Below, piece by piece: positions 1 to 40,997 of a stretch of 40,997 bases of DNA (the stretch's first letter is position 1; each line of letters starts with the position of its first letter). The stretch is from positions 1 through 40,997 of IMG/VR virus record IMGVR_UViG_3300009787_000003. One strand, written 5' to 3'. Below the pieces are notes generated by a model. The model was not told the DNA's origin. It worked only from the letters and a program-made list of their open reading frames with translations, and ran no database searches. This DNA is from a virus. The position numbers and the translations under genes are program-made.

Positions 1-123
1 CTAGGCTGTCGCTCTGTGGGCATCCATCAAACACCCTTCGGCGCTTGCGAAAAATTCGTGATGACGCGCCAAATGTGGAAAGCAAACTGACATGGGTTTC
101 CTTAGCAGCGTCTTTGGCGGTTC
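1..123. repeat. terminal overlap, identical to 40875-40997 (unit length 40874 bp)
   Basis: Read directly: both copies run ctaggctgtcgctctg...tctttggcggttc. The copy spans the 3' end of one gene (stop 88-90 = 40962-40964) and the ATG of the next (92 = 40966). Confidence 0.95.
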
Positions 124-583
124 ACAGTCGTCATCCTCAAACCAAAACAACGGGCTTGTAACAAGCAATGCTTCGACGGCTGTCAACAATGGCAACACCG
201 CCAGCAATTATCTGACGGCGCTTTTGACCGGCCAAGGCAATACCGGCGCGGCCAATGCAGGCTATCAGAATTATTTGCAGATGGCCGGATATGCCCCGGC
301 GATGAAACAGCTTTCGCGATCGGTGACAGGTCAAGGCGCAGCGGCGGGACTGTTGAATTCCGGCGCAGACGCCACAGCGTTGCAGAACCAAGGCGCGCAA
401 TTGAACAACCAATTTTTCAACAATTATCTGCAAGGGCTTGGCGGGCTGTCCGGTCAAGGATTGCAGGCCAACAGCACAATTGCAGGCGCTGGCCAGACTT
501 CGAGCAGCAGCAACAATACCGGCTTGTTTGGAGCCAATTCAGACGGTTCGACAAATGCGGGCAACTTTTTGTCGATTTTTTAA
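92..583 (+). CDS. Gly/Asn/Gln/Ser-rich low-complexity virion protein (putative ejection protein 1)
   Basis: 163-aa ORF starting 1 nt after the preceding stop. It is the first of three consecutive genes (163, 516, 937 aa) in the position of P22 gp7-gp20-gp16. The assignment is positional only. Confidence 0.6.
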   Translation: MGFLSSVFGGSQSSSSNQNNGLVTSNASTAVNNGNTASNYLTALLTGQGNTGAANAGYQNYLQMAGYAPAMKQLSRSVTGQGAAAGLLNSGADATALQNQGAQLNNQFFNNYLQGLGGLSGQGLQANSTIAGAGQTSSSSNNTGLFGANSDGSTNAGNFLSIF

Positions 584-595
584 TAGGATTTTTCG

Positions 596-2146
596 ATGGC
601 TTCCGCACCCCCTTATGACCCTTCGATCGATTATGCCGCGTTGGGCTATGGTCCCGACATGCCCGGTCAAAACGTCATGCAGGGCATGCCTCAGGCGCAA
701 GCCGGGCCAACAGATCTTTTGTCGCAGATCCAGCCCCAAGCCGTCGATCCAAACGCGGTGCCCCAGGCTGCGCCCGCAGATCCGAATACTGCGCCACCAC
801 CTGCAAATATTTTACAGCAGGCCATGCAGCCGCAAATGCAATCGGGTGCCGACCGCCTTGGAACGGTTCAACCGTCGCAAAATTTTGGCCAACTTGGAAC
901 GTATGTTCCGCCACAGGTTGCGCCACCGCGTCAACGTGCTTCATTCCTTGATTTTCTTGGAAAATTAGGCGAGCGGATCAATCAAAATTTTGGTGATCAT
1001 TACGGGGATCACGCATACGCAAGGCAAGAATTGGCTCGCACCAACGCGATCACCGACGCGACGAAACTTCAGGATCTCGCGCAGACCGGTGTGGCGACAC
1101 AGCAAAATGCCAATCAGCTTGTCAACGCTTTTGCCAATGGGTTGAAATCGATCAAGGATGCTGGCGGCAATCTCGCTGCGTCGGCTCCCGCGCTCGCACA
1201 GCAACTTGGTATTCCGCCGCAGCAAGCCCAGGCGATTTTGAACCAGGAGCAACAAACACCGGGCTTTGTTGATAACCTTGCAGCGGCGACCGAAAGCGCC
1301 GCAAAAGGCGGCAAAACCGGGCGCGAATTGGCGTTGGCCTTGACACAAGCCCTTGGTCCCGATGGCAAGCCTGTTTTTTTGCAAGCTGGCGCAGACGGCC
1401 AGCCGCACCCGCTTGCCGGGTATTCTCCGATCCCGGCACTGGGAACGATCAACACCGGCACGGGCGAAGCCGTTTACGACAAGAAAGATCCGACCGCAAA
1501 AATTATCAAGACGATCACAAAATCCGGTGCCCCGGAATCGGGTACCGTCGCCACAGGAACAGACGCAAACGGGAACCCGACCTATGCGCCGCTGCCGGGA
1601 TCGCTACATCAAGCAAATGTTGACAAAGCGAAAGCTGAAACAGATAAAGTTACAGCGGCAAATCAGGCAGCAGCAGAAAAAGCAAGAGCGACAGCCGCCG
1701 CCGAACAGCAAAAGCAACGAGCCGTCCAAGACAACTTGAAATCGCTCGAAGCCGGAATTTACAAGCTCCGGGATCTTGGCGCGCTCAATTCGTCTGCGGC
1801 AAATCCTGTCGGCAACGTCGTCAATGCTTTCCAAGCAACCGGCGTTGGGCAAGCAATTTCGCACGTCACTAACCCTGACGTTGCGGCGGCTCGCGATCAG
1901 ATCAAGGCCGCTGCAAATGGCATTTTGCTGAATATGAGCGCTGGCCGAAGCCAAATGTTCCGCACCAACGCCGAACAGCAGCGGGCATTGCAAGCGATCA
2001 ACAATCCGCAATCGTCCCTGCCGGTCATGCTCCAGGCGTTGAAGGCTTTCAAAGATGCAGCGACGCCGGTAGCACCTGCCGCAGCTCCAGCCGCAAAAGC
2101 TCCAGCGCCGAAAGGCACCTGGGGCAAAGCACAGGTAGTCCAGTAA
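596..2146 (+). CDS. Pro/Ala/Gln-rich putative ejection/internal virion protein 2
   Basis: 516-aa ORF tightly packed between neighbours, with coiled-coil-like Ala/Gln/Lys stretches. No enzymatic motif recognised. Confidence 0.65.
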   Translation: MASAPPYDPSIDYAALGYGPDMPGQNVMQGMPQAQAGPTDLLSQIQPQAVDPNAVPQAAPADPNTAPPPANILQQAMQPQMQSGADRLGTVQPSQNFGQLGTYVPPQVAPPRQRASFLDFLGKLGERINQNFGDHYGDHAYARQELARTNAITDATKLQDLAQTGVATQQNANQLVNAFANGLKSIKDAGGNLAASAPALAQQLGIPPQQAQAILNQEQQTPGFVDNLAAATESAAKGGKTGRELALALTQALGPDGKPVFLQAGADGQPHPLAGYSPIPALGTINTGTGEAVYDKKDPTAKIIKTITKSGAPESGTVATGTDANGNPTYAPLPGSLHQANVDKAKAETDKVTAANQAAAEKARATAAAEQQKQRAVQDNLKSLEAGIYKLRDLGALNSSAANPVGNVVNAFQATGVGQAISHVTNPDVAAARDQIKAAANGILLNMSAGRSQMFRTNAEQQRALQAINNPQSSLPVMLQALKAFKDAATPVAPAAAPAAKAPAPKGTWGKAQVVQ

Positions 2147-4960
2147 ATGCCCAAATATCGGATGCAAGCGCCTGACGGCAAGGTTTACGAAATCACCGGC
2201 CCGGCTGGGGCATCGGACGCGGACGTGCGGGCGGCGATCCTGCAACAAAATCCCCATCTGGCGGCGATGACACGCCCGACGCTGACAGTGCGGCCCCAGC
2301 CAGCCCCGCAACCCCAACGTGCACCCACAACTGCCCCGCAAAACTGGTATCAACGGTTGATGCAAGGCGGTGCAGACGCGATCAACACTTATGCCCGTCC
2401 GGTTTCCGCGACGTTCCGGGGCATCCAAAACATGATCCCCGGCATCGATCACCTTGCGGCTGGGTTCAACGAGATTGGCTCGTACACGGGGTTGAACCAC
2501 ACCGATCCGAATATGAGCTATGCTGATCGTGTGCGTGCTTTTCAGGCCGCGCGCGAAGCTGAAATGAACCAGGATATCCACGGTCCTTCCACGGGTGCCG
2601 CAGTCGGGCATTATGTGGGCGAAGGCGCGGGATTGGTTGGCGGCGGCATCGGGGAAGCCAAGGTTGCGGGAAATCTGATTGGTCGCACCGGCAGCAATTT
2701 TCTTGAGGCTTTGACGCGGCTCAATGAAGGCTCGAAAGTCGCACGGGCAGGGAAGATCGCATTGGCCGGTGCAACGTCGGGTGCAGTCGCGGGCGCAGCA
2801 AATTCCAAGACGCTTGCCGAAGTGCCCGGCAACACTGCCGAAGGTGCGACCGTGGGCGCCGTTGCGGCTCCCTTGGGGGCTCTTGGTGCGAAATTCCTTG
2901 GTGCGCTTGGTTCCCGAATTGGTGATGCAGCCGGAGCGTCGAACGCAGCGAATATTCTGCGCCGGTATGTCAACACGACTGCCGAAGATCTCGCCGCAAA
3001 GGCTGCGGCCTGGAAAGCGCGGACGGGTGCAAATCCAACCGTTTACGAATTGTTGCCGCTTGCCGATCGGCAGAATGTGCAAAAGATGCTGGGGATCACA
3101 CCTGCCACAGTGCGCGAACACGCCGGGGAATTGATCAACCAGCGCGGGGCCAACATCGGGCCGGAAATTGCAGCCGTTGGCAACCGGGCAATTGCGCCTG
3201 CCCGCGACGATATCGTGAAAACGGTGGCGGGAGATCTCGCCGCGTCACGGGGCAAGCTGCAACCGACGCCCGACGAAATTCAGCTTGCCAATGAGGCGGC
3301 ACGCAATCCGCAACGGCTGGCAGATCTGCGCGATCAGGAAGCGGGCAACATCATGGCACCCCATGATGCCACGGAAGCGTATCCGGCTGTCAAGGATTTG
3401 CTGCCGAAACCGCAGCCGGTAATGAAACCTGATGGCAATATTGTCATGGAAGATCCGTTTCCTGACGTTACGGCGGCTATTCGTGCCGTCGCCGGTTCGA
3501 AAAATATCAGCAAAGATCCGGTGACGATCAGTGATATTTCGGACATGGTGCGCAAACTGCAAAATCAGTCCGGTTCGCCAGACCAGATCAAGGCGGGCGT
3601 GGCTTCCCAAGCGGTCAAGCATTTGCAAGATCTTTTGGAACAAGATCACCCCGAAGCCGCAGCCGCGATGCAGCAGATGCGCGACCAATATGCGGCTCGA
3701 TCGCGCATGCTCGAAGGCTTTGGTGAAGGGCTGCAAACACGGCTTCAGGAAAATATTCCGCCGAACCAGCTTTCGCGCCCAATCGAAAATGCTTATGGCA
3801 CCGACGAAGGCGCTACAGGCAGGTTCCTGGGGCAAGCATCGCAGATCGAGCAACAGCTTTTGCGTGCGCCACAGTCGTCTTTGCGGGCAGCATCGGACAT
3901 CGCAGAAAACCCGACGACACAGGAAGCGATTTCGCGCAACCTGGAGCCGGGGAACGCTATGCAACAGCCGCCAGCCGCGCCGGGACCTGCCGGGCCTCCA
4001 GGACCGGTTGGGCAGCAGATTGCGAGCGCAACCCAAGCGCAGACACAAAGCGCCCAGCGTCTTGCCGCGCTCAATCCCGAAACCGGCAACACAAATTCGA
4101 CGGGCCTGCCGGATCTTGTCAAAAATTTGGTCGAATTGGACCCTTCGACCATGACCGGCACGAAGGCCAGGGCGCTGTCGCGTCTTACTCGCATTTTTGC
4201 GACGTTGCCCGAAAAGCAAACGGGGCAGCTTGTGGACGCACTATTTTCGCAAAATCCTGCGCAGACTGCCGCAGCGCTCAAATTTATGAACAACCAGGGC
4301 GACACCGGCAAAGCTGCGCTGGCAGCGCTCCAGCAAGCTATGGCGATCGGCGGCACGGCGGCGGGCATCGGTACCAAAGAACCGGTTCCCGCGCCTGACG
4401 GCCAGCACCTTATCGGCTATGGGCAAAATTCTGACGGCTCCAGTTATCCGATGTATGGCAACACTACGCCAGATCCAGGCGTGACAGATCCGAATGCACC
4501 CCCGGTTCCGGCTGGGGCTGTCGATCCTTCGCAAAGCCCCTATATGGCCCAATTGAACGACGTGTATTCCAAAGCGGACCCGCGTTTGCTCGATTTGGCC
4601 GAACGCCTCCAGGAAAAGGAAAGCGGCGGCAAACACTACCGCGCTGACGGTTCGGTAATCACATCACCAAAAGGCGCGGTCGGCCTTATGCAAGTCATGC
4701 CCGCGACCGGCGTCGCGGTCGCACAGCAAGTCGGCTTGCCTGCCGATACTGTCGCGCTTCACAATGACCCCGCTTATAATAAATTGATCGGGGTGCACCT
4801 GATCGATCAGCTTATGACGCGGTACGATGGCGATCGACGCAAGGCCGCTGCGGCATACAATTCCAACCCTGCGACCGTGGACGCTGCCGTTGCGGCAGAT
4901 CCGCAGAATTGGCAAACCCATTTGCCCAAAGAGACGCAAAATTACATCGGAGATCTGTAA
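2147..4960 (+). CDS. internal virion protein with C-terminal lytic transglycosylase (SLT) domain
   Basis: 937 aa. The C-terminus EKESGGKHY...GAVGLMQVMPATG...AAYNSNPATV matches the catalytic-Glu, GLMQ and AYN motifs of family 1 lytic transglycosylases. The ATG abuts the previous stop. Confidence 0.85.
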   Translation: MPKYRMQAPDGKVYEITGPAGASDADVRAAILQQNPHLAAMTRPTLTVRPQPAPQPQRAPTTAPQNWYQRLMQGGADAINTYARPVSATFRGIQNMIPGIDHLAAGFNEIGSYTGLNHTDPNMSYADRVRAFQAAREAEMNQDIHGPSTGAAVGHYVGEGAGLVGGGIGEAKVAGNLIGRTGSNFLEALTRLNEGSKVARAGKIALAGATSGAVAGAANSKTLAEVPGNTAEGATVGAVAAPLGALGAKFLGALGSRIGDAAGASNAANILRRYVNTTAEDLAAKAAAWKARTGANPTVYELLPLADRQNVQKMLGITPATVREHAGELINQRGANIGPEIAAVGNRAIAPARDDIVKTVAGDLAASRGKLQPTPDEIQLANEAARNPQRLADLRDQEAGNIMAPHDATEAYPAVKDLLPKPQPVMKPDGNIVMEDPFPDVTAAIRAVAGSKNISKDPVTISDISDMVRKLQNQSGSPDQIKAGVASQAVKHLQDLLEQDHPEAAAAMQQMRDQYAARSRMLEGFGEGLQTRLQENIPPNQLSRPIENAYGTDEGATGRFLGQASQIEQQLLRAPQSSLRAASDIAENPTTQEAISRNLEPGNAMQQPPAAPGPAGPPGPVGQQIASATQAQTQSAQRLAALNPETGNTNSTGLPDLVKNLVELDPSTMTGTKARALSRLTRIFATLPEKQTGQLVDALFSQNPAQTAAALKFMNNQGDTGKAALAALQQAMAIGGTAAGIGTKEPVPAPDGQHLIGYGQNSDGSSYPMYGNTTPDPGVTDPNAPPVPAGAVDPSQSPYMAQLNDVYSKADPRLLDLAERLQEKESGGKHYRADGSVITSPKGAVGLMQVMPATGVAVAQQVGLPADTVALHNDPAYNKLIGVHLIDQLMTRYDGDRRKAAAAYNSNPATVDAAVAADPQNWQTHLPKETQNYIGDL

Positions 4961-5269
4961 ATGGTTGCGCGGCATACAAAATTAGACGATGCTTTCGGCT
5001 TGGAAGTTGATCCAGCAACGAGGGCGGTTATCTTGATCGAGGAAAGATTGCGCAATATCGAGGCACGATCCGAAGAACGATCAACCGTCGTCGCTCGGAT
5101 CGAGGCAACAGTCAACAATCAGCAAGCACAAATCAACCAAGTCGTAACGGACATGGCAGTCCTAAAATCGCAACATTCGTCATTTTGGAAAGCCACGACC
5201 GTTGTTTTTGCAATCCTGTCATTGCTTGGCGGGGCGATTGGTTGGGTTGTCAGCCACATGATGAAATAA
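4961..5269 (+). CDS. coiled-coil protein with C-terminal transmembrane anchor (lysis-cassette associated)
   Basis: 102 aa. The ATG directly follows the previous TAA. The C-terminal hydrophobic stretch is FWKATTVVFAILSLLGGAIGWVV. It sits immediately upstream of the holin candidate. Confidence 0.6.
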   Translation: MVARHTKLDDAFGLEVDPATRAVILIEERLRNIEARSEERSTVVARIEATVNNQQAQINQVVTDMAVLKSQHSSFWKATTVVFAILSLLGGAIGWVVSHMMK

Positions 5270-5280
5270 GGGGAAAACAT

Positions 5281-5619
5281 ATGTTCGAGATCGCGGGAAA
5301 ATGGATTGACGGACGCTTTATCGCTTTTCGGGATTGGCTCGATAAGCGATTGTTGCCGACGTGGCGTGTTTGGTGGAAATTGGCAACCATGCGTCTTGGC
5401 GTTGGCGTGGCAGCGCTATTCACTTATTTGACTGCGGTGCCGCAGGCGCTTACCCAAGCGCTCAATTCTTTGCCCGATTGGCTGCACCACAGCCTGCCGG
5501 AATGGATTGGGCCCCTGTCGCTAATCATTCTTTTCTTTGCTCGGTTTTGGGATCAGACGGCGAAAATCAATCCGCCTGCCCCGCCGCCCGCGCCGGAAAT
5601 TCACCATGGCGCAGAATGA
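5281..5619 (+). CDS. holin candidate (two predicted TM helices)
   Basis: Internal ATG of the 5185-5619 ORF, preceded by aaggggaaaacat. 112 aa with hydrophobic segments LATMRLGVGVAALFTYLTAV and IGPLSLIILFFARFW. The 3' end overlaps the endolysin start. Confidence 0.6.
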   Translation: MFEIAGKWIDGRFIAFRDWLDKRLLPTWRVWWKLATMRLGVGVAALFTYLTAVPQALTQALNSLPDWLHHSLPEWIGPLSLIILFFARFWDQTAKINPPAPPPAPEIHHGAE

Positions 5620-6121
5620 CCAGCAGCAGCCGCTAGGCTCTGCTCGCAAAGCGGGCGGTGTCGCAATCCTGATTGCCGCCGCTTGCTCCGTCAGTGCGCC
5701 TATGGCAACGTATTTTGAAGGCACTGTGCTTCATCCATACAACGATGGATTTGGGTATCAGTCGGTTTGCAACGGGGAACGCAATGTCCCCATGCACGAC
5801 TACACCGAAGCGCAATGCCTCGAAATGCTCAAATCGGAGCAAGCGAAGCAATATGGACCAGAAGTCTATGCCTGCTCGCCGCAGATCGCACACAATCCGT
5901 TTTTCTTCGGAGCCGCAATTGATGCAGCTTGGAATGCCGGTCCAGGCGCATATTGTCATTCCCCGATGGCGAAGCATTTTCGTGTCGGGGAAAATAAACA
6001 AGCGTGTGAGGCATTTCGCACGTGGGACGTTGACGTTCATGGCCGTGTCGTGCGCGGCCTACAACGTCGGCGTGACTATGATCCAATGAGCGAATATCAC
6101 ACTTGCCTAAAGGGGCTGTGA
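5606..6121 (+). CDS. SAR-type endolysin, T4-lysozyme-like (GH24) muramidase
   Basis: Starts MAQNDQQQP. The weakly hydrophobic Gly/Ala-rich N-terminal segment GGVAILIAAACSVSAPMA is followed by YFEGTVLHPYNDGFGYQS, giving the E-x8-D-x5-(S/T) catalytic triad spacing. Confidence 0.85.
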   Translation: MAQNDQQQPLGSARKAGGVAILIAAACSVSAPMATYFEGTVLHPYNDGFGYQSVCNGERNVPMHDYTEAQCLEMLKSEQAKQYGPEVYACSPQIAHNPFFFGAAIDAAWNAGPGAYCHSPMAKHFRVGENKQACEAFRTWDVDVHGRVVRGLQRRRDYDPMSEYHTCLKGL

Positions 6122-6122
6122 C

Positions 6123-6896
6123 ATGGGAACCGTTATTGCGTGGCTTTTGGAAAATCTGACATCGAAAATTGCGCTGCCGATTATAGCCGTCATGTTGGTT
6201 GCGAATATCGGGACCGGCATTGCGCTGGAAATTACTCGGATCACGCTCCAGCATCGGACGGAAGATCTGGCAGCGGAAAAAGCCACGCATGCGGCAGACA
6301 TCGCAACCTATCAAGCCGCCACGGCCCAGGCAAAGGCGCTCGATCAGCAGCATGCTTTGACTGTCAAGGAAGGCCAAGACCAAGTTACCACGGAGAAACA
6401 ACATGACCTGGAAAATCAGCTTGCTTCCGCTCGCGCTGTCGCTGCTAACTTCGTGCGGCAACACCCCGCACCCGCAGTCGTACCAAGCGGTCGCGACAAC
6501 CCGCCAGTGCCCGCCGCCCCCGACGCCACCGACAGCGTTGACCGCGCCCCTGGTTCGACCGTCATTCCTGCAACCGACGCCGACGCCTGCGCAATAGCCT
6601 ATACGGTCGCTGTCGGCTGGCAACAATGGTACGCTAAGGAAATGCAGGTAATCAAAGACAATGCAGATCCGAAAAACCAAATTTCCGATTTGCCGCCTGT
6701 CTCGCTTGGTGTGCCAGATCCACGGTTGGAAAAGAACCTAAGTGGATCTGCACCCCATCAACCCGAACGTGTGCCAGATATTTCCCGCGTTTCAGTCGAA
6801 CGCCATTTGGCAGACCCCGCAAACGTGACCGCCGACGCATATTCCTTGAATTTACCGAATGTGGAACGTCCCGCAGATTTGCGATCCGATAATTAG
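6123..6896 (+). CDS. i-spanin (Rz-like), with an unusually long 3' extension
   Basis: N-terminal TM segment IALPIIAVMLVANIGTGIAL followed by Ala/Gln/Glu coiled-coil sequence. It contains the embedded o-spanin ORF. The last 245 nt are antisense to the HNH gene at 6652-7131. Confidence 0.7.
   Translation: MGTVIAWLLENLTSKIALPIIAVMLVANIGTGIALEITRITLQHRTEDLAAEKATHAADIATYQAATAQAKALDQQHALTVKEGQDQVTTEKQHDLENQLASARAVAANFVRQHPAPAVVPSGRDNPPVPAAPDATDSVDRAPGSTVIPATDADACAIAYTVAVGWQQWYAKEMQVIKDNADPKNQISDLPPVSLGVPDPRLEKNLSGSAPHQPERVPDISRVSVERHLADPANVTADAYSLNLPNVERPADLRSDN
6403..6597 (+). CDS. o-spanin (Rz1-like lipoprotein), fully embedded in the i-spanin gene in another frame
   Basis: MTWKISLLPLALSLLTSC has a signal peptide plus lipobox L-T-S-C. 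The mature part is short and Pro-rich. GGAG lies 7 nt upstream of the ATG. Confidence 0.8.
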   Translation: MTWKISLLPLALSLLTSCGNTPHPQSYQAVATTRQCPPPPTPPTALTAPLVRPSFLQPTPTPAQ

Positions 6897-7131
6897 AAGT
6901 ATCACCGTCCCAATGGTCAATTTCGGATGGCCAGTAAGAATAAAAGTGTGCCCATGCGATCGTGTGTGCTCGCACGTCAAAATTCAATAATTGACCGTGT
7001 GGGTAGCCGTTGGAATCGAGCGCAGTGAATGCCTCGACCCCTAACGATCGCCACGTTAGCACACCGGCAATAGGATCATAGTCCAAGTAATCACGGACTT
7101 CCCAAGCCTCGATCGCGTCATAGATAGGCAT
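6652..7131 (-). CDS. HNH homing endonuclease with AP2-like DNA-binding domain
   Basis: AHTIAWAHFYSYWPSEIDHWDGDTSNYRIANLR (HNH_3-like) followed by NGVRLKRGKYLAHVRVDGVQIHLGSFPTVDLAHQARQAA (AP2-like). The start is set at the internal ATG MPIYD because the upstream micro-ORF stops 7 nt before it. Confidence 0.8.
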   Translation of the reverse strand: MPIYDAIEAWEVRDYLDYDPIAGVLTWRSLGVEAFTALDSNGYPHGQLLNFDVRAHTIAWAHFYSYWPSEIDHWDGDTSNYRIANLRDVPHSVNSRNMRRRSRLRGLPNGVRLKRGKYLAHVRVDGVQIHLGSFPTVDLAHQARQAANRKFGFSDLHCL

Positions 7132-7138
7132 GATCGGA

Positions 7139-7312
7139 TCAGTGGCAGCAGACAGGGCAGTAGTCCCAATCGTTCCCGTGCGGGCAGAGGAAATCGACCG
7201 GCCCGTGAATTTGCTCGCAGCCGTCACGATACCCCAAGTTGTAGCAAAAGAGCGCCAGCCACAGGACGACGAAAAGAATAGCCAAGGCGAAAGTGATCGA
7301 GAATAAAATCAC
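7139..7312 (-). CDS. 57-aa membrane-anchored Cys-rich micro-protein
   Basis: Below the track cutoff. The GTG start overlaps the RuvC stop (GTGA). Translation: MILFSITFALAILFVVLWLALFCYNLGYRDGCEQIHGPVDFLCPHGNDWDYCPVCCH. Confidence 0.45.
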   Translation of the reverse strand: MILFSITFALAILFVVLWLALFCYNLGYRDGCEQIHGPVDFLCPHGNDWDYCPVCCH

Positions 7313-7779
7313 AGGAATTTCCTTCCATAATACGCCATTAAGGCAGCTTCCGCACGTCCGTCATCTTTGACCCGTGCAACCAGATCTGCATACTTGGGCC
7401 AAAGGGATCGGAATTTCTCGCGACTGGCATCCTTGCCGCTGTTCAATAGCCCTAGCTTGCCTTTCCATACCGAAGGCGTGACGAATTCGACACGCGCTCT
7501 AGAAGCGCAAGCGATCGCATGGACAAACCCCAGCGATCGGCCAAAATTGAATGTCGAAGCAACGCCTTGCTTTGGCATCGAAGCGACATGCTCGATCACG
7601 ATCAGATCCGGCGCCGCGAATTCAAGAGCGCTGGCCCAGGATATCGCCCAGGCGGTGTATAGCGGCTTATCTTTGCCCTTGATCTTGTCGGTCGGCACAT
7701 CGAAGCATTGCACCGCGCCGTCAGGATAGACGATCGAGAGCGCGCCCGATTTGCCTGGATCAATTCCGGCGATCGTCAT
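7309..7779 (-). CDS. RuvC-like Holliday junction resolvase
   Basis: MTIAGIDPGKSGA (first catalytic Asp), LIVIEHV (Glu), KDDGRAEAALMA (C-terminal Asp). The size of 156 aa is typical. Confidence 0.8.
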   Translation of the reverse strand: MTIAGIDPGKSGALSIVYPDGAVQCFDVPTDKIKGKDKPLYTAWAISWASALEFAAPDLIVIEHVASMPKQGVASTFNFGRSLGFVHAIACASRARVEFVTPSVWKGKLGLLNSGKDASREKFRSLWPKYADLVARVKDDGRAEAALMAYYGRKFL

Positions 7780-7949
7780 TTGTGAAAAATCCTAAAAACA
7801 AATGCTAAAAATGCCAGCACCCAAAAAATCGGCCAAATTAAGCCGCAAAAAACAACAGCGTTTTCGTCTGTTTCGTCAGAAAAAGGCGCACAAATTGCAC
7901 AGGTTAATGTAGCACCTATCAGATACAAAATCCCGCAAATAATCAACAT
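7776..7949 (-). CDS. 57-aa two-TM micro-protein
   Basis: Below the track cutoff. AGGGGG lies 6 nt upstream of the ATG, and the stop overlaps the RuvC ATG (ATGA). Translation: MLIICGILYLIGATLTCAICAPFSDETDENAVVFCGLIWPIFWVLAFLAFVFRIFHK. Confidence 0.45.
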   Translation of the reverse strand: MLIICGILYLIGATLTCAICAPFSDETDENAVVFCGLIWPIFWVLAFLAFVFRIFHK

Positions 7950-7958
7950 AAAAACCCC

Positions 7959-8516
7959 CTAAAACGGACATTGATCAAATTCCAGTTTTGGCAAAAACGG
8001 TGCAAGCCACGCTGGCGGCACATGAAAAGGGAAATCGCCTGGATCTCGAATTCTCTCCGGCTCCGGCTCCGATCCGACTTGGACTAGCACCCAATAATGC
8101 TTGGTGGCAAGATCCTGGTAAGCGCGGCCTGGACGGGTGTTCTGTAATTCCCGGTTCACCGCAGCCGGTTCCGGCTTGACGTGATGCACACAGAGTGTTG
8201 ACGGACCAGCCGGGCAGCAATGATCAACCTGTAAGCCGTCGATCTCAAACCCGTGGATATGCTTTGCAGCCCATCGGTGGGCCAACCAAACTTGTTCGCC
8301 ATCCCGGAACCGACCGTAAGGCTGTGTGTGGCCTTGGCCCTTCGTCTGTCCACCAATCCACATGACGCAGCCTGTGAAAGGATCGAAAGCGCATTTTTCC
8401 GCAAACCGTTCGATCGCGGGTTTCCCCGGCTTGGAATAGAAGCGCTTTTTTATTTCCTGTAGCGGTTCATCTTTTCTACGTTGGCTTTCACACGCAATCG
8501 ACGTTCGATCATCCAT
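7959..8516 (-). CDS. HNH endonuclease
   Basis: CVMWIGGQTKGQGHTQPYGRF...WLAHRWAAKHIHGFEIDGLQVDHCC...LCVHHVKPE follows the HNH pattern. The 5' end overlaps the polymerase 3' end by 67 nt, so the start is uncertain. Confidence 0.7.
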   Translation of the reverse strand: MDDRTSIACESQRRKDEPLQEIKKRFYSKPGKPAIERFAEKCAFDPFTGCVMWIGGQTKGQGHTQPYGRFRDGEQVWLAHRWAAKHIHGFEIDGLQVDHCCPAGPSTLCVHHVKPEPAAVNRELQNTRPGRAYQDLATKHYWVLVQVGSEPEPERIRDPGDFPFHVPPAWLAPFLPKLEFDQCPF

Positions 8517-10441
8517 GGTTCCCGTTCCTCCATAATCTGCGCGACAATCGTTTCGAGATCCGACCTGTCGGTTTCCTCGAAAACCAATTCGTCATGCACT
8601 TTGAAAATTGCAAACAACCCGGCTTTTTCAGCGCGCTTTGCTGCCAATGTCATCATGTCGCGAGCAGAGCCTTGAATGCAGTCGGCGGTGATCATGCCGT
8701 GCCATGCAAGGTGCCTGCGGAATTTCTTCCCCTGGTAGGACATAAACGACCATGCAGGACGTTCGTCGCCGTCAGGCGTGTAGGTGGTCGCCTTGCGGGG
8801 CCGGTGATACCAGATTTTCCGCGTTGACGGCAGGCGCATCGTGAGAAAGTCGCCTTCCTTGCGAAATTCTATCCCCTCATAGGAATAGGTTTTCGACATT
8901 TCGCACCAAACCGCGTCAACGCTGGCCTGGAAAAGCCCGTACCAAAATTTAGGGACAAGAGGCGCAACTTCCTTGCGATAGGTGTTGATAGCAAGCTGTG
9001 CCAATTCGAAAGGTTCGTTCGGGGCAAACCGCGCTTGGAAGCCAACCGGGCCAAGGCCGTAACCAGATCCAAGGAACGTGTTCTTTCCGATCTGCCCTTC
9101 CTTGACTTGGATCTTGCGATTGATCGGACGCTTGTAAATCAGGCTGGCGACTTCGGAATACACGTCCAAGCCGTTGTGCATCTGTTCGACGCGATCGTGT
9201 TGCCCAGCGAACGATAGTAGGTTGCGAGCTTCGACCGCCGCGAAGTCACCCGACACTAGCACTTTGCCCTTGGCCGGAATAACGCAAGAGCGCAGCGACG
9301 AAATGATTGCCGAAAAAATATCTTCGCCCCAAAGCTCTTTGATATGGGGCACGTTCCGCGTCAAAATTGCATCGGCCAGAATGTCGGCTGTCAACCCCTG
9401 CCGGTCGCTGATCTCGCCACGGGGATAGTTTTGGATCTGGATCAACCGGCCCGCGTCGCGGCCTGTCCTAGCTCCGTGGTACTGTGTCGCGTACCGCACG
9501 CGCCCATCCTGCCCGGCGCACGTCAGCATGCGCTCCAGTTTCGACACAGAGGCAGAGGCGAGCTTGCGCCGGAGCGTCAAAGCTTTGTGGACATGCGGCG
9601 GAATCGGCTCGCCAAGATCCGCCAGATCAAATTCATCATCGGGATCGAGAATTGCGTCAAGCGTAGCCTTTTTCAGATCGCCCAAACCCACCCCTTGATC
9701 GTTGACCCAATTCAAGATCTTTTCGCGTTGCGTCGGGTTAAGTCCGGTGATCTGTCGGAATTCCTCTGTCATGGGAATTCGTACTTGATCCAGGACATCG
9801 ATGCAGGCGTGCACAAATTCCGTGTCGATCAACAAACCGCGTTGCTGAATTTTCTGGTCCAAGATCCAGACAGATCGTTCATCCGGCCCTAAGCCGCCCG
9901 TCGCGTGAAAAACACCGGCCTGCCCTTCCACGTCGATATTGCAATATTGCCCCAGGCGCTTCATGTTTTCCGGGGTGTGATGCGACCAGCCCCCATCTTT
10001 GTCGGGCCTGCACATTTTCAGCATTAGCGCGTGGCCTTCCATGTCTTTTTTGACCGGAAGCTCCAAAGCGGTAATGACGGCATCGAGGCCAAGCGGAAGC
10101 GCCTTCATGGCGGCTGTTGCCATGGTATCATGCCACCTTTCCGGTGGAAGTGGGGGATATCCCATAGCAAGCATATGGGCCGACCAAATTGCTTGCTCAA
10201 ACCCGGCATTGTGCGCCAGGAACATAACCGTAGGATCTTTAGCAAGCGCCATCAATTCAGGATCTACTTTGAATAGGTCTTTTTCAAAAAGGCATCGTGT
10301 TGGTTGTGGTTTGCGATCAACAAAAACTTTGATCGAACAACACAAAATAAAAGTAGAAAGATCATGGGCATATTTCCAAGCGCCAACCTTTTTGAGATCG
10401 GCGCGGCTTGCCGTTTCATAATCTAATTCTACATACTTCAC
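8450..10441 (-). CDS. family A DNA polymerase with 3'-5' exonuclease domain
   Basis: Exo motifs: VELDYET, HNAGFEQAIW, QYCNIDVEG. Pol motifs: A DFAAVEARNL, B QIGKNTFLGSGYGLG, C FKVHDELVFE. The GTG start overlaps the upstream stop. Confidence 0.95.
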   Translation of the reverse strand: MKYVELDYETASRADLKKVGAWKYAHDLSTFILCCSIKVFVDRKPQPTRCLFEKDLFKVDPELMALAKDPTVMFLAHNAGFEQAIWSAHMLAMGYPPLPPERWHDTMATAAMKALPLGLDAVITALELPVKKDMEGHALMLKMCRPDKDGGWSHHTPENMKRLGQYCNIDVEGQAGVFHATGGLGPDERSVWILDQKIQQRGLLIDTEFVHACIDVLDQVRIPMTEEFRQITGLNPTQREKILNWVNDQGVGLGDLKKATLDAILDPDDEFDLADLGEPIPPHVHKALTLRRKLASASVSKLERMLTCAGQDGRVRYATQYHGARTGRDAGRLIQIQNYPRGEISDRQGLTADILADAILTRNVPHIKELWGEDIFSAIISSLRSCVIPAKGKVLVSGDFAAVEARNLLSFAGQHDRVEQMHNGLDVYSEVASLIYKRPINRKIQVKEGQIGKNTFLGSGYGLGPVGFQARFAPNEPFELAQLAINTYRKEVAPLVPKFWYGLFQASVDAVWCEMSKTYSYEGIEFRKEGDFLTMRLPSTRKIWYHRPRKATTYTPDGDERPAWSFMSYQGKKFRRHLAWHGMITADCIQGSARDMMTLAAKRAEKAGLFAIFKVHDELVFEETDRSDLETIVAQIMEEREPWMIERRLRVKANVEKMNRYRK

Positions 10442-10893
10442 AAGTCATGCTCCATTTGACGCCGGGCAATTCCGACACCTTTAATAAATCTGGTAAATGC
10501 AGCCTTTTTTGCACGTGGACTATTATCTTCGAATTTTCGAATACCGTTCCGATAGGTATCAGCCACATTTCCGGCATGTGTATCATACCGTAAATTATCC
10601 AACGCGCAGTTATTTTTATTATCGTCATTATGACAGCAAATAAAACCTTCCGGTAACGGACCTATAAAAGCCTCTGCAACCAAGGAATGCACAGTTCGTG
10701 TCACTTTTCGCTTACCAACCAAATTCACATTTAGATAACCGCGACCATCAACCGATCGAACAAGTGTGCGACCTTCCAACCAATAATAAGTTTTCCCGTT
10801 CCATTTCCATCGACCAAAACTGCGCACTTGTCCGTTGTCGGAAACTTCATAAAAGCCTTCGAAACCGACCACAGGCAACCACCGTTCGGTCAA
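10438..10893 (-). CDS. NUMOD4/HNH homing endonuclease
   Basis: WLPVVGFEGFYEVSDNGQVRS (NUMOD4-like) followed by GYLNVNLVGKRKVTRTVHSLVAEAFIG...CCHNDDNKNNCALDNLRYDTHAGN (HNH_3-like). The gene is visibly AT-richer than its surroundings. Confidence 0.85.
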   Translation of the reverse strand: MTERWLPVVGFEGFYEVSDNGQVRSFGRWKWNGKTYYWLEGRTLVRSVDGRGYLNVNLVGKRKVTRTVHSLVAEAFIGPLPEGFICCHNDDNKNNCALDNLRYDTHAGNVADTYRNGIRKFEDNSPRAKKAAFTRFIKGVGIARRQMEHDL

Positions 10894-11108
10894 AAGTCAT
10901 ACTCCAAATCCAATTCGGTCGCGATCGGGCCGACCCAGCCATGCACGGGGCGCGAATAGGGCTGTTGATTGATCCCGTAGCAAAAGCATTTGCCGTTCCA
11001 CTCGATCGTCAGAAACGCCTTAATTTCCGGCGCAGCTTCCCAAGTGGACATGACGACATAAAGCCCCGGTTCGGTTGGCTTCCCTGTCTGGAGTGGGATC
11101 TTGCTCAT
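10890..11108 (-). CDS. 72-aa hypothetical protein, paralogue of 11308-11631
   Basis: Start set at the internal ATG MSKIPLQTGKPT, which overlaps the upstream stop (ATGA). It shares W-x-G-x-F/C ... V-[HY]-[GA]-W-[IV]-G-P with the 107-aa neighbour. It ends in EYDF. Confidence 0.6.
   Translation of the reverse strand: MSKIPLQTGKPTEPGLYVVMSTWEAAPEIKAFLTIEWNGKCFCYGINQQPYSRPVHGWVGPIATELDLEYDF
11073..11108. repeat. 36-bp direct repeat, copy A
   Basis: ggttggcttccctgtctggagtgggatcttgctcat differs from copy B (11276-11311) by one mismatch. Confidence 0.9.
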
Positions 11109-11311
11109 TTGATTGATCCTTGCATCCATCGCATAACTGGAATTAATTCTCGCATCGATTTTTGAGATTGAAACTCTCTCCAACCATCTAGGCGAAAAAT
11201 TAAAGCCCAATTAATTAAATACCAAGGCAATCCCGACACTGGATCAATCGGCAAACCTGCGGCTTTTGCGCTTTTGGTTGGCTTCCCTGTCTGGAGCGGG
11301 ATCTTGCTCAT
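11105..11311 (-). CDS. 68-aa ORF inside an AT-rich insertion bracketed by 36-bp direct repeats
   Basis: It has the same first 12 codons (MSKIPLQTGKPT) as the next gene because of the repeat. The remainder is AT-rich with no recognisable motif. ATGA overlaps occur at both ends. Confidence 0.4.
   Translation of the reverse strand: MSKIPLQTGKPTKSAKAAGLPIDPVSGLPWYLINWALIFRLDGWREFQSQKSMRELIPVMRWMQGSIK
11276..11311. repeat. 36-bp direct repeat, copy B
   Basis: ggttggcttccctgtctggagcgggatcttgctcat. Confidence 0.9.
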
Positions 11312-11631
11312 AAATCATATTCCTGTGTTTCGCCGTAGGCCATGCCCAACGCGGCGGATTTTCCAATCTTTCTATCGACCGGTTCGCTGTCCGCGATTAG
11401 GTTGGCCAAACCGGCATAAACGTCCGACGTGGCAGCTGGCCAAAGATCATCAACCAAACCTGTAGGCCACGGCCCGATCCAAGCATAGACAGGCTTTGGG
11501 CAGTCAAAGCGCCCGTTGTGCCATACAGAGATTTCAGGCGTGGCCCAGCGGCGTTGCAAAGGATCTGCGACGAACACGGTATAGCGCCCATCCACGGCAG
11601 GCATTGCGTCCGCTGTTGAAATGATTTCCAT
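11308..11631 (-). CDS. 107-aa hypothetical protein (paralogue of 10890-11108)
   Basis: GGAGGGA lies upstream of the ATG. It contains WHNGRFDCPKPVYAWIGPWP and ends in EYDL, with the stop overlapping the next ATG. Confidence 0.65.
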   Translation of the reverse strand: MEIISTADAMPAVDGRYTVFVADPLQRRWATPEISVWHNGRFDCPKPVYAWIGPWPTGLVDDLWPAATSDVYAGLANLIADSEPVDRKIGKSAALGMAYGETQEYDL

Positions 11632-11654
11632 GATGTCCGTCCCTCCAAGGCGGT

Positions 11655-11681
11655 TGGCAGACTATTCAATCCGGTCTGCCA
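11655..11681 (-). promoter_or_regulatory. conserved 5'-leader stem-loop, copy 1
   Basis: On the minus strand: CCGCTGGCAGACCGGATTGAATAGTCTGCCA. The 8-bp stem is TGGCAGAC/GTCTGCCA. The 3' arm ends 23 nt before the ATG at 11631. Confidence 0.55.
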
Positions 11682-11695
11682 GCGGATTTTAACGC

Positions 11696-12430
11696 TTAAA
11701 AGGCAATATCGTCGTCGTCGGTCATATCGCCGCTGGGAGCGCCAGCAAGGGGATCGATATCGGAATACCCGGCATAATTGCCGAACACCTGATCGTTGCT
11801 GGGACCGCTGCCGCCGCCCAGCTTTTCACCCTTGCGAATGAAAAGGCAATTCTGGAGATACGCAGTGCAGCCGTCCTTGGCTTCGATCGTCTTGCGACGA
11901 AACGCCTTGAAGGCGACAGACGGCACAGTCCAGGAGCCGGGATAGAACAATTCCTTGTCGGCGGCTGCGCGAATGTGTTCTTCGTTGGCGATATCAACGA
12001 TCTTGCCCGCGACCAGCTTGGCCAATTCAACATCGAATTTGGACGACGCTTGCAGGATGCCGGGATATTTCTCGAACATCACCGCACGGGTTTCCGCTTT
12101 TTCGCGGATTTTCATTGCGGCGTCTTGCGAGATCCCAGGCTTGGTTGCGTTGAATTCCGCAGCCTGCCGAACGCGCTTCGCTGCCGTGGCACCGGACATG
12201 CAGGCCAAGAAATAGTCGCCGGGGTTTGTCCAGTTTCCGGTTTCGCCTTTGATCGCGTTGACCATGATCGGAATGATCGCGTCCAGATCTTCCTTTTCAA
12301 TGCCCCAAGTGCCAGAGAATTTCAATTCCCCCATTTGGCCGTTTTCGAGCTTAGGAGCCGACTTTTTGCCGATCGAGCCATAGAGCGTGCGAGCGGGCTT
12401 GGCGAGCGTGTAACGAAACAATTCAGCCAT
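11696..12430 (-). CDS. single-stranded DNA-binding protein (DUF2815-like) with acidic C-terminal tail
   Basis: It sits between the Cas4-like nuclease and the polymerase, as in DUF2800-DUF2815-PolA modules (from memory). The C-terminus is GDMTDDDDIAF. The ATG at 12430 is preferred over the TTG at 12442. Confidence 0.75.
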   Translation of the reverse strand: MAELFRYTLAKPARTLYGSIGKKSAPKLENGQMGELKFSGTWGIEKEDLDAIIPIMVNAIKGETGNWTNPGDYFLACMSGATAAKRVRQAAEFNATKPGISQDAAMKIREKAETRAVMFEKYPGILQASSKFDVELAKLVAGKIVDIANEEHIRAAADKELFYPGSWTVPSVAFKAFRRKTIEAKDGCTAYLQNCLFIRKGEKLGGGSGPSNDQVFGNYAGYSDIDPLAGAPSGDMTDDDDIAF

Positions 12431-12487
12431 GATAAATTCCAATCAGACATAGTTAGACATAATGTGCTAGGCACGGGTGAAACAGTA

Positions 12488-12658
12488 TTACAAAGACTTG
12501 ACAACCGCAAGAATATATTTCCGTCCATCGGTCGCGGTCGCGATGATTTGCCCCCCTTCGGGTTGAATAATATCGATACCTGAAATTTTGCCGCATGAAT
12601 GCGTTACCGACATCGTTGAACCTGAACGCTTGGCATTCCACGAATAAAGAGTATCCAT
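12488..12658 (-). CDS. 56-aa hypothetical protein
   Basis: Internal ATG preceded by GGAGAAAAATC. Translation: MDTLYSWNAKRSGSTMSVTHSCGKISGIDIIQPEGGQIIATATDGRKYILAVVKSL. Confidence 0.5.
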   Translation of the reverse strand: MDTLYSWNAKRSGSTMSVTHSCGKISGIDIIQPEGGQIIATATDGRKYILAVVKSL

Positions 12659-12714
12659 GATTTTTCTCCAATTGACTTGGCCAAATATAGGCCGGTTTTT
12701 GGCCAAGTCAATAA

Positions 12715-13980
12715 CTAAAATCCCTGATCTTCGTAGGATTGGGCAAACGCCTCGAAAACCACGTCGTTTGTGCGCGGTTTGGCTTCCGGGCGCGGATCGG
12801 ATTGCGGGGCGATCGTCAAGCCGCCTGTTTCGGGTTTGTAGCCCCATTCCTTCGCAATTTCCTTGCCACGACTGGACAGCTTTTCGATGCCAGCGGGAGA
12901 CAATTCCTTTTTGGGCGCATAGGCGTTTTGGCCGAAATTCGCCAGCAGCACGGGAAGCGCTCCAGGCTTCCACACGCGGGCGACTTTCTTTTCGACCAGC
13001 TTGGCCGACGTGATGTTGCCGCCTGTCACCTTGCGGGCATAGACGGCTTGCTCCAAGGCCTTCATAAAGCGTCGGGCATAAACTTGCTGCGCATAGAGCG
13101 CGTCCAATTCGTCATCAGGCAACATGGTGACAAAATCCTCCGAAGCATCGGCAAAATCAAGAAATGCCTTTTTCATTTTAGGACAGTGCAAAAGCACCGG
13201 GCAGAATTGGCACCAATCGCCGGGATTGGCGTCCGCGTCGCCGTGATCAGCTGGCCGGTTCATCAATTCGTTCATGCGTGGCAGCAGAACATTGTGGCCC
13301 CAGGCAAGCACGTGGCCCGCGTCGGTTGTCCAGATCTCCGGTTCTTCGAACACGCCGTAAAAATTCGGCTGGACGATCCCCAGGTGAACCGGGAAATCAA
13401 TCGGCAGCGTGCGCCCCGTTTGTTGCGCGTAATGCAGGATCAAGAGGAAGGCATAATACAGAAGCTGTTCGCTGCCAGTCGCCGCCACTCCGACGCCTTC
13501 ACCGTTTTTGTAGTCGATCAGCCACAAGCCGATGGCATTGATCAGCCCGAAGTCCACGGTGCCTTTCAACAGCGGATGGATCTCCGGCATGTGAAAGGTG
13601 CGCTCGATATAGAATTTCGAGCCATCAACCATGCCGACCGTGTTGATCAGACGATTGCACGTGTTCACATAGACGGACACGGCATCAAGCTCAATTTCCT
13701 CCGGAAAGCCAGCGCGGAAACCACCAAACGTCTTGCCGACGTGTTCGTAAGGCTCTGTGCCTGTTTGCAGGCAGGTAGCTCCGACTTCGTGCGCAGCCGT
13801 TCCCAGCGCAGCAAATTCCGAAGGGATCTCGATAAACTTTCCGGCCTGCAATTGCGCACGGTGTTCCAAAAAGGAAAAGGCGCAATTCAAAAACCGAAAT
13901 GCCGATGAACCGCCCAGGGGCGAATGTTCAAGCTCAATCATGGCACAATTCCAGACAGACACGAAAGACATAAAAGACAT
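12715..13980 (-). CDS. Cas4-like PD-(D/E)XK exonuclease (DUF2800-like)
   Basis: HSPLGGSSAFRFLNC near the N-terminus, LIDYKNGEG (D-x-K of the nuclease core) and the C-terminal Cys cluster CQFCPVLLHC. An alternative and perhaps likelier start is the ATG at 13941 (MIELEH). Confidence 0.85.
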   Translation of the reverse strand: MSFMSFVSVWNCAMIELEHSPLGGSSAFRFLNCAFSFLEHRAQLQAGKFIEIPSEFAALGTAAHEVGATCLQTGTEPYEHVGKTFGGFRAGFPEEIELDAVSVYVNTCNRLINTVGMVDGSKFYIERTFHMPEIHPLLKGTVDFGLINAIGLWLIDYKNGEGVGVAATGSEQLLYYAFLLILHYAQQTGRTLPIDFPVHLGIVQPNFYGVFEEPEIWTTDAGHVLAWGHNVLLPRMNELMNRPADHGDADANPGDWCQFCPVLLHCPKMKKAFLDFADASEDFVTMLPDDELDALYAQQVYARRFMKALEQAVYARKVTGGNITSAKLVEKKVARVWKPGALPVLLANFGQNAYAPKKELSPAGIEKLSSRGKEIAKEWGYKPETGGLTIAPQSDPRPEAKPRTNDVVFEAFAQSYEDQGF

Positions 13981-13983
13981 GAT

Positions 13984-14007
13984 TGGCAGACTTTTCCCGG
14001 TCTGCCA
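13984..14007 (-). promoter_or_regulatory. conserved 5'-leader stem-loop, copy 2
   Basis: On the minus strand: CCGCTGGCAGACCGGGAAAAGTCTGCCA. It has the same 8-bp stem and the same 5' flank as copy 1. It lies in the gap upstream of the nuclease gene. Confidence 0.55.
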
Positions 14008-14027
14008 GCGGGGCGACCCTTTCGGGC

Positions 14028-14756
14028 TTATCCGGCGTATTCGATCCCGGCAACGCTTTCCAATTCCGACGCGAACGCTTCGCGCTTCTCGGCAGGAATG
14101 TTGCGGCTGTGCGGCGTCAGCCCTTCGGGAACGTGCTTGGCAATTGTTGCTTTCACCTTGTCGGGCGATCCCAGCTTGGTTGCGGCCTGATTGGCGAGCT
14201 TCGACAGATCCGCGTCGGTCCAGGTGCGCGCATTGGCCGTGGCCGGAGCCGCAGCAGCCGCGAACGCCGCGAATTCGTCATCTTCCTCGACCGCAGCCGA
14301 CGATGAACCTGCCGCAGCCGCAGCCGACGCAACGCCAGCCGTTGCCGTCCCACTCGACGGTGAATTTGCCGCAGTCGCAGCGTTTGGGGTGCCAGCGGGC
14401 AAATCTTCGCCGGGACCACGAGGCACACCGGCTTTCAGACGCCACAAGCCCGATTTGACCTTGGTGCCGGTGTGACGGGCGGGATCAAACAGCGTACCGG
14501 CAGCATCACGTTCACCGGCCTGCGCCGGGCCGCTGGCATCCGGTTCAACGCCACCAAGCGTGCTGCCGATCGCGCCCGACGCGCTGTTGTCCAGCAATTC
14601 GACTTCCGGCTTCGAAGCCGCAGCTTCGGCAACGGTCGAACCGCGTGCAACCGCGACACCCGACACGCCGCCCAGCAGCGCATAGACAGCCCCCAGCATG
14701 GAGATCGGAACCGGCACACTCACCAGCAGATCCGAAGCATTGTAAGTCTTGCTCAT
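14028..14756 (-). CDS. Ala-rich hypothetical protein
   Basis: 242-aa ORF whose ATG overlaps the SNF2 stop. It is low complexity and contains FDPARHTGTKVKSGLWRLKAG, a motif shared with 35279-35608. Confidence 0.6.
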   Translation of the reverse strand: MSKTYNASDLLVSVPVPISMLGAVYALLGGVSGVAVARGSTVAEAAASKPEVELLDNSASGAIGSTLGGVEPDASGPAQAGERDAAGTLFDPARHTGTKVKSGLWRLKAGVPRGPGEDLPAGTPNAATAANSPSSGTATAGVASAAAAAGSSSAAVEEDDEFAAFAAAAAPATANARTWTDADLSKLANQAATKLGSPDKVKATIAKHVPEGLTPHSRNIPAEKREAFASELESVAGIEYAG

Positions 14757-16408
14757 TTCACATTTCCTTTTTCGTCAAGAACGCGGTGAATGGTGTTGAG
14801 CTTTTCGAGGCTCTTGACCATGATTTTTTCTGCGATCGAACCAGGGGCAACAAACACGTCTGCCGACACCTGATATTTTTGACCGATGCGATCAAGTCGG
14901 GAAACTGCCTGATCGTTGCGAGCCGGAACCCAATCTGGTTCTCCCAGCCCGCACCGGGAACAAACGGTCTGCAACCCATCGACACCTTCACCGCCTGCCT
15001 GAATGTTGGCGATGAATACCCGGATATTAGGGTTTGAAATAAAATCGTCAATCGCTTTCTGTCTTGCCCCGGCAGATTTGCCGCCGTGGAGCATCACCGT
15101 GCCATATTGAGCCAATTCCTTTTCGTAAATTTCCAGCACCGACAGATGCCAACCGAACAAGACGTATTTTTGTTCCCCGCCGTCCAAAAGATCCGCGACA
15201 TAGCCGCAAACCTGCGGTGCGAGCGCTTCGCCCATCAATCGCCGGGCTTTGGAAATGTGCCCCAAGATCTCAAATTTGGTTGTCGTCTGGATATTTTCGA
15301 TGTCCAGCCCAAGCATGCCTTCGACATCAAGCGCGGCTTTGACTTCGCCGTTTTCCATGCACGACACGATCGCGAACCGGGGAATTTTCATCTGTGTGAA
15401 CACGTCGGCCTTTTCGTGGCGAGCCATGATATTCACCCGTAGCTTGTTCTGCAATTCAAGCTCCAGGGACGTGCTTTCCAGCTTGAAATGCTTGCCTTCG
15501 ATCGTTTTCAGGTTGGCTTGCCGGTTATATTTTTCCTTAAATTGTTCTTCCGTCATAAAATTGATGCTCTCCCAATCGAAGTGCCGGAACAGCACGTAAC
15601 ATTCGCTAGGCCGGTTCAACAGCGGCGTGCCGGTCAAGGCCACGCTCCGATCGCAGTAATGAGCAATGCACTTGACGGTTTCGTGCCCTTGGCGCTGGAA
15701 TTCGCCGCGACTGTTGCCCAGGACGGCCCGCGTCACCAAAGCGTCGGCGGATTTCATCTTGTGCGCCTCGTCACAAATCAGCACGTCCCAGCGCCCGTGC
15801 GCAATCGCCCGCATGATCGCCAGATTGCGCGCCGCCTCGTAGCTGATCACTTGATAATTCGCAGTCGGGTGAATTCCATCCTTGACGCGCAGCATGACCG
15901 AAACCGTCAGGTTCGCGATCGTGGACCATTCTTTGATCCGAATGCCCCATTGGATGCGAACCGACGCCGGAACGATCACAAGCACGCGGGTTGCTTCGAC
16001 ATGGTTGCAAAAGGCGATTGACGTTGGGGTTTTGCCCAAGCCCGGTTCGTCGGCGTCGATCCCGCCGTTTCGAGCTATGAGATAATCGAGCGTGGCTTTC
16101 TGATAATCCCAAAGCTCTTTGCCGGGCGGCAGGCGATGGGTGCCCGTGCCGTTCAACCCCCGTGAAAGATTGATCTCGCGCTTGTAGGGACCAAGATCCG
16201 GATCATTATCATCCGTCAGATCGCAGATCGAATACGGATTGCCTGAAAACAAAATTGCCGTGTGCCGTTGGCTGGCCGACGTGCTGAACGACATTCCACG
16301 ATAAGCCATCGCGCGTGCCACGTCTTTTTTGCTTTTGACGGGCATTTCCAAAACATAGAGGCCGCTTGTCGGGGATCGATAGGCTTTCATTTCCATCAAT
16401 CCGTACAT
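14753..16408 (-). CDS. SNF2-family helicase
   Basis: Motif I DEPGLGKT, motif II LICDEAHKMK, and a C-terminal helicase domain (GGEGVDGLQ...QAVSRLDRIGQ). An alternative start at 16396 would give a TGATG overlap. Confidence 0.9.
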   Translation of the reverse strand: MYGLMEMKAYRSPTSGLYVLEMPVKSKKDVARAMAYRGMSFSTSASQRHTAILFSGNPYSICDLTDDNDPDLGPYKREINLSRGLNGTGTHRLPPGKELWDYQKATLDYLIARNGGIDADEPGLGKTPTSIAFCNHVEATRVLVIVPASVRIQWGIRIKEWSTIANLTVSVMLRVKDGIHPTANYQVISYEAARNLAIMRAIAHGRWDVLICDEAHKMKSADALVTRAVLGNSRGEFQRQGHETVKCIAHYCDRSVALTGTPLLNRPSECYVLFRHFDWESINFMTEEQFKEKYNRQANLKTIEGKHFKLESTSLELELQNKLRVNIMARHEKADVFTQMKIPRFAIVSCMENGEVKAALDVEGMLGLDIENIQTTTKFEILGHISKARRLMGEALAPQVCGYVADLLDGGEQKYVLFGWHLSVLEIYEKELAQYGTVMLHGGKSAGARQKAIDDFISNPNIRVFIANIQAGGEGVDGLQTVCSRCGLGEPDWVPARNDQAVSRLDRIGQKYQVSADVFVAPGSIAEKIMVKSLEKLNTIHRVLDEKGNVK

Positions 16409-17328
16409 GAGCCGCAGCGGTCATCTTTCCCCTCGGGAACACAACTTTGCATATCACCTTCGCAAACCTGATTCCATATCTCGCGCATAGAAGGCCTGTC
16501 TTTCCGAAATCGACCTGGCCGATCTGAAACACGTTCCTCCCACAAGATCCAACGTAGCACTCTTTCAGGTGGAACCGCGCCCGGTCGTAACTTAATCTGA
16601 TTTTCAAAAGCGACAAGCATCATGCGTTCTTTAATTTTCCAAGTGCTTGCCATGAAGCAAAAATCGCAATTTCCAAAAATGCTGTCAATTTTAAGATTAA
16701 AAGGCCCATGAAGGAAAAAATTGTCAACATGGTCGATTGTGGCTCCCGCGTCAAACATTGGAAAAACGCCCATACCGCCCGTATCAAAACCACGGATTTC
16801 ATCTTGCAACCAACGCTTATCGCACCGGGATTTTTCGTCTGCCCGATAACCGATTGCGGCATAATATTGTGTCGGCCAGCCTAATGCATCCCGCACAAAC
16901 CGATGCACGGTCTTAATTTTCAAATTCGCTGTGCATGTTCGCTGCGCAGGATTTGGCAGCGGTCTTACCCCAATGGTGCCGTCGCGCCGCTTCAATGTTC
17001 TGGTCAAGAAATCTTCAAAAATTTCCCCATTACGTTTCATTGATGCAAAATCAACCCTGCGATATTTTTTCGGCTTGTCCATATCCCATTCGAGAATATT
17101 TAATCCCAAACCAAAATAATTGTCCAACTTTTGCAGGAAATCATAAGTTTCCGGACGTTCAAGGCTAGTGTTTTCAAATACAAAAACCCAATCGGATTTT
17201 GGTTTACCATTGGCCTCCAAAATATGTGCCATTTGATACGCGCTCGATCGACCGCCAGAAACCCCGATTGTCATAAGATCGGGAAGGTTCCGGTAGGCTT
17301 CTAGATTATTGTATTGGAAATTTTTCAC
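16396..17328 (-). CDS. PAPS-reductase-like PP-loop ATP pyrophosphatase family protein
   Basis: PP-loop IGVSGGRSSAY near the N-terminus, GNCDFCF, and a C-terminal Cys cluster CEGDMQSCVPEGKDDRCGSC. I do not see a canonical CysH ECGLH motif. The gene is visibly AT-richer than its neighbours. Confidence 0.75.
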   Translation of the reverse strand: MKNFQYNNLEAYRNLPDLMTIGVSGGRSSAYQMAHILEANGKPKSDWVFVFENTSLERPETYDFLQKLDNYFGLGLNILEWDMDKPKKYRRVDFASMKRNGEIFEDFLTRTLKRRDGTIGVRPLPNPAQRTCTANLKIKTVHRFVRDALGWPTQYYAAIGYRADEKSRCDKRWLQDEIRGFDTGGMGVFPMFDAGATIDHVDNFFLHGPFNLKIDSIFGNCDFCFMASTWKIKERMMLVAFENQIKLRPGAVPPERVLRWILWEERVSDRPGRFRKDRPSMREIWNQVCEGDMQSCVPEGKDDRCGSCTD

Positions 17329-17675
17329 AAATCATACTCCAGCACAGGTTCGGTACGGGGCTTCGGCAGATTGTCAACGAGCCGTGCAGCAGCGCGCACC
17401 TGATCGGCCAGCCGCGTCACAAGCGCGTCGTGCACTTCCACATCCAAGTGATAGGCATCGAGCATCAATTTAATTTGTTCGATCGAAAAGCCTCCGAATT
17501 GCGCTGCGGCGATGATCGCAGCCCGTTCCATCTGTTCTGCGGTATAGCGCCGCACCCCAGCATCGGAACGCGCCACGTCCCCAAGCAAACCTTCCGATTC
17601 CCAAAACCTAGCACCCCTTGCTGACGTGCAGCCAGCCATGCAGAATTCTGCCAATGTGTGAATTGCTTCGGTCAT
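17325..17675 (-). CDS. MerR-family HTH transcriptional regulator
   Basis: LAEFCMAGCTSARGARFWESEGLLGDVARSDAGVRRYTAEQMERAAII resembles the MerR HTH and wing. The start is set at MTEAIH, where the upstream micro-ORF stop overlaps (ATGA). It ends in EYDL. Confidence 0.75.
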   Translation of the reverse strand: MTEAIHTLAEFCMAGCTSARGARFWESEGLLGDVARSDAGVRRYTAEQMERAAIIAAAQFGGFSIEQIKLMLDAYHLDVEVHDALVTRLADQVRAAARLVDNLPKPRTEPVLEYDL

Positions 17676-17824
17676 TTCGAACAATCCTTGATTGCGCCAA
17701 TAAGGCAAAACATGTCAGTTTTTGGCAATGCACATTTTGGCAATGCGCAAGCCGGTTGCCTATACATACCAATCGCCACGATCAGCAGTAATAGCCCGAC
17801 TGCGATATAGGCAATAGATCTCAT
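17672..17824 (-). CDS. 50-aa micro-protein with N-terminal TM segment
   Basis: Below the track cutoff, with ATGA overlaps at both ends. Translation: MRSIAYIAVGLLLLIVAIGMYRQPACALPKCALPKTDMFCLIGAIKDCSK. The duplicated CALPK comes from a 15-bp tandem repeat. Confidence 0.4.
   Translation of the reverse strand: MRSIAYIAVGLLLLIVAIGMYRQPACALPKCALPKTDMFCLIGAIKDCSK
17720..17749. repeat. 15-bp tandem repeat x2 (ttttggcaatgcRca)
   Basis: Read directly: two adjacent units with one mismatch. Confidence 0.85.
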
Positions 17825-18270
17825 TTGAACATCTCAATCTCAAATTGTTCTTGCGTCAATTCACGATCGCGCCATTTATGGATTTCTTCGACAATGAAAA
17901 ATTCCTGCAAAGGTGGACGATGCTGCAAAGGATGCAAAAAAGTCTGTGAGCCGTTGGCATTTTTCAGTACCGGCAGATTAGCAAATTTCAATTCGTTCGC
18001 CAAGCGCGCACTAGATTTTTGAGGCAGCAAAATCGGCTGAAATCCCATCGTTAGTGCCAAAACGGGAAACAATGGCACCAATTCCGCAGCGGTATAGAAT
18101 TTGCGAGCTTTCAGGTACGGAAGCCAAGCGCTTACGGCGTCGGCGTGGCGGTGACGTGGATTTTGCATTGCAAACTTGGCGATCTCTGTTTTCAAGATCC
18201 GCACAAGGCCCGGCTGGTTTCCCTGCGCCCGCATCTGCGCCACGATCTTTGCCGTCGTTTCCACGCTCAT
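17821..18270 (-). CDS. 149-aa hypothetical protein
   Basis: The ATG overlaps the primase-helicase stop (ATGA). No motif recognised. Confidence 0.6.
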   Translation of the reverse strand: MSVETTAKIVAQMRAQGNQPGLVRILKTEIAKFAMQNPRHRHADAVSAWLPYLKARKFYTAAELVPLFPVLALTMGFQPILLPQKSSARLANELKFANLPVLKNANGSQTFLHPLQHRPPLQEFFIVEEIHKWRDRELTQEQFEIEMFK

Positions 18271-20216
18271 AGATCATACTCCGTTTCGCTGTCGTCATCT
18301 TCGCCCGGTTCATCTTCGCCCGTTTCTTCGTCATCGTCTTTGATCAAATTCCATTGGTTGCCCGTGCGCAAAATTTTCAATTCCTCTGTCGAATTCAAAA
18401 CCTGCAACACCTTGCGAGCCTCCACGCCCACGCGAACGGCGATCGTCTGCGCCAGGATCGAGCCACCCGCAGAGCCACCCAATTCGTTCAGAACGTCCGC
18501 GACTTCGTTGAACGTCGCCCAGGATATAACCGGCCCATCGCCTTTTTTCTTGTCAGCCGGGCCTAGCACCTTTTCGGTTTTCCGCAGCACGATCGATTGA
18601 CCGAAAACCTTGGTTTCAAAATTCGTAACGGCATCCTCTACGTCAGCTTCCTTTTGCTTCCGTACAGTCATTTGCATCCCGCCTGCCATTTTCTTAACTT
18701 CGATCGCAAAATCTGCGTTGGCAAAATAGACGCTAGATCCACGTGCACCTTTTGACGCATCCTTGCCGACGTGATCGACCAGCAGCACACAGCATTGATA
18801 GTGATCGCGCATCTGTTCCAGAAATTGAATAACCAGGGAGCCTTCCTTGGACGCATTTTCGTCAATTCCCGTGATCAGCCGCGACTTGGTATCGATGACG
18901 ATCAGCCGGGGCCGGGCGTTGGCTTCCGCCAAATCTTCCTTTACCCATTTCCACAGATCGGTTTCAGTATAGAGCGGCACGCGGGGCATAAAAAATAGCC
19001 GGTGATCATTCCTGAATTCAATTTCATGTGCTTCCATCCATGCCGGGAACCGAAGCCGGGCCATACCAATCGGACTTTCGCCGGCGAAGAAAACCACGTC
19101 TTGCTTTTCGGCGCACGGGTTTTCCCATTGGCCCGGAATTCCGAAGGCCAGGGTTAGGGACAGATCCAGGGCGACAAAGGATTTGTAAGAGCCGGATTGA
19201 CCGTAAAGCATCCCAACGCCGATCTCGGGCAACATGCCGGGCAAGAGCCATTTAGGATCTTCGACACTATCCGCAAAATCATTGATAAACTGCAATCGAG
19301 GCCGGGATCGTGTGGGCGCTTCCGGTTCTGTCGGCGTGTCCATCCCGGCGAATTTTTCAAACGCTTCGGCGTTCGATTGGTGCCCTTCCGCGCCTGTCTT
19401 GGTATTCGTTCCCGACTTGTAAATGCTTTCAATCTTGAATTGCAGATCCTCCGGTTCCCATGGCGGAATGCAATGCGGGTTCCAGATCTCTTGCATCAAT
19501 TCAAAGCACGTATAAGGGGAAATTCCTTTCGACAGGACCGCAGCAGCCGTGGCGACAGTTTTGTTGTCGCCGCCTTGACCTTCGATCGCGACAGAACCGG
19601 CCTTCACAAACCCGTTCAAGATATCGCGCGCCGTTTGGATATTGCGCGGTAGATCCTTGCCGATTTCTTTTTCTAACCCTTGGACTTCCTTCGCCTTGCG
19701 CTCTGGTATCAGTGCCAAGACCGCAGCCGGATAAGGCGCGATCTCGCCGGCATTCAGGATCTCATATGTGCCCTTGTCGGTTCGCGAGCCGGGCAGCACG
19801 ACATAACCGCCAGAAACGATTTGCCCAGCCCGCTTGATCCCGCCACGCGTGTCAATGCCTTCGGCAATCCGTGACGCCGTGCTAGGGCCTTCCCCGCGAA
19901 AATAGACATGCAAACCACCGCGTGGCGTCCGAACGGTAAAAGCGCGAGCCGCAGCCGACTTGATTTCAGGATCACGCGCTAAAAGCGCAGCCCACCAATC
20001 AAGGCCCCCAGGATCGACATCAAGCACAAAGATATTAGATAGGCCACAAGCCAACCCCCAGTTGAAATCTGGGTTAATCCTTGACCAGTGTGCAATTTGT
20101 TTCGGGTCATTAGATGCCTCTTTCCATCCGGTCGCCGTGGCGGGCAGTTTACTGCCCGGCTGGCACGGGAACACATAAGGCTTGACCGCCTGCAATTGAT
20201 ACGGTAACTCAAGCAC
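18267..20216 (-). CDS. bifunctional primase-polymerase / RecA-type (AAA_25-like) replicative helicase
   Basis: N-terminal Prim-Pol signature (PATATGWKEAS...NIFVLDVDPGG). The C-terminal P-loop is MLYGQSGSYKS with Walker B CCVLLVDHVGK. The acidic tail is DDDEETGEDEPGEDDDSETEYDL. GTG start with GGAGGG upstream. Confidence 0.9.
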   Translation of the reverse strand: MLELPYQLQAVKPYVFPCQPGSKLPATATGWKEASNDPKQIAHWSRINPDFNWGLACGLSNIFVLDVDPGGLDWWAALLARDPEIKSAAARAFTVRTPRGGLHVYFRGEGPSTASRIAEGIDTRGGIKRAGQIVSGGYVVLPGSRTDKGTYEILNAGEIAPYPAAVLALIPERKAKEVQGLEKEIGKDLPRNIQTARDILNGFVKAGSVAIEGQGGDNKTVATAAAVLSKGISPYTCFELMQEIWNPHCIPPWEPEDLQFKIESIYKSGTNTKTGAEGHQSNAEAFEKFAGMDTPTEPEAPTRSRPRLQFINDFADSVEDPKWLLPGMLPEIGVGMLYGQSGSYKSFVALDLSLTLAFGIPGQWENPCAEKQDVVFFAGESPIGMARLRFPAWMEAHEIEFRNDHRLFFMPRVPLYTETDLWKWVKEDLAEANARPRLIVIDTKSRLITGIDENASKEGSLVIQFLEQMRDHYQCCVLLVDHVGKDASKGARGSSVYFANADFAIEVKKMAGGMQMTVRKQKEADVEDAVTNFETKVFGQSIVLRKTEKVLGPADKKKGDGPVISWATFNEVADVLNELGGSAGGSILAQTIAVRVGVEARKVLQVLNSTEELKILRTGNQWNLIKDDDEETGEDEPGEDDDSETEYDL

Positions 20217-20237
20217 TCAGCCCTCCAGGCCCACACG

Positions 20238-20273
20238 AAACCCGCCAGTGATTAGCCCCGCTGGCGGGTTTTT
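20238..20273. terminator. terminator-like hairpin between the promoter candidate and the primase gene
   Basis: The stem aaacccgccag/ctggcgggttt has an 11-nt loop. The U-tract is strong in plus-strand orientation (gggtttttgcgttt). It is only UUUCGUGU in the minus-strand sense orientation. Confidence 0.45.
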
Positions 20274-20312
20274 GCGTTTAATTTCAAATGGGTTAGCCCC
20301 TCGAAGCCAATA

Positions 20313-20342
20313 GGCATAACGCATGGACTGCCCAAGCGTCAA
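20313..20342 (-). promoter_or_regulatory. sigma70-like promoter candidate for the replication operon
   Basis: On the minus strand: GGTTGACG-cttgggcagtccatgcg-TTATGC (TTGACG-N17-TTATGC, or N18-TATGCC). The same extended -35 GGTTGACG recurs at 23396 and 23518. Confidence 0.4.
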
Positions 20343-20348
20343 CCGGTT

Positions 20349-20420
20349 TCATCCTTCGCAAAGCGTGATCAAGATCAGCACCAGAACAATCAGGATAAGG
20401 ACCAAAACAAAGAAAGTCAT
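20349..20420 (-). CDS. 23-aa hydrophobic micro-ORF
   Basis: MTFFVLVLILIVLVLILITLCEG. GGAGAA lies 7 nt upstream, and the ATG overlaps the stop of the 51-aa ORF (ATGA). Confidence 0.3.
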   Translation of the reverse strand: MTFFVLVLILIVLVLILITLCEG

Positions 20421-20572
20421 TTCGTGTTCTCCGTTACGCCAAACGAATGATTGATATAATAACGCCAAGCGCCACCACGTGATTGCAGGCGAAACAACTT
20501 GGCATTCGAAAAGCCCCCTTGCGCGTAAAATTCCTTTTTCGTGATACGCTCTTTGCGGATATCTTGCGCCAT
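20417..20572 (-). CDS. 51-aa basic hypothetical protein
   Basis: Below the track cutoff. The start overlaps the previous stop (TAATG). Translation: MAQDIRKERITKKEFYAQGGFSNAKLFRLQSRGGAWRYYINHSFGVTENTK. Confidence 0.45.
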   Translation of the reverse strand: MAQDIRKERITKKEFYAQGGFSNAKLFRLQSRGGAWRYYINHSFGVTENTK

Positions 20573-21054
20573 TACTTGCCATCCTCCCAATCGTTCGCAA
20601 TGTTATTCCAGATCTCCGGCCCTTTGCCCCCTGATTGCCAGGGGATATTCCGGAAATCGAAAAACTCTCCGGCCCAGGAATTGCAGCGATAGACTGGCAC
20701 CGCATTTTCACCGCGACGATCGAAGCGGTCGAACCGGATAAGCTGAAATGATCGGATATCATTCACGATTGCGCTCACGCGCTTCAGGCGCTTGCGGTAC
20801 CGCTTCGACCGCAAAAGATCGATCCCGGACTGCACCAATTCGCCCGCCACGAATGGCTTGCGACGCTCTAGCAATTCTTCCACATCATAGGCGCAAAAAT
20901 CGTCCACAGAGCGCGCCAGCGCCTTTGAAACGCTCCAGCCTGCTTGCATCCGCTCCATACCGTTGATCAGTTTGCGAAGGCCAATGACATTGGTTTTTGT
21001 CACAAGGCCGGAATTGATCGCCGCTACGTGGCGTTCGACTGTCGTTTGCATCAT
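20572..21054 (-). CDS. 160-aa hypothetical early protein
   Basis: ORF with an ATGA overlap to the upstream gene. No motif recognised. Confidence 0.65.
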   Translation of the reverse strand: MMQTTVERHVAAINSGLVTKTNVIGLRKLINGMERMQAGWSVSKALARSVDDFCAYDVEELLERRKPFVAGELVQSGIDLLRSKRYRKRLKRVSAIVNDIRSFQLIRFDRFDRRGENAVPVYRCNSWAGEFFDFRNIPWQSGGKGPEIWNNIANDWEDGK

Positions 21055-21353
21055 TTTGCATCCTTATCTTCGACTTCAAAGCCTTCGCAGACTTTGTTCC
21101 CGGTTTCGACTAAGACGAAAACTGCGCCTGTTTTTGCACCGCCCATAACCCATTTGCCCGACCATCCCAGCTTTTCAGCCAATAGGCGCGCAGCTTTCGC
21201 GTGGTTTTCATCGACGCCTAGAGCGTGATCATACCACATAATGATTTTGGGATTGCCCGGCCCGTCGCCGGATGCTGTCGCGATGATACGCGAGCCCTTC
21301 ACATTGGAAGGTCCGAAATATTTTGTGGTGATGCTGCGAAAATAAATCAGCAT
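21051..21353 (-). CDS. 100-aa hypothetical early protein
   Basis: YFGPSNVKGSRIIATASG...YDHALGVDENHAKAARLLAEKLGW resembles a widespread phage/plasmid family of unknown function. This is from memory and unverified. Confidence 0.65.
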   Translation of the reverse strand: MLIYFRSITTKYFGPSNVKGSRIIATASGDGPGNPKIIMWYDHALGVDENHAKAARLLAEKLGWSGKWVMGGAKTGAVFVLVETGNKVCEGFEVEDKDAK

Positions 21354-21383
21354 ATTACTTGCTCCGTTGAAAGCTGATAGGGT

Positions 21384-21398
21384 CTTACGTAACGTAAG
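21384..21398. promoter_or_regulatory. perfect palindrome CTTACGT-A-ACGTAAG (operator-like)
   Basis: 7-bp arms with a 1-nt spacer cannot form an RNA hairpin, so a DNA-level binding site is more likely. It matches 23399-23413 at 13 of 15 positions. Confidence 0.45.
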
Positions 21399-21403
21399 CC
21401 GGA

Positions 21404-21967
21404 TTATAGGTCAAGCCCCGGATTAAAATAAAGGGTTCTCTTTCGCCCGCTTTTTTGCTCCGTTCGCCAGCATCCGGCAAATTCAGGATCTTTGCGGCAA
21501 TTCAGCAAAGCCCGTGCAAATTTGGTTAGGAAAGCATGCCGACCGGCTGGCAAAATCCTGATACCTGCCCGCACGCCTAGAAAAGCGTAGGGGACAGGTT
21601 CGCCGGGCAAAACAGATTTGACCCATGCAATGACCGCTTTGACGCCTTTAGGATCATCGTCGGCGGCCAAATTGACAGCTTTGACGAGATCCAAAGGCAT
21701 CGCCTCAATATCATAATGCCCTAGCGCTTTGACCTGATTGCGCGCTTGGCTTTGCCGGTTTTTCAGCTCCGCATAAATTTTCGGTTTTTCGATCAGCAAA
21801 AGCAATTGCTCCACGCTTAAATCCTGATTGCGCACCAAGTTTGCGCGCATTGCTGGCGCAAGCGGATGACCATCGCCTTCGTCACAGATCAAGAGGCCAT
21901 CGCGAACCAAGCGTTTGAGCTTGCCCAAGCTGATTTGATATTTTTCGTTTATCTCGAAAATATTCAT
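21404..21967 (-). CDS. 187-aa hypothetical protein, possible N-terminal HTH
   Basis: The start MNIFEINEKYQISLGKLKRLVRDGLL overlaps the previous stop (TAATG). It ends in GLDL. The HTH call is by eye only. Confidence 0.6.
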   Translation of the reverse strand: MNIFEINEKYQISLGKLKRLVRDGLLICDEGDGHPLAPAMRANLVRNQDLSVEQLLLLIEKPKIYAELKNRQSQARNQVKALGHYDIEAMPLDLVKAVNLAADDDPKGVKAVIAWVKSVLPGEPVPYAFLGVRAGIRILPAGRHAFLTKFARALLNCRKDPEFAGCWRTEQKSGRKRTLYFNPGLDL

Positions 21968-22224
21968 TAGACCGGTTCCCCGTTGATTTCCAAAATTTCC
22001 GAAGGCCGGACTATGAAACAATCCCACCCGGCATATTTAACCATAGGGAAATTGTTCACAGGCGAAAAGCCCCGGATTTTGCGCGACACGGTTTTATGAT
22101 CCCACCCCGTCGCGGCTTTGAATTTGATTGTGTCGCCAATGGCCCAGGCCGGGCGCTCTTGAACCGGAGCGCCACCCGTGAATGGGTGCAACCATATCGA
22201 TCGATCAGCCATAAAAAGGCGCAA
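21967..22224 (-). CDS. 85-aa hypothetical early protein
   Basis: ORF with an uncertain start (TTG at 22224 or ATG at 22212). No SD seen. Confidence 0.5.
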   Translation of the reverse strand: MRLFMADRSIWLHPFTGGAPVQERPAWAIGDTIKFKAATGWDHKTVSRKIRGFSPVNNFPMVKYAGWDCFIVRPSEILEINGEPV

Positions 22225-22270
22225 GCCCAGGCCGGGCGCGGTTTGTGATTTGTCCTGATTTCCATCACGT

Positions 22271-22546
22271 TCATTCCCCTACAAATTCCACGAAAAACGG
22301 TTCGCTTGCCCAGCAAGATGCGCTAGGCGCTTTCGTGTCACGCAATTCCGCCTGATATTCCGCGCAACCGTCAAAGATATGCGCGCCCGGTTCACTAAAC
22401 GCGATTTTGATCGCATAACCGTCATATTCGCGGCTTGCCCAGCGTCGCACTAGATCCCGCAAACCTTCGCGGCTTGTGTTTTCGTTTGGCGCTATCTTTC
22501 GCACAAAATCTTGCCCGCTGGCATTGTGATAAATCGACAAAAACAT
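22271..22546 (-). CDS. 91-aa hypothetical early protein
   Basis: GAAAGG lies upstream of the ATG. No motif recognised. Confidence 0.55.
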   Translation of the reverse strand: MFLSIYHNASGQDFVRKIAPNENTSREGLRDLVRRWASREYDGYAIKIAFSEPGAHIFDGCAEYQAELRDTKAPSASCWASEPFFVEFVGE

Positions 22547-22574
22547 AAATCAGCCTTTCGACTAGGTTTAGAAG

Positions 22575-22597
22575 TGGCCAGCCGGTCAAGCTGGCCA
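22575..22597 (-). other. intergenic hairpin
   Basis: 8-bp stem tggccagc/gctggcca with a 7-nt loop and no U-tract. It lies between the first two early genes. Confidence 0.4.
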
Positions 22598-22606
22598 GAT
22601 CAAAAC

Positions 22607-22828
22607 TTAGTCCTGCAATGCGCCAGACAATTTTGCCATTTCGGCAAAGATCATATCTGCATCAGCAAGCGTTTCGATTATCTCCGCATTGCTTGGCTTG
22701 TGATCTTCGCTTTCTTCCCACAGATCCCACCAGCACGCGTCGGCAAAATCTTCAATTCCCATTCCACAACCGCTTGCACGTTGAATGACGCGATCAGCTT
22801 TTGCCATGAATTGTTCGAAAGTCTGCAT
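22607..22828 (-). CDS. 73-aa strongly acidic first early protein
   Basis: The start is set at MQTFEQF (GGAAACGAAAGGAAACC upstream) because the longer ORF start lies upstream of the predicted transcription start. By hand count it has 16 Asp/Glu against 5 Lys/Arg. Confidence 0.6.
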   Translation of the reverse strand: MQTFEQFMAKADRVIQRASGCGMGIEDFADACWWDLWEESEDHKPSNAEIIETLADADMIFAEMAKLSGALQD

Positions 22829-22852
22829 TTTGTCGGTTTCCTTTCGTTTCCT

Positions 22853-22866
22853 TGTGATGTGATGCA
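22853..22866. repeat. tgtgatgtgatgca repeat, copy 1
   Basis: The identical 14-mer recurs at 22950-22963, and a partial copy gcgatgtgatac lies at 22986-22997. Confidence 0.8.
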
Positions 22867-22891
22867 TATCGCATGGAAATCACCTTGTCAA
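22863..22891 (-). promoter_or_regulatory. early leftward promoter candidate, TTGACA-N17-TATGCA
   Basis: On the minus strand: TTGACA aggtgatttccatgcga TATGCA. The -10 overlaps a TGCATCACATCACA repeat, and the -35 abuts the palindrome GCACAATTGTGC. Confidence 0.5.
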
Positions 22892-22903
22892 GCACAATTG
22901 TGC
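22892..22903. promoter_or_regulatory. perfect 12-bp palindrome GCACAATTGTGC
   Basis: Read directly. It lies immediately upstream of the -35 of the early promoter candidate. Confidence 0.5.
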
Positions 22904-22917
22904 AAAAATTTTTGATC

Positions 22918-22937
22918 AACCGCAAAGGCGCGGTTTT
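22918..22937. terminator. weak terminator-like hairpin
   Basis: aaccgc-aaaggc-gcggtt followed by ttttgctt on the plus strand. The stem is only 6 bp. Confidence 0.3.
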
Positions 22938-22949
22938 GCTTGATATAAA

Positions 22950-22963
22950 TGTGATGTGATGCA
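22950..22963. repeat. tgtgatgtgatgca repeat, copy 2
   Basis: Identical 14-mer. It is followed by the 16-bp near-palindrome ATGTGTCTAGATACAT (22970-22985). Confidence 0.8.
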
Positions 22964-23252
22964 ATGCGGATGTGTCTAGATACATGCGATGTGATACTCG
23001 TTTATGCGCGTGCGCGGTACTACGTACTACTAGCTTCGCTGCGTTGCGCTCCGCTAGCGCCTTACGGCGCACTCCGCTCCACTACGCTGCGATCAGCTTA
23101 ATTAGATGGACCGTTTCAAGCAATGGACGTGACTTAAAAATATTCCAAGCTTTTAATATTTTCTTAAATGTTTTTCCGCCATCACAGATTTTGCCGGTTG
23201 CGTTGGCAATCCGGTTTGTTCCACCTAGCCCCCAAATTTTGAAAGGCTCAAA

Positions 23253-23390
23253 ATGCTTGAATTCACCGAACGGCGAAAAAATTCTCGCTTTATGATTGAT
23301 CCTGCCAAATCTCGCAAAGAATTTTGGCGCATGAAGCTGGCAGAGCATAACCGGCTTGAAAAAATTTACGGACGCGAAAAAACCGCTTGA
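23253..23390 (+). CDS. 45-aa basic helical micro-protein candidate
   Basis: MLEFTERRKNSRFMIDPAKSRKEFWRMKLAEHNRLEKIYGREKTA, with GAAAGG 7 nt upstream. It competes with the antisense 103-aa ORF 23082-23393, whose Phe-rich composition looks like the antisense of a Lys-rich gene. Confidence 0.35.
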   Translation: MLEFTERRKNSRFMIDPAKSRKEFWRMKLAEHNRLEKIYGREKTA

Positions 23391-23398
23391 CAATCGGT

Positions 23399-23413
23399 TG
23401 ACGTTACGTTAGA
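23399..23413. promoter_or_regulatory. operator-like site TGACGTTACGTTAGA within GGTTGACG box
   Basis: It contains ACGTTACGT and is flanked by the inverted CGGT/ACCG pair. It matches the 21384-21398 palindrome (read on the minus strand) at 13 of 15 positions. Confidence 0.4.
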
Positions 23414-23439
23414 CCGGTTGCATCGAAAGGGGAAAAACA

Positions 23440-23523
23440 ATGCTCTACGAAATCGCTGCCATCGTGCTTTTGAGCATTCCGGCCATCCGGCTTGCCGCTA
23501 CGTTAACCCGATGGAAAGGTTGA
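23440..23523 (+). CDS. 27-aa hydrophobic micro-ORF or leader peptide candidate
   Basis: MLYEIAAIVLLSIPAIRLAATLTRWKG, with AAAGGGGA upstream. It contains one copy of the CGCTACGTTAACC repeat, so it may be a regulatory leader rather than a protein. Confidence 0.25.
   Translation: MLYEIAAIVLLSIPAIRLAATLTRWKG
23496..23508. repeat. CGCTACGTTAACC repeat, copy 1
   Basis: The identical 13-mer recurs 28 bp downstream. Confidence 0.8.
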
Positions 23524-23548
23524 CGCTACGTTAACCATAAAATAAATT
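23520..23548 (+). promoter_or_regulatory. rightward promoter candidate, TTGACG-N17-TAAATT
   Basis: GGTTGACG ctacgttaaccataaaa TAAATT. Confidence 0.4.
23524..23536. repeat. CGCTACGTTAACC repeat, copy 2
   Basis: Identical 13-mer. It lies in the spacer of the promoter candidate at 23520-23548. Confidence 0.8.
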
Positions 23549-23732
23549 CGAATGGTCCGGTACCTTTTAGGATTTCCGGGATTGGAGGGGGGATAGGTTC
23601 GATAGGCAACGGCACATGCCGGGCCGGGTCGATACACCGAATAAATCTCAAATTTTTCCGTCACCTTCGTATCCACCTACAAAAATAAAAATTTTCCCAA
23701 TTTTTCCAAGCCCCCTTACCCTGCGTCACCGC

Positions 23733-23761
23733 TTGCACCGCCTGCCAATCCCCTGTATGCT
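23733..23761 (+). promoter_or_regulatory. rightward promoter candidate, TTGCAC-N17-TATGCT
   Basis: Counted by hand. It lies downstream of an A-tract-rich segment and 62 nt upstream of the KTSC gene ATG. Confidence 0.35.
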
Positions 23762-23822
23762 CCTAACGGTTATCGATCACCTGCTACCGGCCCTTACGGC
23801 TCGGTAGAGCCTAAGCTGGAGC

Positions 23823-24095
23823 ATGCAAATGATCCCACGTTTCCCCAAAAAGCCTGTTGGCCCCTCTGCCCAGCCTTCCGTCATCAGCTTCATGCACGAT
23901 CCATCCGACAACAGCCTGACTGTCAATTTCCACGGTGGCAGATCCTACCGCTACGACAACGTACACCCCGACCATGCTAGCGGCTTGGCCAAAGCAAAAT
24001 CCAAGGGCGCCTACCTGAACGAACATATCATACCCCACCATACGTTCGTGAAAATCAAAGGAGACCGTACATCGACCAGCGGCGCAGTCGGTTGA
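23823..24095 (+). CDS. KTSC-domain protein
   Basis: ISFMHDPSDNSLTVNFHGGRSYRYDNVHPDHASGLAKAKSKGAYLNEHI fits the KTSC pattern (x-V-x-F-x-G-x-x-Y-x-Y ... S-x-G-x-Y), recalled from memory. GGAG lies upstream of the ATG. Confidence 0.75.
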   Translation: MQMIPRFPKKPVGPSAQPSVISFMHDPSDNSLTVNFHGGRSYRYDNVHPDHASGLAKAKSKGAYLNEHIIPHHTFVKIKGDRTSTSGAVG

Positions 24096-24139
24096 TCGAC
24101 CATTCATATTCTGTCCCGTCTTGGTACAGTAAAATTCGT

Positions 24140-24168
24140 TTGACGATTGGGCTTGGCATCCATATTCT
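24140..24168 (+). promoter_or_regulatory. rightward promoter candidate, TTGACG-N17-TATTCT
   Basis: TTGACG attgggcttggcatcca TATTCT. It lies in the gap upstream of the gp49-like gene. Confidence 0.45.
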
Positions 24169-24181
24169 ATTCGGACGCTTA

Positions 24182-24255
24182 CGCTGGCAGACCGGCAAAC
24201 TGCGTCATAAATCGGCCGCTCGCCGGTGACATGGAAAGTTTTCAATAGTCTGCCA
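24182..24255 (+). promoter_or_regulatory. conserved 5'-leader stem-loop, copy 3 (expanded loop)
   Basis: CGCTGGCAGACCGG ... 55 nt ... AATAGTCTGCCA has the same arms and flanks as copies 1 and 2. The 3' arm ends 23 nt before the ATG at 24279, the same spacing as copy 1. Confidence 0.5.
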
Positions 24256-24278
24256 CACCTTCGCCCGGAGAAAACACC

Positions 24279-25115
24279 ATGACCGTGGAAGCACAAAAAC
24301 TGACGCTGGACGATATCCAGTCAAAAATCGAAAGCGCGATTTACCTGCAACCGACCGGCACTTTGACGATCGCCATCCTGACGCTGACGAACGGCTATAC
24401 CGTGACGGGCGAAAGCGCGTGCCTCAACCCCGCCGACTTCGACGCCGACATGGGTAAGAAAATTGCCTACGAAAACGCCGAAAAGAAAATTTGGATGCTC
24501 GAAGGCTATCTCCGCAAGGAAGCCGCGTTCCAGTCCAGCCAGCCCAACGCGGACGAAACACCTGCGCCGTTGCCGGTTTCCGGCAAAAGCACTGAAAGTG
24601 TTTCGTCAGCAGGACAAACCACGGTCTCCGTCGATCTGCCGACAGTCGCCGTACCGCCGCATGACGACATGGTGCCCTACCTTGGCGTCAAAATCGTGAA
24701 CGCCAAGCCGATGCCGCGTGGCATCTATGCCCAATTGCGTGGCTGGGATCTCCCGACCGACGAAGATCCTGCCGACGCGGGCTATCTGGTCGAATACACC
24801 GACGCCCAGCGCCCCAACGTGTCCGGGTTCGCGGGTTATGTGTCCTGGTCGCCTGCCGACGTGTTCATGGCTGCATACAATCCTCTGCCTGCCCCTGCGC
24901 CCCAGGCCGACACGGGAAACGTGTCCGTTTCGACTGGATCAACGCCCGCTGCTTCCAATGGCCCAACCGCTGGTGGCGTTGACTTGGGAAACGCTCAATC
25001 TGTTGGTGGTGCTGGCACCCCGACGCCCCCCACATCGGGTTCGACGGACGCAATTTCTGCTCCGACTGCCTCGCCCTCATCCACGATTGACAGCGGCACC
25101 ACAACCGGCGCATAA
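24279..25115 (+). CDS. N4 gp49 / Sf6 gp66-like family protein with Ser/Thr/Pro/Gly-rich tail
   Basis: TIAILTLTNGYTVTGESACLNPADFDADMGKKIAYENAEKKIWMLEGY matches my recollection of the gp49/gp66 family. A second conserved block is KPMPRGIYAQLRGWDLPTDEDPADAGYLVEY...YVSWSPADVF. Confidence 0.75.
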   Translation: MTVEAQKLTLDDIQSKIESAIYLQPTGTLTIAILTLTNGYTVTGESACLNPADFDADMGKKIAYENAEKKIWMLEGYLRKEAAFQSSQPNADETPAPLPVSGKSTESVSSAGQTTVSVDLPTVAVPPHDDMVPYLGVKIVNAKPMPRGIYAQLRGWDLPTDEDPADAGYLVEYTDAQRPNVSGFAGYVSWSPADVFMAAYNPLPAPAPQADTGNVSVSTGSTPAASNGPTAGGVDLGNAQSVGGAGTPTPPTSGSTDAISAPTASPSSTIDSGTTTGA

Positions 25116-25141
25116 CGCTGATCCTCCCCCAAGGCGAAAGG

Positions 25142-25178
25142 CCCGGTTTCATTGTTCCACAATGGGACCGGGTTTTTT
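25142..25178 (+). terminator. rho-independent terminator candidate
   Basis: cccggtttcattg-ttcca-caatgggaccggg followed by tttttt. Confidence 0.6.
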
Positions 25179-25231
25179 GTTGCCTGCGATCGGAGCCGTT
25201 GATACTGTTGATAGTGAAATTGGAGGGAATA

Positions 25232-25408
25232 ATGAGCGACGTTGAATATGTCCCAGCACGGGTGAAAGAAATCAAGGCAAAGATCGCAGCCCGCGAGGGC
25301 AAGTCCGAATATAAGGAAAATGTAAAATTTCTGAAAGCGGAATTGGCGCGCATTACAAACACGCCGCTAAATTCCACGGACACGGCCAACGTCCACGGTG
25401 CAGAATGA
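25232..25408 (+). CDS. 58-aa hypothetical protein
   Basis: The start MSDVEYVPARVKEIK is preceded by TGGAGGGAATA. The stop overlaps the next ATG (ATGA). Confidence 0.55.
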   Translation: MSDVEYVPARVKEIKAKIAAREGKSEYKENVKFLKAELARITNTPLNSTDTANVHGAE

Positions 25409-26202
25409 AACAACTAGGCAATACGCGAAAAGCCTACGCCTCAAAAGGCGACGATGCTACATTGACCCGATGGATTAAAGTCAATCACGCACGCGACAAA
25501 CCCAATCACGGCAAAGCTGGACCGCCGCGCGCAGACATGGCTTATATTCAACAAGGGCGCACAAAATTTCCATCCCGCGTGCTGCGGCCTGATCAGATGA
25601 AATCTATTCTTGTATCCGGTCACAGCAACGTAAAAATTGGCCGTGATGTTCGCAAAGGCAAGCTGAAAGGTTACTGGATCTATACGCTGTCGCTCGAAGA
25701 ACGCAAAACCTGTCCGCGCACCTGTCGCCATTGGGTTTCGTGCTATGGATCGTCAATGCCGTTCGCCAAGCGCGTCGATCACACCGACCCAACATTCTTG
25801 CCGCGCCTTGAAGCCGAAATAAAAGATCTGTGCCGTAAAAGATACGGCGTGTTGATCCGGCTTCATGCCCTTGGCGATTTCTATGACAGCGCGTACGTGG
25901 CATTTTGGGATAGAATGCTGCGCGAGCATAAAAACCTTTCCATATTCGGCTATACTGCTTGGGGTAACAAAACAACGATCGGCTGGACCTTGCATATGTT
26001 GCGTTCTGAATGGGGAACGCGCGCCATGATCCGACATAGCGACGCGCCGTATTCGACAAACTCGACAATCGGGATCAGTGATGTTACGTCGTGCCCGAAA
26101 GACAGCTTTGTTTGTCCGGAACAGACCGGCAAGACGCGATGCTGTGCAACCTGCGGCCTGTGTTGGACAACAAAAAAGCGCGTGGCCTTTTTGGAGCATT
26201 GA
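25405..26202 (+). CDS. Cys-rich protein, possible metal/Fe-S binding (GP88-like family, from memory)
   Basis: 265 aa with RKTCPRTCRHWVSCYG (C-x3-C-x5-C) and C-terminal CPEQTGKTRCCATCGLCW. The family assignment is unverified. Confidence 0.65.
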   Translation: MKQLGNTRKAYASKGDDATLTRWIKVNHARDKPNHGKAGPPRADMAYIQQGRTKFPSRVLRPDQMKSILVSGHSNVKIGRDVRKGKLKGYWIYTLSLEERKTCPRTCRHWVSCYGSSMPFAKRVDHTDPTFLPRLEAEIKDLCRKRYGVLIRLHALGDFYDSAYVAFWDRMLREHKNLSIFGYTAWGNKTTIGWTLHMLRSEWGTRAMIRHSDAPYSTNSTIGISDVTSCPKDSFVCPEQTGKTRCCATCGLCWTTKKRVAFLEH

Positions 26203-26204
26203 TC

Positions 26205-26474
26205 ATGGCAAAGGCATTTGGCGGTGGGAGCTTCGGCAAGGCACCCAAGGTTAGCGGCAAAGTCGGCTCCGGCGTTCCAGGAGACTTTTCACGGGCACGC
26301 ATGACCGAGAGCCAAGGGCAGAAAGTCGCCAACGCTCCAGGGACGCCCATTGCCGCGTCCAAAACCCCATCACCCGGCAACGTGTCCGTCGCAACCGGCG
26401 ACAACATGGTGATGCCGGTTGACCATCCCAGCGCACAGACGACGCGCCGGGTTACAAAGGGAGGCACGTTGTGA
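26205..26474 (+). CDS. 89-aa Gly/Pro/Lys-rich hypothetical protein
   Basis: The start MAKAFGGGSFGK lies 2 nt after the previous stop. Confidence 0.55.
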   Translation: MAKAFGGGSFGKAPKVSGKVGSGVPGDFSRARMTESQGQKVANAPGTPIAASKTPSPGNVSVATGDNMVMPVDHPSAQTTRRVTKGGTL

Positions 26475-26593
26475 AGAAACCTGTCAAAAAGAAAATGGCG
26501 AAAAAGCCCGAAGCCAAAAAGGCTGCAAAAAAGATGATGCCCAGCATGGGCACCAAACAGGACGGGAAGAAAACGCCTCCGGGAGGCTGGTAA
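26471..26593 (+). CDS. 40-aa Lys-rich micro-protein
   Basis: Below the track cutoff. The GTG overlaps the previous stop (GTGA). Translation: MKKPVKKKMAKKPEAKKAAKKMMPSMGTKQDGKKTPPGGW (14 Lys). An alternative ATG lies at codon 9. Confidence 0.4.
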   Translation: MKKPVKKKMAKKPEAKKAAKKMMPSMGTKQDGKKTPPGGW

Positions 26594-26594
26594 A

Positions 26595-26786
26595 ATGGCC
26601 AAGACACCCAAAAAAGGCGCAACCAAGAAAACCGGCAAATTCGACGGCAAATCGAACAAGCTGGGGCACGGCGGGCGCGCTGCGCAGCTTCGGGCCAAGG
26701 GTGTTCCGGGCGCTGTGATTGGGGCCATTGCGCGGTCCAAAGGGGCCGCTCCAGGCGGTCCAAATTACCATGGCAAACGGAAATAA
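26595..26786 (+). CDS. 63-aa basic protein
   Basis: MAKTPKKGATKKTGKFDGKSNKLGHGGRAAQLRAKGVPGAVIGAIARSKG..., with GGGAGG upstream. Confidence 0.6.
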   Translation: MAKTPKKGATKKTGKFDGKSNKLGHGGRAAQLRAKGVPGAVIGAIARSKGAAPGGPNYHGKRK

Positions 26787-26794
26787 TCTGTGGC

Positions 26795-27154
26795 ATGGAA
26801 GGCGCTATGTCAGATGATACGCGCCTTCCAGTTGTTCGAGCGATCCAGGGCTTGCCCGCGATCAGCGCAGAACAATACCAGCATGTCGGTCGCTACGCGG
26901 GGGCGGCTGTCATGCACTGTTTTGAGGCGATCGGCGGTGCAGAGCGCATGCGGGCTTGGGCCGATGGCAATCCGACAGATTTTTTCACCAAGCTATTCCC
27001 CAAAATGATTTCGCGCTCGCAGCAAGTGGACATTTCCGCAACGCTGTCGATCGATGATGCAATCGAACGGCTGGAACGCCAAAATTTGATCCAGGCCGCA
27101 GATTACACCGAAGTCATGCCGGGCGTGCAAGATGCGGAATTTTATGATTTGTAA
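26795..27154 (+). CDS. hypothetical protein; positional candidate for the small terminase subunit
   Basis: 119-aa ORF upstream of the large terminase. No diagnostic motif. An alternative start at 26807 is preceded by GGAAGG. It ends in FYDL. Confidence 0.45.
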   Translation: MEGAMSDDTRLPVVRAIQGLPAISAEQYQHVGRYAGAAVMHCFEAIGGAERMRAWADGNPTDFFTKLFPKMISRSQQVDISATLSIDDAIERLERQNLIQAADYTEVMPGVQDAEFYDL

Positions 27155-27175
27155 CCGCTGGACGGAGAACCCGGC

Positions 27176-27397
27176 ATGTATATTTCACCACACGGGAAAG
27201 CTGCGGGGCTTTCCGAACGCCTATTGAAATTCGCTGATACGTTATCGAAAAATAAATCGTATCCATGGCTCGGTACCGGCATCATAGACGACTTGCGAGC
27301 GGCAGCAGCCGTGATCGACGGTCGCGCCGTCCCGCCAACGATGTTGGAAGAAATGGAAGCCGAACAGCCCAGCTTGAAATTGGAGTACGACCTATGA
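27176..27397 (+). CDS. 73-aa hypothetical protein
   Basis: GGAGAA lies upstream. It ends in EYDL, with the stop overlapping the next ATG. Confidence 0.6.
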   Translation: MYISPHGKAAGLSERLLKFADTLSKNKSYPWLGTGIIDDLRAAAAVIDGRAVPPTMLEEMEAEQPSLKLEYDL

Positions 27398-27576
27398 GCG
27401 TGAAACGCGATATGGCGAAGCGCTTGGGGATTGATCTCCAGCTTTTGCACACCCGGCTTGCTGAAGCTCAAACTGCCGACGAGATCACAGAAGCGTCTGT
27501 GATGCTCGGTTGTCGTTTCAACGAGGAAATTGAATTTATTATCTCAGTTCTCAAACAGTTTGGTGGACTGCAATAA
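27394..27576 (+). CDS. 60-aa hypothetical protein
   Basis: Internal ATG MSVKRDMAKRLG of the 27265-27576 ORF, coupled by ATGA to the upstream gene. The stop overlaps the next ATG (TAATG). Confidence 0.55.
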   Translation: MSVKRDMAKRLGIDLQLLHTRLAEAQTADEITEASVMLGCRFNEEIEFIISVLKQFGGLQ

Positions 27577-27995
27577 TGGGAAAGCATCGCATTTGGCGTC
27601 ATAGTCCGTCACAGACAATGGAAACATACGGTACGTGGGCAAATATGCGGTATCGGTGTTTTGATGTCGCACACCCTCAATTTTCTGAATATGGCGGTCG
27701 CGGAATTACGATCTGTGACCGATGGGCCGATGACTATGATGCTTTCTATGACGATATGGGGCCGCGACCGGCTGAGATGACCCTCGATCGCATCGACAAT
27801 GACGGAAATTATGAACCGGGAAATTGCCGTTGGGCAACACCAGCGCAACAAGTGCGAAACACCCGACGCAATCGGGAATTATGCTACAAGGATCTCGCAC
27901 GGTCGCACGGCGTCAGTTATCCGACATTGATGAATCGCAAGCGTGCCGGAACAAATTTGACGGCTCCCGTTCGGCAATACAACCGGAAAAATTGA
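27576..27995 (+). CDS. HNH-like endonuclease (paralogue of 29747-30208)
   Basis: TWANMRYRCFDVAHPQFSEYGGRGITICDRW...TLDRIDNDGNYEPGNCRWATPAQQVRNTRRNR is the common phage HNH-like pattern, with Arg where the first His usually sits. Confidence 0.8.
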   Translation: MGKHRIWRHSPSQTMETYGTWANMRYRCFDVAHPQFSEYGGRGITICDRWADDYDAFYDDMGPRPAEMTLDRIDNDGNYEPGNCRWATPAQQVRNTRRNRELCYKDLARSHGVSYPTLMNRKRAGTNLTAPVRQYNRKN

Positions 27996-27998
27996 GCC

Positions 27999-29759
27999 GT
28001 GGCTTTTAACCTGCAACAGATCGCGACCGACGCCGGGCTTTCGATTGACGAAGTGCGCGCCCGCTACATGGTTTTGACCGTGGCGCGTTGGAAAAGTAAT
28101 TTCCGGTTGTTCGCACGGCAGGCGATCAAGATCCGCACCAAGGAAGGCGACCTTGCGCCGCTGGAATTGAACGAGGCGCAGCTAATTTTGCTTGCCGCTG
28201 CGGAAGCTCAATTGAAAACCGAACGGTGGGTACGTCTCGCCGGTTTGAAGGGTCGTCGCCAAGGATTTAGCACGCTTGTTGCGGCGATTGGTTATTGGCG
28301 CGCAACGCTGTGGGATCGGCAAAATATTTATATTCTTTCCCACGAAATGACCGCATCAAGCAAATTGTTCGACATGGTTGCGTTGATGCAGGAAAAGCAT
28401 CCGTTCCCTCCAAAGGTGGGCACCGACAACGCAAAAGAATTGGAATTCCCCAAGCGCGGCTCCAGTTACACGGTTGCGACTGCCGGACAAAAGGCCGGTG
28501 GACGCGGCGGCGGTGTTTCATTCTTCCACGGCTCCGAAGTCGCATGGTGGACCAACGCGCCAGATCACTTTTCAGCGTCCGTCCAAGCCGTTGACGAAGT
28601 GCGGGGGCAATGGGGTGTGCTGTGGACTGAACCACGCGACGCGCTACCCTTTGAACAAGGCGTTGGCACGATCGAGGGATGGGTTAAGCCCCCGTCCGAA
28701 ATTTGGTTGGAAACCACGTCGGCGGGCCCGATGGGGGAATTTTACAAGCGCTACATGGATGCCATGAAATTGATCGGGCGCTATCGCGCCGTGTTCGTTC
28801 CTTGGACCGTGCAAAGCGAATATGTGGAATATGGCGACTTCACGCCGCTGCAAGAGGCAGAGGAAGAAGGTGAGCTTTCCGAAGCCGAATACCAAGAATT
28901 GCATGGGCTATCGAACGAACAGATGCTTTGGCGTCGTTCGAAAATTCACGAATTGGGATCGGAAGGAAAATTCCGGCAGGAATACCCGATCGATGTTGTC
29001 GAAGCATTTTCGTCGGTGGACGTGGACAGCTACGTCAAGCCCGCGATCGTGCTGCGCGCTCGCAAACGGAATTTTCCAGATCCCGACGCGCCGCTTATCA
29101 TGGGCGTTGATCCGGCTGGCGGCGGCGGCGACCGGTTCGCGGTCGCGTTCCGGCGCGGCGACAAAATTATCAAGATCCTGTCGCGCACGAAGCTGGAGCA
29201 TGACGACGCGGTTGCTTGGATCTCGACGCTAATTGACGAATGGCATCCGAACCGGGTTTGCATTGATCGCGGTTCAATGGGCGCGGCGATCGTGTCGGCA
29301 CTGCGCAACATGAACAAAACCTATTTTGATTTAATTCGAGGAATAGACTTTGGGGCAACATCCAAATTCAAGAAAGCTGCACCTAAACGTGCTGGACCGT
29401 GGAACGCACGTGCTGAAATGTACGAGCGTTTTCGTACTTGGCTAGTCGAAGGTGGCGCAATTCCTGACGATGACGATCTTGCAACCGATATTGTCGGTCC
29501 CAAAATTAAATTTAGGGCAAATAATGATTGGTTGCTTGAAAGCAAAACAGACATGAAGGCGCGCGGACTTCGATCTTCTGATTTGTCAGACGCTTGTGCT
29601 TTAACTTTTGCCGTGCAAGAATTTTTTGAGACTTGGGGCAAACCTGTTAACGACCGTGGATGGGAAGTCGGAGAAACCCGGCGAATTAACCAAAGCATTT
29701 TTGAGGATCGAGATATCTTCGAAGGTGACCACGGCGGCGATACATCATGGATGGCGTGA
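27999..29759 (+). CDS. terL: terminase large subunit
   Basis: 586 aa with a GTG start. ATPase P-loop-like LKGRRQGFSTLV, and nuclease-domain IMGVDPAGGGGDRFAVAF. It sits directly upstream of the portal gene. Confidence 0.88.
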   Translation: MAFNLQQIATDAGLSIDEVRARYMVLTVARWKSNFRLFARQAIKIRTKEGDLAPLELNEAQLILLAAAEAQLKTERWVRLAGLKGRRQGFSTLVAAIGYWRATLWDRQNIYILSHEMTASSKLFDMVALMQEKHPFPPKVGTDNAKELEFPKRGSSYTVATAGQKAGGRGGGVSFFHGSEVAWWTNAPDHFSASVQAVDEVRGQWGVLWTEPRDALPFEQGVGTIEGWVKPPSEIWLETTSAGPMGEFYKRYMDAMKLIGRYRAVFVPWTVQSEYVEYGDFTPLQEAEEEGELSEAEYQELHGLSNEQMLWRRSKIHELGSEGKFRQEYPIDVVEAFSSVDVDSYVKPAIVLRARKRNFPDPDAPLIMGVDPAGGGGDRFAVAFRRGDKIIKILSRTKLEHDDAVAWISTLIDEWHPNRVCIDRGSMGAAIVSALRNMNKTYFDLIRGIDFGATSKFKKAAPKRAGPWNARAEMYERFRTWLVEGGAIPDDDDLATDIVGPKIKFRANNDWLLESKTDMKARGLRSSDLSDACALTFAVQEFFETWGKPVNDRGWEVGETRRINQSIFEDRDIFEGDHGGDTSWMA

Positions 29760-30208
29760 TTATGGCACCGGCACCGAAATGGCAAAACCCGACGCAAACA
29801 CCTACCTATTGGTCATGGAAGGATATGCGGTCACGTTGCTATAATCCAAAGAACAAGCACTATACAAACTATGGCGGGCGTGGGATTAAAGTATGTGATA
29901 GATGGCTAAATAGTTATGACAATTTTGTCGAAGATATGGATTTTCGGCAATCTTGGGAAACTATTGAGCGTTTGGATAGCAACGGTGATTATCATTTTGA
30001 CAATTGTGTTTGGGCCGCACGGTCGGTTCAAAACCGAAATACGCGCAGCAATCGCTACCTTGAACATGGTGGCAACCGCATGCTACTGACGGATTGGGCC
30101 ATACATTTGGATATTTCGATCTCGACCTTGCACGAAAGGTTGACGAAGGATTATACCCAAGACCAGATTTTTCATAAGGGGCCGCTGACGCTGGCCAGGA
30201 TGGGGTGA
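29747..30208 (+). CDS. HNH-like endonuclease (paralogue of 27576-27995), AT-rich
   Basis: SWKDMRSRCYNPKNKHYTNYGGRGIKVCDRW...TIERLDSNGDYHFDNCVWAARSVQNRNTRSNR. It overlaps the terL 3' end by 13 nt. Confidence 0.8.
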   Translation: MDGVIMAPAPKWQNPTQTPTYWSWKDMRSRCYNPKNKHYTNYGGRGIKVCDRWLNSYDNFVEDMDFRQSWETIERLDSNGDYHFDNCVWAARSVQNRNTRSNRYLEHGGNRMLLTDWAIHLDISISTLHERLTKDYTQDQIFHKGPLTLARMG

Positions 30209-30211
30209 TTT

Positions 30212-32434
30212 ATGGCTGGCCTTCGCGACAGCATCAACGAAGAAAATCGGCCACAGCGCAAGCCAACGAAGATCCCCAAGGGGTTCGACAGCATTTCGTC
30301 ATTTCTGAACGATATGCGCAGGCGCTATGAGTGGGGTTATTCTTATAACGAACACAACATCATCGCGGGCAAAGACGACGCCCGGTTCGTGACGGGCGAA
30401 GGCCAATGGGATCCGATTATCCGGCAGCGCCGCATGGCAGAGCGCAAGCCGACGCTGACATTCAACCGCCTTGTCGCGTTCCTGGCGCAAGTCATTGGCG
30501 ACCGGTTGATGAACGAAACCGAAATCCGCGTGCTGCCTGACAAGGGATCGGAAAAGGGGATCGCCAACATTCGTGAAGGCTTGATCCGCAATATTTTCAA
30601 GAATTCGAACGCGGAATTTGCTCGCAGCGAAGCGGCAAAATACCAAGTGATTGGTGGCCAGGGCGCATTCTATCTGTCCGTTGATTATTGCAACAATGAC
30701 GTGTTCGAACAAGAAATTCGCTTGAACGCGATTTATGATCCTTATGCTGCGGTTTTTGACCCGCTGGGGATTGAGCCGTCAGGAAAGGATTGCCAGTTCG
30801 CCTTTGTCGGTGAAGATATTCCGCAAGATGAATACAAAAACCGCTGGCCGTGGGCGTCGGAAACGTCATTCATGGATTCGAAAACCTGGAACCAATCCGG
30901 TTTTTGGATGCAGGAAGATACGATCCGCATTGTCAATTATTGGCGCATGGTGACGGAAGGCTTTAAAGTCCTGGCGCTCTACAAAGACGGGACGGTGCAC
31001 GACATCACCGACATGGAGGAATACGAATATGAAATGTTCGTCGCAACCCGTGACGACGGCGAGCCGTATATCCGCGAAGTGCCGAAGCGCTTTGCTCGCC
31101 TCTACGTCTGCTCCGGCAATGAAATTCTGGAAGGGCCATACGATTACAATTGCTCCAGCATCCCGGTCTATCGCGTCGCGGGCTGGGAAGTAAACGACGG
31201 CGAGCGGATTTATCGTTGGGGCCTTATTCGGAACCTGAAAGATCCGCAGCGCTTGCACAATTACTGGCGCTCGACTGTCGCGGAACAGCTTGTCGCCGCG
31301 CCGCGTAACAAATGGTTGACGACACCGGAAGCTGTCAAAGGGCACGAAGCAAAATGGCGTCGTGCGCCGGTATCGAGCGACCCCTTTCTTTATTACAACG
31401 ATGGGGAACAACCGCCGATCCACATTCCGCCGCCAGCCGTGGACGCCGCGCTTGTCAACGAAGCTGGCGCGTCCACTCAGGATTTGAAGGATATTTCCAA
31501 CCTTCACGAAGCTGCGCTTGGCATGCCGTCGAACGAAGTTTCGGGCGTTGCGATCCAGCAACGCAACCAAGTTTCCGACGTGGGCACCTATATTTATACC
31601 GATCGAGCAAGAATTGCTGACGAACGATGCGCGGTCAACATCAACGAATTGATCCCGGATTATTACGACACAATGCGCGTCGAAACGATCATGGGCGCGG
31701 ATAACAAAGTCGATACGATCACGATCAACGATCCCAGCGATCCGAATTCTGATATCACGGTCGGCAAATACAACGTCACTGTGTCGGTGGGCCCGGCGAG
31801 CGCAACCAAGCGCGCCCTTGCCGCCGAACAGATGATGGCATTTGTCAACGCCGTGCCACAGATCGCCGCGAACGTCATGGATCTGGTTGCCGACGCCCAG
31901 GATTGGCCGCAGTCGATCGAATTCGCGCGGCGGTTCAAGATGATGCTGCCTCCGGGCATGCTGACACCGGACGAAATGACGCCGGAAATGCAGCAGATGC
32001 AGGAAGCGAACGCGCAAAAACAGCAGATGGCGACACAGGTTCAAATGCTGCAAATGCAGTCGAAAATGGCGCTCGAAGCGGCAAAAACCGCCGAAGGCCA
32101 AAGCCGTGCCCATCTGTCGATCGCCCAGGCTTACAAAGCGATTCTGGACGCACATGCGCGGCAGGCCGACGTGGCGCAAAAGGGCGAGACGGCAGGCATC
32201 AAGGTTGCATTGGATGCTATCGATCAGCACAATGCGATCGGTGCGGAAGATCGCCAATACGAATTGGATGCGTTGGCCTCATTGACACAGGCGCACAGCA
32301 CGCTTGCGTCTGCCAACGCGGCAAACGCCCAAGCTACCGCAACGGCAGCGGGCGTTGGAGATCCGGCCAGCGGAGACGGGCAGGACGGAACACCGGCAGC
32401 AGCCGGACCGACAAGTGAACCAAACGGAGAATGA
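30212..32434 (+). CDS. portal protein (P22-like size class)
   Basis: 740 aa, immediately downstream of terL/HNH and upstream of scaffold and coat. It has a long helical Gln/Ala-rich C-terminus reminiscent of the P22 portal barrel. Confidence 0.85.
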   Translation: MAGLRDSINEENRPQRKPTKIPKGFDSISSFLNDMRRRYEWGYSYNEHNIIAGKDDARFVTGEGQWDPIIRQRRMAERKPTLTFNRLVAFLAQVIGDRLMNETEIRVLPDKGSEKGIANIREGLIRNIFKNSNAEFARSEAAKYQVIGGQGAFYLSVDYCNNDVFEQEIRLNAIYDPYAAVFDPLGIEPSGKDCQFAFVGEDIPQDEYKNRWPWASETSFMDSKTWNQSGFWMQEDTIRIVNYWRMVTEGFKVLALYKDGTVHDITDMEEYEYEMFVATRDDGEPYIREVPKRFARLYVCSGNEILEGPYDYNCSSIPVYRVAGWEVNDGERIYRWGLIRNLKDPQRLHNYWRSTVAEQLVAAPRNKWLTTPEAVKGHEAKWRRAPVSSDPFLYYNDGEQPPIHIPPPAVDAALVNEAGASTQDLKDISNLHEAALGMPSNEVSGVAIQQRNQVSDVGTYIYTDRARIADERCAVNINELIPDYYDTMRVETIMGADNKVDTITINDPSDPNSDITVGKYNVTVSVGPASATKRALAAEQMMAFVNAVPQIAANVMDLVADAQDWPQSIEFARRFKMMLPPGMLTPDEMTPEMQQMQEANAQKQQMATQVQMLQMQSKMALEAAKTAEGQSRAHLSIAQAYKAILDAHARQADVAQKGETAGIKVALDAIDQHNAIGAEDRQYELDALASLTQAHSTLASANAANAQATATAAGVGDPASGDGQDGTPAAAGPTSEPNGE

Positions 32435-33498
32435 TTATGAGCGGGAATGAAGATCCAGATTTTGCGGCTTTCGAAGCTGCCGGGACTGTCGAAATTGGCG
32501 CACCTTCGCCCAATACGCCCGCTCCGGCCCCGCGTCGTGCGCCACCGAAACCTGCCGCTGCACCCGGCGCCGGGGGCGATGCTCTCGAAGGCGGAAATGG
32601 CGGCGCAGACGGCGGAAATGCGGGCGCTGGGAGTGATCCTGACGATGAATTCGACTTGGGAAATCTCGGAGACGATGACGATGACGGCGGTGAAGGTGGT
32701 CAGGGCGAAGGCGGCGATGATGAAGGCGACGAGGGCGACGGGCGACGTGAAACGCCTGAAGGCCGGATCAAGCGCATCAAGCGCGAACGGGCCGAAGCAA
32801 AGCGCGAGCGCGATGAAGCCCGCGCCGAAGCGCTGCGGCTGCGCCAGGAAAACGAAGCTCTGAAAAATGGGGGCTTGCCGACGCCACAAACGCCTGCTAA
32901 TTCTATCGACAAGTTGGGGCCCGAACCTGATCCGAACGATCAGGCGAAATACCCGCTGGGGACCTTTGATGCCCAATACATCAAAGACAGCGCTGCTTGG
33001 TCGGTAAAATTTGCACTGGCACAAGAGCGCGACGCGGACCTGCAACGTCAGCAGGAAAGCCAGATCCAACAGCGCCAACAGCAGCAACAGCAGAAATTGC
33101 TTGATACGGTAAAATCCGTGTCTGACAAGGGATCTGCGATCTATGACGACTTTCAAACGGTTGTCGTGGATGCTGGCATGAAAGGTAGCTGGGATCTGTC
33201 GCAAGCGACATTCGAAGCCGCTGCCGAAGTTGATCATGGTGCCAGAATTCTTTACAATCTGGCCAAAAATCCGACCGAAGCAACACGGGTTTCCAAGCTC
33301 TCGCCGTTTCAGCAGGCCCGCTATGTGGACCAAAAGAACACCGAGATCGCGGAACGGATTGCCGCCCGCAAGCGCCCCAAAGCTGGTGCCCCGCCGACGA
33401 CACATGCACGTGGCGGGAATTCCAGAGTAAGCATTAGCCCGGCTACGGACAATTTGGACGACTTCGAAAAGTTGTTCGACAGAGCCGGGAAAAAATAG
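32431..33498 (+). CDS. scaffolding protein
   Basis: It lies between portal and coat. It is highly charged with an acidic Gly/Asp/Glu run, Arg/Glu/Ala coiled-coil sequence and a QQRQQQQQQK run. The ATG overlaps the portal stop. Confidence 0.7.
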   Translation: MIMSGNEDPDFAAFEAAGTVEIGAPSPNTPAPAPRRAPPKPAAAPGAGGDALEGGNGGADGGNAGAGSDPDDEFDLGNLGDDDDDGGEGGQGEGGDDEGDEGDGRRETPEGRIKRIKRERAEAKRERDEARAEALRLRQENEALKNGGLPTPQTPANSIDKLGPEPDPNDQAKYPLGTFDAQYIKDSAAWSVKFALAQERDADLQRQQESQIQQRQQQQQQKLLDTVKSVSDKGSAIYDDFQTVVVDAGMKGSWDLSQATFEAAAEVDHGARILYNLAKNPTEATRVSKLSPFQQARYVDQKNTEIAERIAARKRPKAGAPPTTHARGGNSRVSISPATDNLDDFEKLFDRAGKK

Positions 33499-33509
33499 TC
33501 CTGCCGTGA

Positions 33510-33547
33510 GGGAAACCCCGATCGGCTTTTAGCAAGAGGGGTTTCCC
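33510..33547 (+). promoter_or_regulatory. 10-bp perfect stem-loop abutting the coat-gene start codon
   Basis: gggaaacccc - 18 nt - ggggtttccc. The 3' arm includes the GAGGGG Shine-Dalgarno and ends at the base before the ATG at 33548. Confidence 0.55.
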
Positions 33548-34891
33548 ATGACAATTCCCGTTGGTCCCGTTACCGCCGAACAGCAGAAGCTGGTTCTCAA
33601 TGCCTTCGCTCTGGTGTTGCAGAACAACCTGACGACCGCCGACATCTGCACCTGGAATGAATACGACGGGGAAATGGACGACCGCAACGGCCTCCAGGTT
33701 CTCGAACAGGTGACGCCGCGCTACAATATCACGCGCACTGTGGCGGGCGTGAAGGATCTTTCGACTTCCGGCACTGACGGCACGGTGTTCGGTTCGGAAC
33801 TTTTCGAAGTTACCGGCACGTTCAACGCCAATATGGGCTGGGGCGATTTCACCAAAATCCAGACTGTTGGACAGGCCCGCGAAAGCAAGGCGCTGCTTGG
33901 CGCCGCAACGTCAATGGCCGAAAAGATCGACGCTTATATTCTGAGCATTGCGGCATTCGCATCGAACAACTGGACCGGCACGCCGGGCGACGCAATCAAT
34001 GACTGGATCGACGCTTCCCAGGGCTATACCCGGCTCAAAGAGGAAGGCGTGGATGACAACGATCTCGCCTATGTCCTGAATTATTACGACAAACAGCAGC
34101 TTGGCGAACAGGTTATCAACCTGACGACCAACGATGCGCCCATGACCGCCTTCCGCAAGGGTTTTTCGGGCGAATTGAACGGGATCAAGACGCTGTTCAC
34201 GCAACAGCTTCCCGTGCTGACGACCGGCACCCGTGCGGCGACCGGCGCGGGCGCGGTCAACGGTGCCAACCAGAACGTGAACTATTCCGCAGTCGCCAAG
34301 GCCGGTTCGGTCAACGGCCTGCGTATGACGCAATCGCTGATCTGCAACGGCTTCGCTGCCGGTGCGACGATCGAAGCGGGAGCGGTGTTCTCGATCCCTG
34401 GCGTCTATGCCTACGACAATCGCAAGCAAGCGCTGGTCAACCCGGCACGCCTCCAGCAGTTTACCGTTGTCACGGGTGCAACGGCTGACGGCGCAGGCAA
34501 CGCCACCTTGACGATCTTCCCCGCGATGATCGTTCCGGGCGTCGAAGCCACGGGCGGCGTGACTGCCGACATCAACATCAACACGGCCCATGCAACGGTT
34601 TCGGCGGCTCCGGCCACCAACGCCGTGCTGACGTTTCTTGGGGCTCCCAGCAGCAATTATGGCCCGCGTCTGGTCATCCAGAAGGAAGCCATCGTTGTCA
34701 ACACGGTGCCGCTGATCCTGCCTGCTTCCGATACGTCAATGCGCCGGAAGCTGTCCAAGATCCCGCTGACGGTTCGTATGTGGCAGCACAGCGACTTCTA
34801 TACCGGCGCACACGGCGTCCGGTTTGACGTGGCTCTCGACGCAAACATTCGCGAGCGTCGGCGGCTCTGCCGGATCAACGGCACGATGTAA
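33548..34891 (+). CDS. major capsid (coat) protein
   Basis: 447 aa, follows the scaffold gene and is followed by a strong terminator. The size fits the P22 coat class. No search was run. Confidence 0.85.
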   Translation: MTIPVGPVTAEQQKLVLNAFALVLQNNLTTADICTWNEYDGEMDDRNGLQVLEQVTPRYNITRTVAGVKDLSTSGTDGTVFGSELFEVTGTFNANMGWGDFTKIQTVGQARESKALLGAATSMAEKIDAYILSIAAFASNNWTGTPGDAINDWIDASQGYTRLKEEGVDDNDLAYVLNYYDKQQLGEQVINLTTNDAPMTAFRKGFSGELNGIKTLFTQQLPVLTTGTRAATGAGAVNGANQNVNYSAVAKAGSVNGLRMTQSLICNGFAAGATIEAGAVFSIPGVYAYDNRKQALVNPARLQQFTVVTGATADGAGNATLTIFPAMIVPGVEATGGVTADININTAHATVSAAPATNAVLTFLGAPSSNYGPRLVIQKEAIVVNTVPLILPASDTSMRRKLSKIPLTVRMWQHSDFYTGAHGVRFDVALDANIRERRRLCRINGTM

Positions 34892-34929
34892 ATCGTGCAC
34901 TTCGTCTTGTTCTCCGGGCGAAGGTTGGT

Positions 34930-34973
34930 GGCCCCATTCCGTATCCCGCGTGCGGAATGGGGCCTTAATTTTT
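34930..34973 (+). terminator. rho-independent terminator after the coat gene
   Basis: The 12-bp stem ggccccattccg/cggaatggggcc has an 11-nt loop and is followed by ttaattttt. Confidence 0.75.
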
Positions 34974-34985
34974 AGGAGATGGCAA

Positions 34986-35255
34986 ATGTCCACGACTACC
35001 AAAATCACCATTCCAAATGGTCAATGGACGGAAGTAGCCGCAGCATCGGTGAATGTCCGCATTTGGGGCAACCCGGCGGGTTTTCGCGTCGCCGTTGGCG
35101 CAGCGCCGCCGGCAGACGAAACGATTGGCCTTTTGGTCGGTCGTGGCGAAGCTCGCCCAGGGCTCTATGAACTTTTGGGTTTGGCCAACACCGACAACGT
35201 GTATCTTACACCCGTGGATGGTCGCGATTTTGTGGCACAAGTCATCGCGTCATAA
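34986..35255 (+). CDS. 89-aa hypothetical virion-module protein
   Basis: Internal ATG MSTTTKITIPNGQW preceded by TAGGAGATGGCAA. Confidence 0.6.
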   Translation: MSTTTKITIPNGQWTEVAAASVNVRIWGNPAGFRVAVGAAPPADETIGLLVGRGEARPGLYELLGLANTDNVYLTPVDGRDFVAQVIAS

Positions 35256-35278
35256 AATCTTTTTGAAGGAGAAACGAA

Positions 35279-35608
35279 ATGGCGGAATTGAGCAAAAACT
35301 GGCCCGCGTGGTACTATGGGCCGAATGGCGCAGCAGCGGTATTTCAATCGCAGTCGGAAGTGCCCGAAGGATGGGTCGAACACCCGGCGCTGGTCGGGCA
35401 ACCTGCCGGAACCACGCTTGCGTCGATCGACACGGCCCAGGCCGATGACGCCGCCGACGTGGAAATCCCCATCGCCAAGGTGGTTGACGCTTCAGGCGTG
35501 CCGTGGGATGCCGCGATCAACACCCCGAACCGGGCGCAGACCGTGGCGGGCCTGTGGCAGCTTTTGCCCGGCAAGAGCCGTCCAGCACCGGTCAAGCTCG
35601 ATCTTTGA
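35279..35608 (+). CDS. 109-aa hypothetical protein
   Basis: AAGGAG lies upstream. It contains VPWDAAINTPNRAQTVAGLWQLLPG, a motif shared with 14028-14756. It ends in KLDL. Confidence 0.6.
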   Translation: MAELSKNWPAWYYGPNGAAAVFQSQSEVPEGWVEHPALVGQPAGTTLASIDTAQADDAADVEIPIAKVVDASGVPWDAAINTPNRAQTVAGLWQLLPGKSRPAPVKLDL

Positions 35609-35631
35609 TCGAATGAATATGGAGAGCTTCC

Positions 35632-36402
35632 GTGACACTGATTTCCTCGATCATTTTGGATGCATACCGGGAAAGTAATATTATCCCGATCAATGTTGCT
35701 CCGAACGACAATCAGAACACGGAAGCTCTGCGGCTCTACAACGCAATTCTGTCGGGCCTTTTCGGAACCGACGTAGGTGAAATTCTCCGGGATTGGCCGT
35801 TGGGCAACCTGGGGCGTGATCCCGATTTTCCGTGCGAAGAAATCGGGCCGAACGATCGTTGGCTTTCCCACCCGCCGATCAACACGCGGCTGGTTGCCGT
35901 CAACGAAAGCCCAATCTCGATCGATTTGACCGTGCGGCCCCAGGACGGTTCGCGATATGCGATCATCGATCCTTTCGGGCAGCTTGCGACAAATCCCGTC
36001 ACCTTGAACGGCAACGGGCGCGTGATCGATGGCAATCCGACATTCGTTGCAAACACCAACGGATTTTCGAACGAATGGTTGTATCGCGCCGACAAAGGCG
36101 AATGGATCTCGATCACGAACAAAGCGCTGACGGATGACAATCCGTTCCCGGCAAAATTCGACGCGATGTTCATCATCCTTTTGGCCATTCGACTAAATCC
36201 GCGGTACGGTCGCGATCTGACGGATTTGAGCAAATCCATCCTGAATGCCAATCGCACGGCCTTTGTGGCGCAGTATATCAATTCTCAGCCGCTTGTGCGT
36301 GACGACAGCATTTCCTACCCCTTCATGTCCCGCATGGGCTGGTGGTGGGGACGTGACTATAATTCGACGGGCGGCTTTGGCCGGGGCAATCCTTATGGTT
36401 AG
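35632..36402 (+). CDS. 256-aa head-tail adaptor / tail accessory candidate
   Basis: GTG start preceded by GGAGAG. It sits between coat and the gp10-like gene, in the position of P22 gp4. Positional inference only. Confidence 0.55.
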   Translation: MTLISSIILDAYRESNIIPINVAPNDNQNTEALRLYNAILSGLFGTDVGEILRDWPLGNLGRDPDFPCEEIGPNDRWLSHPPINTRLVAVNESPISIDLTVRPQDGSRYAIIDPFGQLATNPVTLNGNGRVIDGNPTFVANTNGFSNEWLYRADKGEWISITNKALTDDNPFPAKFDAMFIILLAIRLNPRYGRDLTDLSKSILNANRTAFVAQYINSQPLVRDDSISYPFMSRMGWWWGRDYNSTGGFGRGNPYG

Positions 36403-37663
36403 TCTGAAAATTGGTAAGGGCGATTGGAACCGAATGGTAGCGCGCGAAGCGCAAATCCAGACGCGCAATCGCTATTACGAAAGCAATCCGATTTTGAATG
36501 ATGAAGGCGTTGCGATGATCTCGCGGCCCGCCTTGAAGCGTTTTCTGTATGTCGGTAGCGGCCCGATCCGCGCTGTTTATTCGCAGCCTGGAGATTTCGA
36601 GGAAGCGCTTTTTGTCGTTTCGGGCAGCGAATTCTACCGCGTGGATCTCGACGGCACTGTGACCTATCTCCAAGGCGATATTGCGCTTGGGGGCACGCCG
36701 CGCATGGCTGCAACCGCCTCGATCGGCGACGGCGTTGATGCGACACCGGCATACCTTTTCATGGCCGATGGTCGAAGCCTCTATTGCTACATTGAAAACG
36801 GCTATGCGTTGGGAACGCTTACCGGATCGCCCAACAATGGCGATGTCGTACAGCTTTCGACCGTGTATTATAAATTCACGACCGGCAGCGTGGATGCAGG
36901 CACCCCAGCCGGAACGATGGCAAATCCTTGGTTAGTCGCAAAAGGTGCGACCGATGCAGCGAGCTTCATCAATTTTGGCAACGCCGTCAGCGCCACCGGA
37001 AATCCTGGCACCGATTATTCAACAGCCTTGGCAGCAAATCCAGACGCGCAATATGTGTCGTCGGAAGCCAACACCTGCTATGTGCGTGCGAATAATCCGG
37101 GCACAGTTGGCAACGATATTCCGACGACGGTTCCGACCGGCACAGATATTTCTTGGGGTGCCACAACACTTGTCAACGGCGGCAATCCAAGCGTTTTCGG
37201 CGTCACGGTGCCGGGCGACGTGGGCGCGGTCGATGTCTGTTTTGTATCGTCTTATATTGTCGTCATTCCCGTTCAGACGCTGAATTACAAAGGGCGCTTT
37301 TATTGGATCGAGCCCGGCGAAACGGTTATCAACGCGCTGGATTTTGCCACGGCAGAAACGGTGCCAGATCCGGTGTTCAACGTGGTGGCCTTCAACGATC
37401 AATTTTGGTTGCCGGGCTCGAATTCAACCGAAGTCTGGTATTTCACCGGCAACATCAATGCACCCGTGCAACGGCTCCAGGGCGTCACGTTCGCTCGTGG
37501 TACGTGGGCAGGCACCGCGTTGCAGATCAAGGAAAGCATGATCATTGTGGACAGCGATGGCGGTGTGTTCCAAATCTCCGGGGGCTTGGCACGAATTAGC
37601 AATCCGAGTATCGAAGAAAGAATTCGGAACGCGATCCTGAAACAATCCTACTTGACACCATAG
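36395..37663 (+). CDS. tail hub / DNA stabilisation protein candidate (P22 gp10-like)
   Basis: The start MVSLKIGKG overlaps the previous stop. 422 aa. RNRYYESNPILNDEG...FYRVDLDGT and the gene position resemble gp10-type proteins, from memory. Confidence 0.6.
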   Translation: MVSLKIGKGDWNRMVAREAQIQTRNRYYESNPILNDEGVAMISRPALKRFLYVGSGPIRAVYSQPGDFEEALFVVSGSEFYRVDLDGTVTYLQGDIALGGTPRMAATASIGDGVDATPAYLFMADGRSLYCYIENGYALGTLTGSPNNGDVVQLSTVYYKFTTGSVDAGTPAGTMANPWLVAKGATDAASFINFGNAVSATGNPGTDYSTALAANPDAQYVSSEANTCYVRANNPGTVGNDIPTTVPTGTDISWGATTLVNGGNPSVFGVTVPGDVGAVDVCFVSSYIVVIPVQTLNYKGRFYWIEPGETVINALDFATAETVPDPVFNVVAFNDQFWLPGSNSTEVWYFTGNINAPVQRLQGVTFARGTWAGTALQIKESMIIVDSDGGVFQISGGLARISNPSIEERIRNAILKQSYLTP

Positions 37664-37672
37664 GAATTCGGT

Positions 37673-38722
37673 ATGTCGATCGAGCATTGCGACAATTTCA
37701 GCATTTACGGCGGCAACGTCAATTTGATGCTTAACGGCGTTTGGGCCAGCATTGGCCAAGGCGGCGCGATCGTTGCAGATCCAGACGGGGTTTCGCCAGG
37801 CGTAGTGTGGGCGCCATACACAGCGCATTTTTACGGCCTGCGGTATATCTTGGCCGAAGCCCAACCGATTGTTGGATGCGCGCTGCGCCAATGGCTTCAA
37901 AATCTCGCCTTCGACACAAGCCACGGACCCAATCTGATCACATGGCTGGACGCGGGTGGCAATCAGATCGCGGTGGTCAAAGTGTTGCCCACGGGCGCAC
38001 TTGCGCTTGTCGTCACAGGCGGCGCGACATTCCAGACGGCAGGGCCGGTGATCACCGCAAATGGCTGGTGGCATATTGAGGCAAAAATGAACCAGACGGC
38101 GGGCACATTCGAGATCCGCGTTGAAGGCGTCCAGGTTTTGTATGAAACCGGCCTGACTTTCACGTCCGAAGCCTATATGTTCGAACAGAGCTTCAACACG
38201 GTTTTTGAGGGCGGCAACCCCGATACATACTACAAAGACATGGTGCTTTGGAACGGTGCCGGATCGCAGAACACCGATTTTCTTGGTGCGGTCCTGGTTG
38301 CGTCGCTTGTGCCGACTGCCGACGTATCGCTGAATTGGACACCGACGCCCAACACAGACACGGGCGCGCAGATCTTGGCGACTGCACCGCCCCAGGACGG
38401 CGTTGTTTATCTGGACGCTCCAAATCCGCCGCCTGCACCTTATGTTGCGACATTCTCAAATTTGACCGGCGACGTTTCCAGCGTCAAATGCCTTATGACC
38501 TTCGTGCGTGCTGCAAAGGTGGATGGCGGCGACGGCAGTTTGCAAGTCGGGATTATTTCCTCGCCTGCATCAACTCCAGCAACCACACTTGGGGCCAATC
38601 GCCCAATAACGACTACGCAAACCTATTGGCGCGATGTTTTCGAGCTTGACCCGAAAACCGCTGCCGCTTGGCTTCCAAGCTCCGTGAATTTGGCAGAGCT
38701 TCAAATCAACCGGACAACCTAA
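37673..38722 (+). CDS. 349-aa virion/tail structural protein
   Basis: ORF in the tail module with beta-rich sequence. No catalytic motif. Confidence 0.6.
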   Translation: MSIEHCDNFSIYGGNVNLMLNGVWASIGQGGAIVADPDGVSPGVVWAPYTAHFYGLRYILAEAQPIVGCALRQWLQNLAFDTSHGPNLITWLDAGGNQIAVVKVLPTGALALVVTGGATFQTAGPVITANGWWHIEAKMNQTAGTFEIRVEGVQVLYETGLTFTSEAYMFEQSFNTVFEGGNPDTYYKDMVLWNGAGSQNTDFLGAVLVASLVPTADVSLNWTPTPNTDTGAQILATAPPQDGVVYLDAPNPPPAPYVATFSNLTGDVSSVKCLMTFVRAAKVDGGDGSLQVGIISSPASTPATTLGANRPITTTQTYWRDVFELDPKTAAAWLPSSVNLAELQINRTT

Positions 38723-38723
38723 G

Positions 38724-39527
38724 ATGGCCGTCACGCCCAATATTCAGGCACCGCAAGGGCGCGTTAGCGTCGTCTATAATTTTCCGTCGCCGCATATGCA
38801 CGCCGAGCAAGCCCGTGTGTTTGTGACGGAACGAAAGGTTGCGACGGACATTGCCGTAGGCCAAGCCTTTATCATGGCTGTGGTGGACGGGCGCGTGGCG
38901 CAGCCGTTGGTGCGAGCTTCGACATTCACCTTGGACGGGCATGATTTTTACATGCTGCGCCTTGGCGATGCTGAAACGATCCTTTACGATACGGCAACCC
39001 AGCAATGGGTCGATTGGGATGGTGGTGGTTTGCCTTTCTGGCGCGCAAACTGTGCAATCAATTGGATCGGAGCGCAGTCTATCGGCTACGTCAACGGCAA
39101 CACCGATATTGTCGTGGGCGATGACACTTGGGGCTTGCTGTATTTCCTTGATCCCATGCAACCTTATGACGATTATCCCGACGCGGCGGCAGATCCTTCA
39201 TTCCAGCAAGTGCCCTTCAACCGGGTTATCATGGCGCAATCCCTGGCCAAAAGCCGTGAATTTGTGCCATGCTATGCCGTGTTCCTCTCCGGCGACAATT
39301 ATGGCGTTACCGCGCCGGATTTCACGCCGTTCGTCCAGCTTGAAATTTCCGATGATCAGGGAAATACTTTTACCAACGTCGGTGTTATCACCGTGCAGCC
39401 CGACACCTACGATAACGATTATCGCTGGACATCGCTTGGCCAGTTTGGATCGCCTGGACGCCTTTTCCGCATCACCGACAACGGAATTTTGACCAGGATC
39501 GACAGCCTGGATATGAACGATGACTGA
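38724..39527 (+). CDS. 267-aa virion/tail structural protein
   Basis: ORF starting 1 nt after the previous stop. Its 3' end overlaps the tail fibre start. Confidence 0.6.
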   Translation: MAVTPNIQAPQGRVSVVYNFPSPHMHAEQARVFVTERKVATDIAVGQAFIMAVVDGRVAQPLVRASTFTLDGHDFYMLRLGDAETILYDTATQQWVDWDGGGLPFWRANCAINWIGAQSIGYVNGNTDIVVGDDTWGLLYFLDPMQPYDDYPDAAADPSFQQVPFNRVIMAQSLAKSREFVPCYAVFLSGDNYGVTAPDFTPFVQLEISDDQGNTFTNVGVITVQPDTYDNDYRWTSLGQFGSPGRLFRITDNGILTRIDSLDMNDD

Positions 39528-40464
39528 TCCGACCGCCAATAACACGATCGTTCCGCTGAATAGCAGGACGCAAATCGTCAATGCTGACGGGACGCCGACG
39601 CTATTTTTTCAGCGTTGGGCACAAGAGCGCTCGATTGATATTTCTGGCGGTATCACCTATGATCAATTGGTCGAAATTCTGACGATCGTGCCAGATCCGA
39701 CAGGATCTTACACGACCGCAAATATCACGGTCAACGAATACGGCCAGATCGTCGCGGCGGAAAATGGCACGTCGGGAGCTCCCCTCGAAGTCACAGACGG
39801 TACTACGACTGAAAGCGACGTGACGACGCTAACTTTTGCTGGGGCTGTTGTTTCGACCACGGGAACCGGTGAAGCTACGGTGACAATTGACCAAGTAACC
39901 GAAGGCGGCATTCCCGTTAATTCTATTATTGCAGGAACCGGAATTTCTTTAACAAACACAGTAGGTGTTTTGACTATCGCCATAAATAGCGGAGACGATC
40001 CAGTGTTGATTAAATCTTATACCGCCGCTGGCGGAGAAACATATTTTGATTTTTTATCAATTCCAGGGACATTTACTGATCTTGAATTAACTTTTCTAGG
40101 TCAATTAACGGCTACGGATGCGGTAGGTATTTATTTCAATGGAGACTATACAGATAGTCATTATAGTGGTTATTCATTTAATCATTATGGAAATGGAATA
40201 AATGTTAATCTGGCATCTTTGGCAAGTTGCTCAGGTGTTGCTGGGTATTCATGCTCGGGTAATCAACGTATCCCTGCATACACTGCAAATCATAATAAAC
40301 AGGGTAACGGACTATACAATTTTTGGTCAAACACAGACATATTTAATGCTTTTCAAAGTCTTGTGTGGGAAACTGGGGGAACCGCATCTATTACATCAAT
40401 TCGGGTATATGCCCGATCAGGTGCTTTTGAAGCTGGATCTGTAGTTTCTTTGTTTGCCTATTGA
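39520..40464 (+). CDS. tail fibre / receptor-binding protein with AT-rich C-terminal module
   Basis: The N-terminus IVNADGTPTLFFQRWAQ resembles tail-fibre anchor motifs, followed by Thr/Gly-rich beta repeats. Composition drops sharply in GC from about 39930 to the stop. Confidence 0.65.
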   Translation: MTDPTANNTIVPLNSRTQIVNADGTPTLFFQRWAQERSIDISGGITYDQLVEILTIVPDPTGSYTTANITVNEYGQIVAAENGTSGAPLEVTDGTTTESDVTTLTFAGAVVSTTGTGEATVTIDQVTEGGIPVNSIIAGTGISLTNTVGVLTIAINSGDDPVLIKSYTAAGGETYFDFLSIPGTFTDLELTFLGQLTATDAVGIYFNGDYTDSHYSGYSFNHYGNGINVNLASLASCSGVAGYSCSGNQRIPAYTANHNKQGNGLYNFWSNTDIFNAFQSLVWETGGTASITSIRVYARSGAFEAGSVVSLFAY

Positions 40465-40565
40465 CAGGAGCGGTGACGTTGGGTTAACCCTTCGATGTTC
40501 CCGCCGCCTCTGTGCGCTTTCAGATTCAGCCCCTACGGGAAAATAGGGCAATCTGGACATAGGCC

Positions 40566-40964
40566 ATGCGCGCAGAGCAAACCCGTATCATTGAAGCGAT
40601 CAACACAAGCCCTTACAATCGGGGCTTGGACGGTGCAACTTGGCTTCGCAAAACGACCAACCACCCGATCGTGTTCAAAAATGGCGACGTAATGCTGTTC
40701 GAAGATAAAGGCAACCAGATTTTCGACGTGCATTTTCTGTTCGACAAGGCCGGTGGACGCGCTGCGCTCGATCAAGCCAAGATCGGTTTCGGTACGACGT
40801 TCCAACGCGGCGCAATGGCCCTTGTCGGCCTAGTCCCGATCGACAATCGCAAGTGCCGGATCTTTTGCCGGTTGCTAGGCTGTCGCTCTGTGGGCATCCA
40901 TCAAACACCCTTCGGCGCTTGCGAAAAATTCGTGATGACGCGCCAAATGTGGAAAGCAAACTGA
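40566..40964 (+). CDS. 132-aa protein in the P22 gp14 position, possibly GNAT-like fold
   Basis: It directly precedes the three ejection-protein genes across the contig junction. ...KAGGRAALDQAKIGF...NRKCRIFCRLLGCRSVG loosely resembles acetyltransferase-fold motifs. Weak. Confidence 0.5.
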   Translation: MRAEQTRIIEAINTSPYNRGLDGATWLRKTTNHPIVFKNGDVMLFEDKGNQIFDVHFLFDKAGGRAALDQAKIGFGTTFQRGAMALVGLVPIDNRKCRIFCRLLGCRSVGIHQTPFGACEKFVMTRQMWKAN

Positions 40965-40997
40965 CATGGGTTTCCTTAGCAGCGTCTTTGGCGGTTC
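40875..40997. repeat. terminal overlap, identical to 1-123
   Basis: Same 123-nt string as the window start. This indicates a circular or circularly permuted assembly, or a terminal redundancy. Confidence 0.95.

Follow-up and report, generated by a model that had tools for sequence, protein, structure and literature searches.

This locus raises the question of why so many proteins of one virus end in the same few residues; namely, whether the shared ending is a signal carried by the proteins or a by-product of the RNA signal that starts the next gene. The window (the whole stretch of DNA analysed here, 40,997 nt) comes from the 41-kb virus record IMGVR_UViG_3300009787_000003. A previous examination of its letters (the sequence-only reading) had listed four proteins ending in EYDL, together with endings in EYDF, EHDL, FYDL and, twice, LDL, and all of these were correct when read back from their stop codons (Table 1). 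The pattern GGARYWYGAYYTNTGA matches the window 6 times, compared with a mean of 0.01 in dinucleotide-preserving shuffles, and 0 of 100 shuffles reach 6. At all six of these junctions, as had been claimed, an open reading frame that continues downstream takes its ATG, GTG or TTG from the last codon plus TG, and the FYDL copy does lack both GGAG and an overlapping start. The observation is thus confirmed and its interpretation, as set out below, is partly supported.

Table 1. Gene ends in the window that carry the motif or a close variant (on the minus strand the stop codon lies at the lower coordinate; SD, Shine–Dalgarno).
Gene end	Coordinates	Strand	Sequence	Junction with the next gene
EYDL end and stop, PrimPol/AAA_25 primase-helicase (gene 18267–20216)	18267..18282	-	GGAGTATGATCTATGA	GGAG 8 nt before ATG (18270–18268) of next gene (17821–18270)
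EYDL end, MerR-type HTH protein (17325–17675, or to 17708)	17325..17340	-	GGAGTATGATTTGTGA	GTG at 17328 starts PAPS-reductase-like gene (16396–17328)
EYDL end, 107-aa protein (11308–11631)	11308..11323	-	GGAATATGATTTATGA	ATG at 11311 starts 68-aa ORF (11105–11311)
EYDF end, 72-aa protein (10890–11108)	10890..10905	-	GGAGTATGACTTTTGA	TTG at 10893 starts HNH gene
EHDL end, NUMOD4/HNH_3 endonuclease (10438–10893)	10438..10453	-	GGAGCATGACTTGTGA	GTG at 10441 starts family A DNA polymerase (8450–10441)
EYDL end, 73-aa protein (27176–27397)	27382..27397	+	GGAGTACGACCTATGA	ATG at 27394 starts 60-aa gene just before terminase region
FYDL end, 119-aa protein (26795–27154)	27140..27154	+	TTTTATGATTTGTAA	TAA stop, no GGAG, 21-nt gap; next gene has its own SD
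GLDL end, 187-aa protein with HTH-like appearance of N-terminus (21404–21967)	21404..21418	-	GGGCTTGACCTATAA	TAA stop, then 50-nt gap
KLDL end, 109-aa head-module protein (35279–35608)	35594..35608	+	AAGCTCGATCTTTGA	23-nt gap

Scanning IMG/VR with the cassette, we found multi-copy loci confined to one uncultured phage family (genomes of about 41–46 kb, P22-type portal). Across 34 related metagenomic loci the strict motif, defined as [EDQ][YFHW]D[LFIMV] at the protein C-terminus, ends 169 of 1056 genes and a relaxed motif ends 222, compared with 0 and 2, respectively, of 1753 genes in more distant phages and bacterial loci. About 1 in 6 non-structural proteins (~20%) of the family are tagged in this way. 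The motif is position-dependent: E[YF]DL occurs 145 times at a C-terminus and twice internally among 170,322 residues. The residue at position −4 is Glu in 151 and Gln in 10 of the 169 motif genes, and the EYDF gene is the only one of them with TTT (Phe) at position −1. That EYDF protein had been taken to be 106 aa long; a length of 72 aa, from the ATG at 11108, is more likely. It is a paralogue of the 107-aa protein, in the same cluster, so that the window holds fewer fully independent families than the sequence-only reading stated; in the relatives, the motif is common to more than 40 unrelated protein families. Tagged proteins of recognisable function mostly act on DNA, and include the primase-helicase, HTH regulators, HNH endonucleases and C5 and Dam-like DNA methyltransferases; many others are small and have no recognisable function. 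One methyltransferase gene has two overlapping reading frames, with EYDL ending the +1-frame product, and in two genomes the motif closes both frames.

Several features of the gene ends point to a constraint on the peptide. The D and L are conserved at 92–100% in every family, whereas conservation mostly stays under 50% at positions −5 to −14. The 96 EYDL ends are encoded by 29 different 12-mers, GAC and GAT are used 89 and 80 times in the motif, as in the genome, and the information content has a period of 3 and stops exactly at the stop codon. The tag also stays with the upstream protein: in clusters 1, 3 and 0, tagging is complete (100%) across 15–22 different downstream neighbours, and the upstream gene is tagged at only 3 of 12 polymerase genes. 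A ΦDL end (Φ, hydrophobic or aromatic) is retained in clusters 8, 11 and 14 and in the head-module family, where the stops are TAA or TAG and the gaps span 20–160 nt, which answers in the affirmative whether the ending is kept without an overlap; such non-overlapping ends are seen in independent gene calls too. An AlphaFold2 model of the primase-helicase gives pLDDT values below 50 for residues 628–649, so its tail is predicted to be disordered, and the motif probably sits in general at the end of a variable, disordered tail. The gene ends show that [E/Q]-[Y/F/H/L/W]-D-L-COOH is a short C-terminal motif under purifying selection at the protein level in these more than 40 families. Conservation of the protein with synonymous variation, an extreme C-terminal position and a variable or disordered tail are the features of a C-terminal short linear docking motif.

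Individual orthologue sets show the same pattern. All 34 orthologues of the primase-helicase in related loci end in [ED]-[YFHL]-D-L, as do 109 of its 120 best database homologues in E[YFH]DL; position −3 is Y, F or H in 118 of these 120 and never N, D, S or C, the residues that single base changes from TAT would yield. The MerR-type HTH protein has the motif in 32 of 32 orthologues, followed by 15 different gene families, and the 107-aa protein (cluster 0) in 40 of 40 members with 22 different downstream neighbours. The 73-aa protein (cluster 22) carries it in 7 of 7 members. In the 119-aa family (cluster 11), [QEFTD]YDL or EFDL closes all 14 members, most of which have a TAA stop and a gap. 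For the 187-aa protein (cluster 8), [LF]DL ends 22 of 24 orthologues, and none overlaps the next gene; two of them have an extra segment of ~55 residues, with FDL still terminal. The 109-aa head-module protein has orthologues in ~20 loci, whose end reads RPAPxx[LHFY]DL, with TAA and no overlap in nearly all. For the NUMOD4/HNH_3 endonuclease, one homologue (locus L030) has an EYDL end and a third lacks the motif.

A protein-level motif could act in several ways. One is as a stability signal, either a degron through which early proteins would be cleared on schedule by a host or phage protease, or an end that blocks tail-specific proteolysis. This would suit the make-up of the tagged set, namely many proteins unrelated to one another, most of them early or non-structural, with regulators and a potentially toxic HNH nuclease among them. 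It would also suit the extreme C-terminal position, which known bacterial C-terminal degrons need as well. We nevertheless consider a stability signal unlikely, given that the primase-helicase is required throughout replication, that the tag is also found on a head-module protein and some portals, and that domain scans found no protease gene among the proteins of the window. In addition, in Escherichia coli acidic residues close to the C-terminus are reported to make a protein more stable, not less, which counts against a degron.

The tag might instead load proteins into the procapsid for co-injection, in which case it would resemble encapsulin cargo-loading peptides or the capsid targeting sequence of T4. 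Two portals, the conserved small head-module protein and two small proteins encoded just upstream of the terminase genes are tagged, and co-injection to counter restriction is plausible for DNA methyltransferases and nucleases, with the Dar proteins of phage P1 as a comparison. However, most structural proteins are untagged, the strict motif ending only 5 of 322 genes downstream of the terminase, and ~20% of the non-structural genes would be cargo too numerous and too large for a ~41-kb capsid, including a 649-aa helicase that is expected to be hexameric. We therefore regard capsid targeting as quite improbable.

The remaining question is how much of the pattern is owed to RNA. The start of the next gene overlaps the stop (ATGA, GTGA or TTGA) at 110 of the 169 motif genes in the relatives, a 4-nt overlap being present in 65% of tagged compared with 20% of untagged genes, and TGA is the stop codon in 88% of motif genes compared with 61% of others. 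In most overlapped junctions GGAG lies 8 nt upstream of the start. Where motif genes of the related loci have a 4-nt overlap, the Glu codon is GAG in 82% and the preceding base is G in 92%; at gaps of more than 20 nt these values are 40% (36% in the genome) and 51%. Codons ending in T are somewhat enriched at position −3 in the overlapped junctions, and the share of Gln rises to 8 of 35 among [EQ][YF]DL ends that need no SD. An overlapping start together with a selected SD at a spacing of 8 is the arrangement of a translationally coupled stop–start junction with an internal SD, and the contrast between the two classes of junction indicates that this layer exists only at junctions whose stop is overlapped by the next start. 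Given the 65% and 20% overlap frequencies, translational coupling may contribute to retention of the motif.

It is highly improbable, however, that a translational-coupling cassette (SD, spacer and overlapping start) explains the pattern by itself, with the peptide as a by-product. The RNA-only reading is contradicted because conserved ends exist without overlap, in several families with TAA or TAG stops and long gaps at which the GGAG signal is gone. The period-3 conservation leaves synonymous sites free to vary, and the motif is bound to the upstream protein and tolerates any downstream gene. Conversely, 162 overlapped junctions in the related loci function without the motif; GGAG at a spacing of 8 is the commonest arrangement there too, with Glu at −4 in 40%, which makes it the general geometry of the family. 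More distant phages share the gene order and many ATGA overlaps and lack the motif. The preference of the sequence-only reading for the peptide is thus upheld, and the GGAG-N8-start geometry that it set against the peptide is real as a second layer. Its further suggestion that the cassette had been copied around the genome fails: among 110 junctions in the relatives nothing is conserved beyond 16 nt, the information content being ~0 immediately outside, and the cassette is therefore not a copied element. The match of 20 of 22 nt between positions 18262–18283 and 27382–27403 has no extra meaning, as GCGTG follows the stop in only 2 of the 110 junctions.

A DNA- or RNA-level element of comparable appearance is the 13-bp Start-Associated Sequence, GGGATAGGAGCCC, of Cluster K mycobacteriophages, a family-specific repeat with an SD just upstream of non-structural gene starts that sometimes includes the upstream stop (PMC3203893). 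That sequence is kept as DNA and goes with the downstream start, whereas here it is the peptide that is conserved, with synonymous variation of period 3, and it belongs to the upstream protein; with its 29 12-mers and its presence where there is no downstream start, the present element is not of that type. A module-boundary linker that promotes recombination between gene cassettes and spreads with newly acquired genes has hardly any probability: the element is present on accessory or mobile genes (HNH and methyltransferase) of some genomes and absent from those of others, and a 39-nt duplication in the window starts exactly at one junction, but the junctions resemble one another in DNA only as far as the peptide and SD demand, the 12-mers differ, the flanks are unconserved and non-overlapping copies retain the peptide only.

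Free C-terminal peptides that recruit partners are known from several systems. Class II PDZ ligands have the form hydrophobic-x-hydrophobic-COOH, as in the EFYA and EYYV ends of syndecan and neurexin, and the E-[FY]-x-hydrophobic end with its free carboxylate is similar; these examples are eukaryotic, bacterial PDZ proteins are mostly periplasmic and no PDZ domain was found among the proteins of the window. The tails of T7 gp4 and gp2.5 and of bacterial SSB (DDDIPF) are likewise free acidic and hydrophobic C-terminal peptides for replisome contacts, with the difference that the tail there belongs to one or two hubs with many partners, whereas here many proteins carry it. The long acidic, aromatic-ended tail of the T7 type does not fit: the terminal residue is Leu, most tails are non-acidic, and the acidic run is found only in the helicase of the window and relatives above 84% identity, most homologues ending in WxIPxxEYDL. 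The window also encodes an Enc34-type SSB of its own, which ends in DDDDIAF.

The statement that no such shared tail had been described in phages was too strong. In T4, the polymerase gp43, gp55 and gp33 share a C-terminus that binds the clamp gp45, on divergent linkers, and these tails are interchangeable, all docking on the one hub (PMC2988020). The resemblance lies in the shared C-terminal tails on divergent linkers; T4 differs in having three tagged proteins and its own clamp, whereas in the present family the tag extends to more than 40 protein families, leaves out the polymerase and is a different motif of four residues ending in Leu. No clamp-family match was found among the window proteins scanned with Pfam and PHROGs, so a T4-type clamp tool belt is not evident. 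The bacterial beta-clamp motif is QL[SD]LF, with the versions QPDLF and QHDLF in phage Mu MuC/Mor (PMC12867686). It too is short and terminal with a central x-D-L core on DNA-acting proteins, and the QFDL and QYDL variants of this family, found where no SD is needed, recall it. The canonical form (QL[SD]LF or QLxLxL) does not apply, as position 1 is mostly Glu rather than Gln, the final Phe is absent, the end is D-L-COOH in place of two hydrophobic residues (L-F or L-x-L), and the aromatic residue precedes D-L; the pattern Q[LFIMVAP][DSEN][LM]F has 0 matches in the 1056 family proteins.

We favour, at a probability of roughly two in three, a dual-coded gene end in which a conserved C-terminal peptide, acting as a docking tag, is combined with a conditional SD. 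The first layer is the peptide itself, held by selection on the protein. In the second, at NNR-TGA overlaps read as ATG or GTG, the Glu codon is always GAG and is preceded by a fixed G, so that GGAG falls at the usual 8-nt spacing of the family and serves the next gene as its SD; the rare Leu codons CTA and TTA are recruited, giving ATG. Only the docking role of the peptide would go beyond these two layers.

The partner could be a host replisome-associated hub, such as the sliding clamp, or a phage protein. Pfam and PHROGs scans found no candidate receptor among the proteins of the window, with no clamp, PDZ or other peptide-binding domain, and the only family-specific untagged core protein (17821–18270) yields a confident model with no convincing fold match. 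A docking hub has against it that the DNA polymerase is untagged and that many tagged proteins are small, and a replisome hub fits poorly because one head-module protein and two portals are tagged. Docking to a shared hub is still the most likely role of the tag. Because the peptide is conserved while its codons also provide the next gene with a ribosome-binding site, it has the look of an address tag shared by many proteins of these phages: a free C-terminal peptide that would gather them, tool-belt fashion, at a single partner.

All nine gene ends that the sequence-only reading had listed as closing in E-Y-D-L or a close variant could be read back from the DNA as described, and they are collected in the table with the other features discussed here. 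At each of the six junctions for which an overlapping start had been proposed, the last codon plus TG forms the ATG, GTG or TTG of an open reading frame that runs on downstream. The degenerate DNA pattern GGARYWYGAYYTNTGA matches the window six times, against an average of 0.01 in shuffled sequences (0 of 100 shuffles reached six). The gene with its stop at 10890 does end in EYDF; its start is probably the ATG at 11108, for a product of 72 aa, and it is a paralogue of the 107-aa protein. Nor does the match of two junctions at 20 of 22 nt extend the real element, as information content is about zero outside the motif and the stop.

Features of the window and of related loci
Feature	Position	Strand	C-terminal end or remark
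PrimPol/AAA_25 primase-helicase	18267-20216	minus	EYDL
MerR-type protein	17325-17708	minus	EYDL
107-aa protein	11308-11631	minus	EYDL
73-aa protein	27176-27397	plus	EYDL
Paralogue of the 107-aa protein	stop at 10890		EYDF
NUMOD4/HNH_3 endonuclease	stop at 10438		EHDL
Cluster 11 protein	26795-27154		FYDL, then TAA
Cluster 8 protein	21404-21967		GLDL (at 21404)
Head-module protein	35279-35608		KLDL (at 35608)
149-aa protein	17821-18270	minus	untagged
937-aa SLT transglycosylase virion protein	2147-4960	plus	...YIGDL
39-nt direct repeat	11070-11108 and 11273-11311		95% identical copies
68-aa ORF	11105-11311		
Imperfect palindrome	21381-21395		
Replication proteins with tails of their own	11696-12430; 12715-13980; 14028-14756	minus	
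Two-frame C5-methyltransferase gene (relatives)	L011:14332-15514; L026:4089-5259; L001:8296-9421		also in L019, L025, L028, L086, L291, L005, L010, L284
Three unrelated proteins of a more distant phage	L038:6329-7489, 12889-13383, 17177-17788		EE[TQ]W

Several features adjoin these gene ends. A 39-nt direct repeat, its copies 203 nt apart, reproduces codons 1–13 (MSKIPLQTGKPT) of the 72-aa gene and yields a 68-aa open reading frame that lies between the two tagged paralogues. The repeat has the look of a recent duplication or insertion with its start exactly at the junction cassette (the last four codons and the stop). In the 50-nt gap after a tagged 187-aa protein with an HTH-like N-terminus lies the imperfect palindrome CTTACGTTACGTAAG. 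Similar ACGT-rich palindromes are found 3' of the orthologous gene in many relatives, and the element may be an operator or a terminator. The gene that follows the SLT transglycosylase virion protein begins directly after its stop.

The window is a phage genome that encodes a P22-type portal, scaffolding protein, major head protein, head-closure proteins, an SLT-domain virion protein, a lysozyme and a terminase, together with a replication module made up of a family A DNA polymerase, an Enc34-type SSB, a DUF2800/PD-(D/E)XK nuclease, an SNF2 helicase, a PAPS-reductase-like protein and the primase-helicase. A near-identity DNA search among phage records gave no match, we found no cultured relative and no close kin among deposited phages, and locus searches with single proteins gave no result; the loci of relatives were retrieved by profile-based searches. 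The primase-helicase has hundreds of metagenomic homologues, many of them on contigs of 42–46 kb. Our related set comprises about 34 loci around the primase (43–93% identity), and for comparison there are 6 more distant loci (30–33% identity) and an outgroup of about 75 loci. About 75 further loci were gathered around the terminase, and genes in all loci were called by a simple codon-usage caller. Assignments of the phage contigs to metagenome-assembled genomes conflict (Massilia, Erythrobacter, Sphingomonadales and Chthoniobacterales).

The 120 best homologues of the primase share about 50% identity with the window protein, and 109 of them end in E[YFH]DL. Strict [EDQ][YFHW]D[LFIMV] ends close 169 of 1056 called genes in the related loci (96 EYDL and 49 EFDL) and 0 of 1753 in the distant and outgroup loci; for the relaxed form [YFHWL]D[LFIMV] the counts are 222 and 2. 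E[YF]DL forms the last four residues 145 times, compared with 2 occurrences within 170,322 internal positions. At least 40 sequence-unrelated protein clusters are tagged. They include the primase-helicase (34/34), the MerR-type protein (32/32), a 75-aa family (40/40), a 190-aa protein with an HTH-like N-terminus (22/24), HNH endonucleases, C5 and Dam-like DNA methyltransferases, and a small head-module protein as well as two portals. When IMG/VR was scanned with the cassette, contigs with several copies came from this phage family only; matches outside the family were single, and about as many as chance would give. The choice between Y and F tracks the protein family (z = 10.9) and, after accounting for this, the genome only weakly (z = 2.65), a pattern that does not help to decide whether the tag co-evolves with a receptor.

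Constraint on the motif acts on the protein. Asp and Leu are 92–100% conserved in every tagged family, and the ten preceding residues are mostly below 50%. The 96 EYDL ends are written with 29 distinct 12-mers out of 48 possible, the ratio of GAC to GAT in the motif (89/80) equals that of the genome and all six Leu codons are seen. Of 120 primase homologues, 118 have Y, F or H at position −3, and none has N, D, S or C, each one base from TAT. Information content has a period of three; one base ahead of the Glu codon, and again directly past the stop, it is down to about zero. The motif travels with the upstream protein: three fully tagged families have 15, 15 and 22 downstream neighbour families, and a tagged gene precedes only 3 of 12 DNA polymerase genes. 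It is also kept where genes do not overlap. Cluster 11 retains it with stops that are mostly TAA and with gaps near 21 nt, cluster 14 across gaps of about 150 nt, cluster 8 with never an overlap with the next gene and the head-module family with TAA nearly always. Two members of cluster 8 have about 55 extra residues and still end in FDL, and independent gene calls supplied with three contigs give the same non-overlapping tagged ends. In the helicase, tail residues 628–649 are modelled with a pLDDT below 50. Together, the data show that a peptide at the very end of a variable C-terminal tail is conserved. Retention of the tetrapeptide without an overlapping start, which the sequence-only reading had itself named as decisive between an RNA-level coupling cassette and a peptide motif, by that criterion refutes a purely RNA-level origin and supports the peptide, the interpretation that it had favoured and that is largely right. 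The further suggestion of a cassette copied around the genome finds no support, because the flanks are not conserved.

A conditional Shine–Dalgarno (SD) function nevertheless overlies the same codons. A 4-nt overlap with the next start is found in 65% of motif genes versus 20% of other genes, and a TGA stop in 88% versus 61%. At overlapped junctions the Glu codon is GAG in 82% of cases (genome 36%) and the base before it is G in 92%; residue −5 is variable, yet its codon ends in G. With gaps above 20 nt, the figures drop to 40% for GAG and 51% for the G before it, and Gln appears at −4 (8 of 35 [EQ][YF]DL ends); in the xLDL subgroup, position −4 is free to vary. GGAG at a spacing of 8 is also favoured at 162 overlapped junctions that lack the motif, 40% of which have Glu at −4, so that the ‘E’ arises in part from the SD geometry that the family uses in general. 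The Leu codons CTA and TTA, which make up 7% and 4% in the genome, account for 39% of overlapped motif ends because they create ATG. Pure translational coupling, in which the motif would serve only the start of the next gene, matches these preferences and overall fits less well than a docking tag. Extended SD pairing of GGAGUAUGAU with the 3' tail of 16S rRNA was rejected, given the period-3 variability and the persistence of the motif without a downstream start, as was TATGAT as a −10 promoter element, which has the wrong spacing to the start and a conservation that follows the reading frame.

A C5-methyltransferase gene, present in relatives only and absent from the window, presents the motif in a second reading frame. 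In eight loci the frame supported by homology (frame A) stops at a TGA inside the cassette (GGA GTA TGA; protein end ...GV), at first sight evidence for RNA constraint, and the +1 frame (frame B) reaches an EYDL end 7 nt further on. This +1 frame is open over 84–99% of the gene in all members, compared with a median of 22% for other long genes. Both frames match PHROG DNA methyltransferase families (frame A, E = 1e-69 to 1e-73; frame B, 1e-20 to 1e-40), and the most variable codon position moves from frame A to frame B mid-gene. Frame A bears what we take to be C5 methyltransferase motifs I, IV, VI, VIII and X, and frame B has SGWPTP repeats and a stretch presumed to be motif IX-like. L025 retains the EYDL frame with a TAA stop and a start displaced by 3 nt, and in L005 and L010 both frames are motif-ended (...IYDL or ...KYDL, then ...EFDL or ...QYDL 17 nt on). 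The simplest reading is that nested overlapping frames give the enzyme as two polypeptides, of which the +1-frame product bears the tag, and this supports the peptide reading of the motif. An alternative is double recoding; a prfB-like +1 frameshift at GUA-UGA was set aside, given the poor tRNA re-pairing to be expected and the wrong SD spacing. The gene deserves study by itself.

The tagged proteins of recognisable function mostly act on DNA, and the C-terminal peptide is probably a docking tag that would bring its carriers to a common partner. In its full form, the proposal is that E-Φ-D-L-COOH is a proteome-wide address tag on about one-sixth of the non-structural proteins, from more than 40 unrelated families and including both polypeptides of an apparently split cytosine methyltransferase, that would send all of them to a single undescribed receptor. 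We put its probability at roughly 0.4. If true, no tool-belt or sorting system described for a phage would come near it in size, and the 12 nucleotides that encode the tag would also be those from which translation of the following gene is started. A stability signal, a signal targeting proteins to the capsid and a linker for recombination each fit less well than docking. Searches of the window proteins for a clamp, PDZ, TPR or comparable domain, and of the family proteins for a canonical clamp-binding motif, found none. The only core gene that is both family-specific and untagged encodes the 149-aa protein directly after the primase-helicase; 33 of the 34 family loci have it, and the more distant group lacks it. 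The confident AlphaFold2 model of this protein (pLDDT 92) has no match in the PDB and a single, weak viral structural match (E = 0.027), which is winged-helix-like and within a primase/helicase protein; as modelled, the protein may have a new fold.

The closest precedents are the C-termini of T4 gp43, gp55 and gp33, interchangeable hydrophobic-acidic tails that bind the gp45 clamp (PMC2988020). The activator MuC of phage Mu carries the clamp-binding motifs QPDLF and QHDLF (PMC12867686), and the x-D-L core, with the QFDL and QYDL variants of the family, resembles such a motif minus its final Phe. However, the tag departs from it in two defining respects, the Gln at position 1, where Glu predominates here, and the terminal L-F pair, and we therefore do not file it as a clamp-binding motif. 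At the nucleotide level the nearest analogue is the Start-Associated Sequence of Cluster K mycobacteriophages, but this behaves differently, being conserved as DNA and tied to the downstream start (PMC3203893). Literature searches for EYDL with phage and for QFDLF returned nothing relevant, and no description of this tag was found.

Other replication proteins have family-conserved tails of their own: an acidic run followed by [IVA][PA][FW] in the Enc34-type SSB (DDDDIAF in the window), x-G-[FW] in the DUF2800 nuclease and E[FY]AG in a 242-aa protein, so several distinct tail codes may coexist. In L038, a more distant phage locus without EYDL, three unrelated proteins share another ending and the SSB closes in DDEIPF; it may be that C-terminal tags, each specific to its family, are more widespread.

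Neither docking tails shared between C-termini nor SD sequences that lie within the upstream gene are new in themselves. What appears to be new is the scale (about 16–21% of non-structural genes, in more than 40 families), the specific motif with its restriction to one uncultured phage family, and the separable dual coding. Here peptide and ribosome-binding site both constrain a single 12-nt stretch, a clean natural case in which the two constraints can be told apart by comparing overlapping and non-overlapping gene ends. In these genomes the tag can aid gene callers in the choice of stops and starts, it flags functionally linked proteins of unknown function and it provides a handle for finding a hub by peptide pull-down or multimer modelling. 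Known docking tails are shared by a handful of replisome proteins (the T4 clamp ligands, and the SSB and T7 tails). In this phage family, abundant yet uncultured, the same four residues close a large share of the non-structural proteome, which points to a central organising hub for replication, DNA modification and regulation, and possibly for packaging.
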